Below, in pieces: positions 1 to 64,000 of a stretch of DNA of 64,000 nucleotides. Made by a program: the position numbers and the translations under genes. Source of the stretch: Basidiobolus meristosporus CBS 931.73. Lineage: Eukaryota > Fungi > Basidiobolomycota. Location: the NCBI GenBank assembly GCA_002104905.1, contig MCFE01000167.1, positions 1 through 64,000 of the forward strand, given 5' to 3'. The notes below the pieces were generated by a model, which had not been told where the DNA came from, ran no database searches, and saw only the letters and a list, made by a program, of their open reading frames with translations. Position 1 is the first letter of the stretch; every line of letters starts with the position of its first letter.

Positions 1-1101
1 CTGTAGTATAGGATTTAACATAAAGCTACCGCTCATGGTTTTTTCATGCAGAAGGACTTGGTAAGACTCGTTCTCCTCCATTAGAGTTTGATTGACCTCC
101 TTCAATTGATTCTTCTCACTTTCTAGCATAGCAATCCTGAAGGCCTGTTGTTCGTAACGCGTGATGGTTTCTTGAGTGGCCTGCTTAGTCTGGATTGTAC
201 CCGATGTGAGACGAGGCCGTTTCCAAGCGTTGCTGAACTGAAACTACCTTTTCGATCTCTTCTCTAAGCTCCGCTATCAGCCGGTCTTGGGACTTGATGG
301 TTTTTGAGAGGATCGTACTTTCCTTGAGAAGGGCGGTATTATCTAAAGCCTTCGAAACGTCTGCTTCCCCGACGGATTCTACAACCACCGCGTCAGTTTT
401 CTCCCCGGAAAAACTTGGAATACATGGATGCATATAGCACCGCCTTACCTCTCGTATTGGAGCGTGACAACGGAGCAGAACTCTTCAGCTTCTGAAGCGA
501 CTTGACTTGGCCGGAAAGCTGTTTGATCTTTTCCTCGAAAACGGACCTTTCTTTCTCAAACGTGGCCGTCTGAAAGCAACCCCATATAGGGCTCTGTCAA
601 TCGAAATACCAAAGCTACAGCTCTAATCAAGCCAAAAACCTCTTGCTCCAACTTCTTCTCGGTATCACGGCAAGAACGCTGAAAAGCATGCCTCTCCTGT
701 CGTAGCGCTTCTAGTTCCACTTCATACTGATACAATTGCGTCTCCATACGTGTGTACATACTACCGTTGGCAGCTGTTTCCTGCTGTATAGCAGTATATT
801 TCTATTGTGCAGTGTGAGAGTAGCGTTAGTGTGTATTCCCAGCTCAGTCAGGACACATAACCTGAGACGGCTCACCTTTTTGAAGAAGTCATTCTCATTG
901 GACAGAGCAGCACTCTGACTATGAGCGTCCTGTAACTTTGATAGTAGCTGGAAGGGCAGGTAAGCAAGGAGAACGTGGAGCGGGTAGTAAGTCCGCAGAG
1001 CATACCAGTATGTTTTCATTCTGGATTAGGTCCAGCTCCTTCTTGAGCGACAGAACGTCAGGGTGTGTCGACGAAACGGTTAAGGTCGGCTCCCCCATCA
1101 T
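1..1101 (-). CDS. Multi-exon coiled-coil protein (about 6 exons), 3' end beyond the left edge of the window
   Basis: Splicing by hand at GT..AG sites joins MMGEPTLTVSS..LKKELDLIQNENIL / LLSKLQDAHSQ..DFFKK / YEVELEALRQE..KLEQE / TATFEKERSVFEEKIKQL..NTR / ESVGEAD..EEIEK / ATQETITRYEQQ..LMEENESYQVLLHEKTMSGSFMLNPILQ into one frame. It is heptad-rich, and the last motif resembles conserved fungal hypothetical coiled-coil proteins (recalled, not searched). The start codon is tentative. Confidence 0.75.
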
Positions 1102-1973
1102 TGGGAAATACAAGTTGACCTACGGGAGACCGGGAGGGAGAGTTTTGTCCAAGCGAGCAGAGGGCACGCCCGGTTGGCCCAAATAATTGATAAGGCATGG
1201 TGATGTTAGACAGGAAGATTAATATCATCAGGCCATGGATTTGATTCGAGGTCTCGATAAACCTAATTATTTGTGACAACTAGTCCCCACTCCAATGAAC
1301 CAAGCAACAAATAACGATGGAATTGGCAAATTAGGTTTGGGAATCGATGACACGAATGAGAAACATCCTTGTCTGCAATTAGGGAATGGACACACATGCC
1401 CACGTGACAACGCGGCCTTGGAGCAAATGCAATCACACCATCAGGCGCCCATCCCTCCCCAGGCGCTAGACTTCGAAATAGAGTTTCATCCGGACCACGC
1501 CTCGACCCAACATGGTGCCCCTGGGCTCGATGGTAGATCTCCACCTCAACATTGATCACTACACCAACTGGAAGCTACCATTGCTGCGCTACAATCGAGC
1601 CGAGGCCAGGTCGGCACCGCATCTCAATTCGTTCTGAGTACATCGTGGAGCGCGCCCATGTCTAACGGTTGCTGCCACCAGCCACCAGCCACCACTACAC
1701 ACATACCGACCAATCGTCATACGAACGCGACACACCCTGCACATGCGAGACATTCTGGCTGCTTAGGATGAAGTTGAGTTTTCATTCAAGAGACGGTGGA
1801 GGTACATGTAGGGAGAAGTACATATCCCAGGATTGGTCTTACATGATTGCTTAAAGTGGGGTGGGTATTAGGATACTATGCCTGATAATAAAATGAGTAC
1901 TGTACACAATGGCTAGTAATCAGAACAGATGGAGCGGGTGTATTTGGGGTGACTGACATAGCGCAAAGCCTGC

Positions 1974-3365
1974 TTAATGGGAAAAGTCAATCTTGGTATA
2001 CGTGAGGCTTTTTTTGTGGTAATAGATGTCATGCAACAGACTGGCGTAAACACCCTGCATAGACTTCTTGGTTGTAGCGGCCGAAGCTCCCCGGGCGACC
2101 ACTTCGGTCTCAACCATGGAGATCATATGCTGGGCCAGGTTGATACGGTCTCCTTGGTTGAGTTGGACTCCAAGCGATGCAAACTCTGCTCGGAAGTCGT
2201 GTCGGGTGAAGGTGCAGGGAAATTGCTCGAATAGGGGGGTGAAATCAACGTGTGCCCGCGGGTTGATCGCGTCCGTGCTGAGGTATAGAATGGGCGAGCT
2301 ACAGGGATTTCGCGCATGCTGCATCAGACACTGGTCAAGGCTAGGGGCCTTGAGCATCCGATTCCCCACTGGCTGCTCACACTCGCTATTTAACAAATTG
2401 TCCACAACAACATCCAAGCCGGCCTTGAGGTTGGCTGAGATCTTGTCCGAAAACTCAAGCTCCAGAGTGGGAACCTCGATTCCAAGGTAGTTTTGCTCAC
2501 CGCCTAACTTCTGAATGATAAGACCGGCTGTTTGCAAGATCCCGGCGTTGTCCCAAACGTAACCCTTCAGCATCTCCTGGAAAACTGGGTAGTTATCTGG
2601 ATGGCTGGCTTGCACGCGGCCTCGTCCGTTCAAGGAGTGGACATAGAGCAGCTTCTCGTCGTACTCACCCAACTTCGAGTAATGCAGCAACGATTGGAAA
2701 TGGCCTTTGATACCGTCGCGCAAGGTTGTGGCGTCCGAGAATTTGTGCTGATATTTGACACTCTCTTTGAAAAAGTAGATGTCCTCCTCTCGGATATCGT
2801 AGCGCATCAAACCTGGGTAAGTGAAGTCGGCTTCCTCGTAGATGCGCACGTATTGCTTGACCTTTGACAGATCAAAGAAGGTGGACCAAGGAACCTTGGT
2901 CCAGGCAGTGTATGAGAGGCATTCACTAGCCAACTCGCGCAAGCTAATGTCGCTACAGTAACTCTTCGATTGCTTGTTTTTGCTAGTGATCAACGAATAG
3001 TGCGCATCAAAGGTGTCCCACTCAATAAGGCTGCCCAGGTATGCAGGAGGCAAAATAAGCGACCGGTTGAGGTAATACGCCAGCAAGACGGCGTTTTCCA
3101 GCGCGATTTTCTGTTGGTAGAAATTGTCATGGGGGAGATAAGTCAGGAACTTCTCGCCAGGAAGTGTTTGGACGGTGGTAATCTCGGCCGACTGGGGCTT
3201 TTCCTTGGGTTGCCTAATGGGAGCCGCCCCTTCGAACGGGTATCCGAAATAGCGAGACTCTGAGCTACTGTTCTCCTGGCCAGAGTGGCTTTCTGGCATG
3301 GTCAGGTAGATCAGAGTGATTAGGATGGTTGCAACAGCCAAGGCTACTTTAAAGGAACGTCGCAT
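1974..3365 (-). CDS. Type II membrane O-fucosyltransferase-fold (O-FucT / fungal CigA-like) protein, 463 aa, intronless
   Basis: N-terminal TM anchor (VALAVATILITLIYL), a stem, then KFLTYLPH..QKIALENAVLLAYYLNRSLILPP typical of the O-FucT family N-terminus, and a later LYLSTD motif. Confidence 0.8.
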   Translation of the reverse strand: MRRSFKVALAVATILITLIYLTMPESHSGQENSSSESRYFGYPFEGAAPIRQPKEKPQSAEITTVQTLPGEKFLTYLPHDNFYQQKIALENAVLLAYYLNRSLILPPAYLGSLIEWDTFDAHYSLITSKNKQSKSYCSDISLRELASECLSYTAWTKVPWSTFFDLSKVKQYVRIYEEADFTYPGLMRYDIREEDIYFFKESVKYQHKFSDATTLRDGIKGHFQSLLHYSKLGEYDEKLLYVHSLNGRGRVQASHPDNYPVFQEMLKGYVWDNAGILQTAGLIIQKLGGEQNYLGIEVPTLELEFSDKISANLKAGLDVVVDNLLNSECEQPVGNRMLKAPSLDQCLMQHARNPCSSPILYLSTDAINPRAHVDFTPLFEQFPCTFTRHDFRAEFASLGVQLNQGDRINLAQHMISMVETEVVARGASAATTKKSMQGVYASLLHDIYYHKKSLTYTKIDFSH

Positions 3366-4768
3366 ACTACAAATAGCAAGAGCCTACACAATGTGATGTG
3401 GGGCGACGGCAATCAAGCTTTTAAGAGTCAGATCCAGAGTTAAGCATATTTTTTTCATTTAGAATCGAGGGTTCCACGGGTTTCATTGATATCCGAAATT
3501 GGGAAGTACATTCATTTTGGGTACCATGCCTGCTATGCTGCATTGTCTGAACAATCCAAGGCCTTTATCCGAGCCCTAACCATGTAACCTAGCCGCCCAA
3601 ATTATTGGGCGTACCCGTGATCGCAATGTATGGCAATCAAGCGCGAATGAAGCGACCAAGTGCTAATACATCGACACCATCAACCATGCTATTGGCAACC
3701 GACTTGGAGATGACCCATCCTAAATGGTGCTATGCCCCTTGCTGATTCTTGTGCGACATTACAAAGATACGTGCATAACCAATGCTGCTGACATTGGAAA
3801 TCACCCTAGACCCCCGTATCTGAGTACGGATGCGCTACGGGCTCGGCGGGTTGACTGTGTTGTCTTCGCCACCTTCTCTACCTTTCTCCGTGGAATATTG
3901 TGGATGCAGGAGCTGGGGGAAGGCATACGGTCGCTCCTGAGAACCAATGCAATCACCAGCATCTCAATATGGCACTGGAAAGGGACGATTGGAGATTGAG
4001 GTGACGCAGCATGCAAATCGGATTTCCTGGTGTGCGCCGAAATCCATAAAAGTTTAACTCGGATTAGCGAGATTAATCACCCACTCCAGATCTGATTCTT
4101 TTGGCTGTTGAATCTTCACATATTATGCCCCCACTGCGGCGTGGCCATGGATTGCTGTAGGATTTCCCGATCACAGCAGGAATGTTGATTACATCCCATC
4201 CGGCATGGTTCCGACGAGACTCGTCGAAATCCTTGCCTGGAGTCGAGCTTCTGAGAGGCTGGGTGCCTTCTTGATGTCTCTCAGCTCCCGAAAAATGCCA
4301 GAATAGGCCCAGTGCCCTGCTGTGGCTGGTATTCGATGCACGCTTTTCCGAGCCTGGTTGCCTTATTCTAGACGGCGTCTGAGTGTGTTCTTGCCTGTGT
4401 CGTCTCATTCCGCTGAGCGGTGCTTGGTGTGATTATAAAGGCGGTTGGATGGTGCTTTGAAATAGCTGCTCTGAGGCAGTGCTGAGGAAATGTGGATAGA
4501 TGATGCGGCATTTGGCCAATAGCGCACCAAATCGCCCAATGCGATTGACGTAAGAGATCAATAATCAAAATAAATGAAAATCAGCGAAATCCTTGCTGAC
4601 ATAGGACACTCTCCATCAAAAAGCATTTTTTTTCAATAGCATCATCACGCGGACGAAATCAGGTGTATTGTCGATTCAAATTGAACATTGAACTTCGCCA
4701 GGAAATTTCTCATTTCTTCTTAACAGTTAACCTTCTGCAGTCTAAACTCGAACGTGAATCACTCTCCC

Positions 4769-5606
4769 ATGTTGCGTGTCACTCGCCCCGTTCATATCCA
4801 AAACGCCTTGGCTCTCTATGTGGCCCAAGCCCAACGCGGCTACGCTACCACCAAGAAGGTCATCAAGGCCGTGGATGGTATGTATTTCCCCTTTTGTGCA
4901 TGGGTCCCCACCTGGGTTTGTTTTGATCGTGTATTCTGGTGTTTCTAGAAAAATTAACCCCTCCCAAGAGACCCTTGACTGCCTACTTGCATTTCCACAA
5001 GGAGTTCTTGAATTCTCTCACTCCTGACGAGAAGACCGACATCATCGCCACCTCCAAACTCGTGGGTGAGAAATGGCAGAAGCTTACCGAGGCCGACAAA
5101 AAAGTATGTCTTCGTTCGAAAATTTTTCTCTCAAAGTAGCCAACTAACTGTGGGCACGTGTCGTGACCTTCAGCGTTATCAAGAGATTGCCATCAAGGAC
5201 AGAGAGGCATATGAGACCAAACACAAGCAATTCATGGATTCCCTTTCGGCCGATGACTTCGTCAAGCTTGCCCAAATCCGTAAGCTGAGCAAGGCCCAAG
5301 GAAAGACCTTCCCTAAATTCAGAGATCCCAACGCCCCCAGGAAGCCAATGACTTCCTACGTCCATTTCCTCAAGGATAAATATTCTGAGGTGAGCGCCGG
5401 AAGCAGCAACACCGAAATCTTCCGTAAGATTGCTCAGGAATGGCGTGAGATACCCGAAAGCAGCAAAAAGGTACTCTCTGGGGAAAATCCTTTGGATGCT
5501 TTCAACTACTGACATAAATGGCGTATTTTCTTTGCAGCATTATGAGCAGCTTGCCGCTGATGACAAGCTACGCTACGAGAGAGAAATCAAGGAGTATATG
5601 CAATAG
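4769..5606 (+). CDS. Twin HMG-box protein with mitochondrial presequence (Abf2/TFAM-like), 4 exons: 4769-4877, 4949-5103, 5174-5470, 5538-5606
   Basis: Canonical GT..AG introns give MLRVTRPVHIQNALALYVAQAQRGYATT (presequence-like), HMG box 1 PPKRPLTAYLHF..GEKWQKLTEADKKRY and HMG box 2 DPNAPRKPMTSYVHF..AQEWREIPESSKKHYEQLA. Confidence 0.85.
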
Positions 5607-7073
5607 ATCCGCCGCACCGAATCTAACGCTGTTCAATGCAGCCTTTTTTGACAAGGCGTATCTTTGGTCTTTCTTTAGCTACTCTTGATATTGTCTCGTC
5701 GTTGACGATGCAGGACTTTCCGGTTGATGTTGTTGTTTTCCCCAGTCCGTTGCCATCGGCAATCGAATATCTAAGGACACAAAGTGAAGATTGAAAATAA
5801 AATTCTGTGAGTGAAGTGAACACTCGGTCTGAACCTCTTTTATTGGTGGATGGCCCTTTGCCATGCATTCCCGCAGTCGACCGGGACCAAGTATGGCCTG
5901 GGGGAGCGAAAGTGGTCAACTCGGATCATGCTACACGCGAGTGAGGAGCTTGGCTCATCTTCCACACCATACGTGCGCTCTTTCCCAACTTTGCCCACCT
6001 TGAGCAGTGCGATGGCATTCGGGTGACGTGCCAAACATAAGATTGCCCTACTCGAACAGCCAGCAAGTGGCAAGCTGGAGGCATCTCTGCTTAGCCGAAG
6101 TGCAGGTCAATGTAGTTGATGCACGACCAATGTGCTGGTTTCTGTGGAACGCGTATGGATCAGCTTGCGCTAAAACACTGATCCGCTTGGCAGACGCGAA
6201 CACCAAGAGACCACAGCCGGCCTCTACGGGCGAAAGCGGTATTTGTAGCGGATCCAAGGCTAGCGGCTCTACCACAAGTCGATTTCTATCTCCGAGCCGA
6301 TGCTTGCGATTGACATGAGGGGTTTTGGTGCATTTACCAGACTGGCCAGAGTTGCACCGATGTGGTAGGCCAATTTGTCTGGAAATAACGCCAAGAATCC
6401 GCATCATCCAATGGGTTGCAGTGACTTGGTTGTACATGATGTAAACGTCGATGCTGATAGTCCGAGTCAGATTTCATGTAGCCGATGTATGGCTCGCGGT
6501 TACATACGAGCGACCAACCCGATTGCTAGAATGGGCACTCCCACTCTCCAAGCCGTATGCTCTGACTGTTTGGATGGCAGCGAGAATCAAGTTGGCAAAT
6601 CCTTGCCGCTCCCGCGTTTTCTGGGCAAACCACATGGGCGATTGGATGGCTCGTTTCCAGTCAGTCGGTGCACCATTGGAAGTTCAATGCGCCCCAAGGA
6701 ACACTTGGGTGTGGGCGTTCATGCAGCAGAGAAGCATTTTGAGGGCAATGATGTATGAGGGTTTTCCTGGCCTCGATTCACCATTGATTTGTTGCGGAAG
6801 ACCGGAGAAACTAGGATCTATCGCTTCAGGAAGATGCTGAATCCCTCCAACTCGACGCTCATTTGGTAGCGGCCTAGCTTATAAAGAGCGGATCAGTGAG
6901 CCATATGTGACGATGTTTTCCATGTTCAGAGCGGGTGTGATCGAATTTTGCACTAACCAATAGGCGATCCGCTCGCTACCAGTACATAATTTCCACCATT
7001 TCCGCGAGGGAACTCTGCATCTTTCGCTGGCTCATCTCTATCGGAGGCTTCACAGTCAACCGGCCACTCTACA

Positions 7074-7953
7074 ATGGAGAAGAACTTCATCGCCATCTAC
7101 GACCTATCCCCACAAAGAAAGATCCTTTACCTGTCAGACAGTGTTCAAGATCTCCTTGGATATACTCCGGAAGAGCTGATAGGGCAGAGTGGACTTTGTT
7201 TGATACCGGAGAACGAAGTTTCCGGTGCGAATACCTTCATGATGTATCAGGAGCTAAACGACTCGATCACCTCGTTATTCTACGTCAACTGTCGTACCAA
7301 AGAGAACGAGTTTGTGGTCATAGAGGCAGCGGCGTGTTGCTGCTACAACATGATAGCTGCAGTCATAGGGACTTCCAATTCTAAAAACCCCAGCTCCCAT
7401 GGTAAGCAGAGCTTGGCCATAGCATAATCCATTGTCATACACTGGGTGCTAATCGTTCTCTGTACCCAGTTCGTGCCGACGGAGCAGAAAGCGTGATATA
7501 TGTTGACCATCGACAGAACTGCATCTTCAAGGTAGTGTGCACTGCCATCCATGTAGGTGTTCCCATATTCAGATAGCAGTTTAGGTTCAAGGCTCCTCCA
7601 TCTTACAACTACACGAGTCGGATTTGCCGTCCACACCCATCCAGCTCGAGCCTCGTGTTTGCATGGTGCTCAACAGGTTCACGCGCAAACTTACCATCAT
7701 GTACTGCTCAGTGCCGGCAACATTCATTCTTGGCTTAAACCCCGTAAAATGCTCCGGAGGCTCGTTTCTCCAGTACATTTTCTCATACGACGCTGACCGA
7801 GTGATCGGCATGTTTGATCATGTCAAGTCAACCGGCTGCTTTGGCCAAGAAAACTTCAGATTTATGTCGCCAGATTTTGGGGTCATCAACGTCTCGTTGA
7901 CAGTGACTGGTTCCTGTGATGGCCTTATAGCAGTGCTGAGAAGAGTGCCTTAG
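7074..7953 (+). CDS. Tandem PAS-domain protein without output domain, 3 exons: 7074-7401, 7470-7531, 7585-7953
   Basis: PAS1 ILYLSDSVQDLLGYTPEELIGQS; PAS2 EPRVCMVLNRFTRKLTIMYCS, a motif typical of a fungal uncharacterised PAS family. Introns GTAAGC..CCAG and GTAGTG..TTAG keep the frame. Confidence 0.85.
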
Positions 7954-10900
7954 AACAGTTGCCTCCACACTATATGCTCTATTGTACAATTTATCCAAGA
8001 TGCCACCACCCCAACTCGAAGCCTATCCTAGCAGGTCGACCCAAACATACAATCTCCACTCCTTCTCCGTGTTCATGTTTTATAGAGGATACTTCATCAT
8101 GACCATTGTATTTGTACTATTCACAGTTATGTGATAAACCGCACTTTAGCGCCAAGCCAGAGAATCCCATGTACAGTCTAACAGAGGCAGTGCCTCGAGT
8201 GGTGGTCTCAAAAGCAAGGGTTGAGCGGGGAGCAGCCACCTCGGCATCCTTCCGGTAGATGGGTATCAAGCGGCGAATACCACCTGCTCCACCGTTGTTG
8301 GATAGCCCGAGTTGCAACCTCTTGATTGGAATAAGGGCCAACCTGGACTGAATGCATTTTGGGCCTCGTCCTGCAACAAAGATATTTACCTTTCGAGCAA
8401 ATTGCAAACGAGTTCCTCATCAGGGTGATTGATAGGGTAGCTGGAGCCAATCCTAGACCGGTCGGTGAGGTGGGCCCATTCATATCCATTGCAATGAAGT
8501 GCCTCCTATCAGATCTCGCTACACAATGAGGTACATGTTTCTGATGATTTGATGAGATCCCATTGTAAAATGGAGCAATCGTATTATTAACCATTGCCAA
8601 TCCATTGTGCCAGCAACCCATCAATAATGGCTGACGAACTTCCGATGCTAACGGGCTCTGTCCGGGCTGTCTCGAGGGCAGGTGGCCCACTCATGAATGG
8701 ATCTACAGGAGTAACCCTATCTGAGACATTAATTATTACCACGTATCACCTCATACCTGGCGAAGCTCTGATGTAACTATAATATCCTGATTTCCTCATC
8801 AAGAGCGAAGTCGAGTGAGGTTCCTCGAGACGCCATTTCCATCTAAATCCATACAAGGACTAGTGGCTCTACTCCCACACGAAGGCCCAGATTTGGGGAC
8901 AAACTTGTTTCCACTGCTCCACCATCGTGGCGCGTGATAGGGCCATTCTCAGACGTGAATCCCTCCCGAGCGCGAAGCATGGGCGACGGCCCAAGACCTC
9001 CGGGGCGAAAATGGGCGAATTCATTTGTGAGAGATGCAAGGGGAGATATAAGGGCCATTATGAGCGAGCTAATCTATATATAGATTATGAATTAATGAAA
9101 CGGCGGATCAACGTTGATTGCGAAATAGCAACCTTGAATGGGTGGCATCTGGTTGGCCAGACCGTGAAAGAATGGTTACTCAATCTAGTGATACGGTATA
9201 TATATCGCCCCCGTAAGATGCATCCAGAATCAATCGATTCTCTTTGATTCACTATCGACTAAATTAATCCACTATCCTTAAGAAACCACCCCCACCATGC
9301 TACGCTTCAGTCGTCTTTTTACCCGCAAGGTCGTCGAGAGGCCGAAGCCGAGCTTTTCCTCGGAATGCCATACTTGTCATAGAGTACAGACCGTGTGCAG
9401 ATGCGAGGAAACGCTCAAGGAGCTTGAGGCGATATTTAATAAGCCGGTGGTGCTGTTCGTAGAGCTGGACGATTGATCCCGAGCCAGCTGGATCGAGTCG
9501 ACGCGCACCCTCAACCTGAAAATAAGCTTGGTGCCAACACACTGGTAAATCTAATCATGCTCGATCCCTCTCTCCCTAGATGTAAAAATGAAAGGAATCT
9601 CTGTAAATCCCCTACCCCCCCTCAAGTTCGCTTGGCCACGAAGGATTGAATTTTGCTGCCTCTACACTAATCTAGGTGGCTGGTGGGCTCTATAGGAGCC
9701 ACGGCGTTACCGAGAGTTCCCTAATTTACTTGCAGGACTGGATGCTACTTGTCCGGCCCTAATAAATGCAATAGAATTGTTCACTCTAGCATGTTGTTTC
9801 CACTTTCTGCAGGCCGGATGGTTTCCCATCTAAGGTTGGGTGCGGCGGGAGTGTGATGGCGTGGATAAATGCCTCCCATAAACATCAGGGACCATCGTGG
9901 CGTCACGATCTGCCCCAAGAAGCCCTCTTGGTACGGCATATACTCTGAAAGGAGGGCCTGGTACCCTATTGTTCTATTGAACTACCATTCCAAGGCATAG
10001 TGAGGCGGTGATACTGCTTGACCATGAATGCGGGGTAGAGTCTCGATCCCTGAGGGCTAGACCGTTCTGTAGCATACGCCTGAGGAGATGGAGGTTGATG
10101 AGGAGGTTGAAGCCGGGGATTTTGAAAGGGCCGATCTTACTCCACTGTATTTAGTAATATGGTAGCAAGCGATTACCATCTTATACAGATCAGGCCAAGC
10201 CCTTAGACGGTGTCAACCGGTGGCAGGAGTAAGTGTATGCTGGGCCCAGGCGGTGATGATTTCCAGGGGATTGTCGAATCGAGCTGGTGATGCGGAATAC
10301 CCATGACCATTGCGCGATACGTCGAGGGTGATGGAGCGGCCTGGGGATTGTTCATGAGTTTGACTAGACCCTGAAAAATCATCATCCTGCAGCATGCAAA
10401 TCCCCTAGTAGGGACTTCTGCAAGAGCATACCATTTGGAAGCCGGGGAAAATCCAAGTCTTGTCAACCAGCCAACTTCCGAGAAATCAGCATGGTGCTTA
10501 GAGCTATATGAAGCATGTCCGCTCAGCTACACTCTTCATCTGCAAAATGTATCACTTGACCGTCGACCTTCCCTGAGGAATGAGCCATTTTTGGTCGAAA
10601 GTGAGTGGATGAGCAACAAGAGACCTTATGAGAACGGTTGCGATACCAGAACAAAAAGCGCAAAATCCAGACTGGAATCCCGTGCTATGGGCCAGAGCAT
10701 GCACTTCCATATTCCTACGGTATCCCTGAGGAGATTGGCTTGTTAGCCCCTAAACCATTTGCTTAACAAATGATCGAATCTTGAATACTCTATAGGTCCT
10801 GGAATTAACAAAATATCTCAAACTCGTCCAAAAGCCCTCCGACCTGACGTACAAGTTTTTGGAAATTTGAGGGCCTTTACTAGCGCATTGCAGCCATTAT

Positions 10901-12146
10901 CTCTACAAATCCCTATCAAAAGGAGTAGTACTCCATTTCCACTCAACACATCAGTACATAAAAACCCCACTCTATCATCACCAATTCTCTTCCAAGATCC
11001 TAGGCTGTACAGCAATATTCCCCATTTTAAGTTGCACTACGCTAGATATCTATGCACTGAGCACCTCACCTATCTGGGATTCTCTAGAGGGAATACCGGA
11101 TGGATATCGTGGAAATACCATGTGAGTATCTGCAGCACCAGCACAGAATTTATAACAGCTGGTACAGCTCACGCTTATTGCTACCGGTCTTTCTTTCAAT
11201 TTTCAAGTGCACTCGAAGTTGGACCATTGAGGTACTGCATGAATCTAGTCACTTCGATTTTACATCGTGGCCTTGATGATTTCTTAACCAAGTTTTCTGT
11301 TGGATTGATGGATACCGTTAGGATACCACAAGAAACTAGCAGTGAATGTGCAGTGAGAGCGTTGGGAATATTGGAAGAAATTGGAAGAACTTGTAGATCG
11401 TGCGGTACTTACCAAGCAGTTGACTGAATACACAGGTAGTATTAGTACTCTCAGAGGGTCTTGGACGGCATTGGGTTTTAATGTACTTGGCACCCACTAC
11501 TTTGATAAAATGTTGTAAGTAAATCACAGCATGGAACTTGGTGCGTAAAGAATAATGTTCATCACGCAAAATCCAAGTGACTACGCTAATGCAAAGGTTT
11601 GGGTGTAAACATTGAGATTGTGGCATGATTAAGCATAAAATTTTGCGATTGTGATGATCAGAGTCCAGACTGAATCAGTGTTGCATATGATATTCTGACT
11701 GCCAAGCACCTGCTTTGTTGGTGTGAAGCCCAGGGAATAGCTTTCTAAGAATCTGTGATTTGGGTGGTGTGTAGAGTTTGGGGGCTTTTGGACAAGTCTG
11801 AAGATCTTGATAACTTCCAGTTCTTTACTAATTTTAAGAATTAGCTAATATCTCGCGAACCAGATCTTAAGACTTAATAAGCTTATTGCTAAACCACAAA
11901 TTATTCAATCAAGGTATATGAAGGGTTTAGTGTAAGCCAAGTATATACAACTAGATCTAATGAGCAATCCAGTGATCCAAGCAAGTCTAATAGATGGTCA
12001 TGACTCCTGAAGCTTCAAATCCAATATCCAGACCACTGTATACATATGTATTTGTGACAAGGAGTTTGGGATGTACAAGAATACAGCAACACCCTCCTAT
12101 ACAAGCTATCTGAGGCAAAGAAAGGATACTTGCTGGCTATGCTGTA

Positions 12147-12848
12147 TGTTGTAAGAGTTTTGAAGATATTGGAAGTGATTGGGAAAACAAGCAGATAATG
12201 CGGTTTTCACTTAATGATCTATTGAATGTAAAAGTGGTATTTGTACTTTTGCATGGTCTTGGCAAAACGTGTTGTAAAAGTTGGGAATTCCTCCTAAACA
12301 TTCACCTAACTTAGTCACTTAGATCATTTTCTATAAATCTTGGAGAATACCTACTAAATTACTTGTTGGGATTTACTTGAAATATTTTCACCAAAATATC
12401 AGGTACCCAGAACATTAAAATTCTCAAAGTTGTCCAAACAACCCCAAACTTTGCACACATATTTTTGGGACCTTCCCAAATCTTTCCTACGTGTTTATCA
12501 TGCCAAGATCATGTAACAGTACAAATACTACTCTTACATTCAATAAATCATTAAGTGAAAACCACATAATCTACTTGTTCTCCCAATCACTTCCAATATC
12601 TCCAAGACTCTTACAGCAGGACAAGCATGTAGAATACGTTTAAGAAGGTCCCAAGAAAATGTGTGCAAAGTTTGGGGCTGCTTTGACAACTTGGCAAAAT
12701 TTCATGTTCTGGGTACCCAATGTTTTGGTGAAAATATTCCAAGTAAATCCCAACAAGGAATTTGGTAGGTATTCTCTAAGTCACTTAGATCATTACCTAT
12801 AAATCTAAGTTAGGTCAATGTTTAGGTGGAATTACAATATCTTCAACG
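12147..12848 (-). mobile_element. Solo LTR of copia family 1 (inverted), interrupted by a second solo LTR
   Basis: The reverse complement matches the LTR at 33512-33860. It is flanked by the 5-bp direct repeat CTGTA (12142-46 and 12849-53). Confidence 0.85.
12270..12618 (+). mobile_element. Solo LTR of copia family 1 nested in the opposite orientation
   Basis: 349 bp, TGTTGTAAAA...CTCTTACAGCA, colinear with 33512-33860. Confidence 0.85.
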
Positions 12849-15531
12849 CTGTAGACACTATGCACAGGGGAGCACGTGATATAGGCGGCTAGACTATTCA
12901 GGAATAGCTACCGCAGTTATCAGCGGAGATAACGATAGATGTGGTGGTGAAACTAATGGGTAGCTACCAAATAGATGTCTGGCTAGTTTGGTTTCTCCAT
13001 GTGACAAATAGCACTATAATGATGCCATTGTTGTATATTAGAGCAATTAGAGCGAATGCAGATCTAAGAGCATGATTCGATGATGTGATTCCCATCAGTC
13101 AATGGAGTAATCGAACTCATTGCTAATCGCAGTAACCAAATGAAAATTTTCTTCCATCAACTCAAACATGTGTGCCCATCAGTGACTGCTACTTGGCGCA
13201 GAAATAAAATTCATGGATACCACATCTTGATTCAGGATCTTCCAATATGGCTTGATGGAAGCCACACCCAGTTTCACTGCACTGCAACTGCCTTGGCAAT
13301 CCTCAAACTCCCGCTAAGATGGATCCGACCATTCGAATGGCACGAATTGTCCAAGTCTCAAGGTTGGATCGATGGAAAGAGCGCATGCTCACCAGCGAAA
13401 GTCAGAAATTCCATTCTCGTGTAGGCCCTTACCGTAATGTATGTACTATGCCAGCAACCAATCACCAACGGCCGTACCAATATTCATTATCTCAAACAAA
13501 TGGCAGCCGTCATCCAATTTCCATCGGGGAGACATTTGCCCATTCTCCTTCCAAATTGTTACTCGACTGATCGTGTACCACAGGTCATTAATGCATACTC
13601 CATATGCGTGGTGTAATTATAGCCGTAGACAAGCCGTCTCCACTTATGCATCTCACAGAGTCAGATCGACAAATTAGTGCTGGCGCAGGGTCCTTGGCAC
13701 TTGGCTGCCGGTTTTTGGTCAGATTCCATGGAAATTAGCCTCATCATCCACCATCACCATCACCATCACCCTCAGTCACTGGTTGCACACAGCCAGGATC
13801 ATTCCATCGATCCCTACGTGCAGAGGGTTGAAATCTCATGCATACAACACACAGAGATATCCCACCAATTGGAGCTACAGCTAGCAGGATACATGCCCAT
13901 CTCAATCATTCGTCAGTCTGAAATCAACCCAGACACCACATTGATGGTTCATGGCACTAGACATAGATAGGTCTCAACACAGCGAAATGCGGTCATGATC
14001 ACGTTGGACTGACGTAGAGAGCCCAGCTAAACCCAGCGGCCATATGTACGCTCCCGTCCTTGCATGAAGCAGCGCCTGAATGCTATCAAGAATGAGATCG
14101 CACATCACCAGTAGTGTTAGAGCCCACCCAACAAGGCTACATTGGTTTGGATGCGATTGCTGCTCAGATCGCAACAGGGCGCCGACCTTTCTTTGACGCG
14201 GATTTTCATTTGTTTGCCATCTTACGCTCCATATATGTCCAGGCAATCGCTGATCATCGGGCGTTTTCAATTTGTGTCTGAATATATGCCAATCCATCAG
14301 CCGTTGCAGTGATTTAGTAGTAGCCGGCCCATCCTCACATCATGGTATCCATGATTGCCCGCCATTAATCCTCGGAGCCGCGTTTCATCCGAAGATGGTA
14401 GTCTAAGCAGGACAGATGGGACTGGACAACTGAGCATCAGCGCGGAGGCCTATTGGCTTGCTCAGGGATCATGTAGGTGCCCAAGACATATGGTGCGAGT
14501 CTCTTACTAACTAGCTGCGTTGAAGAGCCTTGCTGCGATCCATCTACTACAGCTGCCATCAACAACAACGCAACACCAAGGCTCCTCGATTAGGGCGTTG
14601 CATCTGCATTCATTCCAGACAATGGCGGATGCCAAGTCAGGTGAGGGATATTTGTATGACAATATGTGGAAGTGATCACATCCCAGGGATTTTCGCATGT
14701 TGCGACGAAGGGTATTGCATGCTTCTCTTAGGACTAGTAATGAAGGGAGTTGGGGCCACACAGGGGCAAGAAGGTTGTCTATTCCCGAGGATGGAGTTGT
14801 ACGGTGGAGCCGAGCCGAGCCTTGCCTACAGTGGGACTTCTGGGATGCTGAGTAGTCCTCAGTGTTGGCCAAGTAGACGTGCGATCATTATGCATTGTCC
14901 TCATCATACGCAGCCATCTGGGCTGTTTCAGCAACCTGCCAGCCTGAGAATCGTTTCATCATAGGATGTCATGGGATACGCTTAGAGATTGGTAGCGAGC
15001 TGGATTACCAAGCCAAACCGGATGCCTTCTTCCTGAAATCCTAAGGCTGCTTATGGCTGGCCTGATGGCTGCCAGATTCGTAATTGGCCTGCCGACCCTA
15101 TGTTGGGTGCTCATAGATGCTCATGCAAGCGGATTCCGTAAAATTAAGGTTTAGGAATCGGATTTAAATTGGCCTCCTTATTGTTTAATTGGACCGTCAT
15201 TAACTATGTAGCAATCAATGCACATTTAAGTTTTGCCACTGGCCAATCGTTCTGGAGTGAGTTGGGATCGCATCTCCTTTTTTTAGTGGTGAATGGAGAT
15301 AGCCAATACCCCAGCAGCCATTGATTGGAGTGGCCGGGAATGAATTGCCAACCAGCGACCGACTATATATATTCCTTGGCCATCGGTCGTCGGAACCCTC
15401 ACGCATCTCTGCTACCATAAACAACCACTTTAAAGCTCTCTCTGATCTTTCCACTCGATACTCGTCTATATCCATAATCAACGCCCTAAATCCCACTGCC
15501 CATTGCTTCCGTCGTCCATTTAACCCACAAC

Positions 15532-16053
15532 ATGGCCGAGTCCATACCTATTAATCAACCACAAGATACGCCTTGGGCCATCTGCTTCGTGCCAGACGCA
15601 CGAGCCCTGACGGCGCTCGGCCTACTCATACTGGCGCTATTTTATTGTATTTGGAGGCGTTTATGTCGGAGTCGGACAAAGTCTGAGGAGTATAACCCTC
15701 CATTAACCACCACAACCCAGCCCAACTACTCATCCTTCGATCACACTCGTCCCTACCCAGAGGTAACCGAAGTAGAACCCAACCACACCATCATCCCCAT
15801 CAACGTAAAGCCAATGCTGGAGAAGCGGCCCAGCACCGTCTCCTACCTATCATACGCTCCGTCGGTGTGGTCGCTTGACAACCGTATCCTCGGCCAGCTC
15901 AACCAGCTGGAGCAGGCGCAATCCTATCTGTTCAAATCCATTAACATCCTGATTGACAGCCAGGAGGAGCTTGATGATGTCGAGGAGTTCGTGGGCGCAC
16001 TAAGCTGGGGGAATGATCTCTCCGACATCTCGAAAATGCAATATGTGCACTGA
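15532..16053 (+). CDS. Hypothetical single-pass membrane protein, 173 aa
   Basis: Uninterrupted ORF with a hydrophobic helix (ALTALGLLILALFYCIW) followed by RR, a Pro/Thr-rich linker and a short coiled coil. Codon style resembles the neighbouring genes, and an AT/GT-rich 3'UTR-like tract follows. No family recognised. Confidence 0.55.
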   Translation: MAESIPINQPQDTPWAICFVPDARALTALGLLILALFYCIWRRLCRSRTKSEEYNPPLTTTTQPNYSSFDHTRPYPEVTEVEPNHTIIPINVKPMLEKRPSTVSYLSYAPSVWSLDNRILGQLNQLEQAQSYLFKSINILIDSQEELDDVEEFVGALSWGNDLSDISKMQYVH

Positions 16054-16745
16054 ATCTCCCCCCCCCCCGCCCCGAGTCTACGCCGTCGCCGGTTGTGAAT
16101 TTTGTTGTATGTTGTAGTTAAAGATATTGTATATCCTTATCTTGTCAGACGTAGTTCCTGCCATTGTATAGTAGCCGTATGTCTTTTTGTCTAGTTCATT
16201 TAATCCAGTTCTCTCGCACATTCTTCCCCCATATCCGTCTCCATACATCTTCGACCTTCCCTAACTGTAGCCAATCTATTAGTTCCCCTATGTCATCAAC
16301 AATCGTTTCGACGGTGTATCACATTTCCATTATCAATTACTCCTTCCTATGCCCCACATTAGCTAACCCCCCTAACCCCGCCCACCAATTCTTGCCCCCC
16401 TCATACTTAACCACCACACATACGAGCCGTATCGCTCTAGAGCTTCCCCGGAGACCCATCCCCATTGGCGTCAAGAGGCCCACATTCCCTCAAATCCCTT
16501 CCTGGCAATTAACCACAAGCCGGAGCAATTAGATGAGTAAAACCATGGGATTTCCAATTGACCCTGATCCGCATACAAACCGTTGTCACACTCACGTGGT
16601 GGTCCAACCCTTCCACCAGACGGGGGATCCCCGAATTCCCCGGGACTTCTCGGGATGTGGCCAGAGCAGTTTCCATGCACCATGGATCCGGATCTCTCTC
16701 ACCGGTATCCCGATGTTCCTTTAATAAAATCTCTCCTTATCCACC

Positions 16746-17873
16746 ATGAATTCAATTCCCTCGATAGAAGAGAGGGGAAATGCAGTTAAACCCCCTCCCT
16801 CACCTATCCCAACAATCCACCTGGAATGTAAGCCATGAGGATCGCATCAGGGCGTCATCCGCTCCGCTTACGAACAATGGCTGCTGCGGGTCACCAATGC
16901 CGCACGTGAGTTCCAGTGCCCGATCGAAGGCCTCATCACCACCCGGCCTGGAGAGACAATCCCCGGGATACAGCCCTCTGCAACCTACCAAGTGAAAAGG
17001 CCCTCTTATGCGCCCTCGAGTCACCAGCTGAATCTCAATCGACTCGTCAAGGGGCCTCGGGACCCTTGGTGCTTCGTACAATGGGAGATTGAGCCAGGCT
17101 GCATCTAGATTGAGCCCATTTCATACAGCCTGCCGCCAGCTGAGGGTTGCTTCAAGTTATACCTGGTTGACGGAGACAAAGTAGAGTCCCCTAACCGGTG
17201 GGGTGGGTTGATTTGGTGGCCCCTTGTATGTTTCAATTGGCAAGGACTGGTTCAACTCATCGACCACCCCCCTCACCAGCGATTCCCGGGGGATTGGGGC
17301 GCGCTTTTGTACCCTTGCGAAGGATTTTCTCAGGGGCGGTGGCCAGGATGGGCTCATTTGGACTGGCACCTGTGTTCCACCTGGGCTGACTTCCCGAGTA
17401 CACTAATCCCCCCGATACGCATGCTCCCAACCTCGAACCATTCTGCCATGCTGGCCCCTAAACCCTTCTACATGGCGATGCCAATGGTAGGGGTGCAATT
17501 CGCTCAGCCCACAGGCCTCTCCAATTCCACTGCAAGCTCGAATTCGGGGCTTGTTGGATGTGTTAATGTAGAGTAGGTGTGATTGGAACGTACCCATAGC
17601 CGAAGAAACTTCCCGAAGTGGTTGTCCATGATTACGGATCCCTGGAAACCCCAAAGACTTGTTGGCAAACATTTCGGCGCCTCGGAATTGTGGGTGCAAT
17701 TAGCTACGGGGGAACTTAGCCACCAGTCCACCCTGTACCGGAATCTTTCAATGGTGCACTTCAGATGGATGACTTGGATAATGGCGCTGCATTGCTCATG
17801 GAGCTTCCTGGAATTGATGGAAACAACAACTGACTACGGTCATTTAGTCCCCTGCTTCACAATAGTCCCTTAG
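16746..17873 (+). pseudogene. Possible decayed reading frame of unknown origin
   Basis: From CCACCATG one frame runs about 376 codons with 4 internal stops and protein-like stretches (SAYEQWLLRVTNAAREFQCPIEGLI). High GC could produce this by chance. Confidence 0.25.
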
Positions 17874-18455
17874 GCCTTTGTGATCTCAAGCTTGCTTGGG
17901 ACTAAATCCCACAGCAGTTTTACTGACAGGTGCTGTTGAGGATTTCTAAAAATCAACCAATGGGAATGAAATCAATTGCCAGCACAACAGTCTTTGTATG
18001 TTGCTGGCTCATGTTTGATGGATATGTTGTAATCACACCTCTATATGCCACCCACTTAGTCTCCTAGACCATGGTCCACAAATGTTGGAGTTTCTGGCCC
18101 AAATTCCTTGTTGGGGCCCACTTGGAATACTAGACCAAAATACCTGGTACCCAGGGCCTTAAAAATTGATAGACCATCTAAATGTCCAAAGCTTTGCATA
18201 CAAGCTTTTGGGATCTTCCTGAGCATATTGTACTTGCTTGTTCTGCCAAAACCATGTAAAGGTACAGGTATTACTCTAACTGCCAATAAATCATCAAGCA
18301 AAAACTTTTAAATACACTTGCCTACCTAGTCACTTGCAATATCTGTAAAACCATTCACCACAAGCTACAGGTGTTATGTGTAGTCACAAAGCAGAACCAG
18401 GAAAGGGCTTGGGTGTAGATCCATAAGGTGAGGCATATTCTAAGGCAAGGTCATT

Positions 18456-21400
18456 AGACTTGCTCCATTACACTGTGCCAGGGTGTGTGGTGCAATCCAT
18501 GGTTATCAAGAGTAATCAGGTACAATTCTGTAGCTACCAGTAGGCAGGATTGCTCTTGGACAACTGGCACTCTGTGGAACAATCTTGCACACTATGGCAC
18601 AATCTGACACAATGAGGTTGACCCAGATGATTGGGCCAACTTGTATGTTTGCATCACATTTGCATTTGGATACCACTATTGTGGTAGGTAAAATCTGGTA
18701 TTTGGATATGTTTCTTGAATGTAAATGGAAATAAATGTGTATCACACTATAAACTACACTGATACTTACCATTTTGGTACCATCACTCCATCTGGATGGT
18801 ATGTCAGTGACTGATTTGTCTGAAAGTATCCTGAGGCTGTAAGACCCCAATTGGCTTATTGAACAATACAAAAGCTACAAAAATTGTCATCAAATATCCC
18901 TTTTGCCCATTGAGCAAGTAAATCCATGATTTTAGTGATTGGACTAGGTGTCAAAGCTAGTATGCAACCAATCAGGAGGTGCAAGACAGACTAAATAGCT
19001 GCACTTGTATTACAAATGATGTATAGGTGTGCAGGGTGCTTGTTTATAAGTGCTCTGTCTCAAATGTGAGTCAACCCTTCATATGACTTATATCAAAAAT
19101 TTAGTGATCACTGGTTTGCAACAGCTCTATTCAGATTGCAAAAAAATATGCATTGTTTGGATCATGACAAATAACAGTGACTCATATAATTGCATCATCT
19201 TCTCCTAGGTTTTTTCTCACAGGGATAACTACTGAAGCATTTGGTAGCAAATCCCTTTCCACAAGTAATGTACTTCCTTTGTGACTATCATCATGGCTAC
19301 TTGTGTACTTGTAGTCAGTATTTTGCCTCCTAGTTGAAGAGTGCAGTGCCAGAGCTTGGTCTTGCTGAATTGCTCCAAATAGTGTTACAGAACCAGCCTG
19401 AAGTGCCACATGCTAACACATTCTTTTACTTGCCAAATACTTTTGTGGTAGTGGCACTTCTGGTGAGCCATTGTCAGTCAGTTTACCAGAAGTAACTTGC
19501 TGATGATCAAGTGTAATAGCACACTCAGGTACATCTTGATGCATTGGCATGGTCCTTAACAGAATTTGATTTGATGCTACTAGTTGATGCAACCTGACCT
19601 GCTCTAATGGACTTGTGTCTAATTGAGCTGTATGGAAAGTTCTAGTAGTTTTGCTCTGAGCTGCGCACACTGGCCCAACACATGTCAGCCCAGTGTGTGA
19701 TGCTCCTGTGAACAGTGTTGGCATCAACTGAACTGATGTACACTGGTGCACCAGCATTGCAAGGGATGGTAAGGAATCCAACAAGACATGCTGGTGAAAT
19801 CTAGATGCAGTTGCCTGCAGTCTTTATTCTTCCTCTTGAAGCTCACCTGCTTGTTCCTCAAGGTATTTGCTTACCCTATGTCTGACACTTTGGAGCTGTT
19901 GCCTTGATGAGTCCTGTGTATATAGCTCCTGGAAGCCAATTAGCTCTACTAATATATCACACAGTATATTAGTCATTTGGGGCAAAAACTCATTCAAAAT
20001 CTTCTTGGTTCCCAAAGTTGAGGCACATATGGATCCATCTGGTCTGTATTGTGCAAATGACATGTGAAATTGTTTGTGTGCAGCTTCTTCATAAATCCCC
20101 TCACTCTCAGCTCATTCTTGATTTCAATACTTGTCTTGTTATATATCTTCCTACATATATCTACTGGCATCTTGACCTAGAACTCATACCACACCTTTCT
20201 ACTCAAGTCTTCCATCTCTGTCAACTCTCCAAGGTATCCAGTTCTGCTAGATTAATGAGTAGTGCCTAAATATCTGTATGGAGGCTTATCATAGACACTT
20301 GGGTCATACTGAAATCACTTGGCAAGAACTCAAACAGATCCAACATTATCTTCTCTGGTTTGGACTGTGCTAGTGAGCTGAGGGATGACTTTTGTCTGGT
20401 TTGCACTGAAGACAAGTTGATACTTAGTATGAGGACCAAAGTGATAGACTGGAATACTTATACAGCAGTATTTTGACATCAACATGGTCAATTATGAAAT
20501 AGACTTGTTCCATTGGATAGTGCCACATTGAGCCATGAGTGCCAAACAGTGCCATTGCATGCCAGAGAGGCATAGCAGACCTAAACTTGGCCACAGAGTG
20601 TGAAGCATAGCTATCCAGCTTCATACAAAGCAGCCCCTGTATTTCACCCATTGTGCTGAAGAAAATCCACTTTTTGACCTTTTTTTTTTGAATCAATGTT
20701 GTGCAAGATGTGTAAGAGCTCAGAAGGACTTAAAACATGCATCTGGTACTCAATACCCATGGCACTCTGAATCTAGCTCCTGTAGCTTGCATCAAGTCAC
20801 AAAAATGCATGGCACTATCTTGGTCTACTGGTACTATCAGGCACTGTATTCAAATATTAGCCCTAAAGTAAGACCTATACAAAGCACTTATAGCACCAGA
20901 TAGTACCAGTGGACCAAAATAGTGCCATGCATCTTGTGACATGATGCAAGCTACAGGAGCTAGATTCAAAGTGCCATGGGTATTGAATACCAGGTGCATG
21001 TCTTTAATCCTTTTGTGCTCTTACACATCATGCACAACATTGATAAAAAAAGGTCAAAAAATGAATTTTCTCCAGTAAAATGGGTGAAACACAGGGGCTG
21101 CTTTGCCTGAAGATGCAGAGCTATGTTTCATACTCTGTGGCCAAGCATAGGCTCACTTGGTCTCCCTGGCACACTATGGCATTATTTGGTACTCATGGCT
21201 CAATATGCACTATCCAACGGAACAAGTTTAATATATATAAAAACTAATGCAATTGTTGAATTTTCCATATATTATGCATGATGCATCTTGGAATACATTG
21301 ACATGGATCAGATCACATCAGTTGCAGATTTCCTATTTGATTATAGAATTGTGAGTAAATCATCAATGAAATCATCAAGTCATTGTTTGTGGATGATTTT

Positions 21401-21728
21401 TGTAGCACAACATTGGAATACAAGGCAATTGATGAAGATTTAATCACAATGCATGGAAAATCTGAAAAATTAAACTGATTGCACCAGATTGACTCAAACC
21501 TCATCTAGTCAATCACCTACAAAATCTAATGTGACTTACTCATTCAATAGCTTCTCTGCCATAATAAGAGCTATTGCCCCACAAGGTTTCATCCCACCAT
21601 TCATGGCAACAAAAGTCCTAGAAGCTTTCATTCACAGCTGACAGCAATGGAGAACCACCTTGCAGAGGGTGTGAATGCTTTAGAACAAGCATGGAATACT
21701 ACGTTCAGAAGGTGCAATAGACTTCCAC
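18456..21728. mobile_element. PIF/Harbinger copy A (older, right end truncated), carrying a MITE insertion
   Basis: ATT|AGACTTGCTCC left terminus. Colinear with copy B across ORF1 (19182-20420, minus) and the transposase N-terminus (about 21520-21728). Confidence 0.8.
20501..21229. mobile_element. Fold-back MITE of the Harbinger family (arms about 345 bp, short spacer)
   Basis: The two arms are reverse complements with termini AGACTTGTTCC / GGAACAAGTTT and an AAT TSD. The empty site is visible in copy B near 26070. Confidence 0.9.
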
Positions 21729-22099
21729 CCTATGAGAAGTTATTGTGATAATCCCATCAAAATGCCGTCACAGATTTAAAGTCTCATGACTAAGAGGTAT
21801 TGATCCCATCAGGACACCATGTAAAGACCATCAAAAATTATTGCAAAAACAAAACTTAGTCAATCTTTTTTGTTACAACAATACAAAAGTGGCTTTTGAT
21901 TGGTTCTCTGCCAGTTTTCCCACTTTCTAATACCAGACACTCTACCACCTCCTACTTTTCTGCACATTAATAGGCTATTGCCATTTTTTCACACTCCTAC
22001 TTCCTGACTCAACTGTTTCTCTTAACTTTCATGCATACAAATTGATTTATTTCCATTGAAGCTTCAGTTGTACCTCAATTGCCAATTGTATTGACTTAT

Positions 22100-23760
22100 A
22101 AAAGACCCTATACCCTGCACTACCATTAAGCCTAGCCCTACACTCAACAAGTAACTCCGCCAAAATCCACCTCCCAATAAGCACTTCTGCTGTAATGCTC
22201 TGTTTTCATTACTTTGGCAGGAACCCTGCAGCTTTATGCCACTTTTTATTCACTGGTTTCCATATGTCCTGGTCTTCAGCAGGCACTGCAAGTTCCAGCA
22301 TCTCATCTGCCAGTCTTTACAATAAAGCCTTGCACTATATAAGTGCACTTTCATGAGCACTGCTCTTGAAGAAGTGCTGCAGCCTCTTGGTGTTCCTATT
22401 AATGTTCCAAGACTGCACTGAAGGTATTGTGATAACTCTTTGAGTTCTTGATATTGTTACTTTGTCTTTTAGTGGGATCTCTGCTCTGTCAGCAATGGAG
22501 GACATGGAGGCTGTGGTAGAGAAATTGACTTTTTCTGCACACTCATCTACATCACTCAACTGTAGCTCAACTGGCTGCACTTCCAACTCTTGCAAAAGCA
22601 GCTGTTTTCTTGTTGGTAACTCTTGTAGGCTATGTTGGGATTCAGGCTGTTCCAGGGTTATGGCATTAATTGGCAAAAGCTGCAGCTTTGATCTCATACC
22701 TCCCTGCCTCTGGCTTGTATAAACTTTTCTCCCTTTCCCTTTTCCTTTATCACTGCCAGGTCCTTCACTGCTACCTTGTTTGAGTGCTTGTTGAATTGAA
22801 CTATGTTTCTCCTTGATAAATGCGGTTGATATGCATCTGTTTTAGCCTGCTTGTCCCTTGCTGGCACACTGCAGGCAATCTGATGCTTTTTTCCCACTTG
22901 TTTTGGGCTCTCAGCCCATGCTGTGATAGACTCCTGAGGTAGCTACTGGTTTTTATCACTAACAGGCCCTTCACTGCTACTCTGACTGAGTGCTGCTTGA
23001 GTGGAACTGCACTCTTTCCACAATAAATGTTGTGTTGGTGCATCAATGTCTGCCTGCTTGTCCTTATTGGTACTCTTCCAGCTACCAGACATCACTTTGA
23101 CGCTTGTTTGGAGCTTTTGGCCTTGCTTGCACCAGGCTGTTGAGGAGCCACTGGTTTTTAGCCACTGCACCCTTGTTCTTCTGTCTTTGATAGTTTCTGC
23201 TATTCTTTAGATACTTTCTTAGCATACTAATGCGGGCCCAGAAACTGTTTGCTTGCTTGAATCCAGGATAATGCTCATGGAACAAGTCAAGCACATTCTA
23301 CTTGCCCTTAAGTTCCTAATCATCCCATGGTATGCCAGCCTTGCAGTGCTTGTGTGCTAGTCCTATAACACCCTCTTGAATATTAGCCCACTCCTCATCA
23401 TTGCACTCAAAGGGTTACAGATTTGCAATGTCTTTTAATCTTTGGGCTTTGGTATAAACACTGCAGCTTCTCCCTCTCATGTTGTGATAGTTTTTTCTGC
23501 ATGCTTTATCAATGGACACTGTTTTTATGCCTCAAAGACTTTACAGTGCTCTTTGCTGTGACATCAAGAAATGGCCCAATTCTTGGCTGTGACATTGAGC
23601 TACTTGAGTACCTTCTTTAGTGCAAAGATACTGCTTTCTCTAGCCAAGATATTGATTGTTCTACATGTATTATCCACTTGTCCTGTTTCTAGACTATTTC
23701 TCAATTTCTCTGGGCCATTACATCTATCCTATCAGCCACTGCACCTGATTGCCTCATTGA
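22100..23760 (-). pseudogene. Decayed transposon-associated ORF with a 207-bp tandem duplication and a zinc-knuckle-like end
   Basis: Protein-like segments broken by TAG/TAA/TGA (EEWANIQEGVIGLAHKHCKAGIPWDD*ELKGK*NVLDLFHEHYPGFKQANSFWARISMLRKYLKNSRNYQR); GTCSAC*RPGH near 22270; matching anchors about 207 bp apart (22762/22969). Confidence 0.5.
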
Positions 23761-24782
23761 TACATTGGTATGGGCTGACAACATACTTGCTAATATGAAT
23801 GGTGATGATGATGCTATGATGCCTACTTGCCGGTCTTCAGTTGTCCAACTGTTCTTCCGCTGTTTTCAGTGTTGGGGCTTGGTTGGGAACCAGACAACTT
23901 TGAATTATTTTTTAGTGGCATGGATATGGAAGTGAGTCAAACCAGAGAAGAAATGCTGTTACATATATGTGTGTATATGGTGCCACAACTTTACTTATAA
24001 TGCTTACTATGGCAGGTCATCCTTGAATTTTACATTCATGTAAGTGCAATAGACTTGTTCCATTGTACTGTGCCAGGGCGCATGGCACAATCCACGGTTG
24101 AAAAGAATGATTAGGCGCAATATTGTAGCTACCAGAAGGCAGGATTGTTCTTGGACAATTTTGCACTATGCAGGACAATCTCACACACTATGGCACAATC
24201 TGACAAAATGAGGTTGGCATGGATGATTGCGCCAACTTGTAATGTTTGCATCATGATACCACTATAATGGCAGGTAAAATCCGCTATTTGGATATGTTTC
24301 TCTAATGTATATGGAAATAAATGTGTATCACACTATAAACTACACCGATACTTACTATTTTGGTTACCCTCACTCCAATTGGACGGTATCTCAGTGGTTA
24401 ATTGGTCCAAAAGTATCCTGAAGCAGGCAGCCCCCAATTGGCTCATTGACTACTGAAAAAGCTACCTGATTTGCCATCATATATCCCATTCTGCCCATTG
24501 AGCAAGTAAATCCCTGATCCTAGTGATTGGACAAGGTGTCATAGCTAGCACGCAAGCAATTGTGTAGGTGCAAAATAGATCCAATAGCTGCACTGGTATC
24601 ACAGATGATGTATATATATGCAGGGTGTTTATTTATAGGGGTTCAGTCTCAAATGTGAGACAACCTTGATATTACTTAGATCAAAGAAATGATGATCACT
24701 GATTTGCAATGGCTCAATTCGGATTGCAAAAAAAAAGGGTTGTTGGGATCATTACAAATGTGAGCAATTCAAAGCAATTGCA

Positions 24783-26017
24783 TCATCTTCTCCTGGGTTT
24801 TTTTCTCACAGGGATTACTACTGAAGCACTTGGTAGTGACTCACATTGCACACCTATACTACTTCCTGGCTGACTATCATCTTGGCTACTTGTGTATTTG
24901 TAGTCAGTATTTTGCCTCCTAGTTGATGAGTGCAATGCTACAGCTTGGCCGCGCTGAATTGCTCCAACTGAACCAACTGAACCAGCTTGTAGTGCCACGC
25001 GTTGACGAGTTCTTTTACTTGCCAAGGGCTCCAGTGGTTGAGGCACTTCATGTTGGTCATCATCAGTCAGTTCACCAGAAGTAACTTGCTGATGGTCCAG
25101 CAAAATGGCACGCGCAGACACGCCTTGACGCGTTGAGATGGCCCTTGGCTGAGTTTGATGTGATGCCACATGTTGATGCAACTTGGTCCGCTCCAATGGA
25201 CTTGTGTCTAAATGAGCAGTTTGGCAAGTTCTTGTAGTTTTGCTCTGAAGCGCGCATGTTGACCCAATGCGGGTTGACTCAATGCGCGTTGACTCAATGA
25301 GGGGCGCTCTGGTAAAGGGTGTTGGCGTAGTCTGGACTGACATGCGCTGGCGTGCTGTGGTTGCAAGAGATGGTAGGGAATCCAGCAAGGCATGCTGGTG
25401 CAATCTTGACAATGTTGCTTGCGGTCTGTATTCTTCCTCCTGAAGCTCACCATCTGATTCCTCAAGGTATTCACTTACCCTCTGTCTGATACTTTGGAGC
25501 TGTTGCCTGGATGAGTCCTGTGTATATTGCTCTTGGAAGCCACTTAGCTCTACTAATATATCACGTAGTACATTAGTCATTTGAGGCAAAAACTCATTCA
25601 AAATCTCTTTGGTTCCCAAAGTTGAGGCATGAACGGACGTGTCCGGCCTGTACTGTGCAGCTTCTTTGTCAAATCCCCTCACTCTCAGCTCATTCTTGAT
25701 TTCAATACTGTCTTGTCATATATCTTTTTACATACATTGGCTGGCATCTTGATGTAGAACTCATGCCACAGCTTTCTACTCAAATTCTTCCATCTTTGTC
25801 AACTCTCTGAGGTATCTAGCTCTGCTAGACTAATCAGTAGTGCCCAAATATCTGTATGAAGGCTCATCATAGACACTTGGGCCATACTAAAATCATTTGG
25901 CAAGAACTCAAACAGATCCAACATTGACTTCTCCGGTCCAGACCGTGCTTGTGAGCTGGGGGATGGGTTTTGTCTGGGTTGTACTAAAGATGAGTTGAGG
26001 CTTGGTATGGGGACCAT
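24783..26017 (-). pseudogene. Harbinger ORF1, Myb/SANT(trihelix)-like DNA-binding protein, disrupted
   Basis: QRWKNLSRKLWHEFYIKMPANVCKKIY resembles the Myb/SANT-like helix pattern. There is one stop near 25800 and a 1-bp frameshift near 25710 (absent in copy A); a 299-codon C-terminal part stays open. Confidence 0.65.
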
Positions 26018-26352
26018 AGCAACAAATTTGGATACTTATACAGCAGTATATTGGCATCAACCTGGTCTTATATGAAATATATATGAAAACTAATGTGATT
26101 GTTGAATTTTCCATATATTATGCATGATGCATCTTGTATTGCGTTGACACGGATCAGATCACATCAATTGCAGATTTCCCATTTGATTATAGACCTATGA
26201 TTAAAGCATCAATAAAAGTACCAAGGCATTGTTTGCGGATGATTTTTGCAACATAATGATGGGATACATGGCAATTGATGGAGATTTAACCATAATGTAC
26301 TAAAAATCAGATAAATAATGCGGATTGTGCCAAATCAATTCAAACCGCCTCC

Positions 26353-27150
26353 ATGCAATCATCCATCAATTTTAATATGACTTACTCATCTGAATGGTCT
26401 TTTCTCATCAATCCCATCACTACCACTGGATTTCCTTTTGACACACTTGAGGAGATCTATTCCAAGTACTGTGGACCATCAACCCCAATCTACTCAAGGA
26501 GATCCCTTGTTAAGCTTCTCTGCTATTACAAGAACTATTGCCCTACAAGGTTTCATCCCACCATCAATGGCAACAAAAGTCCTAGAAGCTTTCATTCCCA
26601 GCTGACAGCAATGGAGAACCACCTTGCAGAGGGTATGAATGACTTAGAGCAAGCTTGGAATACTAGGTTCAGAAGTTCTAATAGACTTACATATCCCAGA
26701 GTGTTCAGCAACAGGTTCCATATCAGGAGTATTTTGGATACCTTCCCAGTGAGGATTAACAGACCTTCTAGAGGGCAGAGGCACTTTTATTTGGGCAAGT
26801 AGAAGGCACACTGTGTGAAGTTTCAAGCACTGTCTGACATTGAGAGTAACATCATCTGGTTTAGTGGGCCATTTGCTGGAAGTAGGCATGACAAAGCACT
26901 CTGGGTAGAGAATCATCCTGAATTCAGTAGAGGGGAGAAATGTATGGCAGACTTAGCCTATATAGGAGAGGATTGTCAGAGATTAGGATGTATTACAGCT
27001 TATTGGAAGCCAAGGAATGGTGTGCTTAGCAGGAAGCAGAAGCTCTACAATGAGATATTTAATCATTTCAGAGTAAGGGTAGAGCACACATTTGGATATC
27101 TGAAGAGATTCAGCATATTGCAGGTAAATACAGAGGAAAGTCATATATAG
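26353..27150 (+). pseudogene. Harbinger DDE transposase (DDE_Tnp_4 type), one internal stop
   Basis: SILDTFPVRINRP (D1), FSGPFAGSRHD, MADLAYIG (D2), YNEIFNHFRVRVEHTFGYLKRF (E). Confidence 0.9.
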
Positions 27151-28255
27151 GAGAAAACAGCAGAATAGGTAAAATAGTTAAGATACTTATTAATGCACAG
27201 TATGTTCATACAAGAAGACATCCACTGAGAGAAATGTGTCTGGAGCATTATAAAGAGAAATAAAGAAAGGAAAGCACTATTCTGAGCAACATAAGTAAGA
27301 TTGAGTAAAATTACCAGTAACTGTATCATACCACAGGCATCATGGTAGAAATTATAGTGCCAGATAATGCTGTAGAGTGCCAGATCAATCCGGCACCATA
27401 AACAGGCTGGCACTATGTGGCACTATCCAACAGAACAAGTCTAATATCTCAGATACAATAATGTCTTAAACTCACATGAACATTGACAAAAAAATGCTAT
27501 ACTAGCACTACACTGCTGTGTGTCAAACTGTTTGCCCCATAGACAAGACTACTTTGATTTGGTGCCATAAGAGAAGAGAAAAAAGATCATGTTGCTATTG
27601 TAGCAAGCCTCTCAGCCATGAAGCATGCATAGAGGATAGGAAGTATTACAAGAATTATGGCCAATGTTTTGCCACACAAGTCATATTTGACCATTCATCA
27701 GTTGCTACTGTACCAACAATATCTTGCCAGCCACTTGATACTTCTGTACCAGCACCTGGCCATACTTGTCACCATGCTCAAGCTGAGTCAGGTGAGTTTG
27801 TGATGCCTTGAGGCTCACCCCAGCCTTCTGAATATGGCACAAAGAGTGATAGCTCTCAAGAAGCAGGCTCACTGATGGATTGTGAGCTTTGCTCCCAAAA
27901 CAACAGTACCCTGCATGAGCCTGGCACAATCCCATTATGCAATAAGACAACACCTGTAGAAAAAAATCACAAGGATACTTTATGGAATCAAGTGAGCCCA
28001 GTAATTCATCTTCTGGTTAATGATGTGATGTTATGGGTAGTGAAGTGGCATGTTTCCTCTAATATTAGTGATGGGGGCTTTGGTGATTTACTACTACCTC
28101 TTGTCAAAATCATCCTGGGATGCAACTAACCAGGTGCATGGTATAAATGGACAACAGCTGTGTGGCAGGCAACATATGACCCAGATACTGTTGTGATACC
28201 TACATGTGTTAACAGTCATATGGCAATCACTTCAGAGAATGCCAACATAGCAAGG

Positions 28256-30106
28256 TGTGGGTTATTACTGACTGTAGTTGGTGAGTTGGAGAGCTTGTAG
28301 GTCAAGTCAGTACCACTTGGATTGGCATAGCTTCCAATAGAAGGTGGCAAGGTAATAAAGACTTGTGTTTATTTTGTCCTAAATCTCCTTGTTCTCTTAC
28401 TTGGTCCAATTGGGTAGATATATATCACTTGGGGGCTTAGATAATAGACAATGTGTTATAAAATAGGGGTGTGAACACCTTCCTGTTATGGTAAGTGCTC
28501 TAACTAGATAAGGGCAGGGATAGGAGGGAGGGCGCGTGGGGGAATCATAGGGAGGATACTGGGGGACTTTGGGTAAGACTCTGGGGAGAACTCTTGGGCA
28601 AAGAGTGGGTACTATATTTAGTACTCACAGACGGTACCAGATATGTGGGTTATTACTGACTGTACTTGGTGAGTCAGGGAGCTTGTAGGTCAAGTCAGTA
28701 CCACTTGGCTCAGAATAGCTTCCAATAGAAGGTAGGAAGGTAATAAAGACTTGTGTTTATTCTGTTGTGGTGGTGCTTAAGTCCTAAGGGCAAAATACGG
28801 CCAGCACTTCTCAAGTGTGAATGTGTTTGGGGTGTTCACTGGGTGTGGTAACCTCTGGCAAAAGCTTGCTAGGAATACTGGGTCTTTTGTCTAATCCAAT
28901 GTGAAGGGGGATAAAGCCTCAAGCTTGTCAAGGGAAAACTATCAAACTACAATCCCCAACTTAGTTGGCATCTTAACAAAAGTTTATAATGGATTCAATG
29001 TCCTTTGAGATGACAATGTACTAAAGCTTCCAAAGTCAAAACAACTGTAAACTCCACCAACAGTCACTTGATAAGAGTGCAGCTTTGACCAATAGTTACA
29101 AAGACTGAAAAGTATCTTTGCCTGTACAAGAACAAACTTGGGAATACAATCAGATATAATAAAATATGCCTACACTGAGTATTCCTCACAAGTAGTGCCT
29201 CCAAGGTCAGTTGGCTGTCAGTGCAGTTTCCTAGGAGTATTGTCAGGTCTGAGTCAGAAAGTAGTGGTAATAGGTAGCGGTGATCTCACTAATCAATAAG
29301 TTGGAATATTGGAAGATGGATGATTTATCTTTAAGGGATAGCCTCCCTTATATGCTTTTTTTTGCTGCTCAAATTCTGGCTAGAAAATACTTTCTGGAAG
29401 TTTCCAGAAGGTGGTAGACAGTCAATCATATTGTTTTGTACTAAAAATAGCTCAAATTCTTGGCAGATTGTTCCATGAGACATAGTAGTACCTAGCTAAT
29501 CAGATAGTGGTAATATGAAACCTTTGTGTCATGTAGTTACCTCAAATGGTAGTAGGATAGGAGGGTTATGAAGCCAGGATGGTCACATGACAAAGGCACT
29601 GTTGGGGGTACTTGTCTTATATGGTAACTACCTTATCTTGGCATCTTGGCAAGGAATAGGAATAGCTTGTGCAATGGGTTAATAGTGACAAATAGTTTGC
29701 CAGGTCATATAGTAATAATCACATAGACAGATAGAAATTATTGCAATTTTGGATGATACCAATATAGGGGAGTACTCCTTTTTAGGGAAGTGAACATATG
29801 GGAATGAGCACATCTGCCTCTGGGTGTTACTGTGACGCCGCTATACTGTCTAAATCTTTTCTGTCCTCTTGCATGGTTCAATTGGATAGATATATATATA
29901 TCACTTGGGGGGCTTAGATAATAGACAATGTGTTATAAAATAGGGGGGTCAGCACCTTCCTGTCATGGTAAGTGTTCTAACTACATAAGGGCAGGAATAA
30001 GAGGGAGGATGCATGGGGGAATCATAGGGAGGATACTGCGGGACTTTGGGTAGGACTCTGGGGAAAACTCCTGAGCAAAGTGTGGGTACTACATTTAGTA
30101 CTCACA
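28256..30106 (-). mobile_element. LTR-PBS-LTR mini-element (third LTR family) with CAAGG TSD
   Basis: LTR 28256-28629 (374 bp), 14-bp spacer 28630-28643, then a second LTR in two parts, 28644-28765 and 29850-30106. TG..CA ends; CAAGG at 28251-55 and 30107-11. Confidence 0.85.
28766..29845. mobile_element. 1,080-bp insertion, probably a long solo LTR
   Basis: Begins TGTGG, ends GCTATA (CA to TA likely), and is flanked by CTGT direct repeats (28762-65, 29846-49) inside an LTR. Confidence 0.55.
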
Positions 30107-32199
30107 CAAGGTTCCCAGCTTGTCAGGAGTACACCACTGGGAGAAAGCATTGTTCACACTGCAGATATATTCTGGTAATACCCAATCTGAAGAAGCTCAT
30201 GCAGTTCAACAAATATTGTGAAGCTATAAAGTGCCATACTCAGAATCAGTCAAGCTTAAACATTTCCAATATATTTGATGACAAACAATACAAACAGCTA
30301 AGAAGCAAGGGTTAGTTTGAAGGTATATATGACTATGCCTTTGCCTTGGTACTTGATGGATTTTCATCAAAGATATACTCTATTAGCAAATCCTGCTGGC
30401 CATGGATTCTCATCAACTGGAATTTGCTGCTTACTTTAAGATATGAGGGCCAAAATCTGATGGTAGCCTCACTTAGCTGGCTTTTCTGAGAACAATGGAT
30501 GGTAATGCTGTCAAATGTGTGAGAATTAGGGGATTTACTCCATAAGTCAGACACATTATTATTACCCAAACACCAACACCAAGAACATTATCTTCCTGCA
30601 GAGAGAACATACTGAAGTCAGCATGCAATTGCAGTAAAGTTGGCAAGCTATAAGCCATTGGCTGGTTAATGTATTAATTGCAAACTGGATATACTCATGA
30701 GAGCAGGCATCTGTTGGAGCAAAAGCTTTTAACTGGGAGCAATCCATTTGCTTTTCAACAATATCCCTACACTTATGACCAAGTTGTATATGGGCATTTC
30801 AAGCTAAATGAGCCCTTTGAGATACTGGACAAATCTCAAATAATTGGCAAGATATTACAGAGTAACTGCTACCCTAGGTACTTTGCACAGGCTCCAATCA
30901 GTATTCATACACACATGCAACAGTCCAAGTGCTAGGGCTGCTGTACATGTAGATATCTGCCACTACTGTATCCATTATCTACTCCATATAGGTTAGAGTG
31001 TTGAGAATACTGGACCATGCTTCACCTTTTGGGAGCATCCTATAGAGCAGATGTGTGGGGAGATAGAGCAACAAGTCAAGTTGCAGGTACTACCTTATTT
31101 TTATCTTATCAAGAATATTACCTTCAACTCCCTCATGGATGTGATGAGTTGGCACATGGAGGACAGCCAGGAAGAGTGGGAAAATACTGAGGACAGATGT
31201 GAACATGGAGACACCTATGCCAATGGCATTAAGAAGCTAAGCAGCCACAATGCATGGGTAATCAGTCAAGTAATGTAAAGTTGGGTTGGGTGCATCAAGC
31301 AATTGATCTTTATAAGGAAAACTCTACCAAGGTATGCTGGATTTATCTTGGTCACAAGCCAATTTCAACACCTGGCAATACAGAACTCACACAAACAAGA
31401 GCCAGAGTGCACCTCTAAGGGGACTTGAATCCAGCAGGGGGAATGAGTATATTGGCTAAAGTCCAAAAAGTTCTTTTCCAATGTTCAGGAGGTATTCATG
31501 GCAGAAGTGGTAGCAACCAAGCATGTGTTTGCAAGATGCATATATTACCAGCAATCCAAGGTATGTGACACCTTTGCAAGTATCACATTAAAAGGCCATC
31601 AGGTTGAGGTGATAGAAGTATGTCAATTGGGACAGGTATGCATGTTTGCAGAGGTTAGTAAGCAGGAGGCAACAGTTTTTCTGATTTGAGCTGTATGTGG
31701 AATACCCAAGGTAGTAGTGGGTAAGCAAGTAAAGCAGGGTGATTTTGCAGTGGAATATATGAATTGTGCAAGGGGAGGTAGAAAAAGGACATACTATTTG
31801 TTCAATTGGTATGGCAGCATTATACAGAATTAGCTGTAGACTGCCATACTGGTGTAATAATGCCATCAGAGGCTTGTAATGTGGCCATCAAAACACCTTC
31901 AGGTTTTTAGCTACATAAGGCAACTTGATGTACTGGCCAGTTGCATTCACTCAGACAGCTGCAGAGTGCATTAAGACTGCTACAATTGCATGCCATGGCA
32001 AAACACTGCGCAAATACTGTTATATTTTTTAACTTTGTTTGGCCATAGAAATAGTTATATACTGTTTTGATCCTGTTATATAATTGTGTACAGGATCATT
32101 AATTTTAAGCTGTTGGTATTACAACAGTCTCCTGACAGTATCTTTGTGACTGATCCAGATCTAATCTTCATGCAGGACCAAATTATTTTTCATTTGGTC

Positions 32200-32480
32200 C
32201 ATATCCCAATGTATAGAGCAATAGGTTCCATATCAGCAGTATTTTGCAAACCTTCCCAGTCAGGAGTAAAAGACATTCAAGAGGCCAGAGGCACTTTAAT
32301 TCTGGCAAATACAACACACACTGTGCAAAGTTTTAAGCACTGTCTGACAATGAGGGTTACATCATCTGGTTTAGTGGGATATTTGCTGAAAGTAGACCTG
32401 AGAGAGCATACTGGGTAGCGGATCATTCAGAATTCAGTGGAGGAGAGATAATTATAGCTGACCTAGCTACCTTGGGTATT
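32200..32480 (+). pseudogene. Harbinger transposase fragment
   Basis: Colinear with 26715-26965 (AGGTTCCATATCAG...GACCTAGCTA). Confidence 0.7.
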
Positions 32481-33511
32481 CTACATATAGTTTTAATTCA
32501 AAAAAAAATATTGCCTCCTGCTTACTAACCTCTACAAACATACACATCTGCCGCACTTTGCATAATACTACCACCTCAGCTTTATGGCTTTATAGCTTGA
32601 TGCTTGCAAACATGCCAAACACTGTATATTGCTGGTAACATATATATCTTGCAAACATATGCTTTGTTGCCACCACTTCTGCCAGGAATACCTCCTGAAT
32701 ATCTGCACAGTACCTTTTGGTACTTAATCAATATATTCCTGCACCATGCTGGATTCAAGTCCCCTTATAGGTGCACTCTAGCTCTTGTTTGTGCAAATTC
32801 TGTATTGAATGATGAAGAAATTAACTTGTAACCAAGAGATGTCCAGCATACCGTGGTATAGTTTGCCTAATAGAAATTAGTTGCAGAAATATGATGTTCT
32901 TGGTGTTGGTGTTTGGGTAATAATAGTGTGTGAGAGTTATGGAGTAAGTCTCCTGGGTCTCACACATTTGACAGTAATATTGTCCCTTGTGCACAGAAAA
33001 GCCAGCTATCTTGCTGATGTCTGTGGTATCTCCAATGCAGATAATAATATGCACTTTTACATGACAGCTATTTACTGTTATTCTACTGGAAAGCATATGA
33101 AATTCTTCCAGCAATGGATACAGGTAGTTATCCAGGGTGGACAGTGATTTAGTCATAGATACCAGTGAGACTACCATCAGATTTCTGCTCTGATACTGTA
33201 AGATAAAAGCAAGTACAGATTGATCAGAATCAGTTGCCAGCAGGATTTGCTGGTAGAGTACTTGTTTAATGAGAATCCATTGTGTGCTTAGGCAAAGGCA
33301 TGGTCATAGGTACCTTCAAAGTAGACCTTGCTTCTTAGCTGTTTGTAATGCTTGCCATCAGGTATATCTGTTATGTTTGCACTTGATTTATACTGAGTGA
33401 GGTACTTTAAAGCTTCACAATACTTGTTAGACTGCAAGAGCTTCTTTGACTGCATATTATAGGAATATATCCAGAGTGTGAACAATGTTTTCCCCCAATG
33501 TTGGTGGATTT

Positions 33512-36500
33512 TGTTGTAAAAATTTGTATTTCCACCTAAATATTCACCTGACTTAATCACTTAGATCATCACCTTCAAATCCCAGAGAATACTGACCAAA
33601 TTCCTTGTTGGGATTTACTTAGAATATTGTCACCAAAGTATCAGGTACCCAGAACATGAAAATTCTCAAAGTTGTCCAAACAGCCCCAAACTTTGCACAC
33701 ATGTTCTTGGGCCCTTCCTTGACCTATTCTACGTGTTTGTAATGCCAAGACCATGTAAAAGTATAAATACTACTTTTACATTCAATAATTCATTAAGTGA
33801 AAACCACATAATTGACTGGTTCTCCCAATCACTTCCAATATCTCCAAGACTCTTACAACAGGTCATGAGCCCCAAGCTGTCACTCTCTGCAATATCTACT
33901 ACTGCTATTACTGGAATTTCTCCCTCTGCTGAAAAGTTTGATGGATCCAACTACCAAGTGTGGAAGGTGAAGATGAAGATGCTGCTACAAGAAAGAGGCC
34001 TTTGGGATATTGTCATGGGAGAAGAATGCCCTCCTAAAAACGTGGGAAAGGAAGCCTCAAATTACCAGAAGAAAGAACAAAGTGCCTTTGACTGTATTTG
34101 CCTTAATGTCAAGGACAACTTGCTAATTCAATGCTCAAGAGCAAAAACGGCAAAGAATGCCGGGAAAGCATTAGAAGAAACCTACCAGTCATGTTCAGCT
34201 GCCAAGAAAATGAATTTGAGACGAAAATTCTTTACTACAAAGATGCTACCAGGAGAAGAAATGAAAAATCTCATTAACAGAATTACCCTGGTGGTAGATG
34301 AGATGGAATCTGTGGGCATACCAACTACTGACAAGGATGTGATAGTTACCATCTTGAATAGCCTGACAGACAAGTTTCAGGGCCTTGTATCAGCCCTAGA
34401 GTCCAGAACTGCAGATTTGACCTTAAATTACATATATGGAAGGCTCCTGGATGAAGAATTAAGAAAATCAGGCACCAATAAGAAGGAAGAAGAATATGCT
34501 TTAATAAGCAATGATAACCAACAAAGGAGATACCCAAGACCCTACAAAGGCAACAGCAACCTATTTTGCAACTACTGCAAAAGGAAAGGACACACATCAG
34601 ACCAGTGTATCAAAAAGAAAGATAATCAGCAAAAGAAGCCTGAATATGGAAATGCTGCAACAACTGAAGATAGACTATTCATATCTTCACTAAATATGAC
34701 CACAAACAAGGATTCTCAGAGGTGGTATATTGACTCTGGAGCATCTCAATACTTTACACACCAAACAGAACTTTTTACCCAATATCAAGAAATTCCAATT
34801 AAGAAGGTTTTCATGGGTGACAATAGAACACTCGATGCAGTGGGAGAAGGAACTATCCAAGTAAGTCTTAGAAGCAGTGAAGGGAGCCATACACTGACCT
34901 ATTAAGAAGTACTCTATGTACCAGAAATAGCCAAGAGCCTATTCTCTGTAAGCAAGGCCACAGCAGAAGGACTCAGTTTCAGTTTTGACAATTCTGGATG
35001 CAGGATCACTGATCAAAATGGTGCCCATAGTGCTTTGGGCGTCAGAGATCAGAATCTATACAAGCTGACTTATATTCCATCATATCTGGAAGACAGTATA
35101 AGTAACTTAAATGAAGAAACACCAATGCTTTGGCACAGGAGATTTGGGCACATCAATTTTGATTATTTGTGCAAAATGATCAAAGATCCGCTAATTTCTG
35201 GAGTAAAAATTGATCCCCCAGCTAATTTAGAGCACTGTGAAGCCTGCATACATGGGAAGCAAGCCAGACAACAATTCAAGAGCTATGGGTTAATCAAAAC
35301 TAAGAAAAAGTTAGATCTAATTCACTCAGATCTGTATGGACCCATGCAAAATTTATCCTTAGGTGGGATGAAGTATTTAATCACTATTATTGATGATTAT
35401 ACAAGATATACATGAGTCTACTTCATGGTGAGAAAATAAGAAGCTCTGTCTAAGCTCAGGGAGTTTAAAGCTATGGTGGAGAGATAAACTGGTGAAAAAA
35501 TCAAGAAAATATGCTCTGACAATGGTGGAGAATATACCTCTAAATTCTTCATCCACTTCTGCAAAATTCATGGGATAAAGCAAGAGACTACTGTACCACA
35601 CTCCCCACAGCAAAATAGAGTAGCAGAACAAGCTAACAGATCAATAATTGATATGGCAAGATCTATTATCCATGATCAAAAATTATCCTATGACTTTTGG
35701 GTGGAATCAGTTGCCACTGCTGTATACCTTAAAAATAGTATTTATAGCAGAATACTTTGTGATTCTACTCCATCTGAAGCATGGTATGGATACAGACCAA
35801 GTGCAGAACATCTAAAAATATTTGCGTCTACAGTATATGCCAAAAAATTGGCGGGAAGTTAGGCAAAATTTGAGCCAAAATGTGTAAAATGCATATATTT
35901 GGGCTACAGAAATGAGAGTAAGGCATACAGACTCTACAATACCAAAGTAAAGAAGCTAATCAAGTCCAGGGATGTGTTGTTTGATGAAAATTCAAGATTT
36001 TCACAAAAAATGACATTAGATGTTGACAAAAATTTGATCTCAAGTCCACCAATTGTCAGGATTGAATCAGAGCAAAACAATGAGAATTTTTTCACTCCAG
36101 AGGACTCTACAGCCATGGTTCAGCCAGAATCAGTGCCCAGGAATATCCCAGAAGTGATCATTCCGGTGTCAAATGCCTGGAGATCCAATCATGCAAGAAA
36201 TAGCCCAAATTACTATATCAATGAGGGTACACACTTAGCCTATGCCTATTCAGTCCATATTGATGAGCCCCAGACTGTAAAAGAGGCCCTAAATAGCCCT
36301 GAGACAAAGTCTTGGAGATCTGCAATGACTGAGGAATATCAGGCCCTGATGGAAAATCAAACTTGGGACTTAGTGAAATTACCAATCAACCAAAAATCAA
36401 TTGAATGCAGATGGGTCTTAATGACAAAATACAAGGCTGATGGTACAATTGAAAGATACAAGGCAAGACTTGTAGCCAAAGGATACTCTCAAACAAAAGG

Positions 36501-38195
36501 ACTTGATTATATTGATACCTTTGCACCGGTAGCCAAGTTTAATTCCATCAGATTAATTTTGGCTATTGCAGCCAAATGTAAGTTTTTTATTCATCAAATG
36601 GATGTAAAACTGCATTTTAGAATGGAAAACCTGATGAGGATGTGTATATGGACCAGCCTGATGGGTTTGCTGACCAAGATAACCACCATTTGGTCTGCAA
36701 GCTTGAAAAGTCACTATATGGTCTCAAACAATCACCAAGAGCCTGGAATTGCAAGATAGATTCTTATTTGGAATCTTTAAGTTTCAAGAGGAGTAATGCT
36801 GACTATAGTATATACTATAAGCCAGATAGAGCAAATCCAGTTCTATTAGCTCTATATGTGGATGATCTTATTATAGTTGCCAATAACCTAGAAACATTGG
36901 AAGAGACTAAATCCAGCCAATCTAAGGAGTTCAAGATGTCCAATCTAGGAGAACTTAGTTACTTCTTAGGGATTATGTTCTCCATAGACAGAATTACCCA
37001 GACTATTACCCTAAGCCAATCCAAGTATATTCAAGATACACTAAAGAAGTACAGAGTGGAAGACTGTAAACTGGCAGCTACCCCAATGGAGACAAACCTT
37101 AACTTTGTCAAAACTCAACCAAATCAAGAGAGCTTGGTGCCATCTGAAAGCCCTGACTTTCCTTATCAATCTGTGGTTGGCAGTCTGATGTATATCATGC
37201 TTGGAACATGTCCAGATATCTCATATTCAGTGGGAGTTGTCAGCCAACATAATCAGAACTATGGATCTGATTATATTGCAGCAGTTAAGCAGATTTTTAG
37301 ATACCCAAAAGGATCTGCTGATATCTACTTAAGATACACTTATAAGGATTCAGAACAGGAACTCGTGGGATACTCTGATGCTGATTGGGGACAAAATTCA
37401 GAAGACAGAAGATCCACCACAGGATACACCTTTCTTTACTGTAAAGGAGAAATTTCATGGAATTCAAGAAAGCAACCAACTGTAGCACTTTCCACCACAG
37501 AGGCAGAGTATATGGCAGCCTGTGAAGCTACAAAAGAAGCAATGTAGTTAAGAAAGCTTCTTACAGATTTAGGCCTCTGTCAAAAAATGCCTATTACTTT
37601 ATTTCAAGATAATTAAGGATATATAAAATTAGGTAGAAATCCAACTTTTCATGCTAGAACCAAGCACATAGATATTAGACATTATTTCATACATGAAGCT
37701 ATAGAGAATAACTTAGTTAGCTTAGTTTACTGTCCTACAGATGAAATGATTGCAGACATATTTACCAAACCATTAGCTAGAGACAAGTTTGAATATCTTA
37801 GGTCAAAATTAGGACTAGTCAGTATGAGCATTTAGCTGAGTGAGAGTGCTGTAAAAACTTGTACTTCCACCTAAATATTCACCTAATTTAGTCACTTAGA
37901 TCATCACCTTCAAATCCTAGAGAATACTGACCAAATTCCTTCTTGGGATTTACTTCGAGAATTTTCATGTTTGGGGTACCTGGTACTTTGGTGAAGATAT
38001 TCTAAGTTGTCCAAACAGCCCCAAACTTTGCATACATGTTCTTGGGCCCTTCCTTAACCTATTCTATGTGTTTGTAATGCCAAGACCATGTAAAAATATA
38101 AGTACTACTTTAACATTCAATCAATCATTAAGTGTAAACCACATAATCTACTTGCTCTCCCAATCACTTCCAATATTTCCAAGACTCTTACAACA
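33512..38195 (+). mobile_element. Full-length Ty1/copia family 1 retrotransposon, gag-pol broken by stops and frameshifts
   Basis: LTRs 33512-33860 and 37847-38195 (349 bp each); TSD GATTT/GATTC; PBS GGTCATGAGCCC; PPT-like TGAGTGAGAG. Gag with CCHC, PR WYIDSGAS, GAG-pre-integrase and IN (HSDLYGP), RT (YVDD), RNase H (YSDADW). Confidence 0.95.
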
Positions 38196-38271
38196 GATTC
38201 CAACTGGTTGGACACCTTGCAATGGTGGCATCCTCCACTGTAAATGCTCCACAACTGTTTACACATGCTGG

Positions 38272-41200
38272 TGTTACAAGTTTTGGAATAAGAATTGTAG
38301 AGGAATAGGGAGTTTAGCTAGTATTGTATTCACTAAAACTTGAACTGATTTTTATTGAGGTTCCAGCAGCTCCCTATATACATTTTGCCAGATTAATTGC
38401 TGACTAATGGCAATTCTTTGTGGCTGGCCTTGATTGATTTGGCAGTTTGGGCATGGTTTCACTAGCATCTCAATATCTTGTTTCATTCTGGGCCACCATG
38501 CTCTGGCTTTCACAAGGCTAACGGTTCCTTCAATCCCAAGATGTCCATATTCATTGTGTAGCTTATGTATTAAATCCAGACAAGAAACATAAGGGCAATA
38601 GGCAATAGGGCTTCCATCATCAATTTGGTAGAGTGTTTCATCCTGTACTACAAATTTGCTGACTTCATCACGGATTATCTTCTTGATATCTTCATCCACC
38701 TCATTAGGAATGGCTTGGTCCTCCAAGTACTTTGGTATTAGGCTAGGCCAATCTGATTCATGCACCAAGTTGAGTTGTGCAACTTGATCTAATCTTGATA
38801 AGGCGTCAGCAACCGTGTTGTTTTTCCAGGGCAGTAGACAATCTCCAGGTCAAATTGTTGAATGTATTCACTCCATCTTGTCATTCTTGTAGAGGGTACC
38901 TTCTGAGTAAATATATACTTGAGGGAGGCATGATCAGTCTTCACAGTGCATTTGACTCCTTCAATATAGCATCTCCATGTTTTCAAACAGTGTATTATAG
39001 CAAGCATCTCCTTCTCATGGACTGGATAGTTTTGTTCTGCTGAGTTCAGTTTCTTGGATTCAAAGGCAACAGGGTGGTCCTTTCCCTTGTGTTCTTGGCT
39101 CAGCACTCCACCAATTGTATAATCTGAAGCATCTGTGGACAGGGTGAACTCTTTTCTGAAGTCTGGTATTCTTAAGCTTGGCAGCTTAGCAAGTTCATTC
39201 TGAGTGTCTGGAAGGCAGTCTCACAAGCTATGTCCCACTTGTAGGTATTGTCTTTCTTGAGGATATCAGTTAAAGGGGCTGCAATACTTGCAAAAGACTT
39301 GACAAATCTCCAATAATAGGAAACCATTTCAAGGAATGATCTGAGTTCTGATATGCTATGGGGCTGCTTCAAATTCTTGATAACTTCAACCTTCTTAGGA
39401 TCTAAGGTCACTCCTGTGCTAGTCACTATGTGTCCTAGGTATTCAATCTGTTCCTTGAAGAATTCTCACTTGGCTAGCTTGCCATATAGCTTGTTCTCTC
39501 TTAGTTTCTTCAAGACCTTTTCAATGTGCACCATGTGATCCTCTTCTGTCTTGCTGTATATCAATATGTCATCCAGGTATATTATCACAAACTTGTCTAA
39601 GTACTCCTGAAAGACAGTCTGCATCAGCATCATGAATGTTGCAGGGGCATTAGTGAGGCCAAAACTCATGACTAAGTACTTGTAATGTCCATATCTGGTC
39701 CTGAATGCTGTCTTAGGGATATCTTCTGGTTTCACCCTAATGTGGTTGTGTCCTGACATGAGGTCAATCTTGCTGAAAATAGTGGCTCCATTAAGTTGGT
39801 CCAAAAGCTCATCAATCCAAGGTATGGGGTACTTATTCTTGACGGTAACTGAGTTCAGGGCTCTGTAGTCAATGCACATCCTAAGTGTTCCATCCTTCTT
39901 TTTCACAAAAAGCACTGGTGCTCCCCAAGGTGACTTGCTGGGTCTGATGTATCCTTGCTCCAATAGCTGATCAATTTGTCACTTCATATCCTCCAATTCC
40001 AATGGACTCATTCTGTAAGGTGTCTTGCTCACTGGAGGGCTATCTCCTGTGTCAATGGCATGATCCATGTCTCTGACTGGTGGTAGGCTTACAAGCTCAT
40101 CTGGAAACACGTCTGAATATTTCTTCAAGAGAATCTGGACCTGCTGGGGTGCTGGGGTAGAGGAATCCTCCTGTAAAACCGCCATGAGGAACATCTGAGT
40201 ACCTTATCTAAGCGCTCTACAGACCTGGGTCTTGCTAAGTTCACTTGTCTCACACACACTGGAATTGACCAATTTGAAATCCAGCCTGGCAGGTAATAGC
40301 TCATAGGTCTTGTTGTCTTTTTGGATCTGAGTAGAATGGGTTCTCCAGTTGATTGATGGATTAGAACAAAATAGCCAGGTTTTTCCAAGTACAAGGTCAA
40401 ACTTGCAGTTCCCAAATATATAAGCCTGTAGGTCTTCTTCATAGTCATTGATCTTCATTCTTACTGGCTGGGTAATACCATTGATTACATGAGAATTCCC
40501 ATCAGCTGTGGAGACTGAAGTTGATTTGGTAGGTTCCAAGTTGATTCCAGCTTTGAGAGCAAATTGCTCTGACATGTACTCATGCAATGCCCCTGAGTCA
40601 ATCATGATCTTGGCAGGTACTCCATTGATTACTCCATTCAAGTATAATAGCTTTCCTGAGTTTGAGGTCATCTGGGATACGTATTCTTCTGTCATGTGGA
40701 AGGTGAGTTCTGAGTCTTCTTCAAGCTCATCTTCCACATTACTGTGCTCATGGGACTCAATATGGTTGAAGGTTCTTGTTGGCTGGTGTCCATTTCTTCT
40801 CTGAGGGCAGTACTTTGCAATATGTCCCTGCTGGTGGCAATTGAAGCCAAGTCCTTTCTTCTTACATTCTTCTGAGGTAGGATTCTTCTGCATAGCGTCT
40901 ATTTCCATTGGTACTGCTTCTAACTATCTTCTTTCATAATGATTGTAGCCTTTCTGATTAGTCACTGTAGGCTTCCCAACTCCAAACATAGCTGAGTCAT
41001 AGTCAATGGCAATCTTGATGGCTTCTTCAATGGTCTGAGGTCTTTGGTAATTCACTTCCTTGAGAGTTCTTTCTTTCAACCCATCAATAAAGTATTCAAC
41101 TTGATCCAAGGGGTCCATTCTTTCAATTTGTCCAAGTAGAAATCTGTACTCATAGATGTATTCTTGAACCATTGCTTTCTGTCTGAGTGTCTTTAACTTC

Positions 41201-42042
41201 CTTCTTAGTAGTGTCTGCTGGTGTGGAGGTTCAAAAGCATCCTGAATTTCCTACACAAACTCATCCCAGGTAGAGATTGTAGAGCATCCCATCATAGTGG
41301 CCAACCTGATCTTGTTGTGGTACCACTGTAAAGCTGTATCTGCCAGGTAAGAAGCTGCATAATGCAACTTGCTTTCTGGAGCAATTCCTTTAGCTTTAAA
41401 AGCTTCTTCAATCTGAAAGAGCCAAGCTCCCAGGTTTTCATTGACTCTGCCATGATACTGGATGACCTTCCCGCTAAAGTTGCTCTTGACAGGGCTTTGC
41501 TGGCTCTGAGCCATGGTAGATATTCCTTGTTGCTGTTGGCTGAGGAACTGGAGTAGGTGTTGCTGTTGGGCCAGGATTTGGTGCATGGCATTCTTCCATT
41601 CTTGATTGTCCAACATCTTGAGTGTGGTTTCTTCTTTCTTCAGGAGGGAGGTTGCTGATTATTGCTGCTACCAATGTTACAAGTCTTGGTATAAGAATTG
41701 TAGAGGAATAGGGAGTTTAGCTAGTATTGTATTCACTAAAACTTGAACTGATCCTTATTGAGGTTCCAGCAGCTCCTTATATACATTTTGCCAGATCAAT
41801 TGCTAACTAATTGTACTTCCTAATGTAGGTTGTGGCTGATGACTCATTTGATTGCATCATCATCACCCAATAAGATCTTACTTAACATATCTATTTCTGT
41901 CTGATAAGGATCTGCTGATTCATTTGCTAACTAATGCTACTGATTTCATAAATAATACTGATATACTGACAACCTAAACATATACTAATTGATTTGACTA
42001 AAACCTGATCTAACTTAAACATTCAAGTGGCAGATCATAACA
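38272..42042 (-). mobile_element. Ty3/gypsy retrotransposon copy 1 with integrase core and most of the 3' LTR deleted
   Basis: 5' LTR 41675-42042, PBS TGGTAGCAGC (41664-73), gag with CFNCHQQGHIAKYC, PR IDSGA, RT YLDD, RNase H, IN zinc-finger; 3' LTR stub 38272-38410; TSD CTGG on both sides. Confidence 0.95.
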
Positions 42043-42264
42043 CTGGTATCAAGATGGTCTCTGGTTCATTGTTGCCAGCCACATTAGAGTTTTCAATTTA
42101 GACTATGCACATAGCAAGTTCCATCCTAGAATAATTTTGGCAAGAAATTATAATAAATCCTAAAGCCTCCATTACTAATATTAGTGGAAACACACCACTT
42201 CTCTAGCCACAACATCACATCATTCACCAGTAGATGGATTACTGGGCTCACTTGACTCCAAAAA

Positions 42265-44900
42265 AGACTTGTTCCACTGTACCATGCCAGGGCACACAGT
42301 GCAATCCTTGGTCTCAAAGAACAACTGGGTGCAATATAGTAGCTACCAGTATGCGGGATTACTCTTGGACAATTATGCACCATGTGGAACAATCTTGCAC
42401 ACTATGGCACAATAGGACCTGGTGAGGTTGGCATGGATGATTGCACCAGCTTGTAATATTTCCATCATGTACGCAATTAGATACCTCTATTATGATAGAT
42501 AAAATCTGGTATTTAGATATTTTTCTTCAATTTAAATGCAAATACATGCATATCACACTATAAGCTACATTGATACTTACCATTTTGGTACCATCACTCC
42601 AATTGGATGACATCTTGGTGGTGAGTTGGCCCAAAAGTATCCTGAAGCTGTCACTCCCAATTGGCTTTTTGACCAATTCACAAGCTACCTGATTTGCCAT
42701 CAAAAATCCCATTTTGCCTATTGAGCAAGTAAATCCCTGATCCTAGTGATTATACAAGGTGTCATTACTAACATGTGACCAATCATTCAGGTGCAAAGCA
42801 GATCAAATGACTGCACTGGTGTTACAGATGATGTATATATGTGTGGGGTATTTATTTATTGGGGTTCTGCCTCAAATGTGTTATGAGCTTGACATTAGAC
42901 TTGTTTGGTTAGATAGTGCCACCTTGAGCCATGAGTACCAAATGATGCTATAGTGTACCAGGGAGGCCAAGTGAGCCTATAATTGGCCACAGAGTGTGAA
43001 ACATAGCTCTGCATCTTATGCAAAGCAGCCCCTGTGTGTCACCTATGATGCAGGAGAAAATCCATTTTTTGACATTTTTTGGTAGATCAATGTTGTGCAG
43101 GATGTGTAAGAGCACAAAAGGATTGAAGATATGCACCTGGTACGCAATACCTATGGCACTCTGAATCTAGCTCTTGTGGCTTGTAATATGTCACAACAAT
43201 GCATGGCACTTGCTTGGTCCACTGATACTATTGGGCACTATATTTAATTATTAGCCCAAAAGTAAGATCAATGCAAAGCACTTATAGCGCCCGATAGTAC
43301 CAGTAGACATGGCACTATCTCCATCTCTGTCAACACTCTGAGATATCTAGTTCTGCTAGATTTATGAGTAGTGAACAAATATCTGTATGAAGGCTCATTA
43401 TAGACACTTAGGCCATACTAAAATCCTTTAATGAGAGCCCAAAGGGATCCAATCTCAACTTCTCTGGTCTGAACTGCGCTTGTGAGCTGGGGGATGGGCT
43501 CTGTCTGCATTGTACTAAAGATGAATTGAGACTTGGTATAGGGACCATAGTGAAGGATTTAGATACTTATCTGTAGTGTATTGGCATCAACCTGGTCTTA
43601 TATGAAAAATACACAAAAGCCAATGTGATTGTTGAGTTTTCCATATAGTATGCATGATGCATCTTGGTTTGCATTGACATGGATCTGACAACATCAATAG
43701 CTAATTCTCTTTTGGATTAAATAGTTGTGAGTAAAGCACCAAAAAAATTACCAAGCCATTGTTTGATGGAGATCTAATCATGATGAGTGGAAAATCAGAT
43801 AAATAAAGCTGATCCTGCTGAGGTGACTCACAGCACCTCAGTCTGATCACCTAACAGTTTTATTATAACTTACTTGTCTTAATGGTCTTTTCTCATCAAT
43901 CCCATCACTACCACAGGACTACCTTTTGACCCACCAGAGAAGATCTACACCAGTACTGTGGACCATCTACTCCAATCTACCTAAGGAGATCCCATGTTAA
44001 GCCTCTCTGCTATAACAAGAACTATTGCCCAACAAGGCTTCATCCCGCCATACATGGCAACAAAAGTACTAGAAGCTTTCATTCCCAGCTGACAGCAATG
44101 GAGAACCACCTTGCAGAGGGTATGAATGACTAAGAGCTAGCTTGAAGTACTAGGTTCAGAAGCTCCAATAGACTTCCATATCCCAAAGTGTTCAGTAACA
44201 GGTCCCATATAATGAGTACTTTGGATACCTTCCCAGTCAGGATTAGCAGACATTCTAGGTGGCAGAGGCACTATTATTCTAGCAAGTACAAGTCACACTG
44301 TGTGAAGTTTCAAGCACTGTCTGACATTGAGAGTAACATCATCCAGTTTAGTGGGCCATTTTCTGGAAGTAGGTATGACAACAAACTCTGGGTAGCAAAT
44401 CATCCAGAATTCAGTAGAGGGGAGAACTTTATGGCAGATTCAGCTTATGTAGGTGAGGATCTTTAGGGATTAGGATGTATTGCAGCATGTAGGAAGCCAA
44501 GGAATGGTTTGCTTAGCTGGAAGCACAAGCTCTACAATGAGATATTTAATCATTTCAGAGTAGGGGTAGAGCATACATTTGGATATCTGAAGAGATTCAA
44601 AATATTGTCAGGTTAATATAGAGGAAAGTTATATATAGGAGAAAATAGCAGAATAGATAAATAGTTAAAATACTTGTCATATGCACAGTATATTCATACA
44701 TGAAGACATCCACTGAGAGAAACATGTCTGGAGCATTATGAAGAGTAAATAAAGCAGAGAAAATACTACTCTGAGCAGCATAAGTAAGATTGAATAATAT
44801 TACCAGTGCTGTATCATATACTGACATTATATAGGAAATTATAATGCCAGATTGATCTGGCACTATAAACAGGCTGGCATTATGTGGAACTATCCAACAA
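42265..44900. mobile_element. PIF/Harbinger copy C, internally deleted, with a truncated fold-back MITE at 42897-43310
   Basis: AGACTTGTTCC left end; transposase remnant about 43880-44630 (STLDTFPVR, FSGPFSGSRYD, MADSAYVG); degraded right end. Confidence 0.8.
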
Positions 44901-44919
44901 AATGGGTTTATTCTTAAGA

Positions 44920-46400
44920 TAAAGGGTATCTGCTGGAGCAAATGCTTTCTGCTGGGAGCAATGCATTTGCTTTTCTACAATATCCCTCTACTGATGACTA
45001 AGTTGTACATAGAGTATTGTAAGCTCAATGTGCCCTTCAAGATATTAGAGAAGTTTGAAAGTACTGGCAAGATATATAGTATCTACTATCCTAAGCACCT
45101 CTCATGGGCTCTAATCAATATTCATAAGCATATGCAACAATACAAATGTAAAGACTGGATATGCTGGATATGTTTATATTCAAGTGGCATTTTGAAGCCA
45201 TTCCAACCAAGAGTACATTGGAAGCATTGGGAGTCACATGTGGACATTATAGGAATATTCATCCAGGAGCAGATCACCAATGCCATGTGACATATCTACA
45301 GCTGTTGTGCAAGGAGTTTGTAATGGGATTTGAATGGCTTTACTGCAAACCTCAAGTGGAACCTGTAGATCTCTGCCTCTACTGTATTCATTCTGTATTC
45401 CATCATGCTTAGTGTGTGGAGAATATTGGACCTTACTTCACCTTTAGGGAATTTCCTATGGAGTGGATGTGTGGGCAGATAGGAAGACAAGTCAAGTTGC
45501 AGGTACTACAATATTCATTCCTTATCAAGAATATTACCTTGAAGTCTGTGATGGATGTGATGAGTTATTACATGGAGGACAGCTAGTAAGAGCTGGAAAA
45601 CACTGAGGACAGATGTGGACATGGAGACACCTATCCCTATAGAATTATGAAGCTAAGCAGCCCCAATGTGTGGGTAATCAGTTATGTGATAGCAAGTTGG
45701 GTTGAGTGCAACAGTCAACTAATTTTTATTAGGAAAGCTCTACTAAAGTATGCCAGGTTTCTCTTGGTGACAAGCCAACTTCTACACCATTCAATAAGGA
45801 ATCAACACAAACAAGAGCCAGACCACACCTATAAGGGGGACTAGAATCCAGCAGGGTGCAGGAATGTATATTGATAAAATACCAAAAAGTTCTTTGTGGA
45901 TATTCAGGAGGTATTCATGTAAGAAGTGGCAGCAACCAAGCATATGTTGGCAAGGTATTTATGTTACCAGCAATATACAGTGTATGCATATTGGCAAGTA
46001 TCACACTAAAAAGCTGTAAAGTTGAGGTGATACATGTATGTCAATTACGGTAGATGTGCACAGTTGTGGAGGTTAGTAAGCAGGAGGCCATAGTACTTTT
46101 GATTCAAACTATAAGTGACATACTCAAGGTAGTAGTGGGTAAGCAAATCAAGAGGGGTAATTCTACAGTGGAAGGTATGAATTGCATAAGGGGAGGTAGA
46201 AAAGGAAATGCCATTGAGTAAATTAGTATGGTAGCATTGTACAGAAACAGCAGTAGGCTCCAATACAGCCATAATAATGCCAACAAAGACCTCTAACCTG
46301 GCCGTCAAAAAAGGTTTTTTGCAATATATGGCACCTTGATGCACTCGCTGATTAGATCCATTAAAGTTAGTTGGAGACACATTGAGACCACAACAATACC
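44920..46400 (+). mobile_element. Third En/Spm(CACTA)-type remnant (3' part)
   Basis: Colinear with 30700-32030. Confidence 0.65.
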
Positions 46401-46777
46401 ATGAAATTACTGCTACAGCACCAATTGAAACCTGTCAAGTTTTTTAACTTTATTTGGCAGTAAAACTAGCTAAACTCCTTTGTGATCTCATTATAACATT
46501 GTAACAAGGGTCACTGATTCAAAGCTGCTGGTATTGCAATGGTCTCCAAATTGGATCTCAGCGGCTGATCCAGATTGGATCCATGCATGGGATCAAGTTA
46601 AATTTCATAGGGTATTCTGGTAGATCTCCTAAGTTGAATAGTCTACTTTGATGTGGAGCTGGTAATTTAATCTGACATATCTGGCTAAACTAGGTGTGTA
46701 TCTTCTCCATTAGTGTAGATTGCACCATCAGGCAACTGGCCAATGGTATCAGTGGTTTTCTGGTCTCAATTCCCCCT

Positions 46778-47062
46778 GATGCAAGCAATAGGGGATAGAT
46801 TCAGAGTGCCCTGGGTATTGAGTACCAGATGCATGTCTTCATTTTTTTGTGCTCTTGCACATCCTTCAAAACATTGATCCAAAAATAAGGTCAGAAAATT
46901 AATTTTCTCCAGTGCAATGGGTGGAAATCAGGGGCTGCTTTACATGAAGATGCAGAACTATGATTCACACTCTGTGGCAAAGTATTGGCTCACTTGGTCT
47001 CCCTGTCAAACTATGGCATTATTTAGCATGCAAGGTTTAATTGGCACTATCCAATGGAACAA
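46778..47062. repeat. Single arm of the fold-back Harbinger MITE
   Basis: Matches 20945-21229. Confidence 0.75.
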
Positions 47063-47069
47063 TGCAGTG

Positions 47070-49440
47070 TCCCTGCTCCCAATCAGCTTCCGAATTTTGC
47101 CATCATACACTCTCTACCTTTGGTAACCTTGGAGGTCTGGGTTTTGGCCTGTATATGCTTCAAAGGGTGTAGAATCCTGTAGTGCTATTGTTGGGCATCT
47201 AATATTGCTATATACTATAGGGGCAACAGATTCAGCCCATAAGATGTAGTCCATTCCCTCTTGATGTAGCATAGATTTTACACATATATTGCATATATTT
47301 TCCCATCTATACTATTGTACTATTTGCGCATTCTGCAACTTCATTTTCCTATGCAGTATGTGGATCAGTAGTCTGTTGATTTATACCAGTATTTGTCCAG
47401 TATTTTGCCAACTCCTTTGAGCAATATTCCCATCTATTGTCACTTTGTAGTACCTTTGATTTACGCCCAGTTTACATTTCTGGCATGTTCTAGAAGTGTG
47501 TAAAAGGTCTCTCAAGACTCATCTGTTGTCTTGGGCTAGTACATCCATGATTATGGGGTCTTGTCATTAATCAGCGTTGTAAAATATCTCTTGTCCCTAA
47601 AAGAGAGTGTTCTTGTGGGCCCACATATAACTGAGTGCACAATTGCTAGTAGTTAGATAGTCTTAACACCTCCCAAGCTCCTGAAGTGTAGACTAGCTTG
47701 TTTGTCTTATGAACATCCTGTACAGACACTCAATATGATTGAAATTGAGAAATTTAAGCCCAAAACAAGCTGATTTTGCACCAATTAAATCAATTTCAGC
47801 TCCTTAATGTGTGCTAGCCTCCTATGCCATATCTCCCAGCTAGTTTCATCAGTTTGAGCAATGTTGACATACTCAGGTATAATGATCCTACATTGCAACT
47901 TGTATATGCCGTGATCTCTGATTCCCTGAAGCTATTTTTGTGCATTTTCAATCATTATCAAACAACTCAGCTTGGCAAATACAAATTTCAGTCAATGAGT
48001 ACTTGCTTTACAGACTAAGAGTAGGTTCTTTGCTATTCCAGGCATATAGAGTACATCAGTCTATTTTGCTGCTGTAGCCTCAAAAGTATACTCTATATTG
48101 AGCTGTATAGACTCACTGGTAGTACCTTCCAGGGTACAGTTATCTTTGAGTTTTGAGGCACTCCTTTTACCACAAGCATGCTGTGATGTTCCAGAGTCAT
48201 GATACCATTCATTACTTTGGTTACTTGCACTCTCTTGAGCAGTTGCAAATAACCATTCATCTGTGGTTATTTGGTTTGCCTGCCCTAGTTTCTGTTTTCC
48301 ATATGTGTGTTTCTTCTTGAATTCTCTTGCTTAGTGTGCTGGCTTCTAACAGTAGTTACAGCAACCAGGTCTTCTTTGGTTTTGTAGCTTTCCCTTCATT
48401 TATCTTTGCCTTTCTGAGCTGAACACAACATTATCTTCAGTTTCTCTGCTTAGTCATTACATCTGAGTACTACATGGAGAAGTCTTCCTTTGACATAGTC
48501 CAAAGTCAGAGCGACTTCACTGCTTTCAGAAGAAAGTATTAGTGACTCATGCTCATCTGGTAAGCTGCAAGTATACACAGTAACATTTTTCTCATCATCA
48601 GCACTAGCATTGATACTGTAAAGTTCTTCTGCCAATATCTCCATTCTGGTAAAGGGTTGTAGCATGTTATCACATGGCTTCTTTTTCATGTTGCAGTGCT
48701 TTTGCTTTAAATAAAGCTTGCTTGATACTGACTTTGCTCTAAGGAATGTCTCCAAAGATTCCCATGCTGCTTTGGCAATATTTGAATCATGAGTTTGTAT
48801 AATGAAGGAATCTTGCACACCAATACATATGGCATTATAGGCTTTTTTCTCCTTACTTTGCAACTTCCCCACTTCTTCTCTTGTTCCTTTGCGCTTAACT
48901 TTTTTTCCTGTTACTATATTTCAAAGCTTTTTTTCCTCAAGGTGGATCTGCATCTTGATTCTGTAAAGTCTGTAGCTCTTCCCATCAGACCTCTCCAATA
49001 CAGGGAAGGAGTTTGCATTGCTCTCTTTGCTAGTCAAAGTCATTTTTGGAATTGATTGAAATTATTGGGGCTCAAACCTGTGGCAATTTAAGAAGTGATC
49101 TGGACATACGGGACTTATCAACAAATAGTAATAAAATTTAAACTATTGTAAATGCATAGAGAAGCTCAATAGTTGTATCTTTGTAGAATTAATACAACTG
49201 TAACACTAAGTAATAAGCTATTCTCAGTACTCAGAAGCATTATGTAACAGTCAAATGGTAAGAACATAATGATTGGTAAAAGCATTATTTGATCTTGAGT
49301 ATAGGGGAATAATCATAGGATCATAGACCTAAAAAAAGTGGCAAAGTGAGGGCTGTAGGATAGTCCTAGAGTGGCCAAAACTAGTCCAGAACTTTTAAGT
49401 AAATTTTAGCTGCCAGATGATAAAGATAGCTCAGTACTTC
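47070..49440 (-). mobile_element. Ty1/copia family 2 remnant (LTR, PBS, gag, partial pol)
   Basis: Gag AKAAWESLE..SKLYLKQK..LTLDYVKGRLL; PBS GGTTTGAGCCCC next to the LTR end at 49079; the LTR is homologous to about 53090-53459. Confidence 0.75.
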
Positions 49441-49673
49441 AACAGTTACTCCTGACCATTAGCAAGTAAAAGTACATGTCAGTAGTATTATAGGTATGCA
49501 AAGCAAGTCATTACCAAATGCTTTAGCGGTAATTCTTGCAAGAAGAAGTTGGAGAAGAATATGTAATTATGTTGAGTTACTAACATTTGTCATATCCTGA
49601 ACATCAGATTTTTTTGGCAATCCAAGCTTAGTCATTGCAAACCAGTAATCACTAAATTCCAAATATAAGCAAT

Positions 49674-50366
49674 AGACTTACTCTGCTGGACAGTGCCACA
49701 TTGAGCCATGAGTGCCAAGTAGTGCCACAGTGCGCCAGACAGGCTAAGTCAACCTATACTTGGCCATTGTGTGTGAGATATAGTTCTGCATCTTTGTGCA
49801 AAGTAGCCCTCTGGTTTAACCCTCTGTACTGGAGAAAATCCATTTTCTGACCTTTCCTTGAGGGATCAATGTGGTGAATGATGCCTAGCAGCGCAAACAG
49901 AATAAAGATATGCATCTGGTAGTCAATACTCATAGCACTCTGAATCTTTCTCAAGAGTCCTGTATCCTTTTGCAAAAATGCATGGCACCATACTTAAATA
50001 TTAGCACTGAACTACAAACTATATAAAGCACTTACTGTTCTAGATAGCACCAGCAGATTAAGGTTGTGTCATGCATTTTTATGAGAAGTCACCAGCCCCT
50101 GGAGCTACATTGAGAGTACCATGTTTATTGATTACACAATGAATCTCTTCAGTGTTTGCAAATCATGCTCTGCATTGATCCACTAAAATAGTAAAAAATG
50201 GATTTTCTTCAGCTCAGTGGGTCAAACACAGGGGCAGCTTTGCCTGAATCAGTGAAACTATGTTTACACTCTATGGCTGAGTATAGGTTAACATGGCCTC
50301 TCTTGGACACTATGGTAATATTTGGCACTCAGGTCTAAATGTAGCACCATCCAACAGAGCAAGTAT
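49674..50366. mobile_element. Second complete but more decayed fold-back MITE
   Basis: AAT|AGACTT start; two inverted arms homologous to 20501-21229. Confidence 0.75.
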
Positions 50367-50369
50367 GAT

Positions 50370-50991
50370 ATTAAGTTTCTCTTACATTTGAGACAGATTC
50401 CCTATAATCAAACACCTTGCAGAGTTAAACATCATCTGTGACACAAGTAAAGCAATTTAATTCATTTTGCAACTAACTAATTTGTTGCATGCTGGCACCT
50501 TGTCCAATCACTGCAATTAGGGATTTACTTGCTCAGTAGGCAATATCCAACATTTGACAACAACCCATTTAGCTTGTGCATCAGTCAATGAACCAATTGT
50601 GGGCTCACAGCATGAGGATATTTTAGACAAATCCTTCACTTCCGTTTATCCAATTTGGGTGATGATTGCCAAAATTGTAGATATCAGTGTAGTTTATAGT
50701 GTGATAAGCACTTATCTCTATTTTACAAAAGAAAAATATATATATGCCAGATTTTACCTACTATAACAGCAGCATCCAATTGAGCACCCATTGCAAATAT
50801 TGCAAGTTGGTGCAATCATCCATGCCAACATCATTGAGTCAGATTATCCCATAGTGTGCACAATTGTACCACATAGTGCCAAACTGTCCAAGAGTAACAA
50901 TATCAACTGGTAGCTACAGTGTTGCATCTGATTCTTCTTGATAACCATGAATTGAAATGCTTGCCCTGACGGAGCACAGTGGTTCAAGTCT
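50370..50991. repeat. Inverted Harbinger left-end fragment
   Basis: The reverse complement matches 24051-24680; it ends AAGTCT|AAT. Confidence 0.7.
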
Positions 50992-51016
50992 AATGGATAA
51001 CTCAGCTACCTACTAC

Positions 51017-51384
51017 TGTTACAAATCTTGTTACAAGAGTTGTAGAGGAATAGGGAGTTTAGCCAGTGTTATTTTCACTGACAGCTGAACTAATTTTTAT
51101 TGAGGTTCCAGCAGCTGCTTGTATACATATTGCCAGATGAATTGCTGACTAATTGCATTTCCTAATGTGTGCTATTGCTGGTAACTCATTGGTTGCATCA
51201 TCTTCACTCAATTAGATCTTACTTAATGCTTCTATTTCTGTATGATAAGAATCTGCTGATTTACCTGCTAACTAATACTACTGATTTAATAGATAACATG
51301 GATACACATATAGGCTAAACATAAAAGTTATGGATTTGACTAAAAACTGATCTTACTTCAACATTCAAGCATTAGATCAGAACA
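51017..51384. mobile_element. Gypsy family solo LTR
   Basis: TGTTACAA...AGAACA, colinear with 41675-42042; no clean TSD. Confidence 0.8.
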
Positions 51385-51479
51385 CCTCAGATGCACTTTG
51401 ACTCAATTGCTTTGGTTGAAGTTATGCATCATGCAATTCAATGTGACAATTGGCTATGCCAAACGTTGGTGGTGCAGTC

Positions 51480-52330
51480 TTGACCAAGAAGAGGTTTAAT
51501 TCCAAGGCTTTCTTATCATCTCATAAGGAACCACAAGGATCTCAAGATAGTGAAGCAATCCAGTTCTGGAAAACTCCCTTTTCCATAAAAGAAGTGCAGT
51601 CCTAACTTGAATTTGCTAACTGCTACCATAGATGTATTACTTACTACTCTAAGAGTGTCACTCTGTTGACAAAACTCACCTAGAAGAACAAGCAAACAGC
51701 TTGAGTTCTGTAATTTCATCAAGAAACCCTTCTTGTGTACCCCTCTGCTTGACCATCCTGACCTTGAGTAACTTTTATCCATAAAAACTAATGCTCCTGA
51801 CTCTGACCTTGGTACTATCCTCTCCAGGTATGATGTTAAGAGTGCACCACACTTAATGCATTCTACAGTTGGAAATTTAACCCAGCAGGATTCTACTACA
51901 ATATAAACAACAAGGGACATCTTACAATCACTGTAGTCTCTGAACAGTGGACCTACCACCTTGACATTGTAGCCCAAAGGATAGAGCTCTTCTGTGACCA
52001 CAAGAACCTTAAAAACTTCACCAAATCAACAGTGCATAACCAGAAGTAAGCCTGATGGACCCTCTTCCCACCCATCTTTGAGATTGTCACTACTTAAAGA
52101 CCAGGTGTCAAGAAAGGAAAACCTGATGACCAACTCAGAGGAAAAAAGTACTCACTTGAACACAAGGATTCTACCTGTTGGCAAATATAGAACCTTGAAC
52201 TAAACAATAACACTTTGAGCTCCCTGCTACCCAGTCTTTCAGTATTTTTCTCACTTGCTCCTTGATCAAATAATGACCAACTAAGCTACCAACTCCTCAG
52301 CCTCAACAATCAAGATGCATGAAGTCTTCC
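51480..52330 (+). pseudogene. RT/RNase H remnant of a different Ty3/gypsy (Tf2/chromovirus-like) family
   Basis: PLLDHPDLE*LLSIKTNAPDSDLGTILS and IELFCDHKNLK match degenerate RNase H motifs. Confidence 0.6.
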
Positions 52331-52599
52331 ACTAATCTACCACCCAAGTTGCCAAGCCTCCAGCACCTACATCTAGCTAATGCAAACATCTATTATAAGC
52401 ACCAGTTGTGTGTACCAGACCTTGCTTATGTTATGATCTGCCACTTGAATCTTCAAGTTAAATTAGAATTTGGTAAATCAACCAGTTTTGTTATATCCCC
52501 TAAGTATAAAAGTTTTATCAATCATATCATTACTGTTAGTCAGCAGATGAAACAACAGATTCTTATGAGAGAAATAGCTGTATTAAGTGGGATCTGATT

Positions 52600-53030
52600 G
52601 GGTGATGGCAAGACATTCAAATGAGTCATCTGCTATAACCTACATTAGGAAATACAAATGGTCAGCAATTGATCTGGTAACAATGTTCAAAACAAAATGC
52701 TGGGGCCTCAGCAAAGATCAGTTCCAGTGTTGGTGAGTATAATATAACTTAGCTTCATATTTCTCTACAACTCATCCAACAAGATTTGTAACATTGGTAG
52801 CAGCAATAACCCAAAACCTCCTTCCTTAAGAAATACAAAGCCTCACTCAAGGTGTCAGATGATCAACAGTAGAAGAATGCTATTTGGCAAATCTTGGTCC
52901 AGCAGCAACAGTTACTCCAGATACTCAGCCAGCAGCAGCAAGGAATGACTATTATGGCCCATAACTAGCAAAACCTTGACAAGAGCAGCTTTTGTGTGAA
53001 GGCCAACCAGTACCAAGGGTAGAGTCAATA
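52600..53030 (+). mobile_element. Gypsy LTR end + PBS + gag start fragment
   Basis: GATTTGTAACA followed by TGGTAGCAGC and a Q-rich gag N-terminus homologous to 41500-41670. Confidence 0.7.
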
Positions 53031-53089
53031 AAAACATGTTAACTTAGCACTTTCAGGTTGAAGGCACCTTTGAACCACCCCACCTGCAG

Positions 53090-56000
53090 ACTGTTGAGAC
53101 ATTGGACTATGTGGTATCATTCAGCAGCAAAAAATATAAATAACAATTATGGACTATTCTTGGTTACTGTAGGACTAACCTACAGCTCTAACATTGCTAC
53201 TTTCTTCAGATCCATGATCCTGTGATTATACCCCTATGGTCAAGATCAAATTAGTACTTTTAACAAACATTATGTACTAACCCTGAAACTGTTAATCGAA
53301 GCTCCTGAGTGTTGGGAAGCTCTCCATACTTGGCATTACAGTTGTATTTCTGCTACAAAGGTAGAAATACCAAGCTTCCTAATGAATAAAAACAGTTCAA
53401 CTATTATCACTATTTCTTGATAAGTTCCTTGTGTCCAAATAACTTCTTGAATTGCAACAGGTTATAAGCCCAATTGCCTCAATCTACTCTAAGGTTGAGA
53501 TCTACCAGCAAATAGAGCAATACAAACCTCTTTCCTGTAATGCAAAGGTTTAATGGGAAGAACTACAGACTTTGGAGAATTGAGATGCACATCCACCTTG
53601 AGGCAAGTAAGCTTTAGAGTAGAGCAGCCAAAAGAGAAGTTTAGATCCAAGGAACAGCAGAAGAAGTGTAGAAGTTTCAAGAGAAGGAGTTAAAAACCTG
53701 TAATGCCATATGTATCAATGGGCAAAATTTGTTCATTGTACAAATTCATGCTACAAATGTTGTGAAAGTAGTATGGGAATCCTTGCACAAGATATTTGGA
53801 GCAAATTCAATAACAAGTAAGCTTTAGTTAAAGCAAAAGCTGTTTAATATGAGGAAGAAGCTAGATGATGATGTGCAGCAACTCATCACCTGAATGGAGA
53901 CATCTGCAGAAGAACTTCACAGTATTAATGATGATGTAAATAATGAAGAAAAGAAACTCTGTCTGCTTTGCAGCTTACCTAGTGAGTATGAGCCACTCAC
54001 ACTTTATTTTGAACGCACAAATGTCACTCTGACTTTGGACTATTTCACAGTAATACTTCTTTATGAAGTATCAGGTGTAATGATTAAGCAGAGAAAATCA
54101 TTGATAATGCTTTATTCAGCTCAGAAAGGCACACAGAAAACAAGGGAAAGTAACAATAACAAAGAAAACCTGGTTGTTATAATTATTGTAAGAAGTCAGG
54201 TTACTGGGCTATAGAATGCAAGAAGAAACAAGCTGATGAAAAACAGAAACTAGAGCAGGCATACTTTACTACTACTAATGAGCATATATTTGTAAATATA
54301 CAGACTATGCAAGTAACCAAAGTAATGAATAGTTTATTGACTTTGGAGCATCACAGCATATTTGCAATACAAAGGAGTAGTTCAGCAACTCAAAGACTAC
54401 TCCTGTAAGAAAGGCTTATCTGGGAAGCATCTCTGCACTGGAAGCTGTAGCCAGTGGGTCTATGCAGCTAAATATAAGTGGTATCTTAAAAGCAATAACA
54501 GTAAGTTTGACTGACATCCTATATGTGCCTGGAATAGCTAAGAGCCTACTCTCAGTAGTAAAGCAAATACTCAGGGACAAATATTTGTTTTTACAAAGCT
54601 GAGCTGCTGAAAATTAAGTCAAATTGCACAAAAACTAGCTTTGGGAAACAGAGATCCAAAATATGCAAGTAACAATGCAAGATCACAGTACCTGAGTATG
54701 TCTACATTGCTGAATCTTATAGGACCAACTGGGAGATGAGGCTTAGGAGTCTAGGAACCACTGAGGAGCAGAAGATGAGCTAATTGGTCAAAAATCTACT
54801 TGTTTTGGCCTAATTTACTCATTTCCAATCAAATTGCATGGCTGTAAGGGATATTTATAAGACAAACAAGCTAGACAATGTTTCAGGTGCTCAGGAGGTA
54901 TTAACAATACCAAAATATTAGACATTGTGCACTCAGATATATGTGGGCTCATGATAACACTCTCCTTTGGAGCCAAGAGATACTTGATGATGTATGGATA
55001 TACTTCCTCAAGACAAAGGATGAGGCCCCAGTGACATTTAAGTGTTCAAAGTCTTGGTACAAAGGTTGTAGATGAATACGGAGTTTAGCAAGTAATACAT
55101 TCACCAAACTTGAACTGATTTTTTTTGAGGTTTCAGCAGCTTCTTATATACATTTGTGTCAGTGTTACAAGTCTTGGCATAAGAGTTGTAGAAGAATAGG
55201 GAGTTTAGCTGGTATTGTATTCACTAAAACTTGAACTGATCATTATTGAGGTTCCAGCAGCTCCTTGTATACATTATGTCAGATCAATTGCTGACTAATG
55301 GTGTTCCTAATGTAGGTTGTGGCTGATTACTCATTTGATTGCATCATCATCACCCTATAGGATCCCACTTAATATATCTACTTCTGTCTGACAAGGATCT
55401 GCTGATTAATTTGCTGACTAATTCTACTGCTTTCATAGATAATACTGATATACTGACAACCTAAACATATACTCATTGATTTGACTAAAAACTGATCCAA
55501 CTTAAACATTCAAGCAGCAGATCATAGCATTCTCCCCTGATAAAGTTTGAGAGGGTTCTCCTGAGTCTCTTTTCTTGTGATACCAATACCTTGATAGTTC
55601 AGTATTATCAGCAAGTCTTGCAAGCTTGAGTCTGTCCCTATGCACTAAGTCTTCCCAGATATTGCCTTGTTTGTCCACCAGTTGGTAAGTTGCAAATGGA
55701 CATTCTTGGATGATCTTTAATGGTCCTGTCCATTGTGGCTCAAACTTCTTCCAAGTGTTGTTTCTTAGCAATACAAAGTTCCCAACTGTCAATGCTTCTG
55801 GTGCTATAGTCTTATCAAATCTCTGCTTCAACTTTTCAGCACTTTGAGATACATTGGCCTGTGCCTCCTGACATCTTTGTTCCAGTTGCTGGTGTCTACT
55901 TGGCTGACTGAGTTCATCTTCTAAGGTGTCTGTAAGCTTTGGTTGTGTGAGATCTCCTGGAATCCTTGGTTCACATCCATACACCAAGTAAAATGGTGAT

Positions 56001-59000
56001 TACTGGGTGGTGTTGTGTACTCTGACTCTGCATGCAAAGAATGCTTGGTCTGTATACGCATCCCATCTACTGACAACTCCATATGCATACTTGATCAGCA
56101 TTTTCCAAAAAATCCATTAAACCGCTCAGTGACTCCATAAGTTCAGGGGTGATATGCCAAGGTTTTCAAGTGTCCAATCTGCTGCATTTCCAGGTAAGCC
56201 TCCAATGTCTTTGCCATAAAGCTTGCTCTTCTATCATATAGAATCTCTACAGAGCATTCAAACTTCATAAGGATCTCATGGTAGATGAAACTTGCAACTT
56301 TCTGTTCACTGGCTATAGGTACAGCTTTAGCCACTGGCCTTTTTGTTGCATGGTCAATTGCTACTAGGATCCATTGGTTGCATTTCCTGGTAGTTGGCAG
56401 TCTTCCAATGAAGTAAATTCCCCATCTTTCAAGTGGTCTTACAGGCTCCAAGTGAAAGAGTTTGGCAATTCTCTGTGATTGGCTTTGGTTGATTTGGCAT
56501 TTTGGGCATGTTTTCACTAGCATCTCAATGTCATGTTTCATTCTGGGCCACCATGCTCTGGCTCTCACAAGACTAAAGGTTCCTTCAATTCTAAGATGAC
56601 CATGTCCATTGTGTATCTTATGTATTGAATGCAGGCAAGAAACATAAGGGCAATAGGCAATAGGGCTTCCATCAACAATTTGGTAGAGTGTTTCATCCTG
56701 TACTACAAATTTACTGGCTTCATCACGGATTATCTTCTTGATATCTTCATCCACCTCATGAGGAATGGCTGGGTCCTCCAAGTGCTTTGGAAATAGGCTA
56801 GGCCAATCTGATTCATGCACCAAGTTGAGTTGTGCAACTTGTTTTAATCTTGATAAGGCATCAGCAACCGTGTTGTTTTTTCCAGGGCAGTAGACAATCT
56901 CCAAGTCCAATTGCTGAATGTATTCACTCCATCTTGTCATTCTTTGAGAGAGTACCTTCTGAGTAGATATATACTTGAGGGAGGCATGATCAGTCTTCAC
57001 AGTGCATTAGACTCCTTCAATATAGCATCTCCATGTCTTCAAACAGTGTATTATAGCAAGCATCTCCTTCTCATGGACTGGATAGTTTTGTTCTGCTGAG
57101 TTCAGTTTCTTGGATTCAAAGGCAACAGGGTGGTCCTTTCCCTTGTGTTCTTGGCTCAGCACTCCACCAATTGCATAATCTGAAGCATCTGTGCACAAGG
57201 TGAGCTCTTTTCTGAAGTTGGGTATTATTAAGCTTGGCAGCTTAGCAAGTTCATTCTTGAGCATCTGGAAGGCAGTCTCACAAGCTATGTCCCACTTGTA
57301 GGTATTGTCTTTCTTGAGGATATCAGTTAAAGGGGCTGCAATACTTGCACACAACTTGACAAATCTCCAATAACAGGAAACCATTTCAAGGAATGATCTG
57401 AGCTCTGATATGCTATGGGGCTGCTTCAGATTCTTGATTACTTCCACCTTCTTAGGGTCTAAGGTTACTCCTATGCAAGTCACTATGTGTCCCAGATACT
57501 CAACATGCTCCTTGAAGAATTCACACTTGGGTAGCTTGTCATAAAGCTTGTTCTTTCTTAGCTTCTTCAAGTCCTCTTCTGTCTTACTGTATATCAGTAT
57601 ATCAGCTAGGTAGATTATGACAAACTTGTCTAAGTACTCCTGAAAGACAGTCTGCATCAGGGTCATGAAAGTTGCAGGGGCATTGGTGAGGCCAAAACTC
57701 ATGACTAAGTACCTGTAATATCCATATCTGGTCCTGAATGCTGTCTTAGGGATGTCATCTGGCTTTATCCTAACCTGGTGGTATCCTGACATGAGGTCAA
57801 TCTTGCTGAAAATAGTGGCTCCATTGAGTTGGCCCAAGAGCTCATCAATCCAAGGTATGGGGTACTTATTCTTCACAGTAACTGAGTTGAGGGCTCTGTA
57901 GTCAGTGTACATCCTAAGTGTTCCATCTGTCTCCTTCACAAAAAGTACTGGTGCTCCCCAAGGTGACTTACTGGGTCTGATATATCCATGCTCTAGTATC
58001 CAACCTATTTGTCTCTTCATCTCTTCCAACTCCAATAGACTCATTCTGTAAGTTGTCTTACTCACTGGAGGGCTATCTCCTGTTTCAATGGCATGATCCA
58101 CATCTTGGACTGGTGGTAGGCTTACAAGGTCTTCTGGAAATACATCTGAATACTCCTTCAGAAGAGTCTGGACCTTCTGGGGTACTGGAGTCAAGGAATC
58201 CTCCTGTAATACTGCCATGAGGAACATCTGGGTGCCTTTTCTTTGTGCTCTACAGAACTGTGTCTTGCTAAGCTCACTTGTCTCACACACACAGGAATTG
58301 ACCAAGCTGAAATCCAGTCTGGCAGGGAATAGCTCATAGGTCTTGTTGTCCTTCTGGATCTGAGTAGTATGGGTTCTCCAGTTGATTGATGGATTACAAC
58401 AAAATAGCCAGGTTTTCCCAAGTACAAGGTCAAACTTGCAGTTCCTGTGTATATAGGCCTGTAGATCTTCTTCAAAGTCATTGATCTTCATCCTTACTGG
58501 CTGAGTAATACAGTTGATTATGTGAAAGCTCCCATCAGCTGTTGAGACTGAAGTTGATTTGGTAGGTTCTGAGTTGATTCCAGCTTTCAGAGCAAATTGC
58601 TCTGACATGTACTCATGCAATGCTCCTGAGTCAATCATGATCTTGGCAGGTACTCCATTGATTACTCCATTCAAGTATAATAGCTTTCATGAGTTTGAGG
58701 TCATCTGGCATAGATATTCTTCTGTCATGTGGAAGGTGAGATCTGAGTCTTCTTCAAGTTCATCCTCCATTTTACTATGCTCCATGGCCTCAGTATGGTT
58801 AAAGGTTCTTGATGGCTGGTGTCCATTTCTTCTCTGAGGGCAGTACTTTGCAACATGTGCTTGCTGGTGGCAATTGAAGCAAATTCCTTTCTTCTTACAT
58901 TCTTCTGAGATAGGATTCTTCTGCATAGCATCTATTTCCATTGGCACTGCTTCTGATTGTCTTCTTTCATAGTGATTGTAGCCTCTCTGATTAGTCATTG

Positions 59001-61030
59001 TGGGCTTCCCAACTCCAAACATAGCTGAGTCATAGTCAATGGCAATCTTGATGGCTTCTGCAATGGTCTGAGGTCTTTGATAATTCACTTCCTTATGAGT
59101 TCTTTCTTTCAAACCATCAATAAAGTATTCAACCTGATCCAGAGGGTTTATTCTTTCAATTTGCCCCAGTAGACATCTGTACTCATAGATGTATTCTTGA
59201 ACCATTGCTTTCTGTCGGAGTGTCTTTAACATCCTTCTTAATAGTGTCTGCTGATGTTGAGGTTTAAAAGCATCCTGAATTTCTAGCACAAACTCAACCC
59301 AGGTAGAGATTGTAGAGCATCCTATCATAGTGGCTGACCTGATCTTGTTGTGGTACCACTGTAAAGCTGCATCTGCCAGGTAAGAAGCTGCATATTGCAA
59401 CTTGCTTTCTAGAGCAATTCCTTTGGCTTTAAAAGCTTCTTCAATCTGAAAGAGCCAAGTTTCAAGTTTTCATTGACTCTGCCATGGTACCTTCACACTA
59501 AAGTTGCTCTTGACAGGGCTTTGCTGGCTCTGCGCCATGGTAGTCAATCCTTGCTGCTGTTGGCTGAGGATCTGGAGTAACTGTTGCTGTTGGGCCAGGA
59601 TTTGCTGCATAGCATACTTCCATTCTTGATTTTCCACATCTTGAGGGAGGCTTCTTCTTTCTTCAGGAGGGAGGTTTCTGGTTGTTGCTGCTACCAGTGT
59701 TACAAGTCTTGGTATAAGAGTTGTGAAAGAATAAGGAGTTTAGCTAGTATTGTATTCACCAAAACTTAACTGATCCTTATTGAGGTTCCAGCAGCTCCTC
59801 ATATACATTTTGTCAGATCAGTTGCTGACTAATTGTATTTCCTAATGTAGGTTGTGGCTGATGACTCATTTGATTGCATCATCATCATCCAATAAGATCC
59901 TACTTAATATATCTATTTCTCTCTGATAAGAATCTGCTGATTCATTTGCTGATTTATGCTACTGATTTGATAGATAATACTGATATACTGATAAGCTAAG
60001 CATATAACTAATTGATTTGACTAAAAACTGATCTATCTTAAGCATTCAAGCTGTAGATCATAACATAGGCATTTTAAGTAAATGGCAGAAACATAAACTG
60101 GGTGTAAATTGAAGGTACTTTGAAATTGGTGGGGAATACTGCCTAAAGTTGCTTGCAAAATGCTGCTTACCTACTGGTATACTACACCAACCAATGTTCC
60201 TCATACTTCACAGCAATATGGAGTTACACAACATGCAAACAGAGCCATAGTCAAGATGGGCAGATCAATGCTACATGATAAGAGAAGGGAGTACAGGTTT
60301 TGGGCTGAGCCTGTTGCTACAGCAATATCCATAATGAATAGATGCTCAGCAACAGCACTATGTGACCTTACACCCTTTGAAGTATACACGCACAAAAAAA
60401 CCAAACTTCTAGCACCTCAGGATCTTTGGCAGCAGTGTTTTTGTCATATCCCTTACAAAAAGCGCTCCAGGTTTGAACCAATGAGTAGAAAAGGAAACTT
60501 TCTTGGGTGTTGCAAGAATGCTTAAGGATATAGGGAGTACAATATTAAAGTTCAGAAGCTGATCAAGGGCAGGGATTCTGTATTTGAGGAGAATATAGAT
60601 TGGAAGCCACTGTAATCATTGGCCAGCTGCCTGATTATAGATTTAGCTACTGAAGATAATGCATACCTAAATCAATCAGATACAGAAGATAATTCTACCA
60701 GTTCCAGATCAGAACTGATATCCCAGGTAGAACATCTACCAGAAAAAGAAATGCCCCTGGATCCTGGTGGCAGACATCCAATGATCATGAAGAAGTTTAT
60801 CTTGCATTATGTGCTAAACATTGGAATTTAACACAGGCAATGCAAAACCCAGATGCCACAATGTGGCAACAAGCCATGCAGGGTGAGTACCAATCACTCC
60901 TCAGGGGACAAACATGGGAACTGGTATGTTTACCACATGTGAGTTAGCCACAGGGATGCAGATGGGACTGCATTACCATGGCAAGCTCAAACAGTACCAT
61001 TGATAAGTACAAGCCTAGATTGATGGAAAA
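53090..61030 (+). mobile_element. Ty1/copia family 2 remnant split by the gypsy insertion at 55043-60065
   Basis: LTR end 53459, PBS GGTTATAAGCCC, gag, PR and IN to 55042; resumes at 60066 with QQYGVTQHANRAIVKMGRSMLHD and the RT start. Confidence 0.75.
55043..60065 (-). mobile_element. Ty3/gypsy copy 2, near full length, preceded by an older LTR stub
   Basis: LTRs 55163-55529 and 59698-60065; PPT CAGGGGAGAA; PBS TGGTAGCAGC; gag-PR-RT-RH-IN with a GP(F/Y)-like module and no chromodomain; RT motif mutated to YLAD. LTR stub 55043-55162; outer flanks TAAG/TAGG. Confidence 0.95.
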
Positions 61031-61428
61031 GGTTATTTTCAGATCTAGCAACCTTATGGCAAAGACACTAGAAGCATACCTGGAAATGCAGCACATCAGA
61101 CACTTGAAAACCTTGTCATATCATCCTAGAACTAATGGAGTCTTTGAGTAATTTAATGGATTATTTGGGAAAATGTTGACCAAGTATGCAAATGGAGCTG
61201 TCAATAGATGGGATGAGTATATAGGCCAAGCACTTTTTGCTTGCAGTGTTAGAGTGCACAACACCACCTTACAATCACCATCTCACTTAGAGTATTGGTA
61301 TGTACCAAGGATTCCAGGAAATCTTGCATAGCCAATTCTTTAAGATGCCTTAGAAGATGAGCTCAGCCAGCCAAGTAGACACCAGCAACTAGAATAACGA
61401 CTTCAAGAAGCATAGGCCAAAGTATCTT
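61030..61428 (+). pseudogene. Gypsy integrase C-terminal fragment
   Basis: Homologous to 55850-56230 in the opposite orientation. Confidence 0.75.
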
Positions 61429-62011
61429 TGTTATAAGTCTTGATATACAAGTTGTAGAGGAATAGGGAATTTAACTGGTATCACACTCACTAAAACTTGT
61501 ACTGACTTTTATTGGGGGACAAGCAGAACCTTGTCTATATTTTGCCAGGTCAATTGCTGGCCAATTGTATTTCCTAATATAGGTTGTGACTGATGACTCA
61601 TTTGACTGCATCATCATCACCCAATGAGATGCTACATAATAGACTTGTTCCATTGTGCCTTTGATCATAGTGCCAGAAAGTGCTGTATATTTTGTTATTA
61701 ATTTGATATTTTAGGGTCATATGCATGTCAATTTTGATCTCAAATTGGCACTGTATGGCACCATCTGGCACTCTGTGGCATGATCAGGCACCATCTGGCA
61801 TGCTATGGCACTATTGGGCACCATGATCAGCTGGAACAATGGAACAAGTCTAATATATCTATTCCTGTCTGATAAGGATCTGCTGATTCATATGTTGACT
61901 AATACTACTGATTTGATAGACAACACTGACATACTGATAGGCTAAACATATAACTAATTGATTTAACTAAAACCTGATCTAACTTGAACATTCAAGCAAT
62001 AGAGCATAACA
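61429..62011. mobile_element. Gypsy solo LTR interrupted by a mini-MITE
   Basis: TGTTATAAG...GCATAACA, colinear with the other LTRs once 61641-61851 is removed. Confidence 0.8.
61641..61851. mobile_element. 211-bp Harbinger mini-MITE
   Basis: 16-bp perfect TIR AGACTTGTTCCATTGT with an AAT TSD; the empty site TAATATATC is seen in sister LTRs. Confidence 0.9.
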
Positions 62012-62256
62012 AAATATTAACCCTCAAGTAAATCCTGTACAAAGCACCTATAATGCCAGGTAGTACCAGTGGACCAAGATGGGGCCATGCATTTTTTTGA
62101 TATTATACAAGCTGCAGGAGCTAGATTAGTACCATGGGTATTGAGTATAAGATAGACAGCATCTGTTCTTCTGTGCTCTTACACATCCTGCACAGCATTC
62201 ATCCCAAAAAAAGGCCAAAAATGGAACTTTTTCCATCACAATACTTAGAACACAGG
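62012..62256. repeat. Partial fold-back MITE (spacer and part of one arm)
   Basis: Matches 20853-21100. Confidence 0.65.
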
Positions 62257-63149
62257 TCAACTTTTGTGGTGTAGAGGTACTCCTGGGAGAAGCTACACAA
62301 CGCAAGGGGTGTGAGGTGTCTGATGGGTGCAATAACCTCTGTGTCTCAACTGCTGGTGTCTTTGTCAATATGTAACTATGGCAAAAGCTCATGCTTCTCT
62401 AGCTTTCTAGGTGCTCCAAGTGTCTCCAAAGGCCTCTGTGTGTCTTGTGCACTACCCTGAAAAGCTCCTTGATGGCAGGTCTGAGATGTACTGTTGAAGG
62501 CAGGTGCAGTGATTAACTGCTAATCAATAAGGGAGATGTGTTACTGATGAAAGGGATGATTTATTAATGAGGGATTTCTTTCCCTCAAATACTTTTCTTG
62601 ATTGTCAAGTGATTACTAATGACAAGGTTCTAGAAGATTCTAGGCATCAATGGAATTCTTGATGACACTGTTATGAGTTAAAAATATGCCAAGAATATCC
62701 TGGAAGGCTCTAAAAGGCACAACACATCCAACCAATCAGGGATTGGTAGTCTGAAACCTGTGCAACATAGAAATATCATATATGGTATTGAAATGGTATG
62801 GACAGTAACACATACCTAGGTCATGTGTCACTGGTACTGACACAGGTACTTGCCTTATGTAGATACGTATACTGATTGCAATGCAGAATAACATCTGGGA
62901 TAACTAATGCTAATAACTAATTGGGGTAAACATTGTATGGGGATAATACTGATAATATGGGTAAAAGAAGAATGGGATAATACTGATAAGAGAAACTATG
63001 GATAGGTATATCATAATGGCTATATGAATAAACTTGTCTGTGGGAGGTATGTTTACCCCACCACACCACTATGCCTCTCCAGCACACAATGGGACTACTT
63101 TGCACTCATGGCTTGATGTGGCACTATCCAACAAAACAAGACTAATGGG

Positions 63150-63905
63150 CATGAAGATCAATGTGATTTGCAAACTGTCACTATATAATGCATGATTTGT
63201 ATTTGATTATATTGTTATGGATCAGATCACACTAGTCACTGATTTCCTAGTTGATTATAGACTTGCAAATGATTCATCAATAAACTTGCCAAGTCAATTT
63301 TTGCAGGTAATATATGCTACATTATGATACAGTACGTGGCAATTGATGGAGATTTATTCATAATACATGGAAAATTGGAAATATTGAGCTGATTATGCCA
63401 AATCAGTTCATCTTATTCCACGGCAATTATTTACAGACCTTGATACCGCATGCCCATCTGCACAGACTTTTCATATCCATCCCATTACTACCACTGAATT
63501 TTCTTTTGATACATTGAAGGAGGTCTATACCCAGTGCAGTGGACCATCCACTGCAGTCTTTGCATGGATATCTTTTGCTCAGCTTCCCTGCTCCTACTAG
63601 AAGTATTGCAATACAAGGCTTCATCCCATTATATGTGGTGACAAAATTACTGGAAGATTCTAATCCCAGCTGAAAGTAAGAAGAATCACCTTGCAGAGGG
63701 AATTAGCAAATTCTAACAGGCTTGGAATACTAGGTTAAGAAGCTCCAATAGACTTCCATTTCCCTGAGTGCTCAGTAAGGGGTTTTATATCAGGAGTATT
63801 TTGGATGCCTTCCCAATGAGAATTAACAGACCTTCCAGATGGTAGTGACACCATTATTCTAGCAAATATAAGGCACACTGTGTGAAGTTTAAAGCAGTGT
63901 CTGTA
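63150..63905 (+). pseudogene. Harbinger copy D, transposase N-terminal remnant
   Basis: Colinear with 26090-26835. Confidence 0.75.
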
Positions 63906-64000
63906 GGATATGAAGGTAATGATCTAAGTGACTAAGTTAGGTGAGTATTTAGGTGGAAATATAAATTTTTACAACACTCCCACTCAGCTAAATGTTCATA
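63905..64000 (-). mobile_element. Copia family 1 PPT + start of 3' LTR; the element continues beyond the right edge
   Basis: The reverse complement ATTTAGCTGAGTGGGAG|TGTTGTAAAA matches 37830-37856. Confidence 0.8.

Follow-up and report, generated by a model that had tools for sequence, protein, structure and literature searches.

Deep CpG decay confined to transposons, with preferential loss of T-flanked CpGs, in a repeat nest of the early-diverging fungus Basidiobolus meristosporus

Methylation-driven CpG depletion of transposons, through DNMT1-type maintenance and the deamination of 5-methylcytosine (5mC), is known in vertebrates, in many basidiomycetes and in Tuber. In the clock-like CpG mutation of the human genome, CpGs preceded by T (TCG) mutate least. 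According to reviews, 5mC is scarce in early-diverging fungi, where most work has centered on 6mA. Canonical RIP in ascomycetes, which is RID-dependent and turns CpA into TpA, also inactivates repeats by transposon-directed C-to-T mutation. In the Pucciniomycotina, namely in Microbotryum, Puccinia, Melampsora and Rhodotorula, repeats are known to undergo TpCpG hypermutation (Hood 2005, Horns 2012, PMC3318451), and Dnmt1 class IIA has been associated with a CpG signature (PMC4352252). 5mC restricted to transposons has been reported in early-branching fungi (PMC12695648). For B. meristosporus, an early-diverging fungus and not a basidiomycete, the published list gives DNMT1 (ORX99839), UHRF1 (ORX90637), HELLS and two Dim2-like genes, with DNMT3, DNMT5 and DNMT4/RID (RID/Masc1) reported as not detected (PMC10538959 source data); this covers, as far as that list goes, the inventory of DNMT1/DIM-2, DNMT5 and RID homologs which the original prediction for this locus had proposed as a check.

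The evidence comes from one window, the whole 64-kb stretch of B. meristosporus DNA that was analyzed (the start of contig MCFE01000167.1 in assembly GCA_002104905.1), with about eight repeat families (Table 1). Within its repeat nest, in-window paralogs cover 70% of the sequence and retroelement domains are present in a Pfam search. The public annotation calls no genes at 16-26 kb. The relic inside the gene zone contains an LTR-like part (12270-12623) that is 87% identical to 33512-33865. The two LTRs are 87% identical in the copia-type element and 89% identical in the Ty3/gypsy element, in which one frame of 1086 codons carries two internal stops. Throughout, T/A-flanked denotes a CpG directly preceded by T or followed by A (TCG/CGA), and G/C-flanked one directly preceded by G or followed by C; these neighbors are at positions -1 and +1.

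Table 1. Features of the window, with their positions and the basis or main property of each
Feature	Position	Strand	Basis or property
Gene zone, internal control	1..17839	.	CpG o/e 0.755; 49.3% of CpGs T/A-flanked; (TG+CA)/CG ~3.2 in every flank class
Annotated products in gene zone	1..17839		include O-FucT-like, HMG-box and PAS proteins
Repeat relic, isolated within gene zone, CpG-poor	11700..12900	.	9 CpGs, o/e 0.22; flanks normal either side
CpG-eroded nest of degraded Ty3/gypsy, copia and unclassified repeats	17840..64000	.	CpG o/e, Pfam, paralogy
Copy A of unclassified repeat, fully eroded	18452..21543	.	79% identical to copy B; single remaining CpG at 19664
Copy B of the same unclassified repeat, least eroded copy in window	24047..27435	.	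CG comparison with copy A
Hand-counted 'island', GC-rich and CGCG-rich core of copy B	24950..25646	.	25 CpGs; GC 0.49 vs 0.41 in flanks
Copia-type LTR retrotransposon	33512..38200	+	LTRs 33512-33865 and 37847-38200; Pfam Retrotran_gag_2, RVT_2
Ty3/gypsy LTR retrotransposon	55160..60066	-	LTRs 55160-55530 and 59695-60066; Gag, protease, RT, RNase H and integrase domains
Paralogous gypsy copy	38408..42042	-	90.6% identical to 56463-60065

The nest, from about 17,840 to 64,000, holds 131 CpGs in 46,101 bases, which gives an o/e of 0.072 against 0.755 in the gene zone; when the part from 24001 to 26400, a younger repeat copy, is left out, the value is 0.052. About 95% of the CpG sites are gone from these 46 kb, with a reciprocal excess of TpG (o/e 1.38) and CpA (1.40), a GpC o/e of 1.13, and a fall of GC from 0.49 in the gene zone to 0.40. 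The erosion that the original prediction had placed at 17900-64000 is thus borne out (0.07 vs 0.76, with a matching TpG/CpA excess). Its edge at about 17.84 kb is sharp and lies within 300 bp, as the last dense CpGs stand at 17739, 17785 and 17837 and the next one at 19664. The depletion is confined to repeats, and the relic at 11.7-12.9 kb is likewise depleted although it lies inside the gene zone.

What has been lost is specifically CpG. Between paralogs, C/T differences amount to 82-89% at CpG versus 11-22% elsewhere, and the non-CpG Ts/Tv ratio is about 1-1.5. No canonical RIP signature is found in the nest (composite RIP index -0.72, TpA/ApT 0.82, TpA o/e 0.81), and outside CpG there is no C>T excess at TC of the kind expected from APOBEC-like deamination, since TCA, TCC and TCT have the lowest C/T difference ratios (0.11-0.15 vs 0.17-0.22). 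The locus is therefore, as had been proposed, unlike ascomycete RIP, having neither a CpA/TpA signature nor an excess of non-CpG transitions, and RID was not detected in the published inventory.

The remaining CpGs are far from random with respect to their flanks. Only 14 of the 131 in the nest are T/A-flanked, whereas the gene zone has 49.3% (p = 6e-21); the deficit persists without the island (11/90, p = 1e-13), and when the nest is divided into eight segments of 5.8 kb, the T/A-flanked share is 0-20% in every one. The signal is at position -1 only, positions -2 to -4 resembling background. The (TG+CA)/CG ratio in the nest reaches 286-340 for T/A-flanked sites; G/C-flanked sites have 24-37 and the other contexts 45-55, and in the gene zone every class has about 3.2. 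Relative to that zone, TCG/CGA is depleted about 100-fold and the non-T/A contexts 8-15-fold, which agrees with the earlier view that the erosion is broader than a strict TpCpG pattern.

Ancestral composition was controlled through 12 paralog pairs, using certainly ancestral CpGs with conserved flanks. Here T/A-flanked sites make up 30 of the 60 ancestral CpGs lost in both copies but 3 of the 37 that persist as CG in one copy or both (odds ratio 11, p = 1.7e-5). Copy B alone gives the same picture (13 of 26 lost vs 3 of 30 kept, p = 0.001). The flank-dependent CpG mutation footprint in the original prediction does exist. The dominant flank effect is that T/A-flanked CpGs disappear about 6-10 times faster than CpGs in other contexts. 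The same prediction had extended its bias to survivors elsewhere in the nest: the lack of T at -1 and of A at +1 is indeed zone-wide, but with T/A-flanked contexts left out, the preference for GCG/CGC does not clearly rise above expectation.

Comparison of paralogs also gives the tempo of the decay. Copy B holds CG at 30 sites where copy A has TG or CA, and the reverse is found at 0 sites; the estimated retention in copy B is about 47% in the island and 20-27% in the remainder. At 26 sites of this pair one copy has TG and the other CA at the same dinucleotide, and such discordance occurs in every pair, which shows that ancestral CpGs were hit independently, on either strand, after duplication. 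CpG retention falls with pair identity, from 0.24 at 90.6% through 0.13-0.19 at about 80% to 0.02 at about 75%, so that the decay is clock-like and graded with divergence, not a burst. Per site, CpG loss is about 40-70 times ordinary transitions, and the equilibrium estimate for T-flanked CpGs is about 250-300 times the ordinary transition rate. About one third of the present CpGs look newly created; at an o/e of 0.05, where the remaining CpGs are partly new, counts of 'survivors' describe an equilibrium and not a record of sparing.

We consider it likely that these patterns reflect CpG methylation confined to transposons, followed by 5mC deamination which has come near to mutational equilibrium and removes T-flanked CpGs faster. 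Under this explanation, the nested repeats, old LTR retrotransposons among them, would have been kept CpG-methylated by DNMT1/UHRF1-type maintenance restricted to transposons, and 5mC would have deaminated to thymine, turning CpG into TpG or CpA at some 40-70 times the rate of ordinary transitions. The CpG content would thereby have been brought down to roughly mutational equilibrium, in elements that were CpG-poor already at insertion; CpG dyads in which T precedes the cytosine of one strand or the other (TCG/CGA) would have been lost about 6-10 times faster, and thus be almost absent, and GCG/CGC would at most have decayed mildly (up to about two-fold) more slowly than the remaining contexts. 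We infer methylation as the cause from the sequence pattern; the flank preference would be carried by methyl transfer, by enzymatic or spontaneous deamination, or by T:G repair.

In its CpG-specific loss with TpG/CpA gain, its confinement to repeats, its sharp edges and its gradation with age, the locus resembles methylation-driven depletion elsewhere, and the published list for the species includes the maintenance machinery. The depletion is, however, more severe: at an o/e of 0.05 it exceeds the roughly five-fold depletion of mammals and is one of the deepest CpG-decay scars known, a depth which would require repeat CpG methylation to have been both intense and long-lasting. Unlike in human, TCG is by far the most mutable flank. 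The bias is thus opposite to the human one and matches that of rusts and smuts, and it offers a cheap handle, readable from sequence alone, on the enzyme or repair step.

The strongest competitor, which we rate as clearly less probable, though a serious candidate, holds that a DNMT1-class or Dim2-like enzyme acts on repeats by RIP-like hypermutation of TCG targets, on top of ordinary 5mC decay, and so explains the extra T-flanked loss. The T-flank effect is large (about 6-10-fold), CpG-specific and shares its trinucleotide with the Pucciniomycotina signature; the species list includes DNMT1 and two Dim2-like genes (PMC10538959); and the T-flanked rate of about 250-300 times is high for purely spontaneous deamination, so that it may point to an enzymatic step. 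On the other hand, the decay is graded with divergence and not burst-like, the parts of the nest with no in-window paralog have lost CpG to the same extent as the repeated ones (o/e 0.057 vs 0.077), and RID/DNMT4 is reported as not detected (PMC10538959). Nor do the hits single out the C after T as the target: in groups of at least three copies, own- versus other-strand hits at T-flanked sites number 36 vs 56 (8 vs 15 at the group level, p = 0.21), in a noisy measure where palindromic contexts are asymmetric too.

The T-flank pattern itself is already known from rust and smut fungi. As in the Pucciniomycotina, C-to-T decay of transposons in the nest is concentrated at T-preceded CpGs (CGA on the other strand), with no CpA signature and with a DNMT1-class enzyme but no RID detected in the published list. 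It is less strict than there, since the Pucciniomycotina target is described as TCG only, ACG, CCG and GCG not being elevated, whereas every CpG context is depleted in the Basidiobolus nest. A rather speculative extension, to which we give little weight, is that T-CpG hypermutation of repeats is an old fungal genome defense tied to the DNMT1/Dim2 class, RIP-like, RID-independent, older than the Dikarya and already established in the line from which Basidiobolus came. If the pattern holds genome-wide and in related lineages, the Pucciniomycotina TpCpG signature would be linked to machinery common across fungi, and the choice between spontaneous and enzymatic deamination would become testable in a culturable fungus.

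Returning to methylation followed by faster loss of T-flanked CpGs, one may ask how far GCG/CGC contexts stand out beyond it. The original prediction defined a repeat-directed methylation or deamination by its avoidance of GCG/CGC, which would survive selectively; as an account of the selectivity we find this improbable, the direction having been mis-stated. In copy B, 20 G/C-flanked ancestral CpGs were kept and 6 lost, against 7 kept and 7 lost for other non-T/A sites, and the nest-wide (TG+CA)/CG ratio is lower for G/C-flanked sites (24-37 vs 45-55). The portion of Adam et al. 2020 considered here (PMC7381644) gives a precedent for flank-dependent maintenance, in that mammalian DNMT1 disfavors G at -1 and C at -2, CGCGAG ranking 254 of 256, which would fit a mild sparing of GCG; this portion describes no strong T -1 preference, and in mammals the effect on genomic methylation is a few percentage points versus 6-10-fold in the nest. 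Against avoidance, no test is significant. The copy B contrast has p = 0.16; retention in the 12 pairs, compared with ACGG, CCGG, ACGT and CCGT sites, gives an odds ratio of 0.88 (p = 0.81); and G/C-flanked sites among non-T/A CpGs number 75/117 in the whole nest (p = 0.063) and 46/79 outside the island (p = 0.65), with 55% expected in both. Where the partner copy is still CG, sites with A, C and G flanks show a per-strand C>T of 0.35, 0.39 and 0.36, respectively. The direction of sparing agrees in two of three kinds of measure, and its size is at most about two-fold, whereas the T/A flank has a 6-10-fold effect. GCG/CGC may be spared modestly, by up to about two-fold, including in the young copy B. 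The apparent sparing arises because, of the nine contexts lacking a T/A flank, five have a G before the CpG or a C after it, and also because the hand count was made in the part of the younger copy that is rich in GC and in CGCG.

It is very unlikely that the depletion is merely inherited, the elements having come CpG-poor by horizontal origin or by selection against CpG, with nothing CpG-specific in this genome. There were indeed few CpGs at insertion or duplication: the LTR pairs indicate only 2-3 per 350-bp LTR (about 3 in the copia-type element and about 2 in the Ty3/gypsy element), and the 90.6%-identical gypsy pair had only about 23 in common at its split, in 3.6 kb. Much of the depletion is therefore older than these insertions and belongs to the history of the element lineages, not of the locus. 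As the sole explanation, however, inheritance is contradicted by CpG loss after duplication, seen in the TG/CA discordances among paralogs including A/B and in the 30 CpGs of copy B already lost from copy A; CpG loss at 40-70 times other transitions, and a depletion and flank bias common to all unrelated families in the nest, also speak against it.

That the flank bias is chance, a hand-counting artifact or local base composition is hardly credible and is refuted for the T/A-flank effect, even though the main hand count came from a single GC-rich stretch of 700 bp, because the deficit (p = 6e-21) recurs in all eight segments and survives the paralog-inferred ancestral control, and AT-rich composition would increase T/A flanks, not decrease them; for the GCG/CGC part it is a fair description. 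The hand count at 24950-25646 is itself reproduced exactly: of 25 CpGs, one has A at +1, none has T at -1, and 20 are G/C-flanked.

The CpG erosion that the original prediction placed at 17900-64000 is confirmed, and its kind is ordinary. The CpG observed/expected ratio (o/e) is 0.072 in the repeat zone, the nest of degraded repeats from 17,840 to the window end, vs 0.755 in the gene zone (1-17,840), which holds ordinary genes including those for O-FucT-like, HMG-box and PAS proteins. When 24001-26400 is left out, the repeat-zone ratio becomes 0.052. TpG and CpA o/e reach 1.38 and 1.40 in the repeat zone with GpC remaining normal, and the GC content goes from 0.49 in the gene zone to 0.40 in the repeat zone. 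The border is sharp, the last dense CpGs ending at 17837 and the next CpG lying at 19664. Within the gene zone itself, a 1.2-kb repeat relic (11700-12900) has a CpG o/e of 0.22, and since the LTR-like fragment there is CpG-poor with sharp edges, the depletion tracks the repeat and not a chromosomal domain. The parts of the repeat zone without an in-window paralogue (0.057) are equally depleted as the repeated parts (0.077). The whole evidence base consists of one window, about 8 repeat families and 131 CpGs. The layout is given in the table, whose positions equal record positions 1-64000, the two intronless genes matching the contig exactly; several unclassified repeat families also lie in the nest, and the public annotation calls zero genes at 16-26 kb.

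Genes and repeats of the window on contig MCFE01000167.1 (assembly GCA_002104905.1)
Feature	Position	Strand	Remark
Intronless gene	1977-3299	minus	encoded on MCFE01000167.1; no cluster mates at 90% identity
LTR-like fragment in gene zone	12270-12623		87% identity to copia LTR 33512-33865
Inverted partial copy	12621-12837		comes after the LTR-like fragment
Intronless gene	15532-16050	plus	encoded on MCFE01000167.1; no cluster mates at 90% identity
Unclassified repeat, copy A	18452-21543
Unclassified repeat, copy B	24047-27435
299-aa ORF	24783-25682	minus	intact, across CpG-rich core of copy B; absent from public gene annotation
Copia element with LTRs	33512-38200
Partial twin of Ty3/gypsy element	38408-42042		90.6% identity; paired with 56463-60065
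Ty3/gypsy element with LTRs	55160-60066
Gypsy gag-pol	56143-59400	minus	single 1086-codon frame, just two internal stops
Gag-pol stops	58687-58689; 57007-57009	minus	TGA; TAA
Repeats flanking both gypsy copies	41406-42042; 52423-53063; 59439-60071

Regarding the flanks of the extant CpGs, the base 5' of C, counted on both strands, is A in 29%, C in 27%, G in 38% and T in only 6% for the 131 CpGs of the repeat zone, vs 22%, 25%, 23% and 30% in the gene zone, and the deviation is confined to position -1, with positions -2 to -4 at background. T/A-flanked dyads, which carry T at -1, A at +1 or both, make up 14/131 of the repeat-zone CpGs vs 49.3% of those in the gene zone (p = 6e-21); with the CpG-rich island of copy B set aside they are 11/90 (p = 1e-13), and their share stays at 0-20% in all eight 5.8-kb segments. 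T-flanked CpGs are not avoided by the genome in general: TCG heads the CpG trinucleotides of the gene zone (30%), and no tetranucleotide context is commoner there than TCGA. The erosion had been claimed to spare GCG/CGC contexts selectively. The bias is real, but it is hyper-erosion at T/A flanks, of a type already known and met here in a fungal lineage new for it, and the data do not establish that GCG/CGC is selectively spared: G/C-flanked CpGs (G at -1, C at +1 or both) are 75/117 of the non-T/A CpGs vs 55% expected (p = 0.063), and 46/79 outside the island (p = 0.65). As 5/9 of the non-T/A contexts are G/C-flanked, the T/A-flank deficit alone makes GCG/CGC seem favoured. Raw tetranucleotide counts were also put to a product-ratio test (xTGy vs xCAy, repeat vs gene zone), which was dropped because coding bias in the 18-kb control confounds it.

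The ancestral composition was controlled by in-window paralogues, which span 70% of the repeat zone and were compared throughout by pairwise or column counts. Where the copies show TG vs CA at the same dinucleotide, the ancestral dinucleotide was CpG. In 12 separate paralogue pairs, with conserved flanks required, 30 of the 60 certain ancestral CpGs lost in both copies are T/A-flanked, vs 3 of the 37 sites still CG in at least one copy (Fisher odds ratio 11, p = 1.7e-5), and the ancestral T/A-flanked share of 50% is close to the 49% of the gene zone. Comparing G/C-flanked with other non-T/A sites, 14 vs 16 were lost and 17 vs 17 kept, an odds ratio of 0.88 (p = 0.81). With homologous sites grouped once each, retention is 1.9% for T/A-flanked, 17.7% for G/C-flanked and 14.5% for other sites, and where the partner copy keeps CG, per-strand C>T in the other copy is 0.35 with an A flank, 0.39 with C and 0.36 with G. 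Uniform NCGN loss under ancestry control, named in the original prediction as its refuter, thus does not hold for T/A flanks, so that effect is real, while GCG/CGC and the rest are lost essentially alike.

The main count behind the impression of GCG/CGC sparing came from the island, and this hand count (24950-25646) proved exact: among 25 CpGs, 20 are G/C-flanked, none has T at -1 and one has A at +1. Copies A and B of the unclassified repeat are 79% identical; CG in copy B stands opposite TG or CA in copy A at 30 sites, and there is none with CG in copy A but lost in copy B, so copy B is simply less eroded and probably younger. The island is its GC-rich 700-bp core (GC 0.49 vs 0.41), where the ancestral CpG density of the copy peaks and the estimated CpG retention is about 47% vs 20-27% elsewhere in copy B. 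Losses seen and sites kept in copy B number 13 and 3 for T/A-flanked, 6 and 20 for G/C-flanked, and 7 and 7 for other CpGs. T/A-flanked sites differ from the rest (p = 0.001), and the roughly two-fold G/C trend behind the first impression is not significant against other flanks (p = 0.16). A tRNA or other functional role for the island was rejected, with no tRNA genes found and no Pfam match for the 299-aa ORF.

In paralogue pairs the retained CpG fraction per copy is 0.24 at 90.6% identity, 0.13-0.19 at about 80% and 0.02 at about 75%, and CpG sites decay at 40-70 times the transition rate of an ordinary site. The gypsy twins had about 23 common CpGs in 3.6 kb when they split and, on the premise that two LTRs are identical at insertion, LTR pairs had 2-3 CpGs per 350-bp LTR at that time, thus the element lineages were CpG-poor beforehand. 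In the paralogues, about 30% of extant CpGs are matched by AG, CT, GG or the like and, from these alignments, look newly made; demonstrable survivors are a minority. The repeat-zone CG/(TG+CA) of 0.017 is what equilibrium predicts for decay of about 30x per cytosine, which places the repeat zone near mutational equilibrium, so the flank bias of extant CpGs mirrors turnover rates. By flank, (TG+CA)/CG in the repeat zone is 286-340 for T/A-flanked, 45-55 for other non-T/A and 24-37 for G/C-flanked contexts, vs about 3.2 for each in the gene zone.

As judged from sequence, the best reading of the erosion is that the repeats would be under maintenance CpG methylation, followed by deamination of 5mC. 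The published inventory of B. meristosporus has DNMT1, two Dim2-like proteins, UHRF1, two HELLS genes and a CDCA7-like protein, with DNMT3, DNMT5 and DNMT4/RID not detected (PMC10538959), and 5mC in early-branching fungi is reported as confined to transposons (PMC12695648). Methyl transfer, deamination (enzymatic or spontaneous) or T:G repair might carry the T preference. Pucciniomycotina show a TpCpG signature (PMC3318451) that corresponds to the extra loss at T-flanked CpGs here, however CpG contexts other than TCG are described as having no elevated loss there, unlike in this repeat zone; this group, too, combines a DNMT1-class enzyme with the lack of RID (PMC4352252; PMC12210899). Mammalian DNMT1 is described as disfavouring G at -1 and C at -2 (PMC7381644), and the former would suit a mild GCG sparing, but a strong liking for T at -1 is not among its preferences as far as that description extends.

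Outside CpG, Ts/Tv is about 1-1.5 and C/T differences are 0.11-0.22, TC contexts being lowest, which rejects an APOBEC-like or general TC-directed deaminase. Canonical CpA-type RIP is likewise rejected by a composite RIP index of -0.72 and a TpA/ApT of 0.82, together with the undetected DNMT4/RID. Strand-of-hit tests, also at hemi-T sites, gave a noisy signal: they draw on few sites in copies related by descent and ascertained only via other copies, and palindromic contexts are asymmetric too. Where families have at least 3 copies, ATG exceeds ACA at ancestral A-CG-N sites in 16/18 groups, an own-strand excess that clashes with the survivor data and may reflect TG>CG>CA turnover at equilibrium or common descent of the copies.

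The gypsy pair with its repeated neighbours seems to stem either from a nest that was segmentally duplicated after it had decayed, or from a CpG-poor master copy that transposed; a gypsy RT search for further copies in the same genome returned no relative above 65% identity. At the two gag-pol stops, TGA and TAA, the paralogue has GGA and AAA, thus both are transversions and not CpG decay.
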